In this document: piece by piece, positions 1 to 64,000 of the stretch | How the letters are laid out: every line of letters starts with the position of its first letter | How positions within the stretch are numbered: the first letter of the stretch is position 1 | NCBI GenBank assembly: GCA_965205335.1 | Contig: OZ242164.1 | Coordinates: 1,135,750-1,199,749, forward strand | Source: Candidatus Woesearchaeota archaeon | GTDB taxonomy: Archaea > Nanobdellota > Nanobdellia > Woesearchaeales > UBA583 | Reading direction: 5' to 3' | Length of the DNA: 64,000 bases | Position numbers and translations under genes: made by a program | The notes under the pieces: model-generated | Told to the model about the DNA's origin: nothing | The model's input: the letters and a program-made list of their open reading frames with translations, nothing else | The model's database searches: none

Positions 1-265
1 ATTTCAGCATTGTATTTTTATTCTTTCAAGCATAAAGAGGTTGAAGGTAATTTTATTTATCCTTTGTGTTTGCATTTTTTAACGGATTTTGTTTGGTTAT
101 TTTTCTATTTTACATAAGTTCTTATGTTAAGTTTTGATGAATTGGTAGTAAATCTGAAGAAATCTTTAATGTAAATGGTTCTTCGCTAAGTTTTAAAAAG
201 GAATATTTATTAACTTTTTTATGAAATATCTATTTTATAGTTTATTTCATGTGTAATTTAAAAAG

Positions 266-826
266 ATGACAGAACTTAAAAGGGAATATGTAGTCCCGCT
301 AAGGCGAAAGATGAGAACTGCGCCAAAGTGGAGAAGAAGTAAAAAGGCAGTGTCTGTTTTGAAAGATTTTATGCGAAAACACATGAAAACGGAGGTTGTT
401 GTTATTTGCTCTGATTTGAATGAGTATATATGGAAATGCGGCAATAAGAATCCTCCCGGAAAGGTGTCTGTTGTTGCACTGAAAACAGATGTTAATGGCA
501 CAGAGAAAACTATTGTGAGTTTAGCAGATGTTAATATTGATAAACAGTTGGAGTCATATGCAGAGTCTAAACCTGGGGTTGCAACTTCTGATGAATCCAA
601 GGATAAAGGTGTTGAGGATGCAAATGTTAAAGAGATAGATTCAAAGGATGAGAAAAATAAGTCTGAGGAGAAGCAGACTGAAGAAGCAGATTTAGAGGAT
701 AAGATAAGTGAGAGTAAGGATGAACCCCAAATTGAAGATGAAATAGAAATGAATAAGGAGAAAAAGGAACAGGAATCAGGAAATGATGAAAAGGAGGAAA
801 GTAAAGAGGTGAAGAAGGATGAGTAA
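266..826 (+). CDS. rpl31e: 50S ribosomal protein L31e with long acidic C-terminal extension
   Basis: REYVVPLRR..APKWRRSKKAV..LKDFMRKHMK..LNEYIW..G..NPP L31e pattern; first gene of r-protein cluster. Confidence 0.9.
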   Translation: MTELKREYVVPLRRKMRTAPKWRRSKKAVSVLKDFMRKHMKTEVVVICSDLNEYIWKCGNKNPPGKVSVVALKTDVNGTEKTIVSLADVNIDKQLESYAESKPGVATSDESKDKGVEDANVKEIDSKDEKNKSEEKQTEEADLEDKISESKDEPQIEDEIEMNKEKKEQESGNDEKEESKEVKKDE

Positions 827-1199
827 ATTAGTAACTGAGTTAAAGAGTGTGAAGGAGATTAAAGCCCCCATTTGGGCTCCTTTTGTTAAGACTGGTTCAG
901 GTAAGCAAAGGCCTCCACAGAGGTTAGATTGGTGGCATGTCAGAGCGGCATCTGTTTTAAGTAAGATTCATAAGTTTGGTCCGATTGGAACAAATAAGTT
1001 ATCAAAGCAATATGGGTGTAGGAAAAATAGAGGTCATAGGCCTGAGAAGAAAGTTGATGGGTCAAGAAATATTATAAGAAAATGCATCCAGCAACTTGAA
1101 GCGGCAAATTTAATAAAACAAGTTAAATCTCCAAAGGCAGGAAAGGTTTTAACGAAAGAAGGGACAGAATTCTTAAAGAAGGTAAATAAAAATGGTTGA
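819..1199 (+). CDS. rps19e: 30S ribosomal protein S19e
   Basis: P.WA.FVKTG..K.RPP...DWW..RAAS..., GS.NIIRK..QQLE motifs. Confidence 0.95.
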   Translation: MSKLVTELKSVKEIKAPIWAPFVKTGSGKQRPPQRLDWWHVRAASVLSKIHKFGPIGTNKLSKQYGCRKNRGHRPEKKVDGSRNIIRKCIQQLEAANLIKQVKSPKAGKVLTKEGTEFLKKVNKNG

Positions 1200-1458
1200 T
1201 GGTATAATTGTAAATTATAGAAGGGGAAGAAGAACCCAGACAACTAATCAGATGATTATTTTAGTTCCGCAATATGATAAGGAGAAGGCTAATACTCTTA
1301 TTGGAAAGGAAGTTGTTTATGTTTGCTTGGGAAAAAATAAAACTCAGATTAAGGGTAAGATAACATCTGTTCATGGTAATAAGGGAGCAGTTCGGGCTTT
1401 GTTTGAGAGAGGAGTTCCCGGTCAGGCGATTGGAGATAAGATAGAGGTGAGGGTGTAA
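1192..1458 (+). CDS. rpl35ae: 50S ribosomal protein L35Ae
   Basis: NYRRGRRTQ..NQMI; GKI..VHGNKGAVRA.FE.G.PGQA.G. Confidence 0.95.
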   Translation: MVDGIIVNYRRGRRTQTTNQMIILVPQYDKEKANTLIGKEVVYVCLGKNKTQIKGKITSVHGNKGAVRALFERGVPGQAIGDKIEVRV

Positions 1459-1461
1459 AAA

Positions 1462-2151
1462 ATGGCAAAGTTGAGAAAGTGGTGTGCTTACAGGAAGGTT
1501 GAAAGACCTTATACAAGATGGTCTAAGGTTAGAAAGAAAGCATTTGTAAAGTCAAGACCAGGTAAGAAAGTAATCAAGTTTGATATGGGAGATATAATCG
1601 GAGGATATAAGCAATTTGATACTCATTTAACTCTTGTTTCAAAGGATTTAGCTCAGATTAGAACTAATGCAATTGAGGCTTCAAGAATTACAGGTCTTAA
1701 GAAGTTAGAATTAAGACTTGGTAGAATGGGGTTTTATTTTAGAATTAGAGCAGTTCCTCATCAAGTTATTCGAGAAAATGCATTAGCGGCAGGAGCTGGA
1801 GCAGATAGACTTTCAACTGGTATGAAACATTCTTTTGGGAAAATGATTGGAACAGCATGTCAGGTTCAGAAAGATAAAGTGATTTATGATTTGTATGTTC
1901 CTCGTGAGCATGAAAATCTTGCAAGAGAGATTCTAAAGAAAATGTCCGGAAAGTTGCCAATTAGAACAACAATTAAGTGTGAATATGTTAAAGCCATTGA
2001 GCTAACTGAGGAAGAGAAAGCCGCAAGGGATGCTAAGGAAGCAGCAAGGATGGAAGCTAAGGAGGATATCGAGGAAGAGGAAGGAAAAGAAGAAGTGGCA
2101 AGTGATGAAAAAAGTGATTCTACAAATGAAAAAGAAGTTAAGGAAGAATAG
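1462..2151 (+). CDS. rpl10e: 50S ribosomal protein L10e/uL16 with acidic tail
   Basis: R...YR..ERPYTR; PHQVIREN..A.GAGADRLSTGM..SFGK. Confidence 0.95.
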   Translation: MAKLRKWCAYRKVERPYTRWSKVRKKAFVKSRPGKKVIKFDMGDIIGGYKQFDTHLTLVSKDLAQIRTNAIEASRITGLKKLELRLGRMGFYFRIRAVPHQVIRENALAAGAGADRLSTGMKHSFGKMIGTACQVQKDKVIYDLYVPREHENLAREILKKMSGKLPIRTTIKCEYVKAIELTEEEKAARDAKEAARMEAKEDIEEEEGKEEVASDEKSDSTNEKEVKEE

Positions 2152-2199
2152 TATTCTTTCAATAAGTTTTTTAAATGTTTAACACTAATTTATTGTATT

Positions 2200-2274
2200 G
2201 GCCCTGTGGTCTAGTCTGGATATGACAACAGCCTTCTAAGCTGTGGATCGCCAGTTCAAATCTGGCCAGGGTCG
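2200..2274 (+). tRNA. tRNA-Arg (anticodon TCT)
   Basis: Acceptor GGCCCTG/CAGGGTC, anticodon arm ACAGC-CTTCTAA-GCTGT, T-loop TTCAAAT; no encoded CCA; TTTTTAAA box ~30 nt upstream. Confidence 0.95.
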
Positions 2275-2345
2275 TTAATATATAAGAGGTTTTTAGTTTG
2301 TGTGCAAAAAACTTTTTAAAAGGAAAAGTTTTTCCTCTTATAAAT

Positions 2346-2420
2346 CCCCCTGTGGTGTAGTCCGGCCAATCATTTCGGCCTTTCGAGCCGAGGACCTGGG
2401 TTCAAATCCCGGCGGGGGGG
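2346..2420 (+). tRNA. tRNA-Glu (anticodon TTC)
   Basis: Acceptor CCCCCTG/CGGGGGG, anticodon arm TCGGC-CTTTCGA-GCCGA, T arm CTGGG-TTCAAAT-CCCGG. Confidence 0.95.
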
Positions 2421-2520
2421 CTTTTGTTTAATTCTTTTTATATAAAACCCAATAACTTCAATTTTCAAGAAAAATATAAACTAAGAAATCACCTGTAATA
2501 TGTATCTTTTAAATAGAATT

Positions 2521-2868
2521 CTAATGCTCATTTTGTTTGTCTTTATCTTTGGGGATTTTAATTTCTTTATGAGGCAGAAGAGCTGCTTCAAGAATTTTTG
2601 AGCGTATTTCCTGTGTGCGTCTTAATTGTTCAATATAACTTGCAGATTCAATTAGTTCATCAAAGAATTCCATTATGTTTTCATCTTTTATTACTGAACC
2701 ATCTTTAAAACTCATACTGATAATGTAGTTTTTCTCATCACAATCTATTAGAAAGTAATAGTCTTCTAATTTTACATAACAAGCCTGAACCAGAATTTCT
2801 TTGGGATAAATGTTCTTGTTGATTTTAATAGTTGCAGTTTTGCCATCAATTGAATAATTTTTCTTCAT
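2521..2868 (-). CDS. hxsD: His-Xaa-Ser system protein HxsD-like
   Basis: IN..IYP.E....A.Y....D.Y.LID and EF..ELI.......T.EIR..IL..AL pattern; adjacent to HxsB-like radical SAM. Confidence 0.75.
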   Translation of the reverse strand: MKKNYSIDGKTATIKINKNIYPKEILVQACYVKLEDYYFLIDCDEKNYIISMSFKDGSVIKDENIMEFFDELIESASYIEQLRRTQEIRSKILEAALLPHKEIKIPKDKDKQNEH

Positions 2869-2918
2869 GATAGTACATAAAAAGAAATGTTTATAAATAT
2901 TCTTCTTGTGGAAATAAT

Positions 2919-4343
2919 ATGTTTCTCAAAAAAGAAGGAGAAGATCACATTCTGAATTTTTATAGGCATAAATTATATGATAAAAAAAGAAATCTGTATC
3001 TTTTAACAGTTGATGATGGAAATTTCATATTTTTAAATAAGGAAAGTATGACAAATCTGAAAAAGGGATTGGTAACAAATGAAGAGATATATGAAAAATT
3101 ATTAGAGAGGGGAATAATTATTAATGATTCAAATTTTAATGATATTGTTAAGAAGACAAGAAAGAGATATGCTTTTCTTATGAATGGAACTTCACTTCAT
3201 ATTGTTATTCCAACGTCAAGGTGTAATCTTGGATGTACTTATTGTTTTGCATCACCTGACCCTATAACTGCCCCTCGTGACGAAAAGGATTTAGATGAGA
3301 AAACGGCAATTAAGATAGTTGATTTTATTATGAATTCTCCGTCTAATGTAATAACTATTGAGTTTCAGGGCGGTGAGGCAACTGCAAGATTTGATTTAGT
3401 AAAAATTATGGCACAACATGCAAAGAAATTAAATGAGAAACTAAAGAAGGATTTGAGATTAACTATTGTTTCAAATTTAACTCTTATGACAGATGATATG
3501 GCAAATTGGTTAATTGATAATGATGTTAGTATTTGCACATCACTTGATGGACCAAGATATGTTCATGATGAAAATAGGTTTATCCATGTAAGAGAGGGGA
3601 AAGAGGTTGGAACTCATGATAAGGTTATTTACTGGATTAAAAGGATAAATGGTTTCTATAAGGAAAAGAAGAAGCAGGGACAAGTTTCTGCTCTTATGAC
3701 TATAACAAAGCACTCTCTTCCTTATTATAAGGAGATAGTTGATGAGTATGTTTCTCTTGGGATTTATTTGCTTGATATAAGGCATTTAACGTTTGTTGGA
3801 AAAGCAACACAGACTACTCTGCCAATTCATTATAGTGAAAATGAGTTTATTGATTTTTATAATAAGTCTTTAGAGTATATGAAGGAGCTTGAAAAGAAGG
3901 GAATTAGAACGGTAGAACGAATGAGGGATATGTATTATACAAAGGTGTTAGTGAATAGACCAACATATCATGCTGATTTTGAAAGTCCATGTGGAGCGGC
4001 AACAGGACAGATTGTATATCATTCAAATGGAGATATTTATACTTGTCATGAAGCGTTAGGGCGTGATGAGTTTAGACTTGGAAATGTGTTTTCTGATTCT
4101 TGGCAGGATATATTCACAAAGGAAGAGACATCTAAAGCTATACTTAATTCAATGCTTGAATCAAATGTTAAATGTGATAGGTGTGTTTTCAAACCATATT
4201 GCGGAACATGTATGGTTGAGAATTTTTATCATTTCGGAAAGTTTAATTTTTATCCAACAAAGACTGCAAAGCATAGTGAGACTATAATGCAGTGCACAAA
4301 GATATTTGATGAGGTTCTGGAAAAGGCACTGAAAGTTGATTAA
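2919..4343 (+). CDS. hxsB: His-Xaa-Ser system radical SAM/SPASM maturase HxsB-like
   Basis: YLLT.D.G..IFL N-terminus, TSLHIVIPT.RCN..C.YC, IEFQGGE, SPCGA..GQ..Y..NGDIYTC, SPASM C..C...PYCG.C. Confidence 0.85.
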   Translation: MFLKKEGEDHILNFYRHKLYDKKRNLYLLTVDDGNFIFLNKESMTNLKKGLVTNEEIYEKLLERGIIINDSNFNDIVKKTRKRYAFLMNGTSLHIVIPTSRCNLGCTYCFASPDPITAPRDEKDLDEKTAIKIVDFIMNSPSNVITIEFQGGEATARFDLVKIMAQHAKKLNEKLKKDLRLTIVSNLTLMTDDMANWLIDNDVSICTSLDGPRYVHDENRFIHVREGKEVGTHDKVIYWIKRINGFYKEKKKQGQVSALMTITKHSLPYYKEIVDEYVSLGIYLLDIRHLTFVGKATQTTLPIHYSENEFIDFYNKSLEYMKELEKKGIRTVERMRDMYYTKVLVNRPTYHADFESPCGAATGQIVYHSNGDIYTCHEALGRDEFRLGNVFSDSWQDIFTKEETSKAILNSMLESNVKCDRCVFKPYCGTCMVENFYHFGKFNFYPTKTAKHSETIMQCTKIFDEVLEKALKVD

Positions 4344-4442
4344 TACAATATGAATCAATTATTCCTATTTCATATAGAGAACCTAAAAGATTATATAATA
4401 GCAACCAAAGATTTAAAAAGAATTTAGATATTCTATATTTAC

Positions 4443-4688
4443 ATGGCTGAATTTGATAAGAGTTTAGATGTTGAATTATTCGGAGAAGAAGTTGATTTCG
4501 AAACGACTAAAATTAGAGTTTCTGTTATGAGTTATAATGAAGGAAGACCTAAAGTCCAAATTTCAAGAGAGAATTTTGATGCTAATTTGGAGGAGTGGAG
4601 ATGGTCAAAACTTGGCAGAATGACAAAGGAAGAAACCTTAGAGGTTATTCCATTGCTTCAAAAAGCATTAGAGAATATACCTGAGTAA
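4443..4688 (+). CDS. small protein, possible PC4/YdbC-like ssDNA-binding fold
   Basis: VSV.SYN.G.PK.QI.R...W...KLGR.T.EE pattern; clean ORF with upstream TATA-like box. Confidence 0.55.
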   Translation: MAEFDKSLDVELFGEEVDFETTKIRVSVMSYNEGRPKVQISRENFDANLEEWRWSKLGRMTKEETLEVIPLLQKALENIPE

Positions 4689-4700
4689 GTTCAATTAATT

Positions 4701-4880
4701 AACTCAAATTTAAGTAGTGTTATAGGTATGGGAAATATGTTCTCTGGTGCAAGTTCATTTAATTGGGATTTGAGCGGTTGGAATATAAGTAGTGTTACCT
4801 CCTGTAATATATTAAGTGAGAGTGCTACTTCATAGACATCCTATAATAAACCAACTTTTCTTTCACATCTATCTTGTTGA
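4701..4880 (+). pseudogene. remnant of a DUF285/BspA-type surface repeat protein C-terminus
   Basis: Translates NLSSVIGMGNMFSGASSFNWDLSGWNISSVTSC...ATS*TSYNKPTF...C*; internal TAG 4833-4835. Confidence 0.7.
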
Positions 4881-5019
4881 GTTTTATTTTTTATTCTTTT
4901 TTTGGAATTATTTATGATGCATTTAAATAGCAGATTCTAATCATAGTGGGACTTCTTAAATTTATTATTACTTTGGAGTTTAAACTAACTTATATATATT
5001 TTTCAAAGGGGAATTTTTC

Positions 5020-8000
5020 ATGGTTAGAAGGAATTTATTTGGAATTTTCATTAGTATTTTTGTCATTTTTTTTGTTCTTACGGGGATAGAAGTTCTTGTT
5101 TTTGCGGATACAAACAGTGTTTGGCATAATGCCTCTGACGTAAGAGGAGGGGTTTTAGGAAGTGACGAAGGTTTTCAGGATTTTATTTTAAACAGTACAT
5201 TGAGTTTGAGAGATTCTGGGAAGATAACTGATGTTCCAACCCCGATAAATGGAAGTGATGCAGTTAATAAAGATTACGTTGATGCCCAAGTTGGAGGAGT
5301 ATGTAAAAAAGGAGTCTGTACTTGGACGAGGGGCATAGTTTGTCCATCTAGTTGGACAAAGGTTGGTTCAGGGGAATATGACACTTATGGATTTAGATTA
5401 GATCCAAATTTTAATAGCAGTGATAACAATAAAATGGGATCCTTTTGCTGTAGAAATTTTATTTCTTTCCCTGCTGAAGACGGATTATGCGGTTCGGGTA
5501 AAGACACTTGTATTATTGGTAACATTTACAACTCCTCTTCCAATTCAACTCATCATATATGGTATTGCAGTGGAGTTAATGGTGGAACTAACTCAAGTAT
5601 GTGTAGCAAATTAATCCCTTCTACTCCTGTGAATGGAATATGCAATAATGCGGTAAGAAATGGCTGTACAAGTGGGACATCTAACGATGGAGCATACTCT
5701 GACACCCCCACCCACTACAGATGGCGTTGTGATGGTTTGAATGGGGGAAATAATTCGGGTATGTGTAGTAAGGCAAAACTGTGTGGAACCTGTCAAGGGA
5801 CTTGTTCTTCTCCTTCCGGTGTATCATGTGGAACTTCAATACCGGCTGTATCTGGCACTTGCTCCATTAGTGGTGCATCTTGCACCAAGACCTGTGGCAC
5901 AGGCACTTATTGTTCATCTGGGACTTGTGTCGGTGGTTTTTGTATTAGTCAACCAGTAGGAGATTGTGATAATTCTAGGAGAAATGGGTGTGGAGTTGGG
6001 AGTGCTAATGATTACGCATATGCTGATACAACTTGTGAGCACAGATGGCGTTGTGATGCATCTGGAGGTAATTCAGTAATGTGTAGTATAGTCAAACCAA
6101 GCGCTAATACATGTAATGCACTATCATGTCCTTCCCGATCAAATGTATCATGTGGAAGTCCAATACCAGACCAATCAGGCACTTACTCTTGTAGTGGAAA
6201 CTCCTGCGCTAGAACTTGTTCAGGAACAGGTACCTACTGTCCATCTGGGACTTGTACTAGTGGTTCTTGTCGTTGCATCAGCTCTAATACAGCATGTTCA
6301 GGAGGTAAATGTGATTATCAAATAGATAATTGTGGTAATAGTGTTTTCTGTGGTGATTGTCCAGTAGATGGAAATTGGAGTGATTGGAGTTCTTGTTCTG
6401 CAACCATTTGTGGTAGTACTGGGAATCAAATGAGAACATGTACAAATCCTTCTCCACTATATGGTGGGGCTCAATGTAGTGGTAGTAATTCTAGGAGTTG
6501 TACTGCGCCAGGTCATCTTGTGAATGGAAACTGGAGTGATTGGAGTGCCTGTTCAGCAACTGCATGTGATGTAGATGGAGCTCAAACTCGGTCGTGTAAT
6601 AGTCCCTCTCCTGCTTGCGGAGGGTCTGATTGTAGTGGTTCAAGCAGTAGGTCTTGTACAGGAACAAATCGAAGGGATGGTGGTTGGAGTTCTTACGGTG
6701 CTTGGAGTAATGAAGGTTCCTGTGGTCAGTATGTAAATTGCAGACAGCGCGAAGAAAAAGAGCGAACCTGCACTAACCCTAGTCCTGGATGCAGTGGTTT
6801 AGCCTGTAGTCCTAATTCTCCCATAGAAACACGTGACACCAAATCCTGCGGCAGGGTTAATGGAGGCTGGAGCACACTCCTTCCCCCAAGTAAAGTGCCA
6901 TGTGGTGAAACTAGAACCGCTACTTGCAACAGTCCGCATCCGCAATGTGGAGGGACCTGTCCTGAACCTAGACCATCTGTAACAGGTACCAAATGTTCAT
7001 CAGGAATCTGTAAAAATGGTGTGTGTAAAACATGTGATGTGATACCAGAGTGTGGAAGTAGTGCAAACACCTGTTCCTCTGGAGATCATAATCATCATCC
7101 ATCCGATACTGGTACAAGATTTCTTTGGACTTGTAGGAGTGATCCATATGATAGTAGTATATGTACCCCTCATAGAGTATCGTGTGGTGCAGATAAGCCT
7201 CCCTGTGAGGTGTGTAATTCCTGTGGACAATGTAATACAGGGCGTGAGGCTGGTGATGGTAGATGTTATGCTACTACCGATCCTTATCCACTTATTACTG
7301 CTCCTCCTGATTCATCTTGTCCTGTAGTAAATTGTGAAGGTTCCTGGAGTGATACTAATGTGTGTAGTAAGGCGTGTGGTGGTGGATTTTTGCAACAGGT
7401 ATTTACTATAACTCAGCAACCACAAAATGGAGGAACTGCATGTCCATCTTCACCACGGTGGGGAACAACGTCTTGTAATACTGGATGCTGTCCTGTGAAT
7501 GGAGTATGTTATTACGTTGATTTTGCCATTGAGGGTTATCACGGTGGATGTACTTTTGGAGTGTTAGATGGAGATCCTCATTCTTCTGCTAATTGGTATT
7601 GTCAAGGGATTTGTGGTGGAAGTTTTGCCACGTGCGATTCTTGCACGGAAGAGTTTGGTTGTACTTCTCCGTCTCCACCTCCACCTCCACCTCCTCCACC
7701 TCCACCTCCACCACCGAGTTGTGGTGGGTCACGTTGTGATGATGATGGTTATTGTACTGCAGATTGTCCTTGTAGTAGTGGAGAGGGTGATTGTGATGGA
7801 CCTAGTCATTGTTCTCCAGGTTTAGTGTGTTGTAACGATGTTGGGAGTCAATATAGTTGTCCAAAGTCTTACACAGATATTTGTTTGAGTTCATGTCCAT
7901 CTCCACCACCTCCACCTCCTCCACCTCCACCTCCACCACCGAGTTGTGGTGGGTCACGTTGTGATGATGATGGTTATTGTACTGCAGATTGTCCTTGTAG

Positions 8001-8316
8001 TAGTGGAGAGGGTGATTGTGATGGACCTAGTCATTGTTCTCCAGGTTTAGTGTGTTGTAACGATGTTGGGAGTCAATATAGTTGTCCAAAGTCTTACACA
8101 GATATTTGTTTGAGTTCATGTCCATCTCCACCACCTCCACCACCTCCACCTCCTCCTACAGGGGGTTGTACACCAGCTACAATAGATAATTGTGTCCTTA
8201 GTGCTTATGCCACTCACCAACAATTTGAGAGTGGTCATTGCACTGTTGGTGGAGGTAATTGTGAATATCAATGTTTTAATGGGGCGTGGATAGTCCAAAC
8301 TCATTGTATAAATTAG
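5020..8316 (+). CDS. secreted Cys-rich surface protein with thrombospondin type-1 repeats and poly-Pro linkers
   Basis: N-terminal hydrophobic signal; VDGNWSDWSSCS..CG..G.Q.RTCTNPSP..GG..C repeats; W.C.G..GG...CS repeats; Pro runs. Confidence 0.85.
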   Translation: MVRRNLFGIFISIFVIFFVLTGIEVLVFADTNSVWHNASDVRGGVLGSDEGFQDFILNSTLSLRDSGKITDVPTPINGSDAVNKDYVDAQVGGVCKKGVCTWTRGIVCPSSWTKVGSGEYDTYGFRLDPNFNSSDNNKMGSFCCRNFISFPAEDGLCGSGKDTCIIGNIYNSSSNSTHHIWYCSGVNGGTNSSMCSKLIPSTPVNGICNNAVRNGCTSGTSNDGAYSDTPTHYRWRCDGLNGGNNSGMCSKAKLCGTCQGTCSSPSGVSCGTSIPAVSGTCSISGASCTKTCGTGTYCSSGTCVGGFCISQPVGDCDNSRRNGCGVGSANDYAYADTTCEHRWRCDASGGNSVMCSIVKPSANTCNALSCPSRSNVSCGSPIPDQSGTYSCSGNSCARTCSGTGTYCPSGTCTSGSCRCISSNTACSGGKCDYQIDNCGNSVFCGDCPVDGNWSDWSSCSATICGSTGNQMRTCTNPSPLYGGAQCSGSNSRSCTAPGHLVNGNWSDWSACSATACDVDGAQTRSCNSPSPACGGSDCSGSSSRSCTGTNRRDGGWSSYGAWSNEGSCGQYVNCRQREEKERTCTNPSPGCSGLACSPNSPIETRDTKSCGRVNGGWSTLLPPSKVPCGETRTATCNSPHPQCGGTCPEPRPSVTGTKCSSGICKNGVCKTCDVIPECGSSANTCSSGDHNHHPSDTGTRFLWTCRSDPYDSSICTPHRVSCGADKPPCEVCNSCGQCNTGREAGDGRCYATTDPYPLITAPPDSSCPVVNCEGSWSDTNVCSKACGGGFLQQVFTITQQPQNGGTACPSSPRWGTTSCNTGCCPVNGVCYYVDFAIEGYHGGCTFGVLDGDPHSSANWYCQGICGGSFATCDSCTEEFGCTSPSPPPPPPPPPPPPPPSCGGSRCDDDGYCTADCPCSSGEGDCDGPSHCSPGLVCCNDVGSQYSCPKSYTDICLSSCPSPPPPPPPPPPPPPSCGGSRCDDDGYCTADCPCSSGEGDCDGPSHCSPGLVCCNDVGSQYSCPKSYTDICLSSCPSPPPPPPPPPPTGGCTPATIDNCVLSAYATHQQFESGHCTVGGGNCEYQCFNGAWIVQTHCIN
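7690..8140 (+). repeat. near-exact 225-bp tandem duplication (75-aa Cys module + Pro linker)
   Basis: GAGTTGTGGTGGGTCACG at 7716 and 7941; ends approximate because they lie in Pro codons. Confidence 0.95.
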
Positions 8317-8440
8317 CCCTTTGGATGATGTATATAGATAGGACTTCATATCCAATATTATGGAAGACTTTCCTGACAATGAGGTGTGATTTTTCAAATT
8401 CTATAAATTTTTGAAGTTTGAATATCATAATCCAATTTTT

Positions 8441-8509
8441 TGGTGGTGCAGAGGATCATATGGTGGAAGTAATATTCTTTGCAGTCAAAGTCCTGACCCT
8501 CTTCCCTAA
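8441..8509 (+). pseudogene. orphan Cys-rich module fragment
   Basis: WWCRGSYGGSNILCSQSPDPLP* resembles the W.C.G..GG.N..CS repeats of the upstream gene. Confidence 0.5.
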
Positions 8510-8600
8510 GAAAAATAGTTCCATTCGGTCAAAATAACTGCAATCTTGCTCCAACCATATCATACAATAAATAATATAATTAAAACAATTAAAAAATAAT

Positions 8601-10472
8601 CTAAGCCTTCTTCCCTTTCTTACTTGACTTCTTCTTATCTGATTTCTCCTCTGCTTCAACATCAACGACATTGTCATCAGGCTTTGAACCCTCCTTAGAA
8701 TTCTCTTTTGAGGAACTTGCCTTTGCTTGCTGCTCCTGAGCCATCTTGGAATACATCTCCTGAGCTTCCTTTTGAATCTCATCCATTTTTTCCTTGATCT
8801 TTGAAACATTCCTTTTCTCAGCCTTAAGTGTCTCATCCAACTCATTAATCTTTTCAATAACACCTGATGCAACTTTCTGATCCACCTTATCCTTATTTTC
8901 ATCAAGAGTCTTCTTAGTCTGGTAAACCAACTGCTCTGCAGAATTCACAGTTTCAATCTCTTCCTTTCTCTTCTTATCTTCATCTGCATGCTTTTCAGCT
9001 TCCTTTTGCATTTTCTCAATTTCCTCCTTAGAAAGATTTGTTGATGCTACAATCTTAACCGACTGTTCCTTTCCTGTTCCCAAATCCTTGGCGCAGACAT
9101 TCACAATACCATTAGCGTCAATATCAAAAGTAACCTCAATCTGTGGAACTCCCCTTGGAGCAGGTGGAATACCTTCAAGATTAAAAGAACCAATAGCCTT
9201 GTTATCATTAAACATAGCCCTCTCTCCCTGTCCTATACGAATAGTTACAGCCGCCTGATTATCCTCTGCTGTTGAATAAACCTGAGACTTCTTTGTAGGA
9301 ATAGTTGTATTCTTTTCAATCATCTTCGTAAAAACACCGCCAAGAGTTTCAATACCAAGACTTAACGGAGTAACATCAAGCAATAAAACATCCTTAATCT
9401 CTCCTGCTAAAACTCCTCCCTGAATAGCTGCTCCTAGTGCAACCGCCTCATCAGGATTAACAGACTTATCCGCCTGCTTTCCACTTATCTCCTTTACTAA
9501 ATCAGAAACTGCAGGAGTTCTTGTTGAACCTCCAACTAAAAGAACCTTATCAATCTCTGATAACTTCAACTTTGAATCCTTAATTGCTTGCTCTGTTGGT
9601 TTTCTTAACTTATCTAAAATAGGAGAAATAAGTTCATTAAACTTAGCCCTTGTAATCTTCATTTCAAGATGCTTTGGCCCATTAGCATCTGCTGTAATAA
9701 AAGGCTCACTAATCTCCGTTTCCAATTTAGATGACAGCTCAATCTTTGATTTCTCTGTTGCTGTTTTCAGCCTCTGAGCTGCCTGAGGATCTTCTCTTAA
9801 ATCAATCCCATGTTCCTTCTTGAACTCATCTGCAACATAATCAATAAGAATCTTATCAATATCATCTCCTCCCAAATGATTATCTCCTGCTGTTGCTTTT
9901 ACTTCAAAAACTCCATTATCAAGTTCAAGAACTGAAACATCAAAAGTTCCACCTCCAAAATCAAACACTAAAACATTATGTGCACCAGTTTTATCTATAC
10001 CATAAGCAAGAGCTGCCGCAGTTGGTTCATTAATAATTCTCTCAACCTCAAAACCTGCAATCTTACCTGCATCCTTTGTTGCCTGTCTTTGCGAATCACT
10101 AAAATATGCCGGAACTGTAATTACTGCCTTTTTAATATCTTCTCCAAGATAATCCTGTGCATCCTTTTTAATCTTGCTCAAAGTCATTGCTGAAATCTCT
10201 TGAGGTGTATAATCCTTTCCATGAATATTTACCTTATAATCCTCTCCCATATGTGTTTTAATTGATAAAACTGTTTCATTGGGCTTAACTACTGCTTGTT
10301 TCTTAGCAGGCTCTCCCACTATTCTCTCCCCATCCTTTGAAATATGAACAACAGATGGAGTGGTCCTTGTCCCTTCCAAATTTGGAATAACTACCGGATT
10401 TCCTGATTCAATGATTGAGAAACACGAATTTGTTGTTCCCAAATCAATCCCTAATATTTTTTCTTTTGCCAT
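8601..10472 (-). CDS. dnaK: chaperone DnaK (Hsp70)
   Basis: [49 protein letters not shown]; likely start MAKEK at 10472. Confidence 0.98.
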
Positions 10473-10696
10473 TTTCTTAAATATCATTAAATTTTACGTT
10501 TTTGATAAAAGCAACTAATTAATTTTAATTTATAAATCTTATTATTTTTTAACAAAACTGAAAAAAACAAAGAAAAATAAGAATTTGTGATAATACTAAT
10601 ATGATCTACTTTAATTCATAATTTGCAAAATTAGAAACTCGACATAATTATTAAAACACTAAATTTATATACTGATTTAAACTTTTTCTAAATAAA

Positions 10697-11179
10697 ATGA
10701 CAATAGAACGAACATTTACCATGATTAAGCCTGATGGCGTTCAGAGACAAATAGTAGGAGAAATAATCACAAGATTTGAGAAAATAGGATTAAAACTAGT
10801 TGGTATGAAATTCATCCATGTAGATGCAGAATTTTCAAAAAAGCATTACTCAGAACATATTGGCAAACCATTCTACAAAGGACTTGAAGACTTATTAGTA
10901 AGCGGTCCCGTTGTTGCTATGGTTTGGGAAGGTGCTAAAGCAGTTGAATTAGTTCGTAAAATGGTTGGTTCAACTGAACCTGCAAACTCCCAGTCAGGTA
11001 CAATTAGAGGAGATTATGCCCATATGAGTTATGCAAGAGCAGACGAATTAAACATAGGAGTTCCAAACTTAATTCACGCCTCAGACTCTTTGGAAAATGC
11101 CCAGAAAGAAATATCTTTGTGGTTTAGCGAATCTGAGATATTTGACAATTACGAAACAGTGCATTCAAAATTCATGTAA
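10697..11179 (+). CDS. ndk: nucleoside diphosphate kinase
   Basis: [26 protein letters not shown]. Confidence 0.97.
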
Positions 11180-11221
11180 ACTAAATTGAAAGGAAGAATA
11201 AATTAGGTTATACAATCATTT

Positions 11222-11695
11222 CTATTTTTTAAACTTCTTAACAATGCCATATAAAACCAATCCAAAAATACAACCTTGGATAGCACCGTAGATAGCACCC
11301 AAAAAAGCACCAAAAATAGCAAGAATAATTGTAATAGTAACTGAGTAAGCAACATCTACTCCTGTAGCAACAATAAATGCTAAGATAAAAACGGTAAAAA
11401 TAAGAACTATGATAACACTAATAATTGTTTCAGTAATGCAGCAAACCATAACACATCTTCCTAATGAATCCACTTTATATTTATAGCATAAAAATCCAAG
11501 AACAGCACCAAAAATAGCAGCAGAAACAATTCCAATTATAGTAGCAATAATATATACAGCAGAATCAAAAGAAATAATCATGTAGATAAGATTCATAATA
11601 ACTCCGAAAATAACGCTTATTATAGCGTAACTAATAGCACCCCATATAGCACCGTCCCAACCATTCCTGAACAGAAATTTATTTTTATTAACCAT
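11222..11695 (-). CDS. multi-pass membrane protein, Gly/Ala-rich helices
   Basis: ~4 hydrophobic segments. Confidence 0.65.
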   Translation of the reverse strand: MVNKNKFLFRNGWDGAIWGAISYAIISVIFGVIMNLIYMIISFDSAVYIIATIIGIVSAAIFGAVLGFLCYKYKVDSLGRCVMVCCITETIISVIIVLIFTVFILAFIVATGVDVAYSVTITIILAIFGAFLGAIYGAIQGCIFGLVLYGIVKKFKK

Positions 11696-11778
11696 AAAAC
11701 TCTATACAACTTTACTAATTAATAAACTTTTCCTCTCTATGACGTAGACGTATAAATCTGTCCAAAACAAAACCTTAC

Positions 11779-12363
11779 TCAAACTCCTAAACTTATCAGA
11801 ATATAATTAAAGTAAAGAGTTACAATAATTAACATAAAAATAAGTTTAATTAAAACAATACTCGCCAAAACTCTCTGCCATATAGTTTTATAATAATTCT
11901 TTAAATTAACTACTAAATTGACGAAATAATACACAAACAGAATAGACATTAAAATCTTTAAAAATAACAAAATTTCATCATTGTATATCATATTCATCAC
12001 CAACCATACAACATTCAATAAAATAATAAAATGCATTGAAACAACAAAAAATACTAAATACCCTTCCCAGAAATGATAAGGCTTGCCCTCAAAAGCAATA
12101 AGAAATAAATTCAGAAGAAAATAAACTATAAAAAGTGCTATTGGCACACCGATAACACCTAAAAGAATTTGATTCATTACAGAAACATATGTACTAAGAG
12201 CGATTACAACATTAACAATAGCAAGAACTCCAAGCAAAACCAAACAATAAATAAGCAGATTAGAAGTTCTAAACTTGCTTGCAAATATTTTCATATTGTA
12301 TAATGACTTAAAAAAATCAAAAATCCCTAACTCTTTTTTTAAAGATTTCACTACCATAAACAA
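11779..12363 (-). CDS. multi-pass membrane protein (possibly Yip1-like)
   Basis: ~5 hydrophobic segments. Confidence 0.6.
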   Translation of the reverse strand: MFMVVKSLKKELGIFDFFKSLYNMKIFASKFRTSNLLIYCLVLLGVLAIVNVVIALSTYVSVMNQILLGVIGVPIALFIVYFLLNLFLIAFEGKPYHFWEGYLVFFVVSMHFIILLNVVWLVMNMIYNDEILLFLKILMSILFVYYFVNLVVNLKNYYKTIWQRVLASIVLIKLIFMLIIVTLYFNYILISLGV

Positions 12364-12412
12364 ATTATAAAAGATTATTTTATAAACTTTTTCTTTCTAA
12401 AGTATTAGTTAA

Positions 12413-12913
12413 ATGAAAAAAAAGGCTCAGGTTAAATTTGGAGAAACAATAGGGATAATAATCATAGTATATATTGTTTTAATGCTTGGACTTCTTTGGT
12501 ATAATGATGTCAATTCTGATAGTTTAGATGAATTGTATAAAGGAGACCAAAAAAGCAGAGGATTTGAAAAATACTACTATATCACAAATAACCACATGCT
12601 CCGTGAGGCTCAACAAGGTTCTATTGATGAAGAATTTAATCTTGAATCAATTCATGCAATGAATATATACTCTAAATCTAAAAATGGAAATGATTACTTA
12701 TATAAATTCTTAGGATATTCAAATGTAAGTATAAAATATTATGATGCTAATCTGGAAAATCACCAAGTAATAGAAATTTATTCAAATGTTCCAGATAGCA
12801 GTAACATAAATGACGAAGAAATATTTAGAACATTAATTCCAATAGTTGATAAATCAAATAATACAGTACTAATTGGAGTATTAGAATTAATTAATTATGA
12901 ACTTAAAAGATAG
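12413..12913 (+). CDS. type IV pilin-like protein (class III signal peptide)
   Basis: MKKKAQ|VKFGETIGIIIIV.. basic-KAQ followed by hydrophobic helix. Confidence 0.7.
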   Translation: MKKKAQVKFGETIGIIIIVYIVLMLGLLWYNDVNSDSLDELYKGDQKSRGFEKYYYITNNHMLREAQQGSIDEEFNLESIHAMNIYSKSKNGNDYLYKFLGYSNVSIKYYDANLENHQVIEIYSNVPDSSNINDEEIFRTLIPIVDKSNNTVLIGVLELINYELKR

Positions 12914-13043
12914 TTTAAATTTCTCTATAAAATATTTAATAAACTCTTAAAATTTCAAAACCTGAATAAAAAATCATACTTAATTATAATTTTCACATAT
13001 AATTAATAAAAAATTATATATAATACTTATCATAAACTCTTTT

Positions 13044-15095
13044 ATGGCTCAAGCATTAGATAGCAAAAAACTAATGAAAGAATTTCATAATTTCTTTGAA
13101 GAACATATGAGATCACAAATTAGAGAAGCTATTCACAGTGAGAAAGATACACTTCACATAAATTTCTTTGACATTTCAGAATATGACATAGAATTAGGAG
13201 ACCAACTTCTTGAATATCCACAAGATGTTCTAAAAATTATGGATGAAACACTTAAACAATTCTCTGAAGATGATAATTCAAATCACTTAAAAGCAAGACT
13301 TACCTCCCTTCCTAAAACAGAACACCTAATGATTAGAGACATTCGCTCAGAGCATTTGGGAAAACTTATATTAGTTGAAGGACTTGTAATAAGGAAAACA
13401 GATGTAAGGCCCAGACTAACGCATATTGAATATCTATGCACAAACCCGGACTGCACTTACTCACAGGAAAAATTAAGAATTCCCCAGATTGAAGAAAAAG
13501 CTAAAAAATTGAAAGCATGTGTTAGATGCAAAGCCCCAATTGAAATTGTAAACAGGGTGCTTGTAGATTCTCAGAACCTTCTCTTAGGTGAAATTCCCGA
13601 GCAGTTAAAAAACTCAGCAGACCAGCCAAGAAGAATAAATGTATTACTAAGTGAAGATTTAGTTAGTCCTTTCAAAGATTCTCGAACAAACCCAGGGGCA
13701 AAAGTATATGTTGTTGGGACAGTTAAAGAAATTCCAAAACAAACCAGAACAGGAGCAGACAGTGTAAACTATGATATTATTATTGATGGGCATTATATAG
13801 ATTTATCCCAGAAAGATTACTCAGAAATTAAAATTAGCAAAGAAGAAGAAGAAAAAATTAAAGAATTATCAAAAAAAGATAATGTGTATGATATTTTAAC
13901 AGAGAACTTTGCTCCTTCAATCTTTGGGTATAACAGGGTTAAAGAAGCTATCCTACTTCAGTTATTTGGAGGTTCTCCTAAGGAGAAAGAAGATGGAGTA
14001 AGAGTTAGAGGTGATATTCATGTATTATTAATTGGAGACCCAGGGGCCGCTAAATCGCAAATGCTTAAAGCTGCAACAAGAATAGCCCCCAAATCATCAT
14101 TTGTATCAGGAAAATCAGCAACAGGTGTTGGAATGGTTGCAGCGGTTGTGCGTGATGATTTAACAAAAGGATGGGCATTAGAAGCAGGAGCCTTAGTTTT
14201 AGCATCAGGCGGGCTTGCCTCAATAGATGAAATGGATAAAATGTCTGATGATGACACATCCGCTATGCATGAGGCATTAGAACAGCAAACAGTATCAATC
14301 GCTAAAGCAAACATTCAGGCAACATTAAGATGTCAAACAACAGTATTAGGTGCGGCAAATCCCAAATTTGGAAGATTTGATCCTTATGGTGATATTGCAA
14401 AACAAATTGACTTTCCGCCAACTCTACTTTCAAGATTTGATCTTATATTTGTTTTAAGAGACATTCCCGATAAGAAAAGAGATGACTTAATTGCAGACCA
14501 TATTCTTCAAACAAATAAGGATACATCAAAAACAATTACAGATCTTGAACCTGATTTTATTAAAAAATTTATTGCGTATGCAAAAGAGAATTGCAATCCC
14601 ATTCTAACTCAGGAGGCAATAACTAAAATAAGAGAATTTTATGTGAAAATTAGATCAAGTGGTGCTGATAATGAAGAGTCAGGCGTTAAATCTGTTCCAA
14701 TTACAGCAAGACAACTTGAAGCTATTGTAAGACTCTCAGAAGCCTACGCTAAGATTAAACTAGATAATATCATTAAAGTTGAATATGCTCAGAAGGCAAT
14801 TGATATGATTATGTATTGCTTAGAAAAAATCGGAATAGACCCGAAAACAGGTGAACTTGATATTGACAGAATTACAACAGGAGTTACAGCAACAACCCGA
14901 AATCAATACAAAACAATTAATGATATTATTGACAGACTGGAAACAGAAAAACCAGACATTAGTTATGACGATATTTGTGAGCAGGCAGACAAAACAAATG
15001 TTCCAAGAAAAGAAGTGGCGAGAATTCTTGACAAATTAAAACAAGAAGGAATAATTTATGAACCAAGAAAAAATATTTACAAAAAACTCTTATAG
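13044..15095 (+). CDS. mcm: MCM replicative helicase
   Basis: Zn finger C..PDC...C.RC, RGDIHVLLIGDPG.AKSQ, IDEMDKM, HEALEQQT.SIAKA, SRFDL, ITARQLE. Confidence 0.98.
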   Translation: MAQALDSKKLMKEFHNFFEEHMRSQIREAIHSEKDTLHINFFDISEYDIELGDQLLEYPQDVLKIMDETLKQFSEDDNSNHLKARLTSLPKTEHLMIRDIRSEHLGKLILVEGLVIRKTDVRPRLTHIEYLCTNPDCTYSQEKLRIPQIEEKAKKLKACVRCKAPIEIVNRVLVDSQNLLLGEIPEQLKNSADQPRRINVLLSEDLVSPFKDSRTNPGAKVYVVGTVKEIPKQTRTGADSVNYDIIIDGHYIDLSQKDYSEIKISKEEEEKIKELSKKDNVYDILTENFAPSIFGYNRVKEAILLQLFGGSPKEKEDGVRVRGDIHVLLIGDPGAAKSQMLKAATRIAPKSSFVSGKSATGVGMVAAVVRDDLTKGWALEAGALVLASGGLASIDEMDKMSDDDTSAMHEALEQQTVSIAKANIQATLRCQTTVLGAANPKFGRFDPYGDIAKQIDFPPTLLSRFDLIFVLRDIPDKKRDDLIADHILQTNKDTSKTITDLEPDFIKKFIAYAKENCNPILTQEAITKIREFYVKIRSSGADNEESGVKSVPITARQLEAIVRLSEAYAKIKLDNIIKVEYAQKAIDMIMYCLEKIGIDPKTGELDIDRITTGVTATTRNQYKTINDIIDRLETEKPDISYDDICEQADKTNVPRKEVARILDKLKQEGIIYEPRKNIYKKLL

Positions 15096-15158
15096 ATTCA
15101 ATTATAAAATAAAAACTTGTAATTATTCATAATGGAAAATGCGAGAATCCTGATTAAA

Positions 15159-15605
15159 TCAGAATTTATTTTCATATTTTTTAAGAGCATAAGGAAGTTG
15201 AGAATGCAGATTAGAAGGAAGTGAATCCTTTGTAAACCAACCTATATCATCAAACTTGTGGGGTTCACCTATTTTTACCATATCTCTATCAACAAGAACT
15301 TTAAAATCAAGTGCAACCCAATGAGTTTTAGTGCCATCTCCTAATTCCCTATGAACATCCCTATATCCTAAAAATTCATACTCAATAACATCTGTGCAAT
15401 ATTCTTCCTTTATTTCCTTTCTTAGAGTCTCTTTAATAGAATCTCCGAATTCAAGTGCTCCACTTCCACAATCCCATTTCCCATTTTCATCTCTACAATT
15501 TGCACTTCTTTTAGCAAGTAATAACTTCCCATTATTATCAAAGCAGAAATAAACAACACAAATTCCAGTATAATCCACTCCTTTTTTCATAATAAAAATC
15601 CCCAA
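15159..15605 (-). CDS. NUDIX hydrolase
   Basis: G.LEFGD..ETLRKEIKEE Nudix box; EPHK...GWF. Confidence 0.85.
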   Translation of the reverse strand: MGIFIMKKGVDYTGICVVYFCFDNNGKLLLAKRSANCRDENGKWDCGSGALEFGDSIKETLRKEIKEEYCTDVIEYEFLGYRDVHRELGDGTKTHWVALDFKVLVDRDMVKIGEPHKFDDIGWFTKDSLPSNLHSQLPYALKKYENKF

Positions 15606-15659
15606 TAAATTATCAATTATAAGCTTATCCTAATTAGTAATATTTTACACATTCCTTTC

Positions 15660-15995
15660 TTATCTAAAGAACTTAATAGCCAATGGATAATCCCATAACT
15701 CACCATTAGTTGCTTTAACAATTGCAATAATTGGAAATACAATATTAAGTATTACAAGTGCTATCACAAGAAAAATCCCAATTAATACAAATGTAAGTAT
15801 AAATGAGATGACAAAATATATAAGAAAACTAAATTGCCAGTTCAGAGCTTTTTTAGAATGTTCTTTCAAAGAATCATCTTCCGCCACACAGTATGTAATT
15901 AGAGGCCCAATAAAACCTGTAAGAATTCCAAGCAGATGAGCAAGAAATCCTAAGTCATTATTTGAATTATTTTCTGCCATAATGATTACTATCAA
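15660..15995 (-). CDS. DUF4870-like small membrane protein
   Basis: LAHL.G...GFIGPLI...KEH.K.ALNWQ...KA..GE.W.YPL.I.F. Confidence 0.8.
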   Translation of the reverse strand: MIVIIMAENNSNNDLGFLAHLLGILTGFIGPLITYCVAEDDSLKEHSKKALNWQFSFLIYFVISFILTFVLIGIFLVIALVILNIVFPIIAIVKATNGELWDYPLAIKFFR

Positions 15996-16227
15996 TAATA
16001 TTTATTATAATTCTTTCTATTCACACTTAGGTAAAAATCCCTTAAATAAGCATTTGATAATTAAAATTTCATATTTATTTCAATATTAGATATTTTATAA
16101 GTTTGAAAATTTTTAATGAATAAATTTTATCTATCACCTAAAAAAATTAATCAAATAATTTCCTTATATGCTTAATCAGAAGTACTATCAAAAGTTTTAT
16201 AAATATATTAGCATTAATTTTACCTTA

Positions 16228-16337
16228 GAAGGTTCATATAGCTTCGGGTTACACCTGTTCCCATCTCGAACACAGAAGTTAAGACGAGTTAGCCCAAATG
16301 AGTACTGTTATACAACGGAAAAATTTAGGTGACCTTC
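16228..16337 (+). rRNA. rrf: stand-alone 5S rRNA
   Basis: Terminal helix GAAGGT/ACCTTC; conserved ACACCTGTTCCCATCTCGAACACAGAAGTTAAG; AGTACTG; TTTATAAA box ~32 nt upstream. Confidence 0.9.
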
Positions 16338-16461
16338 ATTTTGAAAAACTAATTCTAAAATTTGTGTTCAACATACTATATATCTATCTTAGAATACAAA
16401 CTAAAAATAAAAAATTATAAAAAATTACTCCAGAAAAAAATTTCCCTTTGCAAATACTTAA

Positions 16462-17868
16462 CTACAATTTCTTAACTTCTCTCATTAAAATCTTATTAAC
16501 AATCTGGGGTTTTGCAGTTCCCTTAGTTTCTTTCATAACAATTCCCACAATAAAATTTAATGCCTTATTATTCCCATTCTTATAATCATCAACTGCCTTG
16601 GGAGAACCCAAAAGAGCCTTCCTAACCAACTCCTCAATTAACTTTGTATCCTGAATTAAAAGCAAACCTTTCTTATTAACATACTTCTCAACATCAAACT
16701 TCTCATCATACAATTTCTCTAAAACTTTCTGGGTAGTTGTATATGAAATACTTTCCTTTCCTAAAAGTTCAATTAGTTTTGTAATTTCTTCTTTAATATC
16801 TTTCTTTTCCAAATCTATAAAGGACTCACTATGATAATTCAAAACCCTCAAAATTTCTCGCCTTAAAAACAATCCAACCTCTTTTGGATGCAAATTCTTA
16901 TCAACAGCATGCTCAAAAATCTGAGTTAAATACAAATTTGAAACAAGAACCTCGACTGTCTCATCATCAAAACCATATTTAGAATACTTCTCTCTTTTAA
17001 CACATGGCAACTCTGGAAGTTCACTTTTAAGTTTTCTAATAATTTCATCTGATATAACAAGATTGGGAAGATCAGGTTCTGGTGTAAACATATAATCTTG
17101 AGCATTTTCCTTTGATCTCATAAACTCTGTTTCATCAAGTTCCTCATTATAACGTCTTGTTTCCTGCAAAACCTTCTTCCCATTAGAAACTAACTCTTTC
17201 TGCCTTCTAATCTCAGCTTCTGCTGCAGCAACAATATTACTATATGAATTCACATTCTTAATCTCAACCCTTTGGAATCCTGATTTCTTTATTGAAACAT
17301 TAACATCAGATTTAATACCAAATTCTTCATTATAAATATCTAAATACTTTCCAATAAGAATTAATTCTTTAAGCCACTTCTTTAACTTATCTGTTGAATG
17401 AAAATCAGGCATTGTAACGATTTCAGCCAGAGGAAAACCAGCCCTGTTATAATTAATCTCTCCGGTTTTAGGGTCCCATGCTGCAGGATTTTCTTCAAGA
17501 TGAATTTCGCTCATTCTAATTCCATTTAACTTTCCAGAAATTGCATTCTCCTTAATATGCCCTCCTGAAACAGTTCTCTGATACCCAGAAGGCATATCTG
17601 GCCAGACATAGTGTTTTCTCTGAAAATTAGTTCTCTTTGTAATCTTTGAATTGCATACAAGTCCAAGTTTTAAAACTCCAAAAAGTGCTCTCTTATTTGG
17701 GAGCATTGGTTTTGAACCTGGTTGGCTTGTGCACCTTGGACAAATTGTTGTATTAACCTCTGTATTCTTACTTGGAATCCTACAATTGCAGAAAAGTTTC
17801 TCATTTGTTTTAAGATGCATATGAACCTCAAGCCCAATCTTAACATCATGTGAACTTTTTTCACTCAT
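16462..17868 (-). CDS. gatB: Asp/Glu-tRNA amidotransferase subunit B (GatB/GatE family)
   Basis: IGLEVH, KLFC.C, CP.C...PG..P, NRAG.PL.EIVT.PD, RVEIKN.NS, RSKE.A.DY...PEPDLP, Yqey tail. Confidence 0.92.
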   Translation of the reverse strand: MSEKSSHDVKIGLEVHMHLKTNEKLFCNCRIPSKNTEVNTTICPRCTSQPGSKPMLPNKRALFGVLKLGLVCNSKITKRTNFQRKHYVWPDMPSGYQRTVSGGHIKENAISGKLNGIRMSEIHLEENPAAWDPKTGEINYNRAGFPLAEIVTMPDFHSTDKLKKWLKELILIGKYLDIYNEEFGIKSDVNVSIKKSGFQRVEIKNVNSYSNIVAAAEAEIRRQKELVSNGKKVLQETRRYNEELDETEFMRSKENAQDYMFTPEPDLPNLVISDEIIRKLKSELPELPCVKREKYSKYGFDDETVEVLVSNLYLTQIFEHAVDKNLHPKEVGLFLRREILRVLNYHSESFIDLEKKDIKEEITKLIELLGKESISYTTTQKVLEKLYDEKFDVEKYVNKKGLLLIQDTKLIEELVRKALLGSPKAVDDYKNGNNKALNFIVGIVMKETKGTAKPQIVNKILMREVKKL

Positions 17869-18052
17869 AAATTTCCCAATGACAATTAATTTATATATCT
17901 TATTATACAGAATTTATTTAACAGAATTAATAATATTGGTGATGAGAAGAGTTTCCTCCTCCCATCTGGATACCTTAGTAACAAACAACAATTTATAAAT
18001 TTATTCTTTAAGTTTTGCGTTCTTATATAAATAAATAATTATTTTTATAATT

Positions 18053-18913
18053 ATGGATAAAATAATTCTCAAACAGCAGAAAAATGAAATTACTGAATAT
18101 CACATCTATTTAAGACTATCTGAACTAGCAAAAGATGAACATAATGTCAGGATTTTAAAGAAGATTGCTAAGCAGGAATTAAAACATTATGAATTCTGGA
18201 AATCAATAACAAGAAAAGAAATTGCACCAGACAAATTCAGAATTTCATTATATGTCTTTCTTGCAAGATTCGTTGATTTATCATTTGCTCTAAGGTATAT
18301 GGAAAAAGGGGAAGAGAGGGCAAAAAAATTCTATGAAGTAATGAAACATAAATATCCCCAAGTTAAAAAAATCCAAAAAGATGAAGAAGAACATGAGAAC
18401 AAACTAATAGGAATTCTTAATGATGAAAGATTAACTTACTCAAGTTCAATTGTCCTCGGATTAAACGATGCATTAGTTGAATTAACAGGAACATTAGCAG
18501 GTTTAACATTTGCTTTTGGGAACTCTTTAATAGTTGGAATTACCGGACTTATAATGGGAGTTGCGGCGTCACTTTCAATGGCGGCTTCAGAGTATTTATC
18601 AAACGAAGAGGAAGAAACCAAAGACAAAAAATCATCTATAAAATCAGCCTTATATACTTGGATGGCATATATAATATCTGTAGTTCTATTAGTTTCTCCA
18701 TATTTCATATTTGATAAAATAATGCATGCCTTTGCAGTAATGCTTACAATGACAATATTAATAATATTTAGTTATACATTCTACATATCAGTTGCCAAAG
18801 GATTAAGCTTTAAAAAGAAATTCTCTCAAATGGCATTGATTTCACTAAGCGTTGCATTAATTAGTTTCATAATAGGAAGACTTGTAAGCATTTATTTTGG
18901 AATAGAAGTATAA
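18053..18913 (+). CDS. rubrerythrin-domain VIT1/CCC1 family transporter
   Basis: E..H diiron motifs then IVLGLNDALVE.TG.LAG, A.SLSMAASEYL. Confidence 0.9.
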   Translation: MDKIILKQQKNEITEYHIYLRLSELAKDEHNVRILKKIAKQELKHYEFWKSITRKEIAPDKFRISLYVFLARFVDLSFALRYMEKGEERAKKFYEVMKHKYPQVKKIQKDEEEHENKLIGILNDERLTYSSSIVLGLNDALVELTGTLAGLTFAFGNSLIVGITGLIMGVAASLSMAASEYLSNEEEETKDKKSSIKSALYTWMAYIISVVLLVSPYFIFDKIMHAFAVMLTMTILIIFSYTFYISVAKGLSFKKKFSQMALISLSVALISFIIGRLVSIYFGIEV

Positions 18914-19024
18914 AATTTACAAGAGAACCTTTAACATACTTATTAATTCTTTATATTTATACGACTCTTATACAACTCAAGTGTAATATAAAACTATATA
19001 AACTAAAAGTTCGTATAGCACATT

Positions 19025-19849
19025 ATGGATATTGAATCACTTTCCCAAATATTAAAAAAAATTGAAACTGAGATTAAACTTAGGGGATTTTCAAAACAGA
19101 CATCTAAAATGTATGTCTTATACAATCGTCAGTTTTTAGAGCGTACAAAACTTAATCCTAAAAATGTCTGTGATGATGACATTAAATTATTTCTTGCAGA
19201 AAAGTTAGAAGAAGAACTTAGCACCAAATCAATTGCTTTAATTAAAGCCGCTCTCATTTTTTATTATAATGAGATTTTAGGAAATAACTTTGACATAAAA
19301 ACTCCAAAAATTAAAAAATCAACACCAGTTGTTATGACAAAAGAAGAGATTGCAAGATTATTTTCTGTAATTAAAAACAAAAAACACCTTATCATAATGA
19401 AACTATATTATGGCTCAGGCTTTCGTTTATCTGAGGCAATTAGCCTAAAAAAGAAAGATATAGATTTTAATGAGAATGTAATATGGATTCGTGATGGTAA
19501 AGGAGGAAAAGACAGAATGAGCATAATCTCCCAATCTATGTCAAAACAGTTAGAGGAATTCACAGAGCATATTGGAAAAGATGATTTTGTCTTTACAAAT
19601 TCAAGAGGAGATCCCATATCGCAAAGACAGGTCCAGAAAATAATTGAGAAAGCTAAAATAGAAGCAAACATTCAGAAAGACGTTCATATTCACACATTAA
19701 GGCATTCTTTTGCAACTCATTTATTAGAAGCAGGAACGGACATAAGAAAAATTCAGGAACTCTTAGGACATAGCGATTTATCGACAACACAGATTTATAC
19801 AAGAGTAACAAATGAAGAACTAAAAAAAGTCAAAAGTCCGTTAGATTAA
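19025..19849 (+). CDS. xerA: XerA-type tyrosine recombinase
   Basis: LRGFS..T..Y N-domain; G.R.SE, GKGGKDR, HTLRHSFATHLLE.G.DIR.IQELLGH..L.TTQIYT. Confidence 0.9.
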   Translation: MDIESLSQILKKIETEIKLRGFSKQTSKMYVLYNRQFLERTKLNPKNVCDDDIKLFLAEKLEEELSTKSIALIKAALIFYYNEILGNNFDIKTPKIKKSTPVVMTKEEIARLFSVIKNKKHLIIMKLYYGSGFRLSEAISLKKKDIDFNENVIWIRDGKGGKDRMSIISQSMSKQLEEFTEHIGKDDFVFTNSRGDPISQRQVQKIIEKAKIEANIQKDVHIHTLRHSFATHLLEAGTDIRKIQELLGHSDLSTTQIYTRVTNEELKKVKSPLD

Positions 19850-20059
19850 TTCTTGCAGAAGATTTTATTTTCCCTAAATATTATTAAGGAACTTTCTTAA
19901 AACTTTTAATTCCATAGAATTGAGCATAGAATATAATCCTATTATTTAAATAAAAAGACTCAATTAAAAACATTGTAAAGATTAAATATGTGACATTTAT
20001 ACTACTTCATTTTTAGGATATGAAGATGTATCTCTATGTCCATTCTGCATTCTGAGAAC

Positions 20060-20608
20060 CTATGTACTTTCCAAGGCACAACTATCAGGTGGTGGGATTA
20101 TAATATCTCTACTATATTTTCCTCTACATCTCTCTATTTCTTTCAACACAGCACGTGGATCATCATGTGTGGAAAGAAGATATTTTTTGGGTGTTAAAAC
20201 TGTTAGTTCAAGACTATTACATTCTTTAGGAATGGTATTATGATGGTTTGTGAGACATACCAAATTTATCTCTGACATAGCATTTTTATTTTTATTTTTA
20301 AGATGTGTGAATATCCTCCTTGCATTTTCTATTTCATTTAAAATAGATGATTTTTCATTAGTAGCTATCACTTTAATATAGCGTTTAATCGTTAATTCTT
20401 CAAAATATAAATCTAAAATAGCAGGAAATCCATTATCAATGTTTAATTTAAGGTCTTTGCAAGAACTACTAACCGTATCTTGTGTTATATTTTTTTGATG
20501 AGAATAAAGATAGTCTTGTATATGGTTATGTATAGAATAAGGATAATCTGACCTGAGAATATAACCTCGTTCACAAATCTCATAAAGATTTCTATCTCTT
20601 CCTAACAT
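20060..20608 (-). CDS. hypothetical protein, paralog A of 20864-21409
   Basis: 182-aa ORF; shares Y..CER.Y...DY, DLY, ATN, KECN, IP.P...AL with paralog B. Confidence 0.75.
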   Translation of the reverse strand: MLGRDRNLYEICERGYILRSDYPYSIHNHIQDYLYSHQKNITQDTVSSSCKDLKLNIDNGFPAILDLYFEELTIKRYIKVIATNEKSSILNEIENARRIFTHLKNKNKNAMSEINLVCLTNHHNTIPKECNSLELTVLTPKKYLLSTHDDPRAVLKEIERCRGKYSRDIIIPPPDSCALEST

Positions 20609-20713
20609 AACTATTAAGTAATAACATTTTATTTATAAAATTATGTATTGATTAATCTTAAATTATCTGCTAAAAATTCCAAAATTACTTTTCATTTTCC
20701 TAACTTAGCATAT

Positions 20714-20788
20714 GATTTATCTACAACGCAGATTTACACAAGGGTAACAAACGAAGAATTAAAGAAAGTCAAAAGTCCATTAGATTAA
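20714..20788 (+). repeat. second copy of the xerA 3' end (direct repeat of 19775-19849)
   Basis: 67/75 nt identical; all 8 differences synonymous; encodes DLSTTQIYTRVTNEELKKVKSPLD*. Confidence 0.95.
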
Positions 20789-20863
20789 TTCTTACAAGAA
20801 TCTAAGGTTATAACCTTTCTATTGTTTTCAGTACTTTTTTTATCTCTAGGTCCATTATTTTTA

Positions 20864-21409
20864 TCACTTAAGAGCCCCTTCAGGTATAGGAATTCCAATA
20901 AACTTTAGGTTATTATTATTATTATTATTTTTATCATTATTTCTATACACTTTATCTGCTGCTTCTTGGTCACCCCTTGAAAGAATATTGTAATTAAAAC
21001 TTATAATTCGTACATCAATTTTATTACATTCTTTAGAGAAGGGTTCAATTAGATGTACCAAATGTCCATTTATTTTATTATTATTTTTTCCATCTGCAAT
21101 TCTCTTATATCCCTTAAATATATTTTTCATTCCACATATGTGAGCTAGGCGATCATTAGTGGCTACAATTTCAGCGTAGTGTATTTTCCCTCCTATTTTT
21201 CCAATATATAGATCGAAAAAGATATTTGGTTCCCCAGATTTTTCTAACGTGGCATTTGTACTCTTAAATGTAATATCCACTCCATTAATTAGCATTTTAT
21301 GTGGATTATGGTATAAATGCTGTCTTATAATTTCTTGTAATTTATGATTATAATCAGGCTTCGTTACATAATAACGTTCACAATTATCATAAGTTTCTTC
21401 CTCTATCAT
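20864..21409 (-). CDS. hypothetical protein, paralog B of 20060-20608
   Basis: 181-aa ORF; shared motifs and similar upstream promoter region. Confidence 0.75.
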   Translation of the reverse strand: MIEEETYDNCERYYVTKPDYNHKLQEIIRQHLYHNPHKMLINGVDITFKSTNATLEKSGEPNIFFDLYIGKIGGKIHYAEIVATNDRLAHICGMKNIFKGYKRIADGKNNNKINGHLVHLIEPFSKECNKIDVRIISFNYNILSRGDQEAADKVYRNNDKNNNNNNNLKFIGIPIPEGALK

Positions 21410-21454
21410 GACTATTATGTATCTATCTTAGATTTATAAATTTATTGTATTGAT

Positions 21455-21582
21455 GGCTCTGTCCGAAAATTCAAGAGAACTTAAAATGTTATATAAATAA
21501 AGCAATTTTTGACAAATATTTTTTTTCTTTGATTGAATATAGTTAGCATAAATTTTGGAAAAAACAATTTTCGGACAGAGCC
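21455..21582. mobile_element. 128-bp MITE
   Basis: Perfect 17-bp TIR GGCTCTGTCCGAAAATT/AATTTTCGGACAGAGCC; 8-bp flanking duplication GTATTGAT. Confidence 0.9.
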
Positions 21583-21591
21583 GTATTGATT

Positions 21592-21678
21592 GACTTTGTT
21601 CAAAAAGTCTATATTTTGTGTTATAAATTTTTAAAATATACTATATATTGATATTTTAACTACTTTTTGAACAAAGCT
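21592..21678. mobile_element. 87-bp MITE (same family as 47223-47309)
   Basis: TIR GACTTTGTTCAAAAAGT/ACTTTTTGAACAAAGCT; 9-bp flanks GTATTGATT/ATATTGATT; interior aligns without gaps to the reverse complement of 47223-47309. Confidence 0.88.
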
Positions 21679-21721
21679 ATATTGATTATTCTTAAATTTA
21701 AATAAAAAAATAAATAAATAT

Positions 21722-22369
21722 TTATCTTGTGTAGTAGAAACCAGCGCAGAATATATGCTCATTAGATCTCTCACAATATGTTGATTTAAACGCTTCTTCA
21801 TTAGTTCTTGGAACTGTGAATATATATTCTATCCATTTTCCTTCTTCTGTAGTATTAGAAATTTCCTCTCCGTAACGATTACCTAATCTATCTACTAAAT
21901 GAGATATCTGATTATTCTCCAAATCTTTTCTGAAGGGATGAGCAACATTATTTCCTCCTTTAATCACAGATACATATATATCATCTTCTACATATACTCC
22001 ATCGCTAACATCTTTTAATGTTTTCTGAGGATCTTGGTTGAAATCTTCAATTGACCTTTTTACCAAAGCAACAGACTGCTTTGCCTCATATGATTTATAT
22101 CCTTCCCCATCTGCAATTCTCTTTGTTCTCTTATCTAAGTCCGAAGGTTCATTCATGTCATATTTCTTTATATGTTTATTGTTACAATATTCTTCCCTAT
22201 TCCATTTTCCTCTTTTGTCAGATATGCATTTCTTATCACCATACCCTCCTCCGTAACATTTCCCTTTCTTGTCATCATAATTATCGTGAACTGAACTAAA
22301 AACAAAAATCCCAAACAATAACACATGTATGACCACCAATACTACTATAATTTCTTTAAAGTGTTTCAT
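21722..22369 (-). CDS. membrane-anchored single Cache-domain protein
   Basis: N-terminal TM; D.YV.V....AHP....L...D..G..G...EGKW..Y.F..P....K.TYC...CAG.Y. Confidence 0.8.
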   Translation of the reverse strand: MKHFKEIIVVLVVIHVLLFGIFVFSSVHDNYDDKKGKCYGGGYGDKKCISDKRGKWNREEYCNNKHIKKYDMNEPSDLDKRTKRIADGEGYKSYEAKQSVALVKRSIEDFNQDPQKTLKDVSDGVYVEDDIYVSVIKGGNNVAHPFRKDLENNQISHLVDRLGNRYGEEISNTTEEGKWIEYIFTVPRTNEEAFKSTYCERSNEHIFCAGFYYTR

Positions 22370-22523
22370 TTTTATTTCCTAATATTACATAAGTTAAAAT
22401 ATAAGAATAACTTATAACAATTCAGGGCAACAACAAGTATTTAAACTTTTTGTTTATTGAGAATTAGATTTCAAAATACTCTTCTTCCTAATACAAATAA
22501 CAAAATTATATAAACAAAACTCT

Positions 22524-23900
22524 TTGAAAAATATTATGAACTTGAAAAACTTTGGTGTGGAAACAAATGAAGAAAAAAACAAACCAAAAGAAATAATTGA
22601 CTCTAAACTGAACCTTAACACCAAAGAAATTGCCCAAAAATTTAAACTCCAGAACACTGAAACATATCTCCCTTGGTTTCTTAAATATGAACTAAATGAT
22701 TACAAAGACCTAATAATAACATCTCAAATTCAGAAAATAATAGACTTCATTGAAACCTTTCAAACCAAAAACAAAAAAAAAGCAATCCTTCTATATGGTC
22801 CTGCCGGCTCTGGAAAAACAACAACACTAACTCTTTTTGGAAACCATTACAACTACGAAGTACTTGAACTGAACGCATCAGATAACAGAAATAAAAAATC
22901 AATTGAAGAAACCGTTGGAATTGCAGTAAAACAAAAATCCTTATTTGGAAAAAACAAACTAATACTGATAGATGAAGCAGACGGAGTTTCAGGCAGAGAT
23001 GACAGAGGAGGAATAAGTGCACTTGCAAAAATAATAAAAGAATCAAACTACCCAATAGCATTCACAGCAAACGATGGAGAATCCGAAAAAATAAAAGTCC
23101 TAAAAAAATTATGCATTTACATTGACTTTGAAAATCATTCACAAGAACTCCTTCTAAAAATCGGAATGAAAATCCTAAAAGCCGAAAATATAAAATACAA
23201 AAAGGAAGAACTAAAAGAATTCATCTTAAAAAGAAATGAGACAGACATTCGTGGTTTCATAAACGACTTACAGGCATTATCATACAATAACGAACTGAAT
23301 GTACAGGAAGACTTAGAACTAAGAGATTACAAAAAAAAAATAGAAACCCTTCTAAACAAAATCTATTTCTCATACCCAGAAGACTCATTTAAAAGCGGAT
23401 ATAACACAGATGTAAACTTAGACGAACTATTTCTTTATCTTGAAGAGAACACTCCAGATGTATACTCAAAAACTGCTTTAATCACTGCTCTAAACGAAAT
23501 ATCAAAAGCAGACATTTTCAGAGGCAGAATAAGAAAATGGCAGCATTGGAGATTTTTAGTATACGTAAACTTTTACCTAACATACGCAGTATCCAATGCA
23601 AAAGATGTTCCCAAAAAAATAGACAAATACAAAAGAAACAGAAGAATACTTTCCAAATGGATTTATGCAAACAAAGTAAACAGCCTCTCACAAAGAACCA
23701 AACTTCAAAAAAAAAACAAAGACCCGGAAAAACTAATAGAAAAACTCTCAAAACTATACAAACGCTCAGCAAAAAAAACAAGAGCGGAAGACTTATTTTA
23801 CTTTGCAAAAATATATCAAAACAATGAACAATTCCAAAAAGAAATGGACAAAACACTTCAAATAAACGATTCCGAAAAAAAAACATTACTTGAATTATGA
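22524..23900 (+). CDS. rfcL: replication factor C large subunit
   Basis: W..KY, LYGPAGSGKT, ELNASD.R, LIDEADG..G..DRGG, EEN.P, S.ADIF.GRI..WQ.WR. Confidence 0.93.
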   Translation: MKNIMNLKNFGVETNEEKNKPKEIIDSKLNLNTKEIAQKFKLQNTETYLPWFLKYELNDYKDLIITSQIQKIIDFIETFQTKNKKKAILLYGPAGSGKTTTLTLFGNHYNYEVLELNASDNRNKKSIEETVGIAVKQKSLFGKNKLILIDEADGVSGRDDRGGISALAKIIKESNYPIAFTANDGESEKIKVLKKLCIYIDFENHSQELLLKIGMKILKAENIKYKKEELKEFILKRNETDIRGFINDLQALSYNNELNVQEDLELRDYKKKIETLLNKIYFSYPEDSFKSGYNTDVNLDELFLYLEENTPDVYSKTALITALNEISKADIFRGRIRKWQHWRFLVYVNFYLTYAVSNAKDVPKKIDKYKRNRRILSKWIYANKVNSLSQRTKLQKKNKDPEKLIEKLSKLYKRSAKKTRAEDLFYFAKIYQNNEQFQKEMDKTLQINDSEKKTLLEL

Positions 23901-23945
23901 ATAATCAAACCTTAAATAACTCACACAAAAAAATTAAACACAGAT

Positions 23946-24482
23946 TTAATCTGCTTGATAATACCCAGCGCAGAGTATATGTTCCTCAACTTTCCTACAG
24001 TATGTTGATTTAGGCGCCTGTTTATCAGTCTCGGGAATAGTGAAAACATAATTTATCCATTTACCATCTTCTGTTGTAGTAACAATATCTTTCCCAAAAT
24101 AATAATCATTAACATCTTTCAGCTCTGTCACTTTAGTATTTTCTAAATCCTTCCTATATGGATGTCCTACAATATATTCCCCCTTAACTGCAAAAACATA
24201 CAAATCATTATAAATATAAGTATCACCCCTAATACCACTTAAAGTGCTCTCCTTGTCAATATTATAATCTCTAATTGCACTATCAATTAACTTCATTGCC
24301 AGCTTTACTCTCACAGAATAATCATCATAACTATCTCTCATATCATCTCCATAATAATCCATCTTTCTATAAGAATTCTTATCATGAGCAGAAATTACCA
24401 CAAAAGCCCCTAAAAGCAACACCACTAAAACTAACAACACTACAACTGTTTCTTTAAAATGTTTCATCTTGATTTTTCCCAA
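23946..24482 (-). CDS. membrane-anchored single Cache-domain protein (paralog of 21722-22369)
   Basis: MKHFKE.VV.L.V..LL.G start, HP.RKDLEN, TTE.GKWI.Y.FT.P, KSTYC, HI.CAG.Y. Confidence 0.8.
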   Translation of the reverse strand: MGKIKMKHFKETVVVLLVLVVLLLGAFVVISAHDKNSYRKMDYYGDDMRDSYDDYSVRVKLAMKLIDSAIRDYNIDKESTLSGIRGDTYIYNDLYVFAVKGEYIVGHPYRKDLENTKVTELKDVNDYYFGKDIVTTTEDGKWINYVFTIPETDKQAPKSTYCRKVEEHILCAGYYQAD

Positions 24483-24721
24483 TATTATTGCACTACATTA
24501 TTGTATACAAAAATATTATACAAATATCCATTCAACTTAATATTTAAACTTTTCCATTAAAAAATTATAATAACAGACGCAAAACAATTTTAATGTTTAC
24601 AACTAAATAAAGAAATAAAAAATACTCAATGAACTAGAACACATATTCACTAAAATTTTTGTTCTATTCCAATAATATCAAAATAAGTGCTAAAAATTTC
24701 AAGTGTAACTTAAACTACAAT

Positions 24722-24782
24722 TTTAATCATAGCATTTTTACTAAAAAAAATTATGCCTGAATTGCAATTTATTAAATCAGAA
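24722..24782 (+). repeat. dispersed intergenic repeat, copy 1 (copy 2 at 45564-45625)
   Basis: TTTAATCATAGCATTT and exact 27-mer CCTGAATTGCAATTTATTAAATCAGAA in both. Confidence 0.85.
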
Positions 24783-24883
24783 ACCCTGTCTCGATGCATT
24801 TTACTATCTTTAAATTTAGCAAAACTCTTATAAATTACAGGAATTGTTACAATGATATATAAAAAGAAGGAAAATCAAGCAAA

Positions 24884-27800
24884 ATGAACAGAAATAACAC
24901 CTTACACCACCCCCCCCCCCCTGAGAAAATGAAAGCACTATTAGTATTTGTTCTGACATTATTTGCTGCACTTTCAGTTATATCTCTTCTATCAGAAGGT
25001 TCTTATTCTGCAAACTTAAGTTCTCCCGGACCTAAGAATCTTACCGTTGAAATAACCGGCTCTGTTATTTTAGAATGGGATGCACCTGCCAATAACACTG
25101 AAACAATCACGGGGTATCAGATTCTACGCAGAACCCCCCTCAGCGGCGAAAGCACCTTACAGATATTAGTCAATAACACAGAAACAAACGAAACCGCATA
25201 CACAGACCTAAACGCTACAGAACCCCGAGAGTTTTATGTTTACAGAGTGAAAGCGTGGCGTAACCAAACTTTAAGCAGATGGTCAAATTATGATAGTGTG
25301 TATCTTCCGTCATCTTTTGGTGCACCGACTAATCTCACTGTAAATCTTGTGGATGGTTATGTAACTCTTAACTGGAATGCTCCCTTAGGCAATGCCCAAT
25401 CCATTACAGGATACGAAATTCTTCGCAGGAAACCTCTTAGTGGCGAGAGTACTTTAATGACCTTAGTCAATGACACAGAAATAAACGAAACATCTTATAT
25501 TGATTTAAACGCCACAGAACCAAGCGCGAGATATGTCTACCGTGTCAAGGCTTTGCGTAACGGTGAGAAGAGCCGTTGGTCAAACTACGACTACATAAAA
25601 CTTCCGGGGAATTATTCTGCACCGCCAACAGTTACATTCACTTTAATTAATTCTACTATTGAGGGTATTTTCATTAATAATTCAGATGTTTCAGAAGACT
25701 ATCAATTACCACTAAATTCTACTATAGATTATAACGATTATAACAATACCATTAAATTTTTGAGAAACATTAACATTAGTATTGAAGATGAAGAACTTGT
25801 TTACATGGAATCATCAGACAACATGCCTCCCTCTTTCGCAACTTTTGAAACCTTCATTTATAACCTTAATGAGAACGTAAATGCAAGTTTAGAGCCTATT
25901 GTAATTTACACTGCAACTGCAACTGATCCTGAGAATGATACCATAATGTACGATATGAGCCCCGTACCGGGTTTTGAAATTAACGAAACATCTGGTGTAG
26001 TTACGTATGTTGGGGAAGGTTTTGATTATGAAAATCTTTCTGAGAGGGAATTTCACCTCTTCATTAAACCATATGATATGTTTACAGTTTTACATGATAA
26101 TTCACCTTTTGTACTTATTAATATAGTAATTAATAACGTAAAGGAGGCTCATGAATTCAAGCAGGCTTTTTATGATTTTAATCTCAACGAAAATGCAGAT
26201 GGTAGCAGCACAACACCTGTTTTTGTTGGGAATGTAAGTTCAGCTGTTCCTGAGACCTATAATTTAACATATTTCATTACAGAAGGTAATACTAGCAAGT
26301 TTAGCGTTAATGAATCAACTGGCGAGGTATATTACATTGGCGGTGGGGAAGATTTTGAGAATGGACCTGCGTTTTATGATTTAACAATTTACGTTAGTGA
26401 CGGGTCGCTTAATTCTTCTGCTGATGTACGTGTTGAAGTTGTTGATGTGAATGAGGCTCCTGAATTTCCGAGAGGTAGTTATATCTCTGTTAGTATTAAT
26501 GAGAACATAAATGGAAGTTCAAATCATATATTTATTAATGATTACGCTGCAACTGATCCTGAGAACGATAATTTAACATATTTCATTACAGAAGGAGATA
26601 CATCAGGTAATACAAGTAAGTTTAGAGTTGATGAATCAAATGGAGAGGTATTTTACATTGGAAGCGGAGAGGATTATGAGGGCTTATTACTGAAACTTGG
26701 AGGAGCCCAGTATCTCCTTACAATCACAGTTAGTGATGGTGAATATAATGATTCTTATATTTTTACTTTAGAGATTAATGATGTGAATGAGGCTCCTGAG
26801 TTTTCTGAGAGTTCCTACATCTTCAATCTTAGTGAAAATAGAGATGGCAGCACAATGCCAATTTCTCTTGGATTTGTAAATGCAACTGATGATGATGGCA
26901 ATAGTTTAACGTTTATTATAAATGAACAAGAAGTATCAAACACGTTTGCCATTAATTCATCGACCGGTGAGATAACGTATATTGGCGGAGGGGAAGATTT
27001 TGAGAATGGACCAGCGTTTTATGAATTAACAATTTACGTTAGTGACGGGTCGCTTAATTCTTCTGCTGATGTACGTGTTGAAGTTGTTGATGTGAATGAA
27101 CGTCCTAAGTTCTCTGAGAGTTCATATAATTTCAGTCTTGATGAGAATGTGGGCGGCAGTCCTATGAATCCTGTTTTTATAGGGAATGTGACTGCGACTG
27201 ATGAAGATGCTGGCGATATTTTAAGATATACAATAATATTAAATGAAACGAATTATCAAAGTAACCATCCCTTTAGGCTTAATGAATTGACCGGTAAACT
27301 GGTTTACATTGGGAGTGGAGAGGACTATGAGAATAAATCAGAATATGAGTTCCAAGTGTCAGTGAAAGACAACGAGCTTTTTATAAGAAATGTCCCTGTT
27401 CGCATTGATATTAATGATGTAAACGATGCTCCTGAGTTTTCTGAGAGTTTATACACCTTCAATCTTAGTGAAAATAGAGATGGCAGCACAATGCCAATTT
27501 CTCTTGGATTTGTAAATGCAACTGATGATGATGGCAATAGTTTAACGTTTATTATAAATGAACAAGAAGTATCAAACACGTTTGCCATTAATTCATCGAC
27601 CGGTGAGATAACGTATATTGGCGGAGAGGAAAATTATGAAAACAGAATATCACACACGGTACTTGTGAACGTAAGTGATGACTCTCTTAGTGATAGTGCC
27701 GTAGTTTTCATTAGGATTTTGGACGTAAACGAGGCTCCTGAATTCAATCAGGGTTCATATAATTTCATTCTTAACGAAAACGTAAACGGCAGTTCAACGC

Positions 27801-30706
27801 CTTTTCCTGTTGGAACGGTAACTGCGACTGATCCTGAGGAGGATACTTTAACATACTCAATCACATCTGGCAATACAAACAACAAGTTTGACATTAATTC
27901 AACAACTGGTGAAATAACATATATTGGAAGTGGAGAAGACGGAAGCACGCCAGAATATCTCTTAAACATTAGCGTAACTGATACAGAATTTTCTGCCCAG
28001 ACCACTGTTCAGATTACCATTAACACAACAGTCAACAGTAACAACCCTCCCTCATTCGTGGAAATTTCTCGTGTAGCTGTACTCAGAGAGGACAAAGTTG
28101 GCTCTGTATTTCTTGGCGCAGTCTCTGCCAATGATGCTGATAACGATACCTTAACCTACTCCATTACAGAAGGTGATAAAAGTAAATTTAGAGTTGATAC
28201 TATTAATAATGTAGGTAATTTGTATTACATTGGAAGCGGAGAGGATTATGAGACAGGACCAAGAAGTTATAATTTAACAATTGAAGCGAGTGATGAGACA
28301 GACAGTGCGTCTCTTCTTTTCACGATTAATATCAGGGACGTAAACGAGGCTCCTGAATTCAATCAGGGTTCATATGATTTCATTCTTAACGAAAACACAA
28401 GCGGTAGCACAACGCCAGTTCCCATTGGAACAGTAACTGCAACTGATGAAGACGGTGACACCTTAGAATATTCCATCACCTCCGGTGCCACTAACAAATT
28501 CAACATTAGCTCCGAAAATGGTGCAATCACATACATTGGCAGTGGAGAAGATGGAAGCACGTCAGAATATTCCTTAAGCATTAACGTAACTGACACTGAA
28601 TTTTCTGACCAGACCACTGTTCAGATTACCATTAACACAACAATCAGTATAGTCAATCCTAACAATCCACCTGTATTCACTGAGATCTCTCATCTCTCTC
28701 TTGCAGAAAACCGAGACGGAAGAACAACTGCTGTTTATGTTGGAAATGTAACTGCAACCGACCAGGATAATGACACTTTAACATATTCCATTACTGAAGG
28801 CGACATAAATAAATTCAACATTGATTCATCAGTCGGGGAAATTACATACATTGGAAGCGGGGAAAATTACGAAAGCGACCCAAAACAATACAACCTGACA
28901 ATTCAGGTAACTGATAACTCATGGAATGTAGCTGGCAATATTACAGTTAGCATTGCTGACGCAAATGACGCTCCTGTCTTTATTGAGAACTCCTACACTT
29001 TCACTCTTAACATAAGTTCCACTTCTGTTTCTATTGGAACCGTGACTGCAACTGACGAAGACGGTGACACCTTGGGATACTCCATCACATCAGGCAATGC
29101 AGACAACAACTTTAATATTGACGAAACAACCGGTGATATAACATACACTGGCAGTGGAGAAGACGGAAGCACACCGCAATATCATTTAAACGTCAGAGTT
29201 CAGGACAATGATTCCGCTTCTGCTTCAACTGATGTTTATATTAATGTTGTTAATAATTCAGATGATATCATTCCTCCTCAACTCGGTCTGGGTACTTATG
29301 TAAATATCTGTGATCGAACATGGTGGGTTCGGAACAAAATACTGGACCTAACTCCTTCCTCTGATGCTTGTGCGAGTGTTGATTTATCTGAGCTGGCGGC
29401 AATCACTGAACTTGATTTTAACGGATACGGGAATGCTATTATGAAAGTAGGAGATTTTGATGATATGGTTGGATTGCGAAGATTGGATTTGAGTGATCTT
29501 GGTATCGGTCTTATATTAGATGATGACGGCAGTTATCTTGATGGTGTTACTGATAACCTTGGCGGACTTTTCAGAGACTTAACTAACCTTGAGTATTTGA
29601 GTTTGATGAATAATAATTTGCATCCACATCTTCCTGATGACTCATTTGCGAACATGGGTAATCTTCGTGAATTAGACATGCGCGGTTATTCGAGGAATCT
29701 TGAGGGTCGTGATGGTAGTTTGACTGATGGTAATTCACTGGGTGCTTGCTGGTCTTTAGAAGAAAAGGCTCAGTCTCACCCGCAATATCCATGGGATGCG
29801 CGAAAGAACTCACCTAACGCTTTCAAGCCATTAGTGAGTCTTGAGACTTATAACTATGAGTATGATTTCAACACAGAAAACATTTTCTCATTAGGGGAAG
29901 AAAGAAACATAATTTTTTCAGCCACAATGATTTCAAAGACGAGACCATATTCTGGTGTTTTAAACGCTACAGGGTATGGTTCGCTTTATCCTGGCAGTTC
30001 TTTGACTCAGACCAGTTTCACGTTTAAATCCAGAGAATACACTGTCAAAGAACTTCAACTGGTCAATGGAGATTTAGAACTAGAATTCAATAAAGATTTG
30101 ACGGACAGAGCACATTTTTCTCTGGTGCTAACTATTGGTCATAGAGAATTCAACTTCAGAGACTCATCATTTACTACTGGTAATGGGAACAGGAGGTTGA
30201 CAATTCAGAATGTGAATTTTTTGGATAGTCAGCCGGTTAACATCTCAATTGCAGCCACTGAAATCATTGACTATGAGTATGAACCAGAACCATATGCAAC
30301 AAACAATTACATCCAGCCGCCGGCATCTCCACAGAACATTGGAGTATCGGAGAATGAGAGGGTTTTCACTATCACATGGGATGCTCCAGAGAATGAGGAT
30401 GTTACGCATTATCGTATAGAAAGGGGTTTGAATTCATGGAAACATCAGGCTATGAAGAGGACGAGCGGACTTAGTTCCTCAGTCGGGTCTAATGTTCAGT
30501 GTGTTGATCACATGTCAGATTTCTATACTGATTTCAGCCACTTTGCCAACCACGTGGATACCGTCACCGCAAGCCAAAACAGTTACACTGACGACCTGTC
30601 AGGCAAACTACCATTAAGCTACAGTAGCATATGGTCGCTCAATTACCACGTATACGCAATCACTGAAGACGGTGAGAGCATGCCTGTGACAATAAAAGCA
30701 AGATAG
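24884..30706 (+). CDS. giant surface protein: signal, 2 FN3, ~11 cadherin-like repeats, LRR, FN3
   Basis: L.W.AP...ITGY.ILRR..YVYRVKA (FN3); DVNEAPEF..Y.F.L.EN..V.ATD.D..L.Y.I (cadherin); LRRLDLS/LEYLSL.NN (LRR); alternative start at 24929. Confidence 0.92.
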   Translation: MNRNNTLHHPPPPEKMKALLVFVLTLFAALSVISLLSEGSYSANLSSPGPKNLTVEITGSVILEWDAPANNTETITGYQILRRTPLSGESTLQILVNNTETNETAYTDLNATEPREFYVYRVKAWRNQTLSRWSNYDSVYLPSSFGAPTNLTVNLVDGYVTLNWNAPLGNAQSITGYEILRRKPLSGESTLMTLVNDTEINETSYIDLNATEPSARYVYRVKALRNGEKSRWSNYDYIKLPGNYSAPPTVTFTLINSTIEGIFINNSDVSEDYQLPLNSTIDYNDYNNTIKFLRNINISIEDEELVYMESSDNMPPSFATFETFIYNLNENVNASLEPIVIYTATATDPENDTIMYDMSPVPGFEINETSGVVTYVGEGFDYENLSEREFHLFIKPYDMFTVLHDNSPFVLINIVINNVKEAHEFKQAFYDFNLNENADGSSTTPVFVGNVSSAVPETYNLTYFITEGNTSKFSVNESTGEVYYIGGGEDFENGPAFYDLTIYVSDGSLNSSADVRVEVVDVNEAPEFPRGSYISVSINENINGSSNHIFINDYAATDPENDNLTYFITEGDTSGNTSKFRVDESNGEVFYIGSGEDYEGLLLKLGGAQYLLTITVSDGEYNDSYIFTLEINDVNEAPEFSESSYIFNLSENRDGSTMPISLGFVNATDDDGNSLTFIINEQEVSNTFAINSSTGEITYIGGGEDFENGPAFYELTIYVSDGSLNSSADVRVEVVDVNERPKFSESSYNFSLDENVGGSPMNPVFIGNVTATDEDAGDILRYTIILNETNYQSNHPFRLNELTGKLVYIGSGEDYENKSEYEFQVSVKDNELFIRNVPVRIDINDVNDAPEFSESLYTFNLSENRDGSTMPISLGFVNATDDDGNSLTFIINEQEVSNTFAINSSTGEITYIGGEENYENRISHTVLVNVSDDSLSDSAVVFIRILDVNEAPEFNQGSYNFILNENVNGSSTPFPVGTVTATDPEEDTLTYSITSGNTNNKFDINSTTGEITYIGSGEDGSTPEYLLNISVTDTEFSAQTTVQITINTTVNSNNPPSFVEISRVAVLREDKVGSVFLGAVSANDADNDTLTYSITEGDKSKFRVDTINNVGNLYYIGSGEDYETGPRSYNLTIEASDETDSASLLFTINIRDVNEAPEFNQGSYDFILNENTSGSTTPVPIGTVTATDEDGDTLEYSITSGATNKFNISSENGAITYIGSGEDGSTSEYSLSINVTDTEFSDQTTVQITINTTISIVNPNNPPVFTEISHLSLAENRDGRTTAVYVGNVTATDQDNDTLTYSITEGDINKFNIDSSVGEITYIGSGENYESDPKQYNLTIQVTDNSWNVAGNITVSIADANDAPVFIENSYTFTLNISSTSVSIGTVTATDEDGDTLGYSITSGNADNNFNIDETTGDITYTGSGEDGSTPQYHLNVRVQDNDSASASTDVYINVVNNSDDIIPPQLGLGTYVNICDRTWWVRNKILDLTPSSDACASVDLSELAAITELDFNGYGNAIMKVGDFDDMVGLRRLDLSDLGIGLILDDDGSYLDGVTDNLGGLFRDLTNLEYLSLMNNNLHPHLPDDSFANMGNLRELDMRGYSRNLEGRDGSLTDGNSLGACWSLEEKAQSHPQYPWDARKNSPNAFKPLVSLETYNYEYDFNTENIFSLGEERNIIFSATMISKTRPYSGVLNATGYGSLYPGSSLTQTSFTFKSREYTVKELQLVNGDLELEFNKDLTDRAHFSLVLTIGHREFNFRDSSFTTGNGNRRLTIQNVNFLDSQPVNISIAATEIIDYEYEPEPYATNNYIQPPASPQNIGVSENERVFTITWDAPENEDVTHYRIERGLNSWKHQAMKRTSGLSSSVGSNVQCVDHMSDFYTDFSHFANHVDTVTASQNSYTDDLSGKLPLSYSSIWSLNYHVYAITEDGESMPVTIKAR
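24910..24921 (+). repeat. C12 homopolymer at 5' end of surface-protein gene
   Basis: 12 consecutive C in AT-rich context between two in-frame ATGs. Confidence 0.9.
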
Positions 30707-31033
30707 TCATTTTATGACTTCTTTTTACTTTCCTATACCAGCATTTCAGACAAACATAAATTTTGCTGTTTAACCCGTTATCATAGCATTAACAAAATCA
30801 AACCAGAAAACCCGGAATAAACAGCAATGCTCCCCAACCTCTCTCATCAAAACACAAATGGTGAAACACTTTCGCTATCAGACAAAATCCGTTTTCCGAT
30901 AATGTGAAAAAAGTAAATTCCTTTATAGATGAATATATATTACGACTCTGTCCAGAAATTCAAATCAAAGATTACTAACTAAATCAAGATATAATTAATA
31001 GATTGTAAAGTTGGTAAATTTTTAGGAAAAAGA

Positions 31034-31465
31034 TTAATTATCAATGTAATTGCAGGTTCTCTCCGCTTGTTCCATTACTAATGTTAAGACATTTTGTTGT
31101 TGTTTTGGTGGGTATTTGTACTTTCTTAGTAATTTTTTGATTGTTAGTCTCATTGTGGCTCTTGCATTTTCTCTGATGTTCCAATCAACAGATTTGTTTT
31201 CTCTGATTGTAGTCACTAATTCTTTTGCAATATCTTTTAACACTTTTTCACTCATTACATCTCTGACTTCTTTTTTATTGCTTAATGCATCATAAAACGC
31301 AATTTCATCTTCGTTCAGGTTTAGTCCTTCACCTCTTTTGTGCTCATCTCTGAGTTTTTTTCCAAGTTTAATTAGTTCTTCTATTATTTTTGCAGTTTCA
31401 ATGGTTCTGTTTTGGTATTTGTTCTCATTTTTGCACTTAGTTTTAATTTTAGCTCTCAAAACCAT
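31034..31465 (-). pseudogene. hsdR: C-terminal fragment (DUF3387-like) of type I restriction subunit HsdR with unrelated N-terminus
   Basis: YQNR.IET..IIEELI...RGE.L.L..DEIAFYDAL...VDW..RE.ARA.MR..IK.LLRKY.YPP; no helicase/nuclease part. Confidence 0.85.
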
Positions 31466-31505
31466 AAGAAACTTCTGGATATGACCATTTATAAAGTTTT
31501 AAGTC

Positions 31506-31529
31506 ATCCCTCTAAAAATGACCAGAACC
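31506..31529. mobile_element. element end matching the right TIR of 59034-60040
   Basis: ATCCCTCTAAAAATGACCAGAACC vs ATCCCTCTCAAATTGAACAGAACC (21/24). Confidence 0.7.
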
Positions 31530-31575
31530 CAGAAAAAGAAAAATTTAAAAGAGAAGAAATTGCGTATAATATAAA

Positions 31576-32745
31576 ATGCAAAGGGATTATATAATATATC
31601 CGAAGACTTTAGAAAAACTTAGAAACTCTGGAATAGAGAGTAGACTTGAAGCACTAAGAAAAAACCCAGACAATGATTTTCCATTTTTTGGTGGATATTA
31701 CGATTCCTCTGCAATTCAGGAAATCATAAGAGATTTAGAACAAATGAGATTTTACAAAAATGCTCCAGGAGATTTTCTTGATGATAGTCAGATTCTAAAT
31801 CAAATATTTCAAAACCCGCAAGAGTACAAATGGAAAATGCAGAGAGCTAATGATACAAAAGAAGTGCCCTGCATTTTAGAAGAAATATTATTATTTTGCG
31901 GTTACCCCGCTTCATTTGTTTTAAAATCCGAAGAAATTAATGATTACTCTAAATTTGGCTTCTCATCTCCTATGGAGTTTATCACAGCAATTGGAGTCTT
32001 TGTTGCGCAATCACAAAGAATAACATTTCATGAAGGCTATAAATGGATTAGAGAAAAAGAAGATGGCTCTAAAATAGAAACTGAGGTTACCGGAAATATG
32101 CACTGTGACTTAAGAATATATCAAAGAGATGTCTCATTATATGAAACAACATCTCCATTAGGAAAAGAAATTGGCATAAGACCGATAACAGATTTTTATC
32201 GGGGGATTTCTGCATATCATTCAACTGAACCTGCATTGTTAGTTGCAATTATGAAATACATTGACCAGCAGAAAATTAATGCAGAATTCTTAAAAGATAA
32301 AGGACAAGAACTTATCAACTGGGGAAAATCTCTGGAGCAAAGAGGAGGGGCATGTGCAGAACATTTATTCCCGCAGGATTCAGAATCAAGACTGCTTTTT
32401 GTCCCCTATGAACTTTCAATTCCTTACTTAAATGAAAGAGATGAAACAGAAGAACTCTCACGCTTTGCATTAGGCAGAGAATATCGTGGTTGGTATAGTA
32501 CATACATTGCATCAAATGGAGATTTAGTTCTTGCTCAAGCAAATGAATCATCAGAAAGAAACTCCAGAAAAATAATTAGAGCAAGATTCTCTCCTGATGA
32601 CGCAGAAGAACTAATTAAAGGATTAATATATCAATCTGCAAACGGACTTGGGAGAACACCTGCAAGAAACCTTTTAAGTTTAATAGATTACAGATTTTCA
32701 GATTCCTTTAAATCTGATTTTCATTCCGCTCTAATTAATAATTAA
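31576..32745 (+). CDS. hypothetical protein
   Basis: 389-aa ORF, no recognised motif. Confidence 0.7.
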   Translation: MQRDYIIYPKTLEKLRNSGIESRLEALRKNPDNDFPFFGGYYDSSAIQEIIRDLEQMRFYKNAPGDFLDDSQILNQIFQNPQEYKWKMQRANDTKEVPCILEEILLFCGYPASFVLKSEEINDYSKFGFSSPMEFITAIGVFVAQSQRITFHEGYKWIREKEDGSKIETEVTGNMHCDLRIYQRDVSLYETTSPLGKEIGIRPITDFYRGISAYHSTEPALLVAIMKYIDQQKINAEFLKDKGQELINWGKSLEQRGGACAEHLFPQDSESRLLFVPYELSIPYLNERDETEELSRFALGREYRGWYSTYIASNGDLVLAQANESSERNSRKIIRARFSPDDAEELIKGLIYQSANGLGRTPARNLLSLIDYRFSDSFKSDFHSALINN

Positions 32746-32757
32746 ATAAAACATAAG

Positions 32758-33282
32758 TTATTCCTTTTTCCTCTTAACCCTGCACGTTTTCAAATCTTTT
32801 GTTATGCCATACACTGCATACCCCAAAATTGGAAGCGAAAGAAATTTAAGTTCCATTCCCTCATATGGCAGAAACGCAATAAAACCTACAAGCCCAAAAT
32901 ATGAAGCAATAGTTACAGAACAACTTGGACATCCTACAACAATTAATCCCAAAAATGCTCCAAATACTCCTATTGTACTCTTTCCCTTAGAAAACTTCCT
33001 AAAATAATTTATCTTGTAAACTGAGACAGTTAAAAACATTGAAAACAAACCAGCAATAAATAACTGAAGAAAAATCTCAACATATAAATAAATTCTTCCT
33101 AAATTTCCCTCAATAATATCATAATTTGAAATCCACATAAACAATCCTATAATAATACTAAAAAGAATAACATTCAAAACCAAATACTTCCATTGCGAAT
33201 AAACTTGGGATAAATTTTCCCAGAATTGAGAATCCATAAAATAAATGAAATTATCTTCTTTATAAATCTTATTTTTAAACAA
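32758..33282 (-). CDS. membrane protein with GCPSC motif
   Basis: 4 TM segments; G...VGCPSC....LP..G.EL. Confidence 0.7.
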   Translation of the reverse strand: MFKNKIYKEDNFIYFMDSQFWENLSQVYSQWKYLVLNVILFSIIIGLFMWISNYDIIEGNLGRIYLYVEIFLQLFIAGLFSMFLTVSVYKINYFRKFSKGKSTIGVFGAFLGLIVVGCPSCSVTIASYFGLVGFIAFLPYEGMELKFLSLPILGYAVYGITKDLKTCRVKRKKE

Positions 33283-33460
33283 TTAACTTAACTGAATCCT
33301 CCCTTGAATTTTTTTGTGAGCGATATTATAAATTAAAATTAGGGATAAAACAACAAACTAATTGGAAAATTAACAACCACTTTTAGAGTAATTTAGATTT
33401 TTATATGAAATCCACAAAACCTAAGATTTATATACTACTTTATTCTCCTTATTTATTAGA

Positions 33461-34627
33461 ATGACAGATTATGATGATGTAAAAGGGTCAAGTTCGGGGC
33501 TAAATGATGACCCGCTATACAGTATTTCATTTGAAAATGCACGTTTAGAAGAAGAAAACAAGAATCTAAAAAGAACAGTATCATTTTACCAGACAGAACT
33601 TGAAAAATTTCGAACACCACCATTTGTTGTCTCTGAAGTCATTTCTTTAACTAAAAATAACAGAGCAGTTGTCAGATTACCAAACCAAAGTAATTTTGTG
33701 GTAGACATTGCCCAAAACGTTAAAGATTTAAAGGTAGGAGATATGGTTCTAAACGAACAAAAATCCCTTGTTATAATGAGTAAAATTGATTTAACAAAAA
33801 ACTATGCAGTCGAGAATTTCTTAATTGTTAATGACAAACCTGATGTTAGATGGAAAGATATAGGAGGATTATCCAATGAAGTTGAGAAAGTTAAAGAAGT
33901 TTTGGAAATGCCTCTTCTAAAACCACAAAAATTTAAGGAAATTGGTATCACTCCTCCAAAAGGTGTTTTATTACACGGACCCCCTGGAACAGGAAAAACC
34001 ATGATTGCAAAAGCTTTGGCTCAAGAAACAAACTCAACATTTATAGAATTAGTAGGCTCAGAACTTGTTCAGAAATTCATAGGAGAAGGAGCAAAACTTG
34101 TAAAAGATTTATTTGAACTTGCAAGAAAAAAAGGACCAAGCATTATATTCATTGATGAAATTGATGCAATTGGAGCAAGAAGAATTGATACAGGTACATC
34201 AGGAGAAAGGGAAGTCCAGAGAACATTCATGCAACTGCTTGGAGAAATAGATGGATTTGATTCACTTGATAACGTTAAAATAATTGCCGCAACAAACAGA
34301 TTAGACATTTTAGATGAAGCAATACTAAGACCTGGAAGACTTGAAAGACACATTGAAGTTAAAAAGCCAGATGAGAAAGGAAGATATGAGATCTTAAAGA
34401 TTCATACAAGAAGGATGAAATTTTACAAAGGTGTGAATTTAAGTGAAATTGCAGCAAAAACTGAAGAATTTAGTGGAGCAGAACTTAAAGCTCTTACGAC
34501 AGAAGCAGGTTATTTGGCAATAAGAAGAAATGAAAAGAAAATTTCACATAAGGACCTTGAATCCGCTATTGATTTAGTTAAACAAGACGTTCAGGAATAT
34601 GAAATAATAAGTTCTTCATTTAATTAA
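33461..34627 (+). CDS. pan: proteasome-activating nucleotidase PAN
   Basis: Coiled coil + OB; PPKGVLLHGPPGTGKT, GSELVQKFIGEGA, IFIDEIDAIG, EVQRT.MQLL. Confidence 0.95.
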   Translation: MTDYDDVKGSSSGLNDDPLYSISFENARLEEENKNLKRTVSFYQTELEKFRTPPFVVSEVISLTKNNRAVVRLPNQSNFVVDIAQNVKDLKVGDMVLNEQKSLVIMSKIDLTKNYAVENFLIVNDKPDVRWKDIGGLSNEVEKVKEVLEMPLLKPQKFKEIGITPPKGVLLHGPPGTGKTMIAKALAQETNSTFIELVGSELVQKFIGEGAKLVKDLFELARKKGPSIIFIDEIDAIGARRIDTGTSGEREVQRTFMQLLGEIDGFDSLDNVKIIAATNRLDILDEAILRPGRLERHIEVKKPDEKGRYEILKIHTRRMKFYKGVNLSEIAAKTEEFSGAELKALTTEAGYLAIRRNEKKISHKDLESAIDLVKQDVQEYEIISSSFN

Positions 34628-34676
34628 TTAAACATAAAGTCAATATTTTTAAACAAACGAATTTAGTTTATATATA

Positions 34677-35957
34677 ATGGCAGTACCTATTGATGAACAA
34701 ATTGCAAAAACTATAATCTGGATATTATACTTTGTAGGTTTATATTTTTCTCTATTTTGGATTAGTGTTTTCCTTTTTGACCCTCAGCCCAACACACGCA
34801 AAAAAAGAAAAGTCTGGCCCCAAGTTACAATTGTTATGCCAATGTATAATGAAGAAAAACACGTTGAGTGGACAATGGATAGTGTCTTTGCAATGGATTA
34901 TCCTCAAAAAAAACTCAAAGTAATTGCTGTTAATGATGGCTCTACTGATAGTACACTAAAAATCCTGAAACGACTTAAAGAAGAATATGATTTTAAAATA
35001 ATTAATAAAAAAAACGGCGGAAAGCATACTGCACTTAATGCCGCTCTAAAACATATAAACACTCCCTACTTTGCATGCTTGGATGCTGATTGTTATGTTG
35101 AAGCTGATGCAATGAAGAAATTAATTGAAGAATTTGACGAAGAAGATGTTGGAGCAGTTATGCCTATAATGAAAGTCCATAAACCAAAAAATATTTTGCA
35201 AAGAGTTCAATGGCTTGAATATACTATGAATATTTTCTACAAACATATAATGGGCAAACTTGATTGCATTCATGTAACCCCGGGTCCCTTATCTACATAC
35301 AAAACATCAGCAGTAAAAAAATTAGGAGGATTTAGAAAAGGACATATGACAGAGGATTTAGAAATGGCATTAAGACTTCAGGACAATAACTACAAACTAA
35401 AACAATCCCTTGATGCAATAGTTTATACTGCGGTGCCTAAAACAACCAAAGCATTTATTTCTCAAAGGACAAGATGGTATCAGGGCACACTGCTTAATGT
35501 GCGAGATTACAAACACTTCCTCTTTAACAAAAAATATGGGGATTTTGGAATGTATCATATGCCCTTGGTTGCAGCAACAGGATTACTTGCTCTTCTTGGA
35601 GTTTTAACAGTAATCTATTTATTTTTCAAAGGAACATACTTTACAATAAAAAGATGGTATCTAACTAATTTTGATTTTGCAACCTATATCTCAAATTGGA
35701 GTTTTAACACAACTCTGCTTGATTTAAGTTGGCAGACTTTATTTTTGGTTACTGTATTATTATTATTAGTGTTTGTCATAATGTATCTATCTTTTATTGG
35801 AACAAAAGAGAAAGTAAATGTTTTAAACAGCATTAAATATTACTTTATGTTCATATACTATTTTTTCATATATAAACTCATTATGGGATATATATGGGCA
35901 AAAGTTGTTTTAAAGCTTAGTTTGAAAAAAGATAACAAATGGGAAAAAGTAAATTAA
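34677..35957 (+). CDS. processive GT2 glycosyltransferase (PgaC/cellulose-synthase-like)
   Basis: DGSTD, GGK..ALN, DAD, TED, QRTRW; flanking TM helices. Confidence 0.9.
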   Translation: MAVPIDEQIAKTIIWILYFVGLYFSLFWISVFLFDPQPNTRKKRKVWPQVTIVMPMYNEEKHVEWTMDSVFAMDYPQKKLKVIAVNDGSTDSTLKILKRLKEEYDFKIINKKNGGKHTALNAALKHINTPYFACLDADCYVEADAMKKLIEEFDEEDVGAVMPIMKVHKPKNILQRVQWLEYTMNIFYKHIMGKLDCIHVTPGPLSTYKTSAVKKLGGFRKGHMTEDLEMALRLQDNNYKLKQSLDAIVYTAVPKTTKAFISQRTRWYQGTLLNVRDYKHFLFNKKYGDFGMYHMPLVAATGLLALLGVLTVIYLFFKGTYFTIKRWYLTNFDFATYISNWSFNTTLLDLSWQTLFLVTVLLLLVFVIMYLSFIGTKEKVNVLNSIKYYFMFIYYFFIYKLIMGYIWAKVVLKLSLKKDNKWEKVN

Positions 35958-35999
35958 ATACAAGATATATTTTTAAATGAACATAATTTTCTTTTTACT

Positions 36000-36710
36000 A
36001 TGAGAGAGAGAGTTAAAGTTATCAGATACCTTGGAGTTTTATTTTTAACCATTTTAATCTTTGTTATTGGAATTTTCTTAGGTAGTAGTGTTGAAGAACT
36101 TAGAGTTGAGAATTTGTATAATCAACTTCAAGAGCAGGACTTAGAATACCAGACAGTTGTTACAGAAAGTACATATATTGATTTTTTAGTTTCTTCAAAA
36201 GAGGAAAGGGGAAACATATCATGTGATGCAATAAAGGGAACTTATTATACAAGTATTGGCAATTTAGATGATGCCAGACTTAAACTTGAGAATTATATTA
36301 ATTTTGGCAAAGTTCGTGAAGATGAATTTTACAGACTAAGAGAACACTATTCAAATGTTCAGATTAATTATTGGATATTAGCAAACAGAATTAGTTCACT
36401 ATGTGATTCTAATATGAATACAATCTTATATTTTTATGCAGATAAGAAAAAGTGCCCTGCTTGTGAAGATCAAGGAATTCATTTAAGTTATGTTAAACAA
36501 AGATTAGGAGATGATATCTTAATATTTGCCTTTGATTCGCAAAGTTCAAGTGGCGTACTTAAACTGCTTTCCCAGAGATACTCAGTAAGTGAGAGAGAAC
36601 TTCCTGTTCTTGTAATTAATAATGAAATATATGGCTTTATGCATAATTCTCTGATTTTTAAGATTTTATGTGAAAAAGGACTTGACAACGAAGAAGTTTG
36701 TAATTCTTAA
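36000..36710 (+). CDS. membrane-anchored thioredoxin-like protein
   Basis: N-terminal TM; ILYFY...CPAC..QG..L; P.LVIN. Confidence 0.7.
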   Translation: MRERVKVIRYLGVLFLTILIFVIGIFLGSSVEELRVENLYNQLQEQDLEYQTVVTESTYIDFLVSSKEERGNISCDAIKGTYYTSIGNLDDARLKLENYINFGKVREDEFYRLREHYSNVQINYWILANRISSLCDSNMNTILYFYADKKKCPACEDQGIHLSYVKQRLGDDILIFAFDSQSSSGVLKLLSQRYSVSERELPVLVINNEIYGFMHNSLIFKILCEKGLDNEEVCNS

Positions 36711-36842
36711 TTATTCCAGTTAAAAGTTGATGTAATATATGCTTGTTAAACAATTTCAATATTCTTTAAACATCAACAGTTTTACTCTTTTATATGTTAT
36801 TTATTAGGAAAAAAGAATAAATTTTATATACAAGAGATTTTA

Positions 36843-37799
36843 TTGAATTGTATGGAAAATTCTCAGGATATAGGGACATTTATATTAGGTTTAACAAAAC
36901 TTATAGAAAAACCATTTATGAAGGAAGTAAGATTTGATTACAAAGGTTTCTTTAAACTCCTATCAAAAAATAAAGAACTCCCATTATTGCAAGTTATTTT
37001 GAACCAGAATCAGATAAATTTTAACTCGGGATATAAAGTAGATTCAAATGAAACTCTTGAAAGAATATTTAAGCAGATACTTGTCAAACTCATAGAGAAA
37101 GATAGTATCACCTTAAAGAATGAAAATTTAGAGGACATAGTTTCAACATTATTTCAAAAAATAAAAACCCTAAACTTTGAGGACTTAATCAAACTCTTAT
37201 TATCTCGAGTAAACCTATCAAATTTTGAAAGATTAAAACTCTTCTTATTAAAGGATCTCAATCTGAGCGGTAAAATATCTTTAATAACACTTGTAGGAGC
37301 ATTTTCTTTTTCTTCTGGATGTGCAAATGATGCAACTCACACAGGATATAATAACACACCAAATACACATGTAGAAGAAGTCGTTGAAGAAAGCACTACT
37401 CATGGAGTGCTACAAGAACTAACACAATGGCAAAAGGAAATATGGGGAATTGGAGAAAAAAATGGAATGGATGAATGGTACTTTGAACAGATTCCTAATT
37501 TAACTGATAATCAGGCTTGGGCGTTTAAGGTAGGAGTAGAGAATAAGAAGGAAAGGTGGTACTTTGAATTAGTTCTTAAAAATCCTAATTTAACTGATTA
37601 TCAGGCTTTGGCATTTAATGCAGGAGTAGAGAGTAAGAAGGAGAGGTGGTACTTTGAACAAATTCCTAATTTAACTGATAATCAGGCTTGGGCATTTAAT
37701 AAGGGAGTAGAGAGTAAGAAGGAAAGGCGGTACTTTGAATTAGTTCTTGAAAATCCTAATTTAACTTCATCTCGTTTTATGGAATTAATGCAGGAGTAG
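36843..37799 (+). CDS. hypothetical protein with internal lipobox-like SSGC and C-terminal 27/30-aa tandem repeats
   Basis: WYFE..PNLTD.QA.AF..GVE.KKER repeats. Confidence 0.7.
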   Translation: MNCMENSQDIGTFILGLTKLIEKPFMKEVRFDYKGFFKLLSKNKELPLLQVILNQNQINFNSGYKVDSNETLERIFKQILVKLIEKDSITLKNENLEDIVSTLFQKIKTLNFEDLIKLLLSRVNLSNFERLKLFLLKDLNLSGKISLITLVGAFSFSSGCANDATHTGYNNTPNTHVEEVVEESTTHGVLQELTQWQKEIWGIGEKNGMDEWYFEQIPNLTDNQAWAFKVGVENKKERWYFELVLKNPNLTDYQALAFNAGVESKKERWYFEQIPNLTDNQAWAFNKGVESKKERRYFELVLENPNLTSSRFMELMQE

Positions 37800-37835
37800 A
37801 GAATAAGAAGGAAAGGTGGTACTTTGAATTAGTTC
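37476..37835 (+). repeat. tandem repeat, units of 81/90/81/89 bp plus a partial unit
   Basis: (T/C)GGTACTTTGAA at 37476, 37557, 37647, 37728, 37817. Confidence 0.9.
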
Positions 37836-38037
37836 AGGAATAGATGCACTTGGAGATTTGATGAGAACCATGCGAGAGTTTGTATCAGAAGGAAAATTAG
37901 TGACAAACCCAAGCATATTCGTTACTGGCGATGATGGTAAACCTATTAAACTTATTTAGCAAAAATACAAATACAAATAAATTAACCTCTGTACTTAAAT
38001 ACAAAACTATTTATATATTAAAAACATGCAGACAATT

Positions 38038-38165
38038 AGGTCAGGTCTATGATTCAAGTATCAAAACCTAAGACTATATGATCTTAAATGTGTGGGTATT
38101 GCAAAAGCAATATTATCTATGACTAAATAAAAAATCTAAAGTTTGCTGTCTTAGGTACCTGACCT
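38038..38165. ncRNA. candidate structured RNA or palindromic element (nested stems)
   Basis: AGGTCAGGT/ACCTGACCT, ACCTAAGAC/GTCTTAGGT, TATTGC-AAAA-GCAATA; TTTATATA box ~28 nt upstream on +. Confidence 0.4.
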
Positions 38166-38167
38166 CA

Positions 38168-40453
38168 TTATTTATCTTCTTTATTAATGTACTTTTGAAT
38201 ATAACTATTATACCAATGTTCAAATTCTAAAAATATCTTTTTTGAATCAAGTACTCCATATTCATTATTAATTCTCTCAGAGATTTTATGAAACTGATCA
38301 TTTGCATCAATAACAGGTTTTGCTTCAAGTATCTCATCACATTTGTGCTTTATAGAACAATCTACCTGCAATTTCTTTACCTTAACTCTTAACTGTATAT
38401 TATCCCATATGGCATCCCAGTTTCCTGCCCACTGCTTAACATTTCCACCTATTGCTTTTAAAATATCAGAATCACCATTAATCAAATCATCTGTCATCTC
38501 TAACTTGTCTTCTATTGAATTATATTTAAACAAATCCCCAAACCCATTCTCAAGCATGGGATCATTCTCCCAGTGCTTCTTAACCTCAGTTATCTGAGTG
38601 ATTCTACGAAACCTGTGCAGTCCATCCGATGACTTAACAGGATTTGCAATAATCACTAAATCAGTAGCTTTAAACGAAGTATTAGGAACTTTCAAATCAT
38701 TTACTAATCTATCATACACACCAAAAGGAGAATCTCCATGAATAGTTCCTGCAACAACATTTGCCAAAGCCCCAATCCGCATAGCTTCATATAACGCAAG
38801 AGCTTCTGTGCTTCTTACTTCTCCCACAATTAAACAGGAATCTCCTAGTCTTAAAGTGGATCTAATCCCCATATCGGCAGACATGCCCTCCTTACCAATT
38901 GACAATGCTGACCTAACTCTCATAGATTGGAGGTTATACCCTAAATCTGCAAGTTGAAGAGTTGGAAGTTCAAGTGTATCCTCAATAGTTATAATTCTGT
39001 ATTTTCTCATAATTTCAATCATAACAGCTACTAAAAAAGAAGACTTACCCGAACCTCTTGTACCTGCTATTAGAATAGTTCTTGCACCATCAATTATAAA
39101 TGAAAGAAGTCCTGCCGCATCAGAAGTAATCATATTATTTTTGATAAACAGAGGAAGAGTCCAAGGTTTATCTCTGTGCCTTCTAAAAGAAAACCCAATC
39201 CCATAAGGATTTAATGGCTTCCCAACAGCAGAAACCCTTGCTCTTGCTTCTGGAGTTTCAATTTCGGCATCAAGAAGAGGATTTGATGCATCAAAAGGTT
39301 TCCCTGAAATCATTCTAAGCCTTGATGCCCATCCCTCTATTTCATCCTGTTCAGGAATAATATTTGTTTTACAATCTTCAAAATCTGAATGTGTTAAAAA
39401 TATGGGTGTCCTATTTGCAGGAGAATTTATTGAGATATCCTGTATCTTTTCATCTTCCAAAAGAATTTCAACAAGTCCAAACCCAACAGTATATCTTATA
39501 AGAATATGTGCCAAATCATCAACCTCTCTATGATTCAGTTTTATATTTTTGAACTCAGCAATTTCTTCGACCAAATCCTTTGAAATATTATAAAATATCT
39601 CTCTTAGTTTAGTGGGATCTATAAAATCGGACGATTCAGGTTTATGTTCAGAGATTACTTCCTTTGCAAGATTTAAAATATTATACTTATCTTCAGACAG
39701 AGTAAACTCAAGAGGTATAATATGATATAAATTATATGCTTCATTATCCATCTCAAAAATTGTAACTTTAGCATCAAGCAGATTATACGAATCAACTTCT
39801 TTGGCTTCAATTGGAATCCTCTTTTGAAGTGATGTATATATAAAATTTGGTTTTATATTTGCCTCAAAGAATTTTTTGTATATCTCTCTGCTTCCAATTT
39901 TATGTCCAAAAAGTTCATTTTTGCTTAATTTGATTATAGTCATATCTTCAAGCTTTTCGCCAATATATTTTAATGCTCTCTCATACTTAGAATCAACTTC
40001 TTCACATTTATTATTTAAGTGGGTTTTTTCAAATTTATAATCTCTTAGTTTTCTCTTTATCCTAACATAAGCTCCTATTGGGTCTGAGGTTAGACTTTTC
40101 ACAATCGTATTCTGTAAGAAAGTATATCTATTAAAAAAAAGTTTGACACATTCCTCATCTTTATTAATTAGTTCTCCTGATGTAAAAAGTTCTTTTTGTT
40201 TGCTTAGCAAAGAATACATCTGTGCAATTTCATTTAAATGTTTAACTTGTTCAAAGTCATATTCGTAATTTTTATTATGAACAAATATTATTTTGGTTAT
40301 AGATGGTGTTTGAACTAATCTCTTAATTACATCGCGCATAACAATTCCATCATCCTCAATTGTGGGGAAGTTTTCTTTTCCAAGATAGTTTAATTTAAGA
40401 ATGTTTTCAACTCCATGTTTTATTATTTCAAAGTCCTTATCTTTTGAGAACAT
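38168..40453 (-). CDS. type II/IV secretion (pilus assembly) ATPase, TadA/FlaI/VirB11-like
   Basis: AGTRGSGKSS, TIEDTLEL, LRLGDS.LI.GEVR..EA..LYEAMR, GTIHG. Confidence 0.92.
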   Translation of the reverse strand: MFSKDKDFEIIKHGVENILKLNYLGKENFPTIEDDGIVMRDVIKRLVQTPSITKIIFVHNKNYEYDFEQVKHLNEIAQMYSLLSKQKELFTSGELINKDEECVKLFFNRYTFLQNTIVKSLTSDPIGAYVRIKRKLRDYKFEKTHLNNKCEEVDSKYERALKYIGEKLEDMTIIKLSKNELFGHKIGSREIYKKFFEANIKPNFIYTSLQKRIPIEAKEVDSYNLLDAKVTIFEMDNEAYNLYHIIPLEFTLSEDKYNILNLAKEVISEHKPESSDFIDPTKLREIFYNISKDLVEEIAEFKNIKLNHREVDDLAHILIRYTVGFGLVEILLEDEKIQDISINSPANRTPIFLTHSDFEDCKTNIIPEQDEIEGWASRLRMISGKPFDASNPLLDAEIETPEARARVSAVGKPLNPYGIGFSFRRHRDKPWTLPLFIKNNMITSDAAGLLSFIIDGARTILIAGTRGSGKSSFLVAVMIEIMRKYRIITIEDTLELPTLQLADLGYNLQSMRVRSALSIGKEGMSADMGIRSTLRLGDSCLIVGEVRSTEALALYEAMRIGALANVVAGTIHGDSPFGVYDRLVNDLKVPNTSFKATDLVIIANPVKSSDGLHRFRRITQITEVKKHWENDPMLENGFGDLFKYNSIEDKLEMTDDLINGDSDILKAIGGNVKQWAGNWDAIWDNIQLRVKVKKLQVDCSIKHKCDEILEAKPVIDANDQFHKISERINNEYGVLDSKKIFLEFEHWYNSYIQKYINKEDK

Positions 40454-41106
40454 ATTTCTTCTCAGAACTTGGAATTTAAATAATAATTTCGCTATTATTA
40501 AGGAGTTAAAAACTGTTTCCTAGAATTTATAGGATTTAAGCGTTATTTCCATCAATTTGATGAAAACTTTATAAATGGTTTCTTCCCTAAATACATACTC
40601 AATTTGATATTGAGCTTGACAACTTACAACACCTTGTGGTTTAGATAATACTTGCCATAAGGTTTCAATATTATATTTCTAATGATAAGTAAAGATAAAC
40701 ATTTATATATAAGTTTTCTTCTAAATTACAAACTTAATATTTGTATCTATTTCTCTAAACTTGTAGCCCAAAAATTAAAAACCAAATTAGTTTAGTAAAT
40801 ATACTCAATCTTTTACAGAGTTTTCATTCCATTTCAAACATAGTTTCTAACTTACTTAATTTATTTATCCGAAATGAAACTAAAATTTTTTAAAGTTTAA
40901 GAAATACTACATTTATACTAAGACATAGAGCCTTGGTGGTTTTTCCAGTTTTATCATATAAATGATCTTGGCGCATGTTTATTTTGCCTTGCCGAAAAAC
41001 TGGTTAAATAGGACATCAAATAGGAATTCAAATATATAATTTATATAGGTTACAATAAATATATTTTTGAAACTATTTTATTAAATTATTAATAGGAGGA
41101 ATTAAA

Positions 41107-42138
41107 ATGAGTGAAGAAGTGAAGGAAGAAGATAAGCAAGAACTAAAAGAAGAAAATACAAGAGAAGATAAAGAAACTAAACAGAGTAAAGAGAAGGAAT
41201 TAACAATATCTGATTTGCCGGGAGTTGGGCCGAGCACAGCAGAAAAATTAGAGGCAGCAGGAATTGACACATTACTTGCAGTTGCGGTTTCATCCATAAG
41301 AGTTCTAACAGAAGAAGCCGGAGTCTCTGAAAGCGTTGCAAGAAAAATGATTCAGGCCGCGCGTGATATGATGGATATGGGATTTGAAACTGCTGATTCA
41401 GTACTTGAAAGAAGACGCTCAATAAACAAAATTACAACAGGCTCAGAAGGATTTAATGATGTTATGGGAGGGGGATTTGAAACTGGAGCTATAACTGAAT
41501 GCTTTGGAGAATTTGGTTCAGGAAAAACTCAGATTGGACATCAGCTTGCAGTTAATGTTCAGTTGCCTCTGGATAAAGGAGGACTTAATGCAAAAGTAAT
41601 TTACATTGATACAGAAAATACGTTCAGACCTGAAAGAATTATTCAGATGGCTAAAGGCAAAGGAATTGATCCCCAAACTGCTTTGAAAAATATTAAAGTA
41701 GCAAGAGCATATAACTCAGATCATCAGATGCTCTTATCAGAAAAGGCAGAAGACTTGCTTAAAGAAGGGGAATATAAGGTCTTAATTGTTGATTCCCTAA
41801 CTGCTCATTTCAGGGCTGAATTTATTGGACGGGGAACATTGGCAGAAAGACAGCAAAAACTAAACAAGCACATGCACACTCTTTTAAGATTATCTGATAT
41901 GTATAATTGTTGCGTCATTGTATCCAATCAGGTTATGGCAAGACCAAATGTGATGTTTGGAGATCCAACTCAGGCAATTGGAGGACATATTGTAGGTCAC
42001 AGTTCAACATTTAGAATTTATCTAAGAAAAGGGAAAAAAGGTTCAAGAGTTGCAAAATTAGTTGACAGTCCCAACTTACCTGAAAACGAATGCATGTTTT
42101 TTGTAAATGAGGGAGGAATTTCAGATAAAGAAGAATAA
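41107..42138 (+). CDS. radA: DNA repair recombinase RadA
   Basis: [59 protein letters not shown]. Confidence 0.98.
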
Positions 42139-42253
42139 AATAAGAATTATTCTTTTCTCGTATTTGCTTCCCATTAAATTATCATTTATATACTTTTGAG
42201 TGTCTGAAATTTGAGTACTAATTTTTTTTAAACTTAAAAAATCAAAAAAGCCT

Positions 42254-42487
42254 ATGGACTTATTTGATAAAAAAGAAAAACTTGCAGATTTAATTGAAGA
42301 ATACACATCTGATGAATCTAAAGAATCCGAGCTTATAGATTACGTTAAAGAATGCTACGATGACCCAGACTTAAAAGACATTGAATTATTTAAAAACATA
42401 CTTGGAGAACTTGACAAGTACCTAAAAGACCTCTCAAGAAAAGAATTAAAGCAGAGAGTTCTGCTTATTCGTTCGTACATTGAATGA
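42254..42487 (+). CDS. small acidic hypothetical protein
   Basis: 77-aa ORF with TATA-like box upstream. Confidence 0.6.
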   Translation: MDLFDKKEKLADLIEEYTSDESKESELIDYVKECYDDPDLKDIELFKNILGELDKYLKDLSRKELKQRVLLIRSYIE

Positions 42488-42508
42488 AAATACTTCAATT
42501 CATATGCG

Positions 42509-45397
42509 TCATTTCAAAATTGGTTTTAGAAACTGACCAGTAAAACTTTTCTTTACCTTAACAATCTCTTCAGGAGTTCCAACTGCAATTATTTCTCCTC
42601 CATTCTCACCGCCCTCAGGACCCATATCAATAACATAATCACAGCACTTAACAACATCTAAATTATGCTCAATGACAATAATTGAATTCCCTTTCTCAAC
42701 TAAACGATTCATAACAGAAAGAAGTTTTCTGACATCCTCAAAATGAAGCCCCGTAGTTGGTTCATCTAAAACATACAAAGTATTTCCTTTCTTGAACTTA
42801 GCAAGCTCACGGGTTAATTTAATCCTCTGAGACTCACCGCCCGACAAAGTAGTTGAAGACTGCCCAAGTTTAATATACCCAAGCCCTACATCTGCAAGAG
42901 TTTTCAGTTTCCTATGAACATTTGAAATATTTTCAAAGTAAACAACTGCCTCATCCACACTCATATTAAGAACCTCTGCTATATCCTTGCCTTTATAAGT
43001 TACCTCTAAAGTTTCACTATTATACCTTTTGCCTCTGCAATCCTCACACTCAACAAACACATCGGGAAGAAAATTCATCTCAATCTTAATCATCCCATCA
43101 CCCCTGCAAGTCTCGCAACGCCCACCCTTAACATTAAAAGAAAACCTTCCTTCCTTATACCCTCTAACTTTGGCTTCCTTAGTCATTGCAAAAATTCTAC
43201 GGATTTCATCAAAAATTTTAGTATAAGTTGCGGGATTTGACCTTGGTGTTTTTCCAATTGGATTCTGATCTATTACAATAATATTATCAACATCTTCTGG
43301 AACTATTATTTCTTTATGCAATCCAACCTTTTCATGACTTTGAGAAAAATATTTCTGCAAACCACGGACAAGAGTCTGATTAATCAAAGTAGACTTGCCA
43401 GAACCTGAAACTCCACAAACTCCGCATAAAATTCCCGTTGGAATTTTAACATTTGTATTCTTTAAATTATTTTCCTGTGCTCCTCTTACCTCAATAAAAT
43501 TTCTTGGTTTTAACCTCTCCTTTGGAACATCAATCTCCAACTCCTTTGACAAATATCTCCCAGTTAAAGATTTGCTGTTTCCTGCAATCTCATCGGGAGT
43601 TCCTGTTGCTATAATATGTCCCCCATTAATTCCTGCCCCTGGTCCTATATCAATAACATAATCCGCAGCTTTTATAGTATCCTCATCATGCTCAACAACA
43701 ATTAAAGTATTTCCTAAATCACGAAGCCCGCAAAGAGTATTAATCAACTTGGCATTATCTCTTTGGTGCAACCCAATTGAAGGCTCATCTAAAATATATA
43801 GAACTCCCATCAAATTTGCTCCTATCTGAGTTGCCAGTCTTATCCTCTGAGCCTCTCCTCCTGACAAAGTCCCAGCAGAACGCGAAAGATTCAGATAACT
43901 TAACCCCACATTGTTTAGAAATGTTAATCTGTCTATTATCTCTTTTAAAACCTGCTTTGCAATAAACTTTTCCTTATCTGTTAATTTCCTTTCAAGATTT
44001 GTAAAAAAACTAAGTGCATCTTTAATAGATAACTCTGTTATATCAATTATTGACTGCTTCTGAATCTTAACTGCAAGAATATTGTCCTTTAACCTTTTCC
44101 CTGAACATGCCTCGCATTTAGAACTAACCATTAATTTCTCGTAAATACTTTTCCTGTAATCCGATTCTGACTGTTTATACAATCTCATAGTCTGCGGAAT
44201 TACTCCCTCCCAGCCAGTTTCCAAATTCATTCTTGCACCATTTGACCAAAAAGCCTTAATCGGTTGCTTTGTTCCATACAAAAGAACTTTCAGTTGAGTT
44301 TGTGTAAAATCCTTGATTGGAGTAAATATATCAAACCCAAAATTTCTCCCAACAGCACTAATTTGCTGAGTTCTAAACTTTAAATCCATCCTGCCATACA
44401 CACTTATAGCACCATCCATAATAGACAACTCTTTATCTGGAATAATTAAATCAGGAGAGATTTTCATTTTCTCTCCTATTCCCAAACATTCACGGCATGC
44501 TCCAAAAGGGGAATTAAAAGAAAACATTCTTGGCTCTAACTGTTCAAATATTATATCACTGTGATTGGGACATGCTCCAAATGTTGAATAAGTTATCTCG
44601 CATTCTCTTTGAATATCCTTTAAATCTTTCTCTGTAATCTTTGAACCGAGTTCATCAACCTTCTCTTTTGCTTTATCATAATCCAAAATATTAAGAGTTC
44701 CTCCCCCAAACTTTAAAGCCTGTTCAACTGAATCAGTGATTCTTAATCTTTCATCATCAGAAATCACAATCCTGTCAACTACTGCCTCAATCCAGTGCTT
44801 CTCATACCTCTCTAACTTTAATTCATCTTTTATAGTTTCCAAATCATAAATATGCCCGTCAACTCTTGCCTTTGTAAACCCGTCCCTTTTCAAATCATCA
44901 AACACTCTCTCATAAGTTCCCTTCAAACCGCGAACAATTGGCGCTAAAATTACAATTCTCTTCCCCTTATCTGAAATAATAAGATTAACTATATTTTCAG
45001 CAGACTGAGGTTTAATAGGAGAATCACATTTAGGACAATGAGGAGTTCCAATTCTTGCAAACAATAATCTTAAATAATCATAAATCTCTGTAACCGTCCC
45101 CACAGTTGATCTTGGGTTTTTAGAAGTTGTTTTCTGTTCTATTGATATAGCAGGCGATAATCCTTCAATTGAATCAACATCAGGTTTATTCATAAGCCCT
45201 AAAAATTGCCTAGCATACGCTGATAAAGATTCTACATATCTTCTCTGCCCTTCCGCATACAATGTATCAAATGCAAGAGTTGATTTACCCGAACCTGAAA
45301 GTCCTGTAATCACAATAAATTTATCTCTTGGAAATTCTACATCTATGTTTTTTAGATTATGTTCTCTTGCACCTTTTACAATAATATTTTTGTTCAT
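42509..45397 (-). CDS. uvrA: excinuclease ABC subunit A
   Basis: [56 protein letters not shown]; likely start at 45397. Confidence 0.98.
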
Positions 45398-45563
45398 TCT
45401 GTAATGTTGAGAGCACTTAAAATAAACAAAATACAATTCCTTTATAAAATTATTTTAAGATAGTTGTTAAGAGGAATTATAATGGCAAGCACAAAACAAA
45501 TTTAATAATTTGCAACTTAAAAAAAAACTAAAACACATATTCATTAAGAATATCAAATGTAAC

Positions 45564-45625
45564 TTTAATCATAGCATTTATACTGCAGAAAAGTTCCACC
45601 TGAATTGCAATTTATTAAATCAGAA
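45564..45625 (+). repeat. dispersed intergenic repeat, copy 2
   Basis: matches 24722-24782. Confidence 0.85.
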
Positions 45626-45758
45626 GATGAATCTGAAATCAAAACTTGAATTAATATGCTACTCATTTTATACTATGCAAAGATTTTTAAAGATTTAATG
45701 CTAAGAAAATATTAATTAGTATTTACAACTAACTCTTAGTTATAAATTTGGCAAAAAA

Positions 45759-46865
45759 ATGGATAGTATTATCAAAAATGCAGTAGATAATTCAGATGCT
45801 CAAAAGTCATTTGTATCAAGCAAAGAGGATGAGGAACTTTTGGAAGTTTTAAAAAAGCATCAAGCAAGAATTAAAGTAGTTGGAGTTGGTGGTGGTGGAA
45901 ACAATACTCTTGACAGAATTTCAGAAATAGGTATTGAGGGAGCAAGAACCATTGGAATTAATACTGATGCTCAGGATTTAATTGAAACAAAGGCTGATAA
46001 GAAGATATTAATAGGTCGTGAATTAACTAAGGGATTAGGAGCAGGATCTGTTCCAAAAGTAGGTGAGGAAGCCGCCCGAGAGTCAGAAAGTGATATTAAA
46101 GAAGCTCTTAAAGATTCAGATATGATTTTCATTACAGCAGGAATGGGAGGGGGAACTGGAACAGGCGCCGCTCCATTTATTGCTGAAACTGCCAGAAAGT
46201 CGGGAGCTCTTTTAGTTGGGGTTGTTACAATTCCTTTTTCAATGGAAGGCTCAAGAAGATATGATAATGCTATATTAGGACTTGAGAGAATGGAAAGACA
46301 TGTAGATACTCTAATTGTTATTCCGAACGAAAAACTCTTGGAGATTGCACCGAATTTACCACTTCACACAGCTTTTAAATTGGCTGATGAAGTTCTAACT
46401 AATGCTGTTAAGGGAATTACAGAATTAGTTACAAGAAATGGATTAATCAATCTTGACTTTGCAGATATAAGAACGGTTATGACAAGTGCAGGTATGGCAA
46501 TGATTGGTCTTGGAGAATCTGATTCTGAGAACAGAGCAGAGGAAAGCGTTGAGAGAGCATTAAACAATCCTCTTTTAGATGTTGATTTATCTGGTGCATC
46601 TGGCGCTCTTGTTAATGTAACAGGGGGTGCTGATATGACATTAGAAGATGCAAAGAGAATTGTTGCAAGAGTTTCCAAAACTCTTGATGAAGATGCAAGA
46701 ATTATATGGGGGGCTCAGATTATGGAGGATTTAAATAGAGTAGTTAAAACAATGGTCGTAATTACGGGCGTTAAATCTGACCAGATTAGAGGATCTTCAA
46801 GAGTTTCAAGAGAAAGAGATGACGACTATGATGAAAACGATTTAGGAATTGAATTCGTAAGATAA
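45759..46865 (+). CDS. ftsZ: cell division protein FtsZ
   Basis: [31 protein letters not shown]. Confidence 0.98.
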
Positions 46866-46934
46866 GTTTATATTTATTTATATTAGAAAATTAATATAAC
46901 AATTAGAATTTAAGAGTAAATTCTAAATTAATCT

Positions 46935-47214
46935 GGTTCTGCAACAAAAAGGGAATTTTTGAAGGATGGGGGCAAATTGCCACCTTCCTTGATTTTCAGG
47001 CATTAAGATAATTTCATATAATAGTATAAAATTTAATTTTTAATGAAAGAAAATAAGAATTCCCTTAATTCCTCAAAAGGTTCAAGAAGCGATAGCAGAG
47101 AAAGTCGCAGATAGTCATAATCTAAGAAAACAAAGCAGACAACTTTTAGAAGAAGCAAAAACAGAAGTGAAAAGATAAATAAAAAAATAAAAGTCCCTAT
47201 TTTGTTACAGAAAC
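46935..47214. mobile_element. 280-bp TIR-bounded element containing an HsdS-like C-terminal fragment
   Basis: Ends GGTTCTGCAACAAAA-AGGGAATTTT vs rc GTTTCTGTAACAAAATAGGGACTTTT; degenerate 9-bp flanks AATTAATCT/AACTAATCA; 47053-47178 reads IRIPLIPQKVQEAIAEKVADSHNLRKQSRQLLEEAKTEVKR*. Confidence 0.7.
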
Positions 47215-47222
47215 AACTAATC

Positions 47223-47309
47223 GGCTTTGTACGAAAAGTAACTAAAATATCAATATGTAGTATATTTTAAAATATAATAACACAAGATATAGACTTTTCG
47301 TACAAAGCC
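47223..47309. mobile_element. 87-bp MITE
   Basis: Perfect 17-bp TIR GGCTTTGTACGAAAAGT/ACTTTTCGTACAAAGCC; perfect 9-bp TSD CAACTAATC. Confidence 0.93.
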
Positions 47310-47353
47310 CAACTAATCATAAGATTTATAAATGTTAGACACGAAACGAATAT

Positions 47354-47530
47354 ATGAAATTAGGATATATTTTCTATTTAATTGGTATTTTTTTTCTTAT
47401 ACTTACTATCGGATATTTTGTAATAAAGTATCTTGAACATTTTCCTACAAGTATTAAAGCAATATTATCTTTTATAACTGCGATAATACTATTTATCATA
47501 GGGGATTATTTAAGGAGGCTTGACAAATGA
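47354..47530 (+). CDS. 58-aa two-TM membrane protein (not in ORF track)
   Basis: MKLGYIFYLIGIFFLILTIGYFVIKYLEHFPTSIKAILSFITAIILFIIGDYLRRLDK; ATGA overlap with next gene. Confidence 0.75.
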   Translation: MKLGYIFYLIGIFFLILTIGYFVIKYLEHFPTSIKAILSFITAIILFIIGDYLRRLDK

Positions 47531-47826
47531 GTGAAGCAGGTTGGTCAATAGCATTGGGGATTCTGGTATTTTTAATTGCAATCATATTTGCCGCAATATA
47601 CTACTTCCGATACAAAAGAATCTACTTAGTAATACTTATCACATCAATTGCAACATATATATTTGCAGTATTTTACACATGGGAGGTTTTTGAATTAAAC
47701 ACAAACTGGATACTCCTTATGCTTGTTATGTCCACAATTATTATGACACTTTTAGGGAGATATTTCTCTAAAATCAGATTAGTACCTGACAAAGCGCATA
47801 CAACCTTAAAAGAAAAGGAAAAATGA
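47527..47826 (+). CDS. small 3-TM membrane protein
   Basis: hydrophobic ORF, translationally coupled on both sides. Confidence 0.7.
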   Translation: MSEAGWSIALGILVFLIAIIFAAIYYFRYKRIYLVILITSIATYIFAVFYTWEVFELNTNWILLMLVMSTIIMTLLGRYFSKIRLVPDKAHTTLKEKEK

Positions 47827-48350
47827 CTGAAAATGAAAATAATAGAGGCACTCTCTATCTCATATTAATAGGGGTTTTAATCTTGGTTTTTATCGGACTC
47901 TTATTTCTATCATCGCCAGATAACACAAGTATTAAATATAAATTTGAAGATGCAATAGTTGTTTCAGACATCTCTTCATTTACCGCCCAAATTGGAAATG
48001 TTAATGTGAAAAACTACAATATCCTGCCAGCAAAAATTGAACTCAAAGATTTAGTTGCATGTGTATTTGACGATAACTTTGATGGTAATTTGGATGTTAC
48101 ATACGGAGCAGTGAGAAATTATTATTATAATAAACATTTTATTGAATTAAAATCAAAAGAAGAAAAGTCAATTTCAATTATTCTTGAAAATATGAAATAT
48201 TATAAAGAAACAGAACCTAATAATAAAGGAAATTTTAAACTGTATTTATTTGAAAACCCACAAGAAGAATATTATTTTGATAACAGTCTTTGCTATGAAT
48301 TTAGAAAAGCAGATGCAATAAAAATTATAGATATAAATGTTGGGAAATAA
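47823..48350 (+). CDS. membrane-anchored hypothetical protein
   Basis: N-terminal TM; ATGA overlap. Confidence 0.7.
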   Translation: MTENENNRGTLYLILIGVLILVFIGLLFLSSPDNTSIKYKFEDAIVVSDISSFTAQIGNVNVKNYNILPAKIELKDLVACVFDDNFDGNLDVTYGAVRNYYYNKHFIELKSKEEKSISIILENMKYYKETEPNNKGNFKLYLFENPQEEYYFDNSLCYEFRKADAIKIIDINVGK

Positions 48351-48464
48351 AAAATCGCAGGTTTCGACGTATTTATGGGTTGCTTTAATAGTTTTTATAA
48401 TACTTCTTGGGCTTTACTTCCTATCTCAAAAAGTATCAATATTTAATTCGGCTCTTGGATTAGA

Positions 48465-49259
48465 ATGAATGAGTTAAAAATATCAGACTTTTCTTTGGAA
48501 CATACATTAAACTCAGGGCAGTTTTTTCTATATGAATTAAATGAAGAAAACTTCTATGAAATAATTCATTCAGACAACAAATTTAAAATAAAACAAGGCA
48601 AAGACACTTTAATTTATGAGGGGATAAATGAGAAAGATTTAATTCATTTTTTATCCTTAGATATTGACTTGAATAAATTAACAGATGATTTTAATGACAA
48701 ATACTTACTAATTGCTCTTGAAAAATATTGGGGACTAAGACTTCTACGACAGGATTTATGGCAGTGTCTTATTGGTTTTGTATGTTCAAGCGCCTCAAAC
48801 ATTCTAAAAATTAAAACCAACCTAAGACTAATGATTAAAGAATTTTCAGATGATGGAACATTTCCAAAATCTTCTCAATTAAACAATCTAGAAAAACTAA
48901 AAAAATGTAAAATAGGTTATAGGGCTAAATATATCTATGAAATAAATAATATGATAAAAGAAAATCCTAATTTCTTAGAAGAAATAAAAAAACAAGATTA
49001 CAAGAACTCAAAAAAACTTTTAATGAAATTCCCTGGAGTTGGTTCAAAAGTTGCAGATTGCGTCTGCTTGTTTGCTCTTAATCATAAAGAAGCATTTCCT
49101 ATTGACACATGGGTTAAACAAATCATTGAAAAACTTTACCTAAAAAAAGAAACTGAAAATATTAAAGAAATTGAAAATTTTGTAAATAAATATTTTAAAG
49201 GACACAAAGGAATAAAACAACAATATCTCTTCCACTATGCAAGACATAACTTGAAATAG
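48465..49259 (+). CDS. 8-oxoguanine DNA glycosylase (OGG1-like, HhH-GPD)
   Basis: TL.SGQ.F, GLRLLRQD.W.CLI.F.CS...NI..I, GYRAKY, PGVG.KVADC..LF...AFPIDTW. Confidence 0.9.
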   Translation: MNELKISDFSLEHTLNSGQFFLYELNEENFYEIIHSDNKFKIKQGKDTLIYEGINEKDLIHFLSLDIDLNKLTDDFNDKYLLIALEKYWGLRLLRQDLWQCLIGFVCSSASNILKIKTNLRLMIKEFSDDGTFPKSSQLNNLEKLKKCKIGYRAKYIYEINNMIKENPNFLEEIKKQDYKNSKKLLMKFPGVGSKVADCVCLFALNHKEAFPIDTWVKQIIEKLYLKKETENIKEIENFVNKYFKGHKGIKQQYLFHYARHNLK

Positions 49260-49289
49260 AAATCCAAGAGAATTTATTAAAGTTTATTT

Positions 49290-49660
49290 ATCTGTTATAA
49301 TTTTTTGTAATTAATGTTATTGCGTGTGCAGACCTCCCCTTAACCTTAACTGACTTATTATGCATATTCTCTCTCTCAAAAGATAACTCATATGTTCTCA
49401 TATCTATTATCACCAATCACACTGAAAAATGCAGATCTCCTCCCAAGACATGCAACCCCATAAACAGTATTTGCCACGCTACCGCCTGCACATTCTTTAA
49501 TATCATGATTTGATAACTGTCTTAATATTTCCTCTGCCTTTCCTCACATGTTAAAGCCATAGTACCTTTCTTAATTTCAAGTTCCTCAAGAAAATAATCT
49601 TCAACTTCAACAAGCAAATCAAGAATAGGGAAACCAATCCCTAAAACATCAATATATTTA
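49290..49660 (-). pseudogene. decayed PfkB-family (adenosine kinase-like) gene, N-terminal part
   Basis: IDVLGIG.PILDLLVEVED.FLEEL.IKKG.M.L then, across frameshifts/stops, AGGSVANT..GVA.LG...AF...IGD and HAITLIT. Confidence 0.75.
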
Positions 49661-49711
49661 TGTAAAACTTCTTCTCTTCTATTGGACAATACTCTATCTT
49701 CCAATGTCTTA

Positions 49712-50884
49712 TCACCCGTCCTCATTTAAATATGACTTTAACTCATCTACTTTATCTAATCTCTCCCAGGTAAAATCAGGTTCATCACGTCCAAAATGTC
49801 CATATATTGCAGTCTTTGAGAAAATTGGTCTTCGCAGTTGCAAATGTTCAATAATTTTCCCTGGAGTTAATGGAAAAATCTCTACAATAGCATCCCTTAA
49901 TTTTGAGAGACTGACCTTCTCACTGCCAAAACAGTCTACATGAACAGATGTTGGCTCTGATACACCTATTGCATAAGATAACTGAACAAGACACCAGTCT
50001 GCAAGATTTGCCGCTACAATATTTTTTGCTATATACCTTCCCATATATGCCCCTGACCTATCAACTTTTGTAGGATCCTTACCTGAAAATGCTCCTCCTC
50101 CATGAGCACCATGCCCTCCGTATGTATCAACAATAATTTTTCTTCCTGTAAGCCCTGCATCTCCCTGAGGACCTCCAATGACAAATTTACCTGCTGGATT
50201 TATATGATACTTTGTATTCTCATCTAAAAGTTTCTGTGAAACAATAGGTTTAATCACATGCTCTAAAATATCAAATTTTAATTGACTCTGTGTTACATCC
50301 TCACTATGCTGAGTTGATACAACAATAGTATCAACCCTTCTAACCCTATTATTCTCATCATACTCAACAGTAACCTGAGTCTTTCCATCAGGTCTTAAAT
50401 ACGGAAGAGTTCCATTTTTTCTAACCTCTGATAACTTGTGAGACAACTTATGAGCGATATCAATTGTATAAGGCATATAGCTACTTGTCTCATTTGTTGC
50501 ATATCCAAACATAATTCCCTGATCCCCTGCTCCTATCTCCTTATGTTCCTTCTCATTTTCATCAACTCCCTGAGCAATATCTGGCGACTGCTGTTCTATT
50601 GCAACAAGCAAATTACAAGTCTTGTAATCAAATCCTTTCTCTGAATCATCATATCCAATCTCTTTAATCTTATCTCTGACAATTGACTGATAATCTAACT
50701 TGGCTTTTGTTGTAATCTCCCCAAAAAGCATAATCATTCCTGTCTTAGTAGCACACTCACATGCAACTCTTGAATTCGGGTCTTCCTTCAGACAGGCATC
50801 TAATATAGAATCAGAAACTTGATCGCAGATTTTATCCGGGTGTCCTTCTGTTACAGACTCAGATGTAAAATAATAATTAGCCAT
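49712..50884 (-). CDS. metK: S-adenosylmethionine synthetase, bacterial/eukaryotic type
   Basis: [55 protein letters not shown]. Confidence 0.98.
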
Positions 50885-51055
50885 AAAATATCCTCTAAGC
50901 ATTAGTATATAAAGAAGTGTATAATAATTATTCCTAAAAGAATAACCCTTCTTTCTTTATTATACATATATTAAGCATAATTTCTATATTATCACTATTT
51001 TTAAATGACTACAAAAACATAATACTTATAAATAAAGGAAAGTTGAATAATAATT

Positions 51056-52012
51056 ATGAATAGAAAAGGACTTGTAAGAGGTATTAGCATTTTGGAGGAT
51101 AGAATATTGTCTAATGGAAGAGAAGAAGTTTTAGATGATTATATAAGATTATTTAGTATTTCTAATTCAAAGGGAGGAGATTTTGCTAAAGTATTAATAA
51201 ATGCTCTTGCAGTAAGTGAGATATTAAATTCAGAAAAAATTGATGACAAGTATTATTACATAGGAGGTTATGCAACACTATTTCATATAGCTAATGCAAG
51301 AGGAGTAGAAGCTTTGACATCATGGAGGGGCTCATATGATTTAGACATAGTTACTGATAGTTCTAGGGTGAAAGATACCATAAGGGCAAACTTTGAAACT
51401 ACTGAAACTAACTCTTGTTCAGTACGTGGAAAAAAAAACTTGTCAATTATGGTTGATAATTCAGATATTCCTGTTAATGTTGATTTATACAACACACAAG
51501 AAAATAATTTTGAATGGCTTGATTTAGGAGAAAAAATAATGGAGAAATCTCAAATAATTGATGTTTTAGGAGTTAGGGTTAGAGTGCCTAAAGTTAAGTA
51601 TTTATTAAGAATGAAATTAGACGTGTCAAAAAAAAGAGACGGTCTTCCAAGAGATAGTGATAAAAGTGATATATTTAATCTATTGGGTGTTCTTGAAAAT
51701 TACGAAGGATTTTCTCACAAGTATTCAGGAATTGATGACAAGTTAAGATATATTAGTGATAGTGTTATTGAGAATAATGAAAGGAGGTACAAAGCGCTTT
51801 GTGACACACTATCATTATATAAAGGAGAAGATCTACCACATATACTTTCTCCGCCTTCTAATGCATTAATTCATCAAATACTTACTTTCCCTGATGTATT
51901 TATAGAAGAAGAAAGGGATTCATCTATGGAAGAATATAATGCAAACCAGTTTGCGGGTGTAAATATGGGTTCACTTGAAAGAAATCCATATGCGGAAAGA
52001 GTTATTCATTAA
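51056..52012 (+). CDS. putative nucleotidyltransferase (pol-beta/AbiEii-like)
   Basis: YY.IGGYA...R.SYDLDI, VDL, LL.MKL....R..D..DI..LL. Confidence 0.65.
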   Translation: MNRKGLVRGISILEDRILSNGREEVLDDYIRLFSISNSKGGDFAKVLINALAVSEILNSEKIDDKYYYIGGYATLFHIANARGVEALTSWRGSYDLDIVTDSSRVKDTIRANFETTETNSCSVRGKKNLSIMVDNSDIPVNVDLYNTQENNFEWLDLGEKIMEKSQIIDVLGVRVRVPKVKYLLRMKLDVSKKRDGLPRDSDKSDIFNLLGVLENYEGFSHKYSGIDDKLRYISDSVIENNERRYKALCDTLSLYKGEDLPHILSPPSNALIHQILTFPDVFIEEERDSSMEEYNANQFAGVNMGSLERNPYAERVIH

Positions 52013-52013
52013 A

Positions 52014-52748
52014 ATGAAAAGAGCCTTAGTAGTTACAGACATCCATAAATGGGAATACAACGTACACAAGTTAATTAATAGACATTCACCACATTTAGTT
52101 TTAGATTGTGGAGATCATGACGATGGATTTTTTACAGATAAGCCTATCCCTTGGTATTTTATTATTGGAAACCATGAAGATAGAGAAGTTATTTTTAAAA
52201 TGAGAGAAGGTAGAAATCCTTATGAGAATCTAAATCTGATACAAAATGGTGAAATTGTAGATATTGATGGAACAAAAATATTAGGTTTTGGAGGTAATTA
52301 TTCGCCAAATTCTTTTGAAAATTCAGATCGTTCTTCACGTCATTGGACTCATATATCAAGAGAAGATTTAGAAAAAGTAAAAAAGAGAAAAAAAGAAGGA
52401 GGTATTGTAGACATAATAATGATGCATGAATCAGTACAGGAAATATGGGAAGTTCATCCTAATTTTGACGGTGGTGCACCTCCCTGTTCTGAAATATTTA
52501 GATTATATAAACCAAAATTAGTAGTTTCAGGACATCATCATCATCCAATGGTTGGAGTTATTGATAAAAATTTACAAATTTCATTAAATACACCCAAGGA
52601 ATTCAATCACATTTTACTTGAATTAAGGGAAGGTGATGTAAAAATTTCAGACTATTGTAATACCTATGATGAAAATTATAGTAGTAAATCACATTCAAGG
52701 CCACATACGCCTCCTATTCCTGAGAGATTTTATGCAAAGAACTCTTGA
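52014..52748 (+). CDS. calcineurin-like metallophosphoesterase
   Basis: TDIH, CGD, IGNHE, MHE, SGHHH; ATG 1 nt after upstream stop. Confidence 0.85.
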   Translation: MKRALVVTDIHKWEYNVHKLINRHSPHLVLDCGDHDDGFFTDKPIPWYFIIGNHEDREVIFKMREGRNPYENLNLIQNGEIVDIDGTKILGFGGNYSPNSFENSDRSSRHWTHISREDLEKVKKRKKEGGIVDIIMMHESVQEIWEVHPNFDGGAPPCSEIFRLYKPKLVVSGHHHHPMVGVIDKNLQISLNTPKEFNHILLELREGDVKISDYCNTYDENYSSKSHSRPHTPPIPERFYAKNS

Positions 52749-52800
52749 AGTTGTGAAATTTTATGTCCTCTTTAAACTCAAACTCAAATTTATAAATCTA

Positions 52801-53385
52801 TCAACTTTTAAACAAATCAGATTTCGTTATTAAGCCAGAAATCTTTCCACTATCTCCAACAAGAACAAATTTTGTTTTCCTGTTCTGAAAAATGTACGAC
52901 AAATCCCTGCAATTATAATCCTTTGGAATTATTATAGGAGATGTCTCTAAAATTTCACTTACCTGAACTTTATTAATATCTCTTTTATTTTTTATTGCAT
53001 CAAGTATTGACTTTTCATATATTGTGCCCCTCAATTTATTTCCCTCCATAACAAGCAATTGAGAAAAATCATTTTCCCTCATTAATTCTAATGCTTCAAA
53101 GATTGGAGTTTTCTCTGATACAAATAGTATATTTTCAACCATTACATCTTTTGCCTTGACATTTGAAACGGTCTCTTGTTCTGATAATGCTTTCTCTATT
53201 TTTAGAAATGTTGAGTATGTAGGGTCTATCTTTCCAGATTCAAACTTATTTATTATTGACTGAGATAAATTTGCAAAATGTGAAAGTTTTAGTTGGGAAA
53301 GTCCTAAAAACGTTCGTCTCCTCTTGAATTCTCTTGCAATCTCCAATATTTCATTTTTTGTGAAAGAGTCTTGAAGTTTTCTCAT
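52801..53385 (-). CDS. HTH + CBS-pair transcriptional regulator
   Basis: R..LGLSQ..L...A.LSQS.I.K.ESGKIDP.YS; CBS pair ending GLITKSDL. Confidence 0.9.
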   Translation of the reverse strand: MRKLQDSFTKNEILEIAREFKRRRTFLGLSQLKLSHFANLSQSIINKFESGKIDPTYSTFLKIEKALSEQETVSNVKAKDVMVENILFVSEKTPIFEALELMRENDFSQLLVMEGNKLRGTIYEKSILDAIKNKRDINKVQVSEILETSPIIIPKDYNCRDLSYIFQNRKTKFVLVGDSGKISGLITKSDLFKS

Positions 53386-53505
53386 AAGAATAACTATTCC
53401 TTAAAGAATTATAATATTTTCGGTTATTAAAACATACTCAAAAAAATACTTCTATAAAGAAAATCCTTACAAAAATATATAAATACTAATCTTTGAAAAA
53501 ATCTT

Positions 53506-54441
53506 ATGAAAAAATCATATCTCTTTTTATTTTTGATAATAGGCATACTTTTATCAGGTTGCACAGGAGGAAGTTCAAAAACAGATTATCCAAAAGAGGA
53601 CAATACAGGATATGGACTTGAAGTTGATTTTAGGATTAATGATGAATGGATTTCACAGCGTCAACTTAATTATTACATCTCCCTTAAAAACTCTGGAAAA
53701 GAACCTATTACATTATCACAAGAAAATTTCAGATTAGGAACAGTTCAGAGAGATAGTGATAGCACTGAGTCTATAGTTTTCACCCAAGAAAGTATAGAAT
53801 TGTTTTATAGAAGATTACTAGGGGAAGATAATAGTTTAAAAATTTATCAAAACACCCCTGAAATAAACTCAGATGGACAATTGAAAATAGAAGAAGATTT
53901 TTTTAACGATGTATCAAATTCTAAATTAGATTATTTTTTAAAGATTGAATACTCTTACAGAACTGAATTTAGTAATAATGTTGTAATTGACTTATCCCAG
54001 ATAAGAGATAAAATTGATATTGTTGATAGATTAGATCAAGCCGCCCCAATTAAAGTGGAAAAAATAGATTTAGTGCCTAACTATGAGGGATATAAAATAC
54101 TTTATTACATAAGAGACAGAGGACTGTCATCAGATGACAAGTTAATTACGCTTGGAAATTTTGAATTTGAATTTGGAGCAAGAAATAGACTCTCTTCATG
54201 CGACTTTTTTTCAGAAAATGACAGAGGAGACATTCAAAAAGATGGAGAAGAAATTATAATAAACAAAAAGCAAAGTGGGATTATATATGCATGTGATGTT
54301 GATTTAACAGATGTGGATCGCAATGAGCCAACAGGCTTTGTAACATCAGGAAGTTTTGAATATGATTATATGATAACTATTAGAGGTTCTCAAAGACTCC
54401 CAGAAAAAAGAGGGGAAAATTCATTTTTTATTCCTAATTAA
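53506..54441 (+). CDS. predicted lipoprotein
   Basis: MKK..hydrophobic..LLSG|C lipobox. Confidence 0.75.
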   Translation: MKKSYLFLFLIIGILLSGCTGGSSKTDYPKEDNTGYGLEVDFRINDEWISQRQLNYYISLKNSGKEPITLSQENFRLGTVQRDSDSTESIVFTQESIELFYRRLLGEDNSLKIYQNTPEINSDGQLKIEEDFFNDVSNSKLDYFLKIEYSYRTEFSNNVVIDLSQIRDKIDIVDRLDQAAPIKVEKIDLVPNYEGYKILYYIRDRGLSSDDKLITLGNFEFEFGARNRLSSCDFFSENDRGDIQKDGEEIIINKKQSGIIYACDVDLTDVDRNEPTGFVTSGSFEYDYMITIRGSQRLPEKRGENSFFIPN

Positions 54442-54583
54442 ATAATACAACCGTAAAGAGCACTCATTTTATGTGATTTTGTGAGGTATAGTGACAAGAA
54501 AGTTTTATATAATTTGCTGTCTTATATGTATATCCTTTTGTTTAAGGATAAATATAAAAAATTTGTTACTTCATTAATTAAAA

Positions 54584-55150
54584 ATGATGAAAGACTATTA
54601 TGAAATATTGGATTTTTGGTTTGAGGAATTAGAACCTGATGATTGGTTTAGAAAGGATTCTAAATTAGACGATAAAATCCGAAATAAATTTGAACATGTT
54701 TACAATGATATTACTTGTGGACGATACAATCACTTAATGAATTCTCCAAAAGGAACACTTGCTATTATTATTGTTCTGGACAGATTTTCAAGAAACATGT
54801 TTCGTGATACTGAAAAGATGTTTTCTTTTGACTTAATGGCTTTAAAACTGACTAAACATGCTATTAAAAATAAATTTGATAAGGAATTAGAACCTATTGA
54901 GAGATTATTTTTATATATGCCTTTTATGAACTCAGAAGAATTGGAACATCAGAACAAATGCATTAAATTATTTGAGAAACTTGCAAAAGAAGAAAAAGAA
55001 ATTGAATCTAATTTAAATCTTGTAAAAAAGAATATATCAATTATTGAGAGATTTGGCAGATTTCCTCACAGAAATGAAGTTTTAGAAAGACCAAGCACAC
55101 AGGAAGAAATTAAATTCCTAAAACAATTCAGAACAGGTTTTCCTATTTAA
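54584..55150 (+). CDS. DUF924 family protein
   Basis: ILDFWF..WF....D..IR..F, LA.IIVLD.FSRNMFR, F.YMPF, II.RFGRFPHRN..L.R.ST.EE. Confidence 0.9.
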   Translation: MMKDYYEILDFWFEELEPDDWFRKDSKLDDKIRNKFEHVYNDITCGRYNHLMNSPKGTLAIIIVLDRFSRNMFRDTEKMFSFDLMALKLTKHAIKNKFDKELEPIERLFLYMPFMNSEELEHQNKCIKLFEKLAKEEKEIESNLNLVKKNISIIERFGRFPHRNEVLERPSTQEEIKFLKQFRTGFPI

Positions 55151-55175
55151 TTCAAGAATTACTATTTTTAACCAA

Positions 55176-55550
55176 TCATATCTTAATCTCATTTATTATT
55201 TCTCCATCTTCATTATAGTCTGTTATTTTTCCCTCACTAACATAAGTTCTTAATTCCCTATCTTTTAATTTTTTACATTTAAATTTTCCTTCTTGTATTC
55301 GTTTTATGTTCCCATTTCTATCATAAAATGTTATATTTCCTCTTATTAATTTTCCTTCTACTCTTAATATTCTGTTTCTTTTGTTTCCATTCCAATCGTA
55401 CTCTGTTATACTTCCTTGTATTAATTCTCCATTTGAATTAAATTTTCCTTTTTTTCTCGTTGCTATTTTTCCATCTCCATAACATATTACTTTCTCTTCA
55501 GGTTTAACCTGCTCTCCTACTTTTTCTTGTTCTTTATTTTTCTTCTCCAT
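55176..55550 (-). CDS. MORN-variant/YwqK-like repeat protein, no signal peptide
   Basis: G.IT.YD.NGN....EGK repeats; similar to 59139-59963. Confidence 0.7.
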   Translation of the reverse strand: MEKKNKEQEKVGEQVKPEEKVICYGDGKIATRKKGKFNSNGELIQGSITEYDWNGNKRNRILRVEGKLIRGNITFYDRNGNIKRIQEGKFKCKKLKDRELRTYVSEGKITDYNEDGEIINEIKI

Positions 55551-55720
55551 TGTTCAATTTCTCAACTTTAAAGTGCGAATTACAATATGGTTTTAGTTGC
55601 ATATAAACTTTCCTAATTACTATAAGTAATAAAGTAAATATTAAATTATTTAGTCAGAAACTTAATTAGTTTTATGTGACTTCAACTTCTTAATTTTAGA
55701 AAAATCTTATTGCATAAACA

Positions 55721-56878
55721 TTATCGTCTTGGCTTTCTCTTTTTATACTCCTTCTTTACTTTAACTTCTTTAAACTCAGGAATTTCTTTCTCTTGCACAA
55801 TTATTTTATGATTTTTCATTATATCTATGAATGGAATTATATCATTTTTTGATATAAAATTATACACCTTTCCGCTATTTCCTGCTCTGGCGCATCTTCC
55901 AATCCTGTGAATATATTTCTCGTCATGCTTTGGAATATTATAATTATAAATATGAGTTATTCCGTCTATATCAAGCCCTCTCGCTGTCAAATCAGTTGCA
56001 ATAAGAATATCAAATTTCTGATTCTCAAGATCCCTTATAATCTTAGCTCTTTTGCCCTGTGACATTCCCCCATGAGTTGATTTAATAATTAATCCAGTAT
56101 GCCTTAGATTTTTGGATAGAAACTCAGAAACATCCTGCCTGTTCACAAAAACAATAGATAACCCTGCCCTCTCATTTTCAAGAAGATATGACAAAAGAGA
56201 TAACTTCTTATTCGCTTCCACCTCAAAATAATATTGCTTTAACTTTTTTGGACTCACAAATTCATCTAACGATATCCTTTTAGGATTACTTAAATACTTT
56301 TTAAGAATTTTAAGAGTATCCTTTGAAATCGTTGCAGAAAACACCATAGTCTGCCTCTTTTTAGGCATTTCTTTTATTATGTAATCTAATTCTAATCTGA
56401 ATTGATTTTGCATAATTGAATCTATCTCATCTATAACAAGAAGTTTAATCTTTCCGAGTTTAAACAAATCCTGCTCAACATAATCACTTATCCTTCCAGT
56501 TGTTCCAACTAATATATCATAATCATTTATCTCTTTTCTTTGTTTCTTTAATGAAGATGAACCATAAGTTATCATAATCCTAAGATTTTTGTATGAAGAA
56601 AATTTCTTTAACACATCGCCAACCTGAATAGCAAGTTCTCTTGTAGGAACTAAAACTATTGCCCTGATTCCATTACCTGATTCAATACTCTGAATTAATC
56701 TCGTTGCATAAATTAAAGTTTTTCCTGAACCAGTTTTAGAACAGACAATTAAATCTCTTCCTGAAAATATCTGAGGAATTGCTTTATTTTGGATTCTTGA
56801 GGGAGTCTTAAAACCTTCCTTCTCAATAACTTCTACAATCTCATCGCAAATTCCTAATCTCTTAAAATCACTGTCCAT
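55721..56878 (-). CDS. DEAD-box RNA helicase (DEID variant)
   Basis: Q motif, TGSGKT, PTRELA, DEID, FSAT, ARGLD, HRIGR..RAG. Confidence 0.93.
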   Translation of the reverse strand: MDSDFKRLGICDEIVEVIEKEGFKTPSRIQNKAIPQIFSGRDLIVCSKTGSGKTLIYATRLIQSIESGNGIRAIVLVPTRELAIQVGDVLKKFSSYKNLRIMITYGSSSLKKQRKEINDYDILVGTTGRISDYVEQDLFKLGKIKLLVIDEIDSIMQNQFRLELDYIIKEMPKKRQTMVFSATISKDTLKILKKYLSNPKRISLDEFVSPKKLKQYYFEVEANKKLSLLSYLLENERAGLSIVFVNRQDVSEFLSKNLRHTGLIIKSTHGGMSQGKRAKIIRDLENQKFDILIATDLTARGLDIDGITHIYNYNIPKHDEKYIHRIGRCARAGNSGKVYNFISKNDIIPFIDIMKNHKIIVQEKEIPEFKEVKVKKEYKKRKPRR

Positions 56879-56996
56879 TAAATTACCTAATTCAAAATCA
56901 TTTATAAGTTCTTAGGCTTAGCTAATAAAGGCATATAAACTGCTATGAGAGTTTATAGCAAAAATTTAAATAGTTCAAAGTTTATTATGTATTAAA

Positions 56997-58025
56997 ATGA
57001 AAAATAATAAAGGTAAGAAGGATAAGAAAGTTAAAACTAATAAATCTCCTATTAAACGCTCCTACTTACATTTTTTATGGATAGTTGTACTTATTGGGTT
57101 TATATTATCTCTTGGGATGATTCCATCAGATAATTCAATATACACAAGATTACTAATAAGTGCTATGTTTATGGGAGTTTTTCTCTTGTTTGGAATTTGG
57201 GTTCTATTCTGGCTTAAACAATGCATAACTAAAAAACAACGAAGAATAGTTTGGATTGTTCTTGCAATAATGAGTCCTTTTCTCTTGTATGGTGTACTTA
57301 TAGGAGGTCTTCTTGGAATTATAGGAATATTTATTTTACTTTTTATTCCTGTTTTTGTTGTTCTTCCTCCACTTGTGTACATCTTGCGTAAAGAGTGGGT
57401 TAAATTTTTCATTTCTCTTATTATTGTTTTAGTTTTAGCTTTTATAATTGGGTTGAAATTTCAAAACTCAGACGAACAAATTGAATCACGTTATAATTTT
57501 TGTACCTCTCATTATAATGAGGAAGAAGCAGTATGGAATGAAGAGAATAAAAAATGTGAGATAACTATTAAAGGTGAAATACGACAGAGATTTGTAGGTT
57601 CACAAGTAAGTTTACCAATTGAAGGAAAACCAGTAGAACTCTATGCACAATATGACGAACCTAATCGCAAATATTCTTTAGAAGGGGAATTTTCTAGTAA
57701 TGGAAATTCAGGAAGGGTTGTAATGCAACTTTCACATAGAATTACAATTGTAGAGGAGAGGGAGAAATCTTATGTTTTCCTTGTTCCTTTTGATGTTGAT
57801 TACAAGCAAGGAGAAGATTTTTCACATGTTGGAGTCTTTTACTTTGATGGAGGTCTAAATATCATACATATTAAAACTTTAGAACTTTCTAATGCTAAGA
57901 GTATAGAAAATGTGCAAGTAGAACCTCTTGATTCAAAAATGAGAAAGTATAAAGTAATTGTATCCTACTTGGGAGAATCAAATGATTTAAAGAAGACTGC
58001 ATTCACTCTAACACTTAAAAATTAA
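56997..58025 (+). CDS. membrane protein with soluble C-terminal domain
   Basis: 5-6 N-terminal TM segments. Confidence 0.7.
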   Translation: MKNNKGKKDKKVKTNKSPIKRSYLHFLWIVVLIGFILSLGMIPSDNSIYTRLLISAMFMGVFLLFGIWVLFWLKQCITKKQRRIVWIVLAIMSPFLLYGVLIGGLLGIIGIFILLFIPVFVVLPPLVYILRKEWVKFFISLIIVLVLAFIIGLKFQNSDEQIESRYNFCTSHYNEEEAVWNEENKKCEITIKGEIRQRFVGSQVSLPIEGKPVELYAQYDEPNRKYSLEGEFSSNGNSGRVVMQLSHRITIVEEREKSYVFLVPFDVDYKQGEDFSHVGVFYFDGGLNIIHIKTLELSNAKSIENVQVEPLDSKMRKYKVIVSYLGESNDLKKTAFTLTLKN

Positions 58026-58055
58026 GTTAATCATACATTGTAACATTAAAGGGAG

Positions 58056-58893
58056 TTAATACTTAAATATTCCTCCTATATTTGTTGGGTCTGTAAATGT
58101 ACGGACTTGTGAATTTGTAGATTTTTCTATTTTTTTTGCTAATTCATCTAATTTTTCTCTGCTGGTTGCATTGAGATTAAATCCTGGAAATGGTTGATAC
58201 AACAAAGGGTATAAATGAACCTCACAGGGTTTTATTTCTTTAATTCTCTCTTCATAATCTCTCAAATTTTCCTCAGATAAATTACCGTCTTTTCCACCCA
58301 CAACAATAGTTTGAATTATCCTTTTTTTTTACAGGCGCATCTCTAAGTTCTCTGATTAAATCCCTAAATTTTACTCCCCTTGGTCTATTAAACCTCTCAA
58401 ATGTTTCTTCATTTCCAGCATCTAATTTCATAAAAACACAATCAAGCGGTGCCAAATTTTTATCTTTTAATCTTGTTCCATTAGTAAAGAGGGATGTTGA
58501 TATTCCAGATCTATAAGCATCTCTCATCTCTACTATTAAGTCAACAATTTCATCAAAATATGGACTTAAAGTGGGCTCTGTTGGTCCACTTAAAGTTATA
58601 GAGTCGTAGTGTTCATTAGAAGATAATCTTTCCACTAAGCCTTTTCTGATTTCTTCAGGAGTAGACATCCTAATTCTTCCTTTTTTTATTGATTCATCTA
58701 AACTTTCTGCTCCATATTGACAATAAATACAACTAAAATTGCAACCAAATCCTCCTTGAATCGGGTTGATACCTAAAGACAAACCTAATCTCCTTGAATT
58801 TATTGGTCCGTAAACTACACCTTGCTTTATTTCTTTAAAATATTTTCCAGCCTTTTGGGGTTTCCACCAGTCAGTTCTAATATTCCTATCCAT
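58056..58893 (-). pseudogene. radical SAM protein split by a 1-nt frameshift in an A9 run
   Basis: VYGP..SRRLG.SLGIN, CNFSCIYCQ.G, KLDAG....F...NRP; removing one A at 58322-58330 gives ..VKKRIIQTIVVGGKDGN.. joining both ORFs. Confidence 0.85.
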
Positions 58894-59033
58894 AAAAAGA
58901 GTAAGAAACGGATCTATAAAATAATTGTCTTCCCCTAAGGGGGTTGAAATAGAAAGAATTAAATATACAAAAATATACCAATAATTATGTATGAAACACT
59001 ATTGAAAGAAATTGGATTAACTAATGGAGAAAC

Positions 59034-60040
59034 GGCTCTGTTCAGTTTTGGAAGGATAGATAATATTTAAAAACTTTCCTCAACAGTGGTACTGGTTGTT
59101 TTTAGGGGTAGTTAATAATTAACTCCCAGAATATATCTTTATTGATAATTTATTTCATTAATTAATATCCCCTTTCTATATTCTCCTGAACTTATTATAT
59201 TCCCATCTTCATCATAAACTGTACCCTTACCATCTCCTCTTTTATATAATACTCCACTTCTTAATGTTCCTTCTATTACTTTCTGTATATTTCCATTCTC
59301 CCAGTAAACTTTTACTTTTCCTTCTCCTCTTAAAAATCCGTTTTTAAAAGTTCCCTCTTCTACTCTTTTAACATTTCCATTCTCATAGTAAAATGTTACT
59401 TTTCCTTCTCCTGTAAATTCTCCAAATGTATTTAATGCTACTTCTATTACTGACATTTTATTTCCATTCTTATAATAATACGTACCTGTTCCTTCTCCAC
59501 TTAATTTTTCAAACGCATAAAATTCTCTTTCTCCTACATACAATATATTTCCATTCTCATAGTATGTTGTTATTTTTACTCCTTTCATATAACCATCTTT
59601 AAATGTTCCTTCCATTACTTCCTTTATATTTCCATTTTCATAGTAATATGTTATATTTACTTCTCCTTCTTGTAATTCTCCAGACCTATTAAATATTCCA
59701 TATATTACTCTTTCAACATTTCCATAATCATCATAATATATTTTTTCTTTTTTTTCCTCATTTTGTTTGTTCTCCAAGTCTTCAGGTTGTTCTATGTTTC
59801 CATCTTCCTCATAAATCATTGCTTTCCCATCAGTAATATTAGAGCCTCTACTTTCAAAAACTTGTTCCCCATTTGTTTGTGGTTCACAACCTCCTAAAAA
59901 TAATAATCCCGTTACTCCAAATATTATTGTCAATATTATTTCTATTCTTTTAGTCTTTGTCACTTTGTTAATTAATAATGTTTTAGTCTTTTTATATTTT
60001 GTTATAAAAATTATATATCCCTCTCAAATTGAACAGAACC
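59034..60040. mobile_element. 1007-bp non-autonomous cargo element (no transposase)
   Basis: TIR GGCTCTGTTCAGTTTTGGAAGGATAGATAA vs rc GGTTCTGTTCAATTTGAGAGGGATATATAA (24/30); perfect 9-bp TSD TGGAGAAAC (59025-59033, 60041-60049). Confidence 0.93.
59139..59963 (-). CDS. MORN-variant/YwqK-like repeat lipoprotein (cargo)
   Basis: LLFLGG|C lipobox; G..T.YYENGN....EG.F..G repeats. Confidence 0.85.
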   Translation of the reverse strand: MTKTKRIEIILTIIFGVTGLLFLGGCEPQTNGEQVFESRGSNITDGKAMIYEEDGNIEQPEDLENKQNEEKKEKIYYDDYGNVERVIYGIFNRSGELQEGEVNITYYYENGNIKEVMEGTFKDGYMKGVKITTYYENGNILYVGEREFYAFEKLSGEGTGTYYYKNGNKMSVIEVALNTFGEFTGEGKVTFYYENGNVKRVEEGTFKNGFLRGEGKVKVYWENGNIQKVIEGTLRSGVLYKRGDGKGTVYDEDGNIISSGEYRKGILINEINYQ

Positions 60041-61032
60041 TGGAGAAACAAAGGTTTATCTGTCTCTAATTAGGATGGGTGAGAGTACAGTAGGTCCTAT
60101 AGCAAAAGAGGCAGATGTATCACTTTCTAAAATCTATGAAATACTTGAAAACTTAATAAAAAAAGGATTAGTTAGCCATATACTAAAAAATAACACAAAA
60201 TATTTCTTAGCAACTGACCCTGAGAGATTAATTGATTATCTAGAAAGAAAAAAGAAAGAAATTATGGATTCAGAAAATCAAATAAAAGAAATCTTGCCTT
60301 TATTAAAAGCTCAAAAGGAGAAAAATGAAGGAAAAACTAAAGCAACACTGTATGAAGGTTTTAGGGGGATAAAAAGTTTTTATGAATCTGTATTGAGAGA
60401 TTCAAAATCAAAAGAAGAAATATTTGTTATTGGCCTTCCAAGATATGCAACGGAAAGATATGAAGGATATTTTTTAGATTGGAATAAGAGAAGATCTAAA
60501 AAAGGGGTGAGAATAAAATTAATTTTTAACTATGATGCTAAAGATTTAGGCAAAAAAAGAGAAAGAATAAAATTAACAGAAGTTAGATATCTAACTAAAG
60601 AGTTAATAACCCCTGCTTGGATATTAATTTACAGTAAAGGGGTAGCAACGATACACCTCACAAAAGATCCAATATGCACATTTATTAAAGATGAAGAAGT
60701 GGTAAAAAGTTACAAAAACTTTTTTAATTTGCTTTGGGATATCTCAAACACAAGATAGCTTAATTAAGTCCAGCCACTTATTAACTCCTAACCTTAATTG
60801 AGCAATCGCAATTTCTGCAGGTGTTCTTTTTCCCGAAGACATGTGTTTTCTATTAAAATTATAGTTAATCTGTCCAAAATGCAAATCTACACGATGGGAT
60901 AAGCCACCAAGAAAGAAGAAATAATTTTTTTGAGTCGGATAACTCCAGCTTACGTTACAATGTAAGTTAATCAAAAAACTTATATATCATATTTTTCAAA
61001 GAATTTTTAAATACACAAAGAAAACAAAAAAT

Positions 61033-62451
61033 ATGATAAAATTCTACAATACCCTAAGCAGAAAGAAAGAAACCTTCAAAACTATAAAAAAATGGGAAGT
61101 CAAAATCTATTCATGTGGTCCTACTGTTTATTCTTACGCACATATAGGGAATTTAAGAGCAATCATATTTACAGATGTCCTGAAAAGAACTCTAAGACAC
61201 TTAGGCTATAAAATAACTGATGTAGTGAATATAACTGATGTAGGACATCTCGTATCAGATGATGACTATGGGGAAGATAAGATGCTTAAAGCCGCAAAAA
61301 AAGAAAAGAAAAATCCTTATGAAATTGCAAGATTCTATGAGAATGATTATAAAAAAAGTCTAAAAGAACTAAACGTAAAACTACCCAAATACATGCCAAG
61401 GGCAACAGAACATATAAAGGAACAAATTGAAATCATAAAGAAATCAGAAAAAAACGAATTTACATATAAAACGTCTGATGGGATTTATTTTGATGTATCA
61501 AAAATAAAAGATTATGGCCAACTGTCAGGACAATCACTTGATGAGAAAAAATCAGGGGCAAGAGTTAAAATAGATGATGAAAAAAGAAATTCTTGGGATT
61601 TTGCTCTTTGGAAATTTCTGACAGGAGATAACAAGAACCATATTATGAAATGGAATTCACCTTGGGGGGAAGGCTTTCCGGGATGGCACATTGAATGTTC
61701 TGCTATGGGGTATAAATATTTAGGGGATGAATTTGACATACACACAGGTGGAATAGATCATATCCCAATTCACCATGAAAACGAAATAGCTCAGAATAAA
61801 GGTTCAAAAACAATTAAAAAAATAAATTTCTGGATGCATAATGCATTTGCCCTTGTTGATTCCCAGAAAATGTCAAAATCTCTTGGAAACATCTATACTC
61901 TCAAAGACTTGGAAAAAAAGGGATACAATCCCCTGTCATTTCGTGAAATATGTTTGAGAACCCATTACAGGAAGCAATTAAACTTTACATTTAGATCCTT
62001 AAAAGCTGCCCAGTCAAACTTAAAAAAATTAAATGACTTTAACGAGAACCTTAAAATTATAAAACCAATCTTCAAAGAGAACAGATTACACAAAATTTAT
62101 GAAAAATACATAAAAGAATTTAACGAAGCATTATCAGATGACTTAAACACACCTGTTGCAATGGCTTGTGTGTACAATTTTATGAATGAGTTCAATAAAT
62201 TAGGGGAATACTCAGCAAAAGACATTAAACTATCAAAAGATTTCATGCAAAATACGAATGAAGTTTTAGCCTTAATAGAAGATAATAAAGTACCTATAGA
62301 AATAATTGAACTTGCCCAAAAGAGAAAAGAAGCAAGAGAGAAGAAAGATTACAAGAAATCTGATAAACTAAGAAATGAAATTAAAGAAAAGGGTTACGAA
62401 ATTAAAGATTGGGAAAAATCAAAAGAAGGATATATTATAACAAAACTCTAA
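61033..62451 (+). CDS. cysS: cysteinyl-tRNA synthetase
   Basis: Y.CGPTVY, HIGN, NITDVGH, G.PGWHIECSAM, HHENEIAQ, KMSKS. Confidence 0.98.
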   Translation: MIKFYNTLSRKKETFKTIKKWEVKIYSCGPTVYSYAHIGNLRAIIFTDVLKRTLRHLGYKITDVVNITDVGHLVSDDDYGEDKMLKAAKKEKKNPYEIARFYENDYKKSLKELNVKLPKYMPRATEHIKEQIEIIKKSEKNEFTYKTSDGIYFDVSKIKDYGQLSGQSLDEKKSGARVKIDDEKRNSWDFALWKFLTGDNKNHIMKWNSPWGEGFPGWHIECSAMGYKYLGDEFDIHTGGIDHIPIHHENEIAQNKGSKTIKKINFWMHNAFALVDSQKMSKSLGNIYTLKDLEKKGYNPLSFREICLRTHYRKQLNFTFRSLKAAQSNLKKLNDFNENLKIIKPIFKENRLHKIYEKYIKEFNEALSDDLNTPVAMACVYNFMNEFNKLGEYSAKDIKLSKDFMQNTNEVLALIEDNKVPIEIIELAQKRKEAREKKDYKKSDKLRNEIKEKGYEIKDWEKSKEGYIITKL

Positions 62452-62457
62452 TTTAAA

Positions 62458-62856
62458 ATGGAATATGAAATATTCACAGATGGAGCGTCAAGAGGAAATC
62501 CAGGGCATGCAGGAATTGGAATAGCAGTATATAATAAAGATGGTGAAATATTTGATGAAATCTCACATTATCTTGGAACTAAAACGAATAATGAAGCAGA
62601 ATACACAGCAGTAATAAGAGCGCTTGAATATGTGAAACACAGAAACATCAAAGATGCAAATATATTTTGCGACTCTCAACTCTTAGTAAGACAACTAAAT
62701 GGAGAATACAAAGTAAAAGCCAAAACATTAATTACATTATACAAACAGGTAAAAGAACTAATGGATGAATTAGAAGGTGTAAAATTTCATTGGATTAATA
62801 GAGAAGAGAACTCTCACGCTGATAGTTTAGCAAACAAAGCTATTGATGAGAAATAA
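62458..62856 (+). CDS. rnhA: ribonuclease HI family protein
   Basis: TDGASRGNPG.AG, TNNEAEY, DSQL.V.Q..G.YKVK, REEN..AD.LAN. Confidence 0.93.
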   Translation: MEYEIFTDGASRGNPGHAGIGIAVYNKDGEIFDEISHYLGTKTNNEAEYTAVIRALEYVKHRNIKDANIFCDSQLLVRQLNGEYKVKAKTLITLYKQVKELMDELEGVKFHWINREENSHADSLANKAIDEK

Positions 62857-63304
62857 TCTCATTTAGAACTATAAAAACTGCTGCAATTGTTAAATAAAAA
62901 TCAGCAATATTAAAAACAAAAAAGCCCTCAATTACAATAAAATCACGGACAAATCCAAAAAATATTCTATCAAACAAATTTCCAATCAAACCCGAAATTA
63001 AAAAAACATAAACAAAAAAGAGCATGCAGTTTTTCTTGAAATACTCCTGCTTGTAAAACATAATAGCTAAAACAACAATAGATAAAACAATAATTAAAAG
63101 ATTATAATACTGAGTATTTGAGAAAATCCCAAAAGCAGAACCATAATTTATAACATAATTGATATTTATAAAAAACCTATCAAAAAATGACTTATTCATA
63201 AAAAAAGATTTAGTTATTAAATCAATGCATACTAAAATTACAATAATCAGAATAGAAAATCCATTGAATTTCCCTTTAATCAAGTTGTTGCAGAGTTTCA
63301 CCAT
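62840..63304 (-). CDS. lspA: lipoprotein signal peptidase (signal peptidase II)
   Basis: D..TK, N.G.AFG, G..GN..DR..G.V.DFI, FN.AD. Confidence 0.88.
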   Translation of the reverse strand: MVKLCNNLIKGKFNGFSILIIVILVCIDLITKSFFMNKSFFDRFFININYVINYGSAFGIFSNTQYYNLLIIVLSIVVLAIMFYKQEYFKKNCMLFFVYVFLISGLIGNLFDRIFFGFVRDFIVIEGFFVFNIADFYLTIAAVFIVLNEIISHQ

Positions 63305-63409
63305 ATCTTATTTTATCAAACTTTCTTATTAAATCTTTCTAAAAATTATAAAGTTTGTAACTCTTCTATTTACAGAAAATATTTAAAAACAAAAAAATAT
63401 AAAGATAAT

Positions 63410-64000
63410 ATGTTGGTTATAAAATCTAAATCTGCTAATATAGAGATTTCTCTCTCATGGATATTTATGATAATAGTCGGGATTTTTTTTATTGTTTTAT
63501 CATATAATATTGTTTCAAAGTATCAGGAAAATGAAGAACAAAAATATGAACTTGAACTTAGTCTATCAATGAGAGAGATCCTAAATAAAGTAGGGCACAC
63601 GTCAGGTATTGAGAAAGCAAAAATTGAGAATGCGCCAGATGTATTTGAAGAATTAGAACTTGAGGTTGTCTGTGTTGCAGATGAGCCCCTTCTTAGCATA
63701 AACGAAAATATAAATCCAAATAATCAATTTTTAGAGAATTACCCTACTTTTATGTCAAAAATACATAAGGGAAGTATAAACACATATATTATTGTTGAAA
63801 ACTACAAACTGCCATTTAAAATAACAAACCTGTTAGCTATTGTTTCAACTAAAAATATAATTGTGCTTGATGAAGACTCAGAGATTTTTGAGAAACTTTT
63901 ATTAAAGTTTAATAGAGAATATAGAGGAAATATTAAACCAATTAAGAAAAACTTTTCTGAAAGAGATTTAGTAGGTACTATTTGGGATGGTATTAAAAAT
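63410..64000 (+). CDS. partial pilin-like protein running off the window (not in ORF track)
   Basis: MLVIKSKSA|NIEISLSWIFMIIVGIFF.. basic region + hydrophobic helix; appears open to window end. Confidence 0.65.
   Translation, partial: MLVIKSKSANIEISLSWIFMIIVGIFFIVLSYNIVSKYQENEEQKYELELSLSMREILNKVGHTSGIEKAKIENAPDVFEELELEVVCVADEPLLSINENINPNNQFLENYPTFMSKIHKGSINTYIIVENYKLPFKITNLLAIVSTKNIIVLDEDSEIFEKLLLKFNREYRGNIKPIKKNFSERDLVGTIWDGIKN

Follow-up and report, generated by a model that had tools for sequence, protein, structure and literature searches.

The xerA locus

The window, which is the whole 64,000-nt stretch of a Candidatus Woesearchaeota archaeon that was analyzed here, carries a tyrosine recombinase gene, xerA, whose 3' end occurs twice. 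Open reading frames around the locus comprise VIT1, the integrase, two orphans, Cache and AAA. The features discussed below are listed in window coordinates.

19025–19849, forward strand: xerA, intact, encoding a 274-aa tyrosine recombinase (Pfam Phage_integrase, E 4.7e-47, and a SAM-like N-terminal domain)
19775–19857, forward strand: tail copy 1, made up of the last 24 xerA codons with the catalytic Tyr and C-terminal helices, followed by the stop codon and 8 nt
19858–20713, no strand: the probable inserted unit between the tails, 856 nt, with similarity lost sharply at both repeat borders and ends unique in the genome
20060–20608, reverse strand: cassette gene 1, 182 aa, convergent with xerA, with no Pfam or PHROG family
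20609–20713, no strand: upstream region of gene 1, with a TATA-like box and then ~70 nt to tail 2, as read from the sequence
20714–20796, forward strand: tail copy 2, the probable displaced xerA 3' end, with the peptide and stop codon of copy 1, eight silent differences and one past the stop
20864–21409, reverse strand: cassette-family gene 2, 181 aa, convergent, a paralogue of gene 1 with no third tail behind it
21455–21582, no strand: a 128-nt MITE bounded by perfect terminal inverted repeats of 17 bp, a bystander inserted immediately upstream of gene 2
21722–22369, reverse strand: Cache-domain protein, 215 aa, with a paralogue at 23946–24482
22524–23900, forward strand: AAA+ protein of the replication factor C (RFC) large-subunit type, whose gene is the first conserved one downstream of xerA in 8 of the 19 genus relatives

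The best PDB match of the recombinase was P. abyssi XerA (4a8e, E 2.7e-47), which aligned end to end and placed Y258 opposite its catalytic Y261; IntI4 (2a3v) also matched in the PDB comparison, with no single stretch passing alone. No other PF00589 match occurs in the 1.2-Mb genome, and XerA was present in 53 of the 61 genomes searched, this one included. Judged by its fold, catalytic Tyr, C-terminal helix, single copy and conservation in relatives, the product can be assigned to archaeal XerA. For P. abyssi XerA, the C-terminal helix is reported to be a switch, and recombination to stop on its deletion (PMC3646895). A scan of metagenome contigs with XerA gave a top identity of 46% and no close strain.

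Downstream, the interval between xerA and the RFC-type gene is variable, with different genes in all eight relatives in which the RFC-type gene follows. The MITE has 41 matches in the genome; in metagenome contigs its depth was 551 against about 5, and contigs break at it.

Two copies of the xerA 3' end

A repeat search of the window returned the two tails as a two-copy direct repeat of 83 nt at 89% identity, with a spacing of 939. A 35-nt degenerate pattern was found at exactly two sites, the two tails, and not once in 100 shuffles. Each tail translates to DLSTTQIYTRVTNEELKKVKSPLD followed by the stop codon. Over the 75 coding nucleotides the copies differ at eight positions (seven transitions and one transversion), and all eight changes are silent (TCG/TCT, ACA/ACG, TAT/TAC, AGA/AGG, AAT/AAC, CTA/TTA, AAA/AAG and CCG/CCA); a ninth difference lies 3' of the stop codon (TTGCA/TTACA). 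When the same number and kind of changes were placed at random sites in a simulation, the probability of all being silent was 1e-4. The restriction to silent changes is real and non-random, so selection for the XerA C terminus must have shaped both tails. An earlier note on this DNA had described the 75-bp tail recurring 939 bp downstream with eight silent differences, each copy followed by a convergent member of one gene family; these observations were all confirmed, codon pairs and family relationship included, and its contention that both tails evolved within functional xerA alleles is backed by the silent-only pattern.

Similarity between the tails stops sharply on both sides of the 83 nt, where 849 of 2000 shuffles (upstream) and 1674 of 2000 (downstream) scored as well as the real flanks, and the longest exact run common to both is 14 nt. 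Tail 2 lies within an open frame of 46 codons (20648–20788), whose sole start codon is TTG. Among genus relatives the silent sites of the xerA tail vary freely, and there is therefore no fixed nucleotide site in the repeat. A peptide-based scan of this genome for further duplicated gene tails found none that was purely silent as at xerA; the cases returned were mostly paralogues, together with one IS copy and one mixed-change case at 700825–701701 of this genome (G000).

A diversity-generating retroelement was considered separately and ruled out. The differences between the tails (G/T, A/G, T/C, A/G, T/C, C/T, A/G, G/A) run in both directions, and no reverse transcriptase was found among the neighbouring ORFs.

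The probable inserted unit and its gene family

The 856-nt unit contains no integrase, excisionase or other mobility gene by its ORFs and Pfam. When both unit ends were searched against the genome by blastn, only self-matches were returned, and among the inverted-repeat pairs listed by the repeat search there was no hairpin or palindromic site at the unit borders. Rfam searches of the window region and of the relatives' inserts gave nothing relevant. The G+C content of the unit is 0.25–0.31, compared with 0.31 for the genome. An A+T-rich TATA-like box, TTTATAAA, lies at about 20632–20639, which is 24–31 nt before the start codon of gene 1, and the region around it is a putative promoter.

The proteins of genes 1 and 2 share 24% identity (E 1e-10), and the first coding bases and upstream regions of the two genes are homologous (0 of 500 shuffles as good). 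Past gene 2 no third tail was found, with 218 of 500 and 112 of 500 shuffles scoring as well as the best candidates. For the cassette genes no family was found in Pfam or PHROGs, and PADLOC gave a single weak row, a match to CARF_PDDEXK (E 1.4e-4) in one of five cassette-family members. Only four further relatives, one of them split in two, were found among 1.84 billion representatives; a word-based search with the cassette proteins returned just the two window proteins, and the family was absent from the scanned genome contigs and viral contigs. Nor did it occur in any of the 19 other genus genomes or of 400 sampled class genomes, and none of 400 other order genomes sampled contained it at a meaningful score. 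The AF2 model of the gene 1 product was poor (pLDDT 54.8), no PDB structure matched it in a Foldseek search at E <= 0.001, and the protein atlas was uninformative on the cassette genes.

Assembly and excision evidence

A Logan contig of 13,371 nt covers window positions 18900–21482 with 0 differences, running across both tails and both genes, and a second covers 19852–21482 and crosses tail 2; these contigs possibly derive from the same reads as the assembly and are thus not fully independent of it. A mis-join of the tails is unlikely, since the first contig runs through both of them unchanged and k-mer assembly cannot fold together sequences whose longest common exact run is the 14 nt noted above. 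This also speaks against a chimeric join of two strain haplotypes, which the earlier note had named among the results that would refute its reading. The same runs also contain xerA pieces of co-occurring relatives, which differ at 11 of 401 nt and at 27 of 265 nt. The nine differences over the 83 nt of the tail pair amount to a comparable divergence, and suitable donors therefore exist.

Among the aligned contigs, which drop rare variants and from which absence cannot be inferred, no 19775/20714 joint, excised or deleted form was seen. Nor was an empty site or an alternative occupant found, the closest available relative having just 75% identity in XerA.

Two low-depth variant contigs were also recorded. 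One, of 477 nt, matches only 20604–20720, with 15 differences and one gap; the other (X2) joins patches at 19881/20194 and 20279/20604. Each could stem from a sister strain or a different organism.

Insertions at the xerA end in related genomes

A second, silently recoded xerA tail was present behind other small inserts in 3 of 19 genus relatives. The gene end has therefore been hit repeatedly in the genus, with an insertion at this position in 4 of 20 genomes when the present one is counted. Variable units of tail plus gene had been expected in relatives; second tails do occur there, behind inserts that carry no member of the cassette family. In two of the three relatives the insert is an element of roughly 56 nt, termed E here, which is structured, with stems that covary like RNA, lacks terminal inverted repeats and is found in 1–6 copies per genome. 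E also lies at the ends of the genes for EF-1alpha, RNA polymerase, eIF2-gamma and RNase HII and at tRNA genes. The relatives' inserts differ in kind from the one-gene unit, being a small structured element for which other genes and tRNAs serve as targets as well. E had no Rfam match and 0 matches in the present genome, and a limited literature search for a described E-like element in DPANN gave nothing fitting, a scope that cannot establish E as unpublished.

At 16 of the 17 loci analyzed, E is flanked by duplications of 26–65 nt, some of them identical (L120, 30/30; L122, 26/26; L070, 39/39), and those at tRNA genes are between 11 and about 85 nt long. The xerA tails flanking E are nearly identical in one relative (G016) and differ at 11 nt in nine codons, all silent, in another (G012); several of the tail pairs around E in relatives are purely silent. 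Since G012 and G016 fall in different clades of the XerA tree, their E insertions at xerA are probably independent. In all eight coding cases among relatives the frame of tail 2 is open back into E, and pairs with one common E frame are mostly purely silent (silent/non-silent 9/0, 2/0, 3/0 and 3/0, with L103 at 0/3).

Comparison with known systems

The closest precedent is the insertion of e14 or phage 21 at icd. In E. coli K-12, the last 165 nt of icd were compared with the icdC pseudogene at the far end of e14, the e14-borne end being taken from the RefSeq annotation as the one attached to icd; the two differ at 12 positions in 11 codons, nine of them silent, with sharp borders. As at xerA, the insert is situated within the 3' end of a protein-coding gene, which is completed by one copy of that end, the other being displaced downstream; the ends differ mostly silently (9 of 11 codons, against 8 of 8 here) and homology ends at or near the stop codon. 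The e14 element is 15 kb long and brings its own integrase and excisionase, whereas the 0.86-kb unit at xerA holds a single orphan gene and lacks a recombinase; the target here, unlike icd, is the cell's only tyrosine recombinase gene. The locus matches this known gene-end-replacing signature, minus an integrase of its own in the insert. The likeness to islands that replace the 3' end of their target gene, drawn in the earlier note, was borne out by this benchmark.

The same note had likened the locus to the partition of SSV1-type integrases, a comparison that did not hold. In these "suicidal" archaeal integrases the recombination site also lies inside a tyrosine recombinase ORF. The integrase gene is reported to be split into N and C parts flanking the provirus, with a tRNA segment as the duplicated sequence (PMC7253208). 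Here xerA is an unsplit ORF of 274 aa whose alignment with 4a8e covers the full length, and the duplicated sequence is its own tail alone.

Integrons share with this locus small one-gene units beside a tyrosine recombinase gene, two family members standing in a row here. Integron cassettes carry attC hairpins, and none was found among the repeat pairs listed at the unit borders; the genes at xerA, unlike integron cassettes, have promoter-like boxes of their own and converge on the recombinase gene. The repeat is the coding sequence of the recombinase gene, unlike attI, and bounds one unit rather than an array, and the recombinase is XerA-like by its best PDB match. IMEX elements insert at dif, a 28-bp site, and have dif-like sites on either side. 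The possible use of a host Xer recombinase by an element without its own would be common to both, but at xerA no dif-like 11-6-11 palindrome conserved among relatives was seen, and the variation of the tail's silent sites argues against a conserved site in the repeat. For Thermococcales, dif is reported not to be adjacent to xerA (PMC2958812). MITEs resemble E in being short, non-coding, present in several copies per genome and flanked by target duplications; E differs in its lack of terminal inverted repeats, its low copy number, its long and variable duplications and its RNA-like stems.

Origin of the second xerA tail

On balance we favor the view that recombinational insertion of a one-gene unit brought together two xerA ends, each formerly functional, and that the second tail is a displaced one. 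Donor DNA from a related strain or mobile replicon, with its own last 24 xerA codons beside a convergent orphan gene, would have recombined with the chromosome at the xerA end. The outcome would be a complete xerA, then 856 nt with one gene and its promoter, the other tail and the resident paralogous gene. The tails would differ at silent sites only, having evolved in working xerA alleles of separate lineages. A single recombination event, either Campbell-type homologous over about 83 nt or site-specific, may have sufficed, and the incoming tail could be either of the two. This account is supported by the disparity between the flanking genes (24%) and the tails (89%), which a simple tandem duplication of that age would not produce, and the genome-like G+C of the unit fits a close donor. 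Counting against a donor, the tandem family members with homologous 5' regions fit a local origin as well, and the purely silent target duplications around E in relatives take the pattern beyond a model of donor alleles alone. The lack of mobility genes in the unit, and of an empty site or alternative occupant among the available genomes, likewise weighs against this account.

Other origins were weighed against the same observations. That XerA is the recombinase of an active integron-like system, capturing circles of tail, gene and promoter at the end of its own gene and stacking them, appears unlikely. Two members of one rare family with homologous promoter regions do stand in tandem behind the genome's only tyrosine recombinase gene, and the repeated hits at this gene end, with the probably independent E insertions, would suit such a system; yet the tails bound just one unit, no third tail or border hairpin was found, the silent sites of the tail are unconserved, the cassettes point towards xerA with their own promoter-like boxes and the family is missing from the relatives sampled. 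Of the integron-like array originally proposed, the repeated use of the xerA end therefore stands and the stacking does not. We give about as little weight to an in-place target-site duplication of 83 nt in which tail 2 was kept coding by homologous recombination with uninterrupted alleles overwriting it from the downstream side. The long duplications around E, including the near-identical tails of G016 and the all-silent ones of G012, make it conceivable, but this genome has no E copy, the ends of the unit resemble neither E nor any genome repeat, and the overwriting step is conjecture; under free drift about 60% of changed codons would be non-silent by our estimate, and the chance of eight silent changes in eight about 7e-4.

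Expression of tail 2 as a selected mini-protein, for instance a XerA modulator with the catalytic Tyr and a C-terminal helix that docks on XerA, is improbable. The 46-codon frame behind an A+T-rich, roughly symmetric TATA-like box, the switch role reported for this helix in P. abyssi (PMC3646895) and the frames open into E in relatives, with shared-frame pairs mostly silent, are consistent with it. Its only start codon, however, lies upstream of where a transcript from the box would begin, and in the relatives five of eight cases in one of three frames is not significant (binomial estimate about 0.09), with L103 as a counter-example. An assembly artefact, two strain haplotypes of the region downstream of xerA joined in tandem, is very improbable: related strains do co-occur in the same sample and the genome comes from a metagenome-like sample, but it is a single 1.2-Mb contig, and the Logan contigs, possibly of the same reads, cross tails that share only short words. 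Least credible of all is an old tandem duplication of tail and gene followed by ordinary decay, which would explain the tandem paralogues and their homologous 5' regions; a free pseudogene piece as old as the divergence of the genes would be unrecognizable, not silent-only at 89% identity.

Insertion of a unit at the xerA end that leaves the gene whole is the simplest account, and in its present state the locus resembles a fixed relic that shows no signs of continuing cassette traffic. Of the earlier proposal that an incoming unit recombined into xerA, the insertion itself is upheld by the intact gene, the sharp borders and the silent-only divergence; repeated stacking is not, in the absence of a third tail. 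There is also some slight chance that insertions in the genus favor the final xerA codons and that the displaced tails are under coding selection. Either XerA would then capture small units as a minimal integron-like system, or E, and perhaps also the one-gene unit, would insert by long target duplication at the ends of housekeeping and tRNA genes, the duplicated ends being translated or swapped in.

Silent recoding of a gene end gives a clear mark of DNA that came from a different lineage and left the target gene unbroken. A 0.86-kb insert at xerA without its own recombinase raises the question of how such small units are mobilized in genomes that nearly lack mobility genes. The hits at the xerA end in the genus, together with E at the ends of housekeeping and tRNA genes, suggest that insertion proceeds by a mechanism with long target duplications, for which we found no described match. 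If confirmed, it would offer a new handle on gene flow in these reduced archaea.

Two copies of the xerA 3' end

The xerA gene encodes an intact tyrosine recombinase of 274 residues, matched by Pfam Phage_integrase (E 4.7e-47) and by a SAM-like N-terminal domain. The closest solved structure is that of Pyrococcus abyssi XerA (4a8e, E 2.7e-47), and Y258 of the window protein aligned with Y261, named in PMC3646895 as the catalytic residue of the P. abyssi enzyme. No second PF00589 match was found in the 1,199,749-bp single-contig genome to which the window belongs (G000). Of 61 genomes searched, 53 (including G000) have XerA, and each of the 19 other genus members carries it, at identities of 59–75%. 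The features of the locus are as follows.

19025–19849, plus strand: xerA
19775–19857: tail 1, 83 nt (24 codons plus stop, then 8 nt)
20060–20608, convergent with xerA: gene 1, 182 aa, behind tail 1
20714–20796: tail 2, 89% identical to tail 1 and 939 nt downstream
20864–21409, convergent: gene 2, 181 aa, behind tail 2
21455–21582, just beyond gene 2: MITE, 128 nt, with 17-bp perfect terminal inverted repeats
About 21594–21678, past the MITE: second short repeat, about 85 nt, containing an inverted repeat

The duplication described in the earlier note is confirmed. Both tails encode the peptide DLSTTQIYTRVTNEELKKVKSPLD followed by a stop codon, and they are the only two matches of a degenerate 35-nt pattern that found none in 100 shuffles. 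All eight coding differences between them are silent, precisely those listed in the earlier note; a ninth lies past the stop codon. Similarity outside the 83-nt repeat was not significant, with 849 of 2000 shuffles equalling the score upstream and 1674 of 2000 downstream. Of 10,000 trials that placed seven transitions and one transversion at random in 75 nt, one preserved the peptide (P = 1e-4). If only one of the tails had been under constraint, non-silent changes should by our estimate affect about 60% of the changed codons, and the chance of eight silent changes in eight would be about 7e-4, which makes a free pseudogene fragment a poor account of tail 2. The earlier claim that both tails evolved within functional xerA alleles is thus well supported.

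The arrangement was also recovered in metagenome contigs. A 13,371-nt Logan contig from run X1 matched window 18900–21482 with 0 differences, and a contig from run X2 covers 19852–21482; this support is not independent, because runs X1 and X2 may represent the sample behind the G000 assembly. At 14 nt, the longest exact run common to the two tails would not lead a k-mer assembler astray. Low-depth variant contigs in runs X1–X3 matched only window 20604–20720, which takes in the gene 1 upstream region and the very beginning of tail 2, with 15 differences and one gap in 117 nt, and diverged on either side; they may represent this locus in a sister strain.

The two convergent genes

As the earlier note had proposed, the convergent genes behind the two tails belong to one family (24% protein identity, E 1e-10). 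Their first codons and upstream regions, including an A+T-rich TATA-like box, are also homologous (0 of 500 shuffles scored as well). The family is nearly an orphan. When 1.84 billion representatives were searched with a profile, P0003, P0004, P0005 and P0006 were recovered, three as further proteins and one as an additional cluster member; all are encoded on ENA metagenome contigs. The family went undetected in the remaining 19 genus genomes (one marginal match, E 0.005), in another 400 genomes from the order (one match at E 7e-4, spanning 42 residues), in 400 class genomes, and in genome_contigs and viral_contigs. Among five members, one had a weak hit (E 1.4e-4) to PADLOC's CARF-PD-(D/E)xK nuclease model, and the structure model was poor (pLDDT 54.8), with no fold match.

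An integron-like array with xerA as its attachment site had been suggested for this locus, but was not borne out. No third tail lies behind gene 2, the borders of the 856-nt unit between the tails (19858–20713) showed no hairpin site, and the gene family was found in no relative; nor was nucleotide conservation of the tail beyond coding needs found among relatives, or an excision product of the unit among metagenome contigs. Of the variable tail-plus-gene units looked for in relatives, a second tail was found in some, the cassette family in none.

The xerA end in relatives

For this comparison, each xerA locus was scanned with its own last nine residues for a second copy within 1.5 kb. Second tails were found in 3 of 19 genus relatives (G012, G016 and G017) and in none of nine loci from other genera, after one further locus (L033) that gave no ORF was dropped. 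The G012 pair shows 11 nt differences in nine codons over 63 nt, all silent and including TCG/AGT; that of G017 has four in three codons over 33 nt, again all silent; and that of G016 has two silent codon changes and one change at the junction. The XerA tree places G012 beside G017 (support 100/100) and G016 beside G018 (100/99), which carries no second tail; at least two events therefore appear separate from each other and from that in the window. An RFC-type AAA+ gene lies 0.36–1.4 kb downstream of xerA in 8 of 19 genus relatives, and the intervening genes vary from genome to genome, so the spot behind xerA is variable.

Two xerA-like pieces were seen in other genera. In the last 420 nt of L126 (G027 C59, minus strand), a xerA-like gene end is followed 35 nt on by a second, silently recoded IKSPLD mini-tail (TCT/AGT, CTT/TTG). 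L127 (G021 C92) carries at 3300–3548 an isolated 82-residue C-terminal fragment about 75% identical to the xerA of G021 itself, located on another contig.

A structured element at gene ends

An element of about 56 nt, termed E, makes up the insert that separates the stop codon from tail 2 in G012 and G016. It starts with a hairpin in which both the outer and the inner stem show covariation, around loops of constant sequence (CTTGA and GAAA), and a second hairpin follows. With a covariance model made from six copies, 10 of 20 genus genomes gave 25 matches in all at E ≤ 0.05, and 17 of 151 order genomes gave 20 at E ≤ 0.01; G000 gave 0, and E had no Rfam match. The loci are as follows.

L098 (G012), 1501–1562, minus strand: copy of E
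L101 (G016), 1501–1562: copy of E
L099, L100, L102, L103, L108, L109, L111, L112, L115, L120–L122 and L060–L079: further E loci

Flanks were compared automatically at 17 of 45 loci, the rest being judged by eye only. At 16 of the 17, 26–65 nt of upstream sequence is duplicated directly behind E, identically in three. Inspection by eye revealed partial tRNA-end duplicates (11–20 nt) and tandem units of flank plus E, and no duplication at seven or more order-level loci. Overall, the duplicates range from 11 to about 85 nt, at the ends of tRNA genes and of housekeeping genes; the neighbours of E are EF-1alpha, an RNA polymerase subunit, eIF2-gamma, RNase HII, MgtE, tRNA synthetases and TFIIB. Among 132 ORFs around E, no reverse transcriptase or transposase was found, nor any integrase except xerA. 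Purely silent tail pairs (silent/non-silent) were counted automatically at L098 (9/0) and L121 (3/0) and by eye only at L115 (3/0) and L055 (5/0); changes were wholly or mostly non-silent at L103 (0/3), L111 (0/6) and L108 (0/1), and L102 gave 3/1. The frame of tail 2 was open back into E in all eight cases, five in one common frame, which was not significant.

Repeats near the locus

The MITE, with an apparent 8-nt target duplication (GTATTGAT), has at least 41 copies in G000, five of them identical, and a depth in metagenome contigs about 100-fold over its flanks; the second short repeat has three further G000 copies at 84–87% identity. Together they indicate ordinary transposon traffic at the xerA locus. 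Two Cache-domain paralogues (21722–22369 and 23946–24482, minus strand, 37% identical), whose 3' ends share a 162-nt repeat (71%), flank the RFC-type gene, and neither was found at the xerA locus in genus relatives. Elsewhere in G000, outside the window, the end of a 527-aa gene (contig positions 700825–700883) recurs 818 nt downstream (701643–701701) as another gene-tail duplicate, 59 nt at 85%, with silent and non-silent changes mixed.

Origin of the arrangement

Prophage e14 of Escherichia coli K-12 offers a close likeness. Its annotation begins within icd, 165 nt ahead of the stop codon, and has the 165-nt icdC pseudogene at the far end; 12 nt differences separate the two ends, falling in 11 codons of which nine changed silently (eight of eight in xerA), and in both systems similarity stops sharply at the borders. 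By this analogy, the xerA tails were most likely joined by gene-end recombination of the e14/icd kind: they would have diverged within two working alleles, and recombination at the xerA end would have united the tails of both, leaving xerA whole. Either tail could be the incoming one, and the joint could be homologous, through a circle with 83 nt in common, or site-specific. The same runs contain xerA pieces of co-occurring relatives at 3–10% divergence, so there are donors at a suitable distance. The unit does not deviate in G+C content and encodes no recombinase.

The repeated hits at xerA ends within the genus, together with element E, are worth following up. Unlike e14, the xerA insert is very small, has no integrase of its own and targets the recombinase gene itself; it is a gene-end-replacing insertion in a new form.

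Follow-up and report, generated by a model that had tools for sequence, protein, structure and literature searches.

The 64,000-nt window analyzed here, a stretch of the chromosome of a Woesearchaeota-type archaeon, most probably contains the non-autonomous products of three insertion sequence (IS) lineages that have only a GG(C/T)T(C/T)TG terminus in common. Among these products, the 1007-bp unit at 59034 to 60040 is best explained as a transposase-less derivative of an IS6-like lineage, that is, as a mobile insertion cassette. Two of the lineages are represented by IS-A, a 1030-bp IS5-family IS with a 304-aa DDE transposase and an 8-bp TSD, and IS-B, a 1664-bp IS5-family IS with a SWIM ORF, a 282-aa DDE transposase, and a 9-bp TSD; the transposases of both are of the DDE_Tnp_1 type. 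The third is an IS6-like transposon lineage with a 9-bp TSD and a 355-aa transposase that has a SWIM/Zn-ribbon N-terminus.

All of the end coordinates claimed in an initial annotation of this DNA were found in the sequence. The genome-wide search for TIR+TSD pairs that it had proposed was carried out and showed transposase-less TIR elements to be abundant, as had been supposed. With ends defined as G[GAT][CT]T[CT]TG, a TIR identity of at least 12/16, and an exact TSD, 37 pairs were obtained from the genome and 0 from the reversed genome. When up to one TSD mismatch was allowed, the counts were 41 and 1, and a 17-nt IS6-like end pattern retrieved 29 ends compared to 0 in the control. The genome has a G+C content of only 30.9%, and single heptamers occur 60 to 200 times in it, but the probability that the end matches arose by chance in such AT-rich DNA is negligible, this reading being refuted by the three controls and by the presence of multicopy families at 85 to 100% identity.

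In a comparison of the terminal 22 nt, ends in the window matched their own family at 15 to 21 positions and the other families at 6 to 15. The poorly separated ends were the pair of the element at 21592 (15 to 16/22 to IS-B and 12 to 15/22 to IS-A) and those at 46935 and 47214, with 10 to 14/22 to any reference. Every family A element had an 8-bp TSD, while the family B and IS6-like elements had TSDs of 9 bp. The transposases of families A and B were assigned to IS5 (PF01609/NF033579) and that of the third lineage to IS6 (PF13610/NF033587). Neither tblastn with the three transposases nor genome searches with PF01609 and PF13610 gave any transposase in the window (no match beyond chromosome position 1135749), in agreement with the initial annotation. 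All three were located elsewhere on the same chromosome, which supports the annotation's view that the transposases act from outside the window: IS-A as three identical copies plus diverged ones, IS-B as one copy, and the IS6-like transposase as two full-length genes and five remnants.

The proposal of a single end family is contradicted by these data, since end sequences, TSD lengths, and cognate transposases split into three lineages. A transposase of the anticipated IS5 type was found for families A and B, but the third set of ends belongs with an IS6-like enzyme. The ends indeed do not form one cluster, yet the other cargo-bearing TIR+TSD pairs to which the annotation had looked for support do exist (see below). 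It is highly improbable that one TIR family, served by one IS5/IS1595-type transposase, captures fragments of host genes in the manner of Pack-MULEs. The shared GG(C/T)T(C/T)TG, the gene fragments in two small units (an hsdR tail and a 280-bp element with a Bro-N-locus fragment), and a 9-bp TSD the same as in MULEs would fit such a model. However, the three end clusters have a cross-family identity of mostly 6 to 15/22, two TSD lengths and three cognate transposases from two superfamily branches are involved, the hsdR unit combines ends of two families without a TSD, and the cargo with the best support is whole genes. Moreover, no Mutator/IS256-type match reached the curated cut-off; the sole one, NF033543 (IS256) on the IS6-like protein, scored 16.8 bits where 150 would be required.

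The short elements of families A and B are as follows:

21455..21582, unstranded: family A MITE, 128 bp, TIR GGCTCTGTCCGAAAAT (16/16)
21592..21678, unstranded: degenerate family B-like MITE, 87 bp, 9-bp TSD at 8/9
47223..47309, unstranded: family B MITE, 87 bp, TIR GGCTTTGTACGAAAAG, exact 9-bp TSD CAACTAATC

Both families were found to be noncoding and multicopy, with TIRs 18 to 21/22 identical to a full-length IS and TSDs of the parental length, and no ORF of at least 50 aa was present inside the 128-, 117-, or 87-bp MITEs. The family A element is flanked by an exact 8-bp TSD (GTATTGAT at 21447 to 21454 and 21583 to 21590), its ends are 18 to 20/22 identical to those of IS-A, and 39 near-full-length and 18 partial copies were counted in the genome. 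The ends at 47223 to 47309 matched IS-B at 18 to 21/22, and family B was represented by six copies of a 117-bp form and about four of the 87-bp form. Five of the 117-bp copies are identical, indicating that IS-B was recently active. The degenerate element is 86.9% identical to window positions 47224 to 47307 in inverted orientation, and its left TSD holds the family A MITE; the insertion site of the MITE at 47223 to 47309 is the terminus of the 280-bp element. MITE insertions directly beside existing ends were enriched. In size, TIRs, TSD, and copy number, both families are like IS5-derived MITEs, with nothing essential differing. Family A may resemble the ISH1 group (8-bp TSD) and family B the IS903 group (9-bp TSD, GGC ends) of the ISfinder tables. 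According to a 2024 census, DPANN genomes are the richest in MITEs among archaea (PMC11602168), so that, as far as MITEs are concerned, the statement that no such elements had been described in DPANN does not hold.

The suggestion that genes are moved by such cassettes was borne out at 59034 to 60040, where a complete gene, a TSD, and gene disruption were observed:

58987..59033, plus strand: 5' piece (16 codons) of a TrmB-family gene, the ORF of which is rejoined by cassette removal
59034..60040, unstranded: transposase-less cargo cassette, 1007 bp, with IS6-like ends and an exact 9-bp TSD, TGGAGAAAC
59088..59111, plus strand: internal IS6-like end GGTACTGGTTGTTTTTAGGGGTAG, the outer end of a sister copy at genome positions 664673-665487
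59139..59963, minus strand: MORN-repeat cargo gene, 274 aa (Pfam MORN_2, E 6e-14)
60050..60758, plus strand: 3' piece of the TrmB-family gene (Pfam TrmB)

The duplicates of TGGAGAAAC are at 59025 to 59033 and 60041 to 60049, and both junctions of the unit were spanned by independent short-read contigs. Its ends matched IS6-like ends at 16 to 19/22 and IS-A/IS-B at 9 to 12/22, with 15/20 identity to each other. The 274-aa MORN protein is encoded by the sole sizeable ORF, and there is no transposase; the MORN_2 match and a lipobox-like LFLGGC at the N-terminus agree with the earlier description of the cargo as a MORN lipoprotein. In silico removal of 59034 to 60040 yielded an intact 251-aa TrmB-family ORF, which showed 40% identity (E 1e-74) to a related genome's homologue over positions 1 to 250 of 250 and aligned end to end with homologues at 9 related loci. 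The unit is demonstrably a genuine cargo cassette that carried a complete surface-protein gene into a regulator gene. The sister copy has different flanks and a TSD at 8/9. Since the end at 59088 bounds the sister copy, the window cassette appears to have moved with another end, located 54 bp outside it. At 77 to 87% identity to each other, the two MORN copies are not recent. No natural empty-site allele of the TrmB site was seen in the assembled contigs of one sample, perhaps the source of the genome, and a search of 19 further genomes from the genus did not recover the cassette.

Further cargo-bearing TIR+TSD units with the same end type were found in the genome, in line with the expectation that more would exist. 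These were the sister copy and the following (genome positions):

183756-187521: transposase-less unit, 3766 bp, with IS6-like ends, an exact 9-bp TSD, and an 885-aa protein of no known family
1044577-1045492: transposase-less unit, 916 bp, with IS6-like ends, a TSD at 8/9, and an aspartyl-protease-like ORF

Within the window, IS6-like ends occur at 31529, 59034, 59088, and 60040, and those at 46935 and 47214 are probably also IS6-like. In this genome, such ends start with GGTTCTGTT, and those of relatives start with GG or GA. Most are solo, with no TSD partner, which argues that many have decayed or been rearranged. The two full-length transposase genes, at chromosome positions 37660-38724 and 441 kb, are 400 kb apart. 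In the intact copy, the unit measures 4568 bp and includes Vsr, a 238-aa ORF, and a C5-methylase; the second copy has lost its recognizable right end. The homology between the two begins at the ATG, and hence no compact IS is present in the host genome.

Passenger genes, most often R-M systems, appear to be the normal content of the TIR/TSD-delimited unit in this lineage. At related archaeal loci, a TIR plus exact TSD was identified around the IS6-like transposase in 21/69 (reversed control, 1/69), and none was identified at the other 48/69, where many contigs are cut short. The 21 units were 1803 to 7084 bp long; a 9-bp TSD was found in 20, and methyltransferase and/or restriction-enzyme domains were found in 14. 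Among the 14, one pair (GmrSD + EcoRI-methylase) recurs in three and another (Res + methylase) in two, so these cases are not independent. The transposase of the host genome scored 77 bits with Pfam DDE_Tnp_IS240 (cut-off, 27) and 120.9 bits with NCBIfam transpos_IS6, just below the cut-off of 125, and the database names of its relatives are "IS6 family transposase." GG-initial ends are shared with the IS6/IS26 family sensu stricto. However, that family has an 8-bp TSD and a compact, ~0.8-kb single-ORF element, whereas the TSD is 9 bp in the host element, the cassettes, and nearly all relatives, and the units are longer and carry passengers. Archaeal "IS6" transposases have been described as ≤25% identical to bacterial ones and as lacking experimental characterization in every case, with their removal from the family proposed (PMC6807381).

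Two smaller units had also been regarded as carrying cargo, the first of which is

46935..47214, unstranded: 280-bp element with imperfect TIRs of ~26 nt, GGTTCTGCAACAAAAAGGG and GTTTCTGTAACAAAATAGGG, and a 9-bp TSD at 7/9

This single-copy element, with fragment-like cargo and weakly assigned ends (10 to 14/22 to IS6-like and 11 to 13/22 to IS-A), probably goes back to an old insertion of the IS6-like-end kind and holds fragment-like DNA. Window positions 46951 to 47058 are 78.7% identical to a region upstream of a Bro-N gene (genome positions 625164-625271). The hsdS tail that it had been thought to carry was not confirmed: the sole support was a weak match (E 0.08) to the genome's own four HsdS proteins, and there was no match to Pfam Methylase_S. 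The second unit comprises three features:

30944..30965, plus strand: solo family A-type end (19/22 to the IS-A right end)
31034..31465, minus strand: hsdR C-terminal fragment in a 143-aa ORF (Pfam T1RH-like_C, 204-327/329, E 4e-49)
31426..31529, minus strand: 104-bp terminal segment with the solo IS6-like end GGTTCTGGTCATTTTTAGAGGG inward from 31529

Here the hsdR tail itself was verified by the T1RH-like_C match. Positions 30981 to 31420 are 95% identical to genome positions 347882-348318, where no more than a 280-aa fragment of hsdR is present, and a family A-type end like that at 30944 occupies the same position downstream of it, at 347864. The 30944 end is part of the duplicated segment and no TIR partner of 31529. 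The homology to the other hsdR copy ends at about 31425, and the first ~13 codons of the 143-aa ORF are unrelated DNA adjoining the IS6-like end. This end matched IS6-like right ends at 17 to 19/22, IS-A at 9/22, and IS-B at 8/22. No TSD was found around 30944 to 31529, the flanks matching at 2/9, nor was a TSD partner for the 31529 end found within 15 kb. Ends of two families, the missing TSD, and the duplication of a broken hsdR contradict the claim of a mobile element. We read the unit as a rearrangement scar: next to a solo IS6-like end, a duplicated piece of a pseudogene has been cut short, an outcome to be expected if an IS mediates a deletion or rearrangement.

The enzyme that mobilized the MORN cassette in trans may have been the IS6-like transposase of the gene at 37660-38724 (or at 441 kb), and cargo would be picked up whenever this transposase acts on any two ends that face inward; the end apparently taken by the window copy, outside the one bounding its sister, would be a case of alternative end use. 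Recognition of the cassette ends by the transposase of the intact transposon is an assumption, because they are only 13 to 17/22 identical to the ends of that transposon. It is very unlikely that the cargo cassettes were moved by the transposase of IS-B instead. This IS5-family element also produces 9-bp TSDs, its five identical 117-bp MITEs attest to recent activity, and B MITEs adjoin IS6-like ends, but the cassette ends match IS-B at 6 to 11/22 compared to 13 to 19/22 for IS6-like ends, and the IS6-like transposon has a 9-bp TSD of its own, here and in 20/21 relatives. An unlikely reading is that the cassettes are static, their ends being relics and the gene copies having arisen by segmental duplication or by recombination between relic ends. 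Target duplications of fixed length are not made by recombination, yet exact 9-bp duplications surround both the 3766-bp unit and the 1007-bp unit, the latter interrupting a 251-aa gene that is intact in all other respects; the reversed genome gives only 0 to 1 such pairs. Consistent with static cassettes are the mostly solo IS6-like ends, the modest identity of the MORN copies (77 to 87%), the lack of an empty site in the contigs, and the hsdR tail.

The elements described here fall within known kinds, namely, MITE, mobile insertion cassette, and transporter IS. MIC231 of Bacillus cereus is a mobile insertion cassette that is moved in trans by the IS231 transposase. Such cassettes have IS-type inverted ends without a transposase, one or few passengers, and the TSD length of the cognate IS, features that are present in 59034 to 60040 and in the three further genome units. 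The units differ in their Woesearchaeota-type archaeal host, in having IS6-like rather than IS4-type ends, in the heterogeneity of these ends, and in the use of an alternative outer end by one copy. The Pack-MULEs of plants have a Mutator-type transposase, long TIRs (>100 bp), and a 9-bp TSD. Non-autonomous TIR elements, a 9-bp TSD, and host-derived sequence are common to both, but the transposases here are of IS5/IS6 type, the TIRs are 16 to 26 nt, and the cargo with good support is made up of whole genes; the case for the two units with gene fragments is weak, one lacking a TSD and the other being single copy with a TSD at 7/9. With no Mutator-type transposase, no long TIRs, and whole-gene cargo, the analogy drawn in the initial annotation is not supported.

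A 2021 review of IS6 gives ISDsp3 as the only member of the family in which a passenger gene is present (PMC7986276). This transporter IS likewise combines a transposase and passenger gene(s) within one IR pair. It differs in that passengers are the rule here (21/21 TIR+TSD units >1.8 kb), often as complete R-M cargo, with a 9-bp rather than 8-bp TSD and an added SWIM/Zn-ribbon N-terminus. The shuffling of neighboring genes by an IS6-family enzyme is also seen in IS26 pseudo-compound transposons and translocatable units, and replicative, cointegrate-type events, as described in the same review, would be expected to leave solo ends and mismatched flanks (PMC7986276). In contrast, the cargo here is never enclosed by a direct repeat of complete IS copies, and the units resemble a simple transposon in their short inverted ends and TSD. 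Bacterial R-M units with imperfect inverted repeats at their boundaries and a short TSD (8 bp in Xanthomonas oryzae), most of them lacking a linked transposase, were described by Furuta, Abe, and Kobayashi in 2010, in a report that discusses their possible trans-mobilization and gives no archaeal case among those surviving its screen (PMC2853133). The lineage described here differs from these in being archaeal and in having its R-M cargo linked to a defined transposase clade.

The genome is a single contig of 1,199,749 bp with 30.9% G+C, of which the window is the final 64 kb. The RadA encoded there was 84 to 85% identical to proteins named Candidatus Woesearchaeota or Nanoarchaeota, and an archaeal RNA-polymerase subunit N-like ORF was recognized by eye; the DPANN origin assumed in the initial annotation therefore holds. 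Every end named in that annotation was present at its position, and transposase and Pfam searches bore out its statement that no transposase lies in the window. A genome-wide scan, using G[GAT][CT]T[CT]TG as the end motif and requiring TIRs of at least 12/16 and an exact flanking duplication of 7 to 10 bp, returned 37 pairs, versus 0 in the reversed genome used as control; with one TSD mismatch allowed, the counts were 41 and 1. The elements are therefore real, and so is the original observation. Those of the window are listed below.

Elements of the window (window coordinates) and their TSDs
21455-21582, family A MITE, exact TSD of 8 bp
21592-21678, B-like MITE, TSD 8/9
30944-31529, unit with hsdR tail, no TSD (2/9)
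46935-47214, 280-bp element, TSD 7/9 in register (P about 0.008 at 0.33 match per site)
47223-47309, family B MITE, exact TSD of 9 bp
59034-60040, MORN cassette, exact TSD of 9 bp

The ends had been taken to belong to one TIR family. Reference ends for comparison were provided by three elements elsewhere on the chromosome. IS-A (1,030 bp, encoding a 304-aa protein) has three copies identical to one another and several more that are diverged or broken, and IS-B (1,664 bp) carries a 104-aa SWIM ORF and encodes a 282-aa protein; both proteins were identified as IS5-family DDE_Tnp_1 transposases with Pfam and NCBIfam. The third is a 4,568-bp unit with a 355-aa protein at its terminus, assigned by the same databases to DDE_Tnp_IS240/IS6 at 120.9 bits versus a curated value of 125. 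When the first 22 nt of each window end were compared with these references, 21455/21582 and 30944 matched IS-A at 18 to 20 positions, 47223/47309 matched IS-B at 18 to 21, and 21592/21678 matched IS-B at 15 to 16. The ends 31529, 59034, 59088, and 60040 matched IS6-like ends at 16 to 19 positions and IS-A and IS-B at only 6 to 12, while 46935/47214 were ambiguous (10 to 14/22). TSD length divided the elements in the same way, being 8 bp for family A and 9 bp for family B and the IS6-like units; IS-B itself shares the 9-bp TSD of the latter. A single TIR family is thus contradicted by the end identities, the TSD lengths, and the separate transposases, which define three lineages, and the likeness to Pack-MULEs was not supported. 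For genome annotation, this means that a common GGnTnTG terminus does not define a family. Family A (39 near-full and 18 partial copies in the genome) and family B (about ten) are ordinary MITEs, the density of which is high in DPANN genomes, a Woesearchaea genome included, according to the portion of PMC11602168 available.

The idea that transposase-less TIR units move genes stood for one element of the window and for three more in the genome. The window element is the MORN cassette, the sole gene of which encodes a 274-aa MORN-repeat protein with a lipobox-like N-terminus (LFLGGC) and which has TGGAGAAAC on either side. When the cassette and one repeat copy were excised by script and the flanks rejoined, a 251-aa ORF was obtained that aligned over residues 1 to 250 of 250 with a TrmB-family gene of a related genome (40% identity, E = 1e-74), and nine related TrmB-family loci all matched it end to end. 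This restoration is direct evidence for transposition of a transposase-less, gene-carrying unit. A sister copy at genome positions 664673-665487, 77 to 87% identical, has different flanks and a TSD of 8/9. Its outer end corresponds to the internal end 59088 of the window copy, where the TSD-matching end lies 54 bp farther out; evidently, the enzyme is able to use alternative ends, a simple way to alter the content between them. The cassette and the intact transposon differ in their ends. The cassette was not found in 19 other genomes of the genus, its DNA giving only short matches (24 to 91 bases, 74 to 96% identity) in 5 of the 19. In assembled contigs from three public runs of one sample in one study, both cassette junctions were bridged and no joint skipping the cassette was seen, a result uninformative either way on mobility; a joint 46865->47133 in these contigs was weak (depth 2, side 22, under the tool's reliability guide).

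The two other units described as carrying captured genes, the hsdR and hsdS tails, gave a different picture. The hsdR-tail unit combines one IS-A-type end with one IS6-like end, and between them lies a 95% copy of genome positions 347882-348318, where the same IS-A-type end follows the stop codon and hsdR is present only as a 280-aa C-terminal fragment; a 989-aa open frame at 619 kb showed a weaker T1RH-like_C match. The window tail is read as a duplicated pseudogene fragment truncated at a solo end, a probable rearrangement scar. The start of its ORF falls in DNA beside the IS6-like end, so a truncated protein could be made. Immediately to the left of the scar, window positions 24884-30706 encode a 1,940-aa protein in which eight cadherin domains and several fn3/LRR domains were recognized. 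A 4.8-kb hsdM/Schlafen/hsdR' island at genome positions 347864-352677, with inverted GG..CTG ends, was rejected as a cargo unit because it has no TSD. The 280-bp element, a single copy with imperfect TIRs of about 26 nt, did not bear out the hsdS assignment: a PLPP-EQ-IA-like motif reached E = 0.08 against the genome's four HsdS proteins, and Pfam returned only NrtR_WHD (E = 0.098) for the peptide. A 108-bp stretch of it resembled, at 78.7%, DNA lying upstream of a Bro-N gene (625 kb), and the element is probably an old insertion with fragment-like DNA.

Elsewhere in the genome, IS6-like ends delimit the following units.

Units with IS6-like ends (genome coordinates)
183756-187521, cargo unit, 3,766 bp, 885-aa protein of no known family, exact 9-bp TSD
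1044577-1045492, cargo unit, 916 bp, 82-aa ORF and retropepsin-like ORF, TSD 8/9
4,568-bp transposase-bearing unit, with Vsr, a 238-aa ORF, and a C5-methylase

The first 1.2 kb of the 3,766-bp unit, end included, recurs as a 92% copy at 511-512 kb. By pattern, 29 IS6-like ends were found in the genome versus 0 in the control; most were solo, and besides the known pairs no TSD partners were found for them within 15 kb. No compact IS was found around the IS6-like transposase, as there was no internal left end and the homology of the copies begins at the ATG. All 61 alignment-invariant residues were present in the genome's own IS6-like transposase genes (in the first alignment row by construction). 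A second full-length gene (77% identical; 441014-442765) continues into a 583-aa ORF and has no recognizable right end; upstream of it are an ORF for a GIY-YIG nuclease and, at 439307, an IS6-like left end. At 37274-37422, in the 4,568-bp transposon, the noncoding DNA between methylase and transposase holds a 150-bp piece that shares 88% identity with a segment of an hsdS gene located at 332 kb. A 44-bp unit at 827526-827569 consists solely of two IS6-like ends face to face and adjoins half an hsdS ORF (828090-828539) and two further IS6-like ends.

Elements insert directly next to the termini of others. Genome-wide, 5 of 39 exact-TSD elements abutted another element's outer end (within the TSD length plus 3 bp), versus 0.15% expected at random sites. 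At window positions 21447-21600 the family A MITE lies within the TSD of the B-like MITE, at 47205-47230 the final base of the 280-bp element was duplicated by the B MITE, and the 8-mer GTGTTCAA occurs four times at genome positions 664.5-665.6 kb, surrounding the copy of the MORN cassette located there and two A MITEs. Cargo is found in an IS5-type family too: a 3,498-bp unit (genome 173445-176942), whose ends are of family A and whose 8-bp TSD is exact, contains an IS-A transposase and a beta-propeller protein of 735 aa (Pfam Beta_propel, E = 1e-162). In the window, a 53-nt inverted repeat, 87% complementary (49652-49704/51092-51144), flanks an S-adenosylmethionine synthetase gene (49712-50902). 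A tyrosine recombinase (19025-19849; Phage_integrase, E = 5e-47) adjoins an AAA ATPase and paralogous ORFs with Cache domains (20-24.5 kb), and the region may be an integrated element. A 318-aa ORF (36843-37799; internal tandem repeats at 37476-37835) gave a borderline match to Pfam Binary_toxB_3 at 28.4 bits, exactly the cutoff; the ORF is probably a repeat domain of a surface protein.

The IS6-like transposase had 155 relatives at E ≤ 0.001. Named relatives were labeled "IS6 family transposase" or "DDE-type integrase/transposase/recombinase" and came from Candidatus Nanoarchaeia, Woesearchaeota, a DPANN group archaeon, Bathyarchaeia, and Methanomethylicaceae. Among 40 related genomes, mostly fragmented assemblies that often lack repeats, only fragments or distant matches were found, in four genomes. 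A single-protein scan of genome contigs gave 0 matches; an alignment-based scan succeeded, yielding 80 loci from named archaeal MAGs and a few labeled bacterial. Eleven short or partial matches were left out, and in the other 69 a unit was sought that had its right end no more than 300 bp from the gene, its left end at most 6 kb upstream, a TIR of at least 14/20, and an exact 8- or 9-bp TSD. Such a unit was found in 21/69 loci versus 1/69 in the reversed control, and the TSD was 9 bp in 20 of the 21. The units were 1,803 to 7,084 bp long, so all contain more than the transposase gene. Pfam searches of the passenger ORFs identified DNA methyltransferase and/or restriction-enzyme domains in 14/21, including PLD-type, AlwI, ApaLI, GmrSD/HNH with EcoRI-methylase, and type III Res/Mod, as well as type IIG/type I-like enzymes with S domains. 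The remaining seven carried a RelA_SpoT protein (one), a proteasome-like protein (one), or proteins without a family (five). With the genome's own element the restriction-modification (R-M) tally is 15/22; several elements are kin with common cargo, so the independent cases are fewer.

The three lineages, their TSD lengths, the disruption of a gene by the MORN cassette, and the location of cargo inside TIR- and TSD-bounded units are direct observations. We infer that any two cognate ends facing inward would serve the IS6-like transposase as a substrate in trans. Cassettes may derive from cargo-bearing transposons through loss of the transposase or use of alternative ends, while solo ends and truncated neighbors, such as the hsdR tail, may reflect replicative or deletion events by analogy with bacterial IS6 members. 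It is tentatively proposed, with the whole reading taken jointly somewhat short of an even chance, that GGTTCTGTT-type ends are the signature of a previously undescribed IS6-like transposon lineage of archaea with a 9-bp TSD, a transposase with a SWIM/Zn-ribbon N-terminus, and cargo as its normal state, about two-thirds of the delimited copies carrying a complete R-M system. The lineage would spawn transposase-less cassettes that move surface-protein genes and would be a main vehicle by which Woesearchaeota-type DPANN archaea, in whose small genomes such systems are otherwise few, shuffle genes for defense and the cell surface among themselves.

How the host-dependent DPANN archaea, with their tiny genomes, acquire and shed genes is little understood. 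A transposase clade routinely carrying R-M modules, together with transposase-less cassettes, offers a concrete, testable route for the exchange of defense genes, and of cell-surface genes if the lipoprotein and the 885-aa cassette protein are surface exposed. The most interesting outcome of the analysis is the IS6-like lineage that is rich in cargo, carries R-M genes, and has 9-bp TSDs; no earlier description of it was found. Within the article text covered by the literature search, no IS6-like transposons with R-M cargo in archaea and no MICs in DPANN archaea were encountered; supplementary tables may list such elements. In the accessible portions of the sources, R-M systems are reported as underrepresented in DPANN archaea (2026 survey; PMC12988326), and neither that survey nor its 2026 counterpart on archaeal ISs (PMC13343696, with 0 occurrences of "passenger") mentions IS6 passengers. 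Likewise, as far as the excerpts extend, Furuta et al. describe transposon-like R-M units in bacteria and none in archaea (PMC2853133), Krupovic et al. describe thaumarchaeal IS-like transposons of one or two genes (PMC6563490), and a 2021 review of the IS6 family cites a single member that bears a passenger gene (PMC7986276). Harmer and Hall, in the part consulted, note that archaeal "IS6" transposases are at most 25% identical to bacterial ones and have no experimental work behind them, and argue that they should leave the family (PMC6807381). The textbook IS6 family has an 8-bp TSD, is compact, and carries no passengers, whereas the archaeal IS6-like elements described here break all three traits, lending support to the proposal in the literature that archaeal "IS6" elements be set apart.

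Follow-up and report, generated by a model that had tools for sequence, protein, structure and literature searches.

A probable mobile insertion cassette with IS6-like ends, carrying a predicted MORN-repeat lipoprotein gene, in a TrmB-family gene of a DPANN-type archaeon

The locus described here lies in a 64,000-nucleotide stretch of contig OZ242164.1 (the window, to which coordinates refer unless the genome is named), from an archaeal genome of 1.2 Mb and 31% GC. On the forward strand, a TrmB-family gene is split into a 5′ fragment (58987-59033), consisting of the start codon and first 15 codons plus two bases, and a 3′ part (60050-60758), in which the first in-frame ATG, at 60075, opens a 227-aa ORF. 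The DNA between them is flanked by two copies of the 9-bp sequence TGGAGAAAC, at 59025-59033 and 60041-60049, which are 100% identical and form a perfect target site duplication (TSD). Immediately inside them are two terminal inverted repeats (TIRs) of 39 nt each, somewhat longer than the 30 bp or so first estimated: the left arm (59034-59072, forward strand) has the outer bases GGCTCTGTTCAG, the right arm (60002-60040, reverse strand) those of GGTTCTGTTCAATTT when read inward, and the two are 79% complementary and end exactly at 59034 and 60040. Since the borders are set by the TIR arms and the TSD, the element proper comprises 1007 bp, from 59034 to 60040, and the interval 59025-60049 counts both TSD copies as well.

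Inside the TIRs there is a single gene on the reverse strand (59139-59963; GTG start, 274 aa), the only one of the ORFs of at least 40 aa with a family match, and an ORF and profile search of 59034-60040 found no transposase domain, in agreement with the original description of a transposase-free cassette with an intact lipoprotein gene as its sole content. Past the stop codon of this cargo gene, a stretch of the same strand at 59073-59138 contains a short GC-containing hairpin, a putative terminator, and is kept in a second copy of the cassette described below. Upstream of the gene, the 38 nt left inside the cassette (59964-60001, reverse strand) are AT-rich, with TATA-like runs 25-55 nt before the GTG, and for this reason are presumed to hold the cargo promoter.

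The cargo protein matches the MORN_2 profile (PF07661; E-value 6.4e-14; 50.9 bits, cut-off 29.6). Its translation begins with a basic N-terminus and a hydrophobic stretch, followed by a lipobox ending in LGGC at residues 23-26 (Cys26), a disordered linker of about 40 aa and an array of MORN_2 beta-hairpin repeats, which at the DNA level have a period of about 84-87 nt. An AlphaFold model of moderate confidence (mean pLDDT 62.9) is all-beta from residue 70, and the best Foldseek matches of this model are crystal structures of eukaryotic MORN1 (6t69, 6t4d and 6t68; E-values from 4e-6 to 2e-5, TM 0.5-0.57 on the target), so that the predicted hairpin array appears to be structurally nearest to MORN1. 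The host encodes bacterial-type Lgt (PF01790, 214.6 bits) and the signal peptidase II LspA (PF01252, 77.3 bits), both over their cut-offs; with its signal peptide and lipobox, the cargo is thus predicted to be a bacterial-type lipoprotein, which would be expressed and lipidated in this host.

Relatives of the cargo are scarce: none was found in 40 related representative genomes, and a search of 5.8 billion proteins, with 1288 candidates, returned besides the cargo itself only three weak MORN_2/TonB_C matches (E-values from 6e-5 to 3e-4). YwqK-type antitoxins have their role beside an adjacent toxin gene. The cargo resembles these MORN_2/YwqK-type proteins in its over-cut-off PF07661 score, but differs from them in its export signal and lipobox, and, whereas a YwqK-type antitoxin or immunity protein is cytoplasmic and sits beside its toxin, the cassette contains neither a toxin gene nor any other second gene. 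PADLOC assigned no family to the cargo, nor to an 885-aa protein, an 82-aa ORF and a 238-aa ORF searched along with it. The suggestion in the sequence-only reading that the cargo might be immunity-like is therefore left unsupported.

The insertion point falls in codon 16 of the TrmB-family gene. The interrupted 5′ frame now extends into the element as far as a stop codon at 59068-59070, for a peptide of 27 aa. In-silico removal of 59034-60049, that is, of the element with one TSD copy, yields a 251-aa ORF that can be aligned over residues 1-250 with a 250-aa homologue (E 1.4e-74) and regains the conserved N-terminal helix, the 5′ fragment aligning with homologue N-termini, as expected from the earlier proposal that excision would rebuild the reading frame. 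The 227-aa ORF left by the insertion, whose start codon had also been correctly noted, matches TrmB (PF01978, E 1.6e-8) only over profile positions 21-68 of 68; the missing first 20 positions would correspond to the first helix of the winged helix. Its product could possibly act as a truncated regulator retaining the helix-turn-helix core, but since the first 24 residues are lost, we infer that the regulator has been inactivated by the insertion.

We sought the empty site in related sequences. Among the 40 related representative genomes no orthologous empty site was readable: TrmB paralogues are present in 35 of 41 genomes (those 40 and the host's own), the best of them only 39-42% identical. 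A scan of metagenome contigs did supply empty sites. The orthologues found there encode proteins 82-86% identical to the target, and the gene is uninterrupted in 13 of 14 loci, with 24-26 residues preceding the position that corresponds to the ATG at 60075; one of these orthologues (L124) is 250 aa long, and the excised form of the target is alignable over its full length with such 250-aa homologues, which confirms its family membership. Seven of the 13 uninterrupted loci share with the window a divergently oriented radical-SAM neighbour and are thus syntenic. The target 9-mer is present once, as an exact match, in five of the eight orthologous site sequences listed. No MORN match occurs at any of the 14 loci. 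The radical-SAM gene adjoining the TrmB target in the window appears to be frameshifted too.

The junctions of the insertion could be followed in public contigs on one side. The left junction is spanned without a single difference by an 11.9-kb contig (58400-59117), and in addition by a 151-nt contig (58925-59075); on the right, contigs begin at 60012, just 29 nt inside the element and below our 31-nt bridging rule. The runs probably come from the sample behind the genome assembly, and these contigs are therefore not independent support. No contig joint skipping the element, as an empty site or an excision would produce, was seen, and rare variants drop out of contigs. In one contig of low depth (X2 record 11, depth 3), cargo resembling that of the second copy, with a 51-nt skip, is connected with the TrmB flank; either strain variation or a cross-over during assembly could account for this contig, and it indicates that short-read assemblies can cross from one cassette copy to the other. 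That contig is all that speaks for a rearrangement or assembly error having placed a resident MORN gene between the two halves of the TrmB gene without any transposition, an explanation we regard as extremely unlikely: the TIRs coincide exactly with the borders, the 9-bp repeat has no mismatch, the frame is exactly restored, the left junction is free of differences in the 11.9-kb contig, and the same TSD length recurs at three other loci with ends of the same type.

These other loci belong to an IS6-like family of ends, which we call type B and which follows the pattern GGTTCTGTT[A/C]A.TTT. Nineteen candidate pairs of type-B ends can be drawn up in the 1.2-Mb genome, and in four of them the flanks repeat 9 bp with no more than one mismatch, against 0.006 expected; all four complete type-B elements, namely the cassette and the three other loci, have a 9-bp TSD. 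Two of the type-B elements are likewise transposase-free cassettes: one (genome coordinates 183756-187521) encodes the 885-aa protein, which is S-layer-like, and the other (1044577-1045492) contains the 82-aa ORF and an aspartyl-protease-like ORF. The cassette ends share 6-13 of 15 positions over bases 11-25 with 18 type-B ends, and have T at base 9 and A at base 11, as do all type-B ends.

The genome has a second population of ends, and the sequence-only reading, noting the 9-bp repeat and the terminal bases, had assigned the cassette to IS5/IS903-like transposases. The IS903 group of the IS5 family makes 9-bp duplications, and the cassette resembles it in its GG-starting ends and TSD length; moreover, the genome does contain an IS of the IS5/IS4 type (DDE_Tnp_1, PF01609, E 8.9e-22), 1030 bp long and clearly active, as judged by its three 100% identical copies and the 128-bp IS5-like MITEs, of which there are 29 complete pairs. 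The left TIR of the cassette starts with GGCTCTGT, as IS5-like ends do, matching those of the 1030-bp IS at nine of ten positions, and two IS5-like MITEs border the second copy of the cassette. Derivation from this IS and movement by its transposase nevertheless seem improbable to us. Precisely because of the shared GGCTCTGT start, the outer ten bases are non-discriminating, with 8-9 of 10 positions matched against either type of end, and only the outer GG[C/T]TCTGT is common to IS5-like and cassette ends; past base 10 they are unrelated, sharing 2-6 of 15 positions over bases 11-25 in comparisons with six IS5-like ends, whereas T9 and A11 of the cassette are those of type B. The duplications differ as well, since an exact 8-bp TSD is found in 24 of the 36 listed end pairs of the IS and its MITEs, and a 9-bp one in none. 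Thus, the genome's own DDE_Tnp_1 IS departs from IS903 and from the cassette in duplication length, and from the cassette in subterminal sequence, and the IS5/IS903 assignment is not supported: type-B ends and a 9-bp TSD are instead shared with a transposase-bearing element at 34174-38741 of the genome.

This element (4568 bp) has type-B ends, an exact 9-bp TSD, a transposase gene and a restriction-modification system. Its transposase, encoded 1.16 Mb from the cassette by a gene that stops 17 nt from the right end, has 355 aa, with a DDE_Tnp_IS240 domain (PF13610, E 1.8e-21) and a SWIM zinc finger (E 8.4e-5), and retains every DDE position that is invariant in a 26-sequence family alignment. 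It is the only clearly intact IS6-like transposase gene in the genome; a second copy is interrupted by an in-frame TGA, continues into a frame of 583-603 aa and lacks a recognisable right end. The search for a cognate enzyme has thus produced a candidate with the appropriate ends and duplication length, but its end identity is partial: the cassette ends match those of the transposase-bearing element at 8-9 of the 10 outer positions and at 8-9 of 15 over bases 11-25, and, as the TIRs of the cassette are themselves only 79% alike, recognition by the 355-aa enzyme is not assured.

Among the 40 related representative genomes an IS6-like transposase occurs in one, where it is degraded. A scan of genome contigs returned no relatives with the single transposase as query and 439 with the alignment as query, and NCBI names such relatives “IS6 family transposase”. 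Automatic TIR and TSD calls on 80 transposase loci were clear for five only, those in Nanoarchaeia/Woesearchaeota MAGs with 42-44% identity (L041-L045, the five closest loci with clear TIRs), and one further locus, L060, has a repeat matching at 8 of 9 positions. All five have exact 9-bp TSDs and 1.3-3.3 kb of passenger DNA, and in each the transposase gene lies 53-56 nt from the right end. A looser scan raised the count to 14 of the 80 loci, the nine beyond these five having weak repeats or 7-bp matches that are perhaps due to chance; because these extras are weak, and 8 bp may be the genuine length at two of the loci (L080 and L110), we do not claim 9 bp for the transposase family as a whole. 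Transposase-bearing elements, here and in relatives, range from 2416 to 4928 bp and carry passengers.

A search of the genome for further copies of the cassette, as the sequence-only reading had advised, brought the total to two, the other being located at genome positions 664673-665312 between two 128-bp IS5-like MITEs. The copies are 7-13% diverged; the right-end 58 nt of the cassette are identical to the end of copy 2. Missing from copy 2 are the left 54 bp, one repeat and the start codon, and it has no start codon before residue 51. A comparison of the two cargo sequences gives 38 non-synonymous against 6 synonymous changes, a dN/dS of about 1.5, and, in view of this ratio and of the missing start codon, the cassette family may be decaying instead of active. 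At least ten solo type-B ends are scattered over the genome, and pairing the remaining solo ends by their flanks gave no additional complete element.

It is quite possible, if on balance doubtful, that we are dealing with a dead relic: a cassette that an IS6-like enzyme, perhaps gone by now, inserted a single time, and that today is only a fixed disruption with decaying cargo. The small number and divergence of the copies, the truncation of the second, the elevated dN/dS, the imperfect TIRs, the near-absence of cargo relatives in genomes and protein databases, and the solo ends, which point to an eroding family, all agree with such a history. Against it, the TSD is still perfect, neither TrmB fragment has lost its open frame, copy 1 retains an intact cargo ORF complete with signal peptide, and the genome holds an intact transposase gene of the cognate type.

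Taking these lines of evidence together, we consider it very likely that the 1007 bp at 59034-60040 form a mobile insertion cassette (MIC), a non-autonomous transposable element of the IS6-like end family that was moved in trans into the TrmB-family gene, and that the enzyme that moved it was probably the genome's own unusual IS6-like transposase, encoded at another locus. The 355-aa SWIM/IS6-like transposase, or its 77%-identical paralogue, would bind both cassette ends in trans; cuts staggered by 9 bp in codon 16 of the TrmB-family gene, followed by repair, would then produce the duplication of TGGAGAAAC. The route may have been either cut-and-paste or, as with IS26, copy-in through a cointegrate resolved by homologous recombination. 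By analogy, the IS26 cointegrate pathway is a possible mechanism for the cassette, and the genome encodes RadA; a simple-looking insertion with a duplication can indeed come from a copy-in cointegrate followed by homologous recombination, according to the accounts given in PMC6807381 and PMC7986276.

Comparison with known systems places the cassette near the MICs. The prototype MIC231 of Bacillus cereus, which derives from IS231 of the IS4 family, likewise has the inverted repeats of an IS at its ends, passenger DNA in place of a transposase gene and a supply of transposase in trans. MIC231 is bacterial and belongs to the IS4 family, whereas our cassette has IS6-like ends, a DPANN-type archaeal host, a 9-bp TSD and a mobilisation in trans that is predicted. 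MICs are treated in PMC6542083 as a class of transposable elements reliant on an active transposase. In the present case we find the TIRs, the TSD and an intact target at empty sites, a passenger without a transposase, and an autonomous relative, albeit one of partial end identity; the second copy at a different locus is indirect evidence of mobilisation.

The likeness to IS6 and IS26 resides in the DDE_Tnp_IS240 domain of the presumed cognate transposase and, in part, in the ends: the first 9 nt of the right end are those of the IS6/IS26 TIR consensus, given as GGTTCTGTTGCAAA in PMC6807381, with the initial GG and G7, and G10 is absent, as it is from archaeal ISs according to that account. 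The differences are considerable. The family description in PMC7986276 gives a length of about 800 bp, 14-bp inverted repeats and 8-bp duplications; in contrast to such compact elements of about 700-900 bp with one ORF and an 8-bp TSD, the lineage described here has 2416-4928 bp, passengers and 9-bp TSDs, an enzyme whose 355 aa include an N-terminal SWIM zinc finger, and gene-carrying derivatives devoid of transposase. In the IS6 family, the text of PMC7986276 names only two gene-less MITEs (MITEBth2 and MITEHarch3) and one passenger-carrying member, or tIS (ISDsp3). The IS26 pseudo-compound transposons are bounded on each side by a complete IS, the two being in direct repeat, while the cassette has short inverted ends only. 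It is worth mentioning that, in PMC6807381, the archaeal and the long zinc-finger forms are held to belong outside the IS6 family, and are noted to have no experimental data behind them.

Gene-carrying cassettes without a transposase are known from a few bacterial IS families. With its empty-site controls and its siblings, the present locus indicates that an archaeal IS6-like lineage moves whole genes, with or without its own transposase, and leaves a 9-bp TSD, and it provides a concrete pair of transposase and ends for a group that has no genetics. For the host, the effect is that a TrmB-family regulator loses its first 24 residues. More broadly, and with somewhat less than even confidence, we propose that the SWIM zinc-finger IS6-like transposases of DPANN-type archaea constitute a distinct transposon lineage, with a 9-bp TSD, ends of at least 25 nt that start like the IS6 consensus, and habitual passengers (restriction-modification systems, a PDC-S33 candidate defence gene and genes of no known function), which would shed transposase-free single-gene cassettes, here with envelope proteins such as the MORN lipoprotein and the S-layer-like 885-aa protein, and could be a vehicle for surface and defence modules in archaea that are reduced and host-dependent. 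The locus and its siblings also suggest one route by which envelope and defence genes may be exchanged among DPANN-type archaea.

The cassette lies inside the TrmB-family gene at window positions 59034-60040 and is 1007 bp long. [quoted passage not shown] Its sole convincing ORF, the cargo (59139-59963, minus strand), codes for 274 aa and matches Pfam MORN_2 with 50.9 bits (cut-off 29.6), and ORF and Pfam profile searches found no transposase domain inside the cassette. The anatomy described in the sequence-only reading, with TIRs, a 9-bp duplication and a single MORN ORF, is thus borne out by the sequence and the repeat finder, and its description of the element as a non-autonomous cassette was right.

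A genome-wide motif scan returned many ends beginning with GG[C/T]TCTGT, which could be sorted into type A (GGCTCTGTCC...) and type B (GGTTCTGTT[A/C]A.TTT...). Type A bounds a 1030-bp IS, present on the host contig C1 in three identical copies (C1:819885-820914, 923042-924071 and 927606-928635) and encoding a 304-aa DDE_Tnp_1 protein (E 8.9e-22), as well as 29 complete 128-bp MITE pairs, with extra single ends scattered genome-wide. Type A duplications are exact at 8 bp in 24 of the 36 end pairs listed, and 9 bp long in none. This IS5/IS4-type IS is very active, and the duplications of the IS and its MITEs are strictly 8 bp long. In their outer eight bases the ends of the IS hardly differ from the IS6-like type B ends, to which they are unrelated.

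The two types cannot be told apart by the outer ten bases, where the cassette ends agree with either at 8-10 of 10 positions. Over bases 11-25 they match the 18 type B ends at 6-13 of 15 positions and the six type A ends at only 2-6, and the 9-bp duplication of the cassette is of type B length. The earlier attribution to IS5/IS903-like transposases is not supported, since the DDE_Tnp_1 IS ends of this genome match so poorly over these bases and are accompanied by duplications of 8 rather than 9 bp; judged from the ends and domains, it should be replaced by a putative SWIM/IS6-like lineage of archaea whose duplications are 9 bp long. Type B ends start with GGTTCTGTT, which agrees with the IS6/IS26 consensus GGTTCTGTTGCAAA at all of its first nine bases; G10 of that consensus is absent from type B ends, as it is from the archaeal members described in the accessible text of the same source (PMC6807381).

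Among 19 candidate type B pairs, four show a 9-bp duplication with at most one mismatch, against 0.006 expected by chance. The four complete elements are the cassette and three others elsewhere on C1. The first of these, C1:34174-38741 (L013:501-5068), is 4568 bp long, and its genes code for a Vsr-like protein, a 238-aa product without family, a C5 DNA methyltransferase and a 355-aa transposase with SWIM and DDE_Tnp_IS240 domains. The duplication copy on its right directly adjoins one end of a further type B element, which starts at C1:38751. The 355-aa transposase holds all residues invariant in a 26-sequence family alignment, including three acidic positions that are consistent with a DDE triad, an assignment of our own. 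A second copy of its gene, 77% identical and located at 440966-442018, contains an in-frame TGA, lacks a recognisable right end and was annotated as a 583-aa fusion; the remaining copies in the genome are fragments. The other two elements are transposase-free. The 3766-bp cassette at C1:183756-187521 (L014:501-4266) has a perfect 9-bp duplication, and its only long ORF codes for 885 aa and has no Pfam family; in a protein-language-model atlas search (score 0.96) its product groups with S-layer-like proteins of Nanobdellota/Woesearchaeota, which we take as a lead only. Partial copies of it occur at about 431-433 kb and at 511347-512573. The 916-bp cassette at C1:1044577-1045492 (L008:501-1416), with TIRs identical at 29 of 30 positions and a duplication matching at 8 of 9, carries an 82-aa ORF and a 132-aa ORF resembling retropepsin-like aspartyl proteases (PF13650, E 1.9e-8), the latter with a weak match to PADLOC PDC-M08B (E 6e-4). 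At least ten solo type B ends are also present, and pairing of these yielded no further pair.

Species-representative genomes contain 439 relatives of the transposase, and 80 loci were fetched for analysis of ends and duplications. The closest five of these (L041-L045; 42-44% identity, Nanoarchaeia/Woesearchaeota MAGs) lie inside elements of 2416-4482 bp; each element has clear TIRs, an exact 9-bp duplication, 53-56 nt between the transposase gene and the right end, and other genes occupying 1.3-3.3 kb. The exact 9-bp duplications in these other organisms lend independent support to the IS6-like link. A further element, L060, resembles them, with a duplication matching at 8 of 9 bases. The passengers comprise a PLD-type nuclease and an Eco57I-type methylase (L041), an HNH protein and a D12 methylase (L044), an N6 methylase and a specificity subunit (L060), ORFs without family (L042 and L045), and, in a Woesearchaeota MAG, a RelA/SpoT-domain protein (L043:4779-5879, minus strand) matching the PADLOC candidate defence system PDC-S33 (E 3.7e-117). 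Since end-calling is unreliable in more distant relatives, two of which may have 8-bp duplications, we claim a 9-bp rule only for the present sub-clade.

The insertion leaves a 5′ TrmB fragment, in which 15 codons and two bases from the ATG at 58987 precede the element and a stop follows after 27 residues, and a 3′ fragment with a 227-aa ORF from ATG 60075, which covers only positions 21-68 of the 68-position TrmB profile. In-silico excision of 59034-60049, by scripted coordinates, yields a 251-aa ORF whose residues 1-250 align with a homologue of 250 aa in a related genome (E 1.4e-74), and eight more homologues align starting at residue 1-6. The conserved N-terminal helix becomes continuous again over the junction, in agreement with the earlier claim that removal of the element restores the TrmB N-terminus in frame. 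The insertion deprives the regulator of its first 24 residues, and, as the product from ATG 60075 would keep only profile positions 21-68, we expect its function to be lost or severely weakened. Other TrmB-domain genes in the genome amount to nine matches, four of them above cut-off. The adjacent, divergent radical-SAM gene (58056-58893, minus strand) is split by a frameshift into ORFs of 203 and 81 aa at a nine-A run (about 58323-58331), and at two metagenome loci (L128 and L124) its orthologues are undivided ORFs of 282 aa; the split may be a real frameshift in a pseudogene or a homopolymer sequencing error.

Because species-representative relatives contain only TrmB paralogues at most 42% identical, we scanned metagenome contigs with the downstream TrmB fragment and obtained 20 loci, three of them at 82-86% identity. 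In 13 of the 14 examined, the gene is uninterrupted and has 24-26 extra N-terminal residues; at the fourteenth, L129, the match began only at residue 17. The divergent radical-SAM gene lies immediately upstream in seven of the 14, the exact 9-mer TGGAGAAAC is present once in five of the eight loci with site sequence inspected, and none of the 14 matches the cargo protein. Such uninterrupted orthologous sites without cargo show that the cassette entered the gene only once this lineage had diverged from those relatives. In public contigs the left junction is bridged by 58400-59117 (an 11.9-kb contig, no differences) and by 58925-59075; at the right junction, contigs extend 29 nt into the element's right end. 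The runs probably include the assembly's own sample, and we did not count these contigs as independent. One low-depth contig (run X2, record 11; 59458-60700) joins cargo sequence with a 51-nt skip, as in the second cassette copy, to the TrmB flank. This contig reflects either strain variation at the site or an assembly that crossed from one copy to the other.

That second copy, at 664673-665488 (C1:664537-665624 with its MITEs, L002), is decayed. It is 87% identical by BLASTN over a longer stretch that includes the repeat region, and lacks the left 54 bp with the TIR, one repeat and a 51-nt stretch holding the start codon, its first possible start coming no earlier than residue 51. Two inverted 128-bp type A MITEs flank it, and the presence of the same 8-mer, GTGTTCAA, at all four junctions suggests that both entered copies of the cassette's target duplication. 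In the simplest history, the cassette would have inserted with a 9-bp duplication, one MITE would have entered each copy of it, and a deletion would have removed the left end. The two copies differ by 38 non-synonymous and six synonymous substitutions (dN 0.076, dS 0.05 over aligned codons); the dN/dS of about 1.5 fits either decay of the second copy or diversifying selection, the counts being too small to tell.

At the N-terminus of the cargo, three basic residues and a hydrophobic stretch are followed by ...LGGC, whose Cys is residue 26; we take this to fit the bacterial lipobox pattern. The host genome encodes Lgt (C1:1132701-1133414, plus strand, just upstream of the window; PF01790, 214.6 bits) and signal peptidase II (window 62861-63247, minus strand; PF01252, 77.3 bits), both above Pfam cut-offs and together unusual for an archaeon; in the control set, matches to these families were confined to its ten bacterial genomes. 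A single-sequence AlphaFold model (mean pLDDT 62.9) is disordered to residue 67 and continues as a beta-hairpin array, with MORN1 crystal structures as best Foldseek matches (E 4e-6). We interpret the cargo as a putative binding module of MORN type, extracellular and anchored in the membrane. An immunity-like role, as suggested earlier, or an antitoxin role finds no support: the cassette holds no partner gene, and the cargo has no PADLOC match.

The host genome consists of a single contig (1,199,749 bases, 30.9% G+C). Gene content of the window includes L31e, S19e, MCM, RFC large subunit, RadA, PAN and XerA, and proteins related to those of the host carry the labels Nanoarchaeia, Woesearchaeota or DPANN, which point to a DPANN-type archaeon. 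At window 2521-4343, this archaeal genome also has genes for an HxsD-like protein and for a radical SAM maturase resembling HxsB of the His-Xaa-Ser system (TIGR03978, E 7.5e-109, just under cut-off).

Mobile insertion cassettes (MICs) are a recognised class relying on a transposase, according to the accessible text of PMC6542083; like them, our cassette is gene-carrying, transposase-less and TIR-bounded, and by analogy it would work like a MIC. Domain and end sequence make its presumed enzyme IS6-like, but the type B lineage departs from the textbook IS6 criteria of 8-bp duplication and compact size. As far as the available text of the 2021 review PMC7986276 goes, members of the IS6 family measure about 800 bp and have 8-bp repeats; the family counts two MITEs, 227 and 336 bp in size, and just one member with a passenger gene, and one of its clades is longer and possesses a zinc finger. 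A 2019 analysis, in its available portions, argues for keeping archaeal and long forms out of the family and states that experimental data on them do not exist (PMC6807381). In the accessible text of a 2026 archaeal IS survey the word "passenger" is absent and "cargo" is confined to the reference list (PMC13343696), and literature searches, judged by titles and abstracts, turned up no archaeal MICs or tIS with passenger or restriction-modification genes. The cassette represents a clean, well-controlled case of a known kind of element, in a lineage and an IS group for which the literature so searched does not describe that kind.
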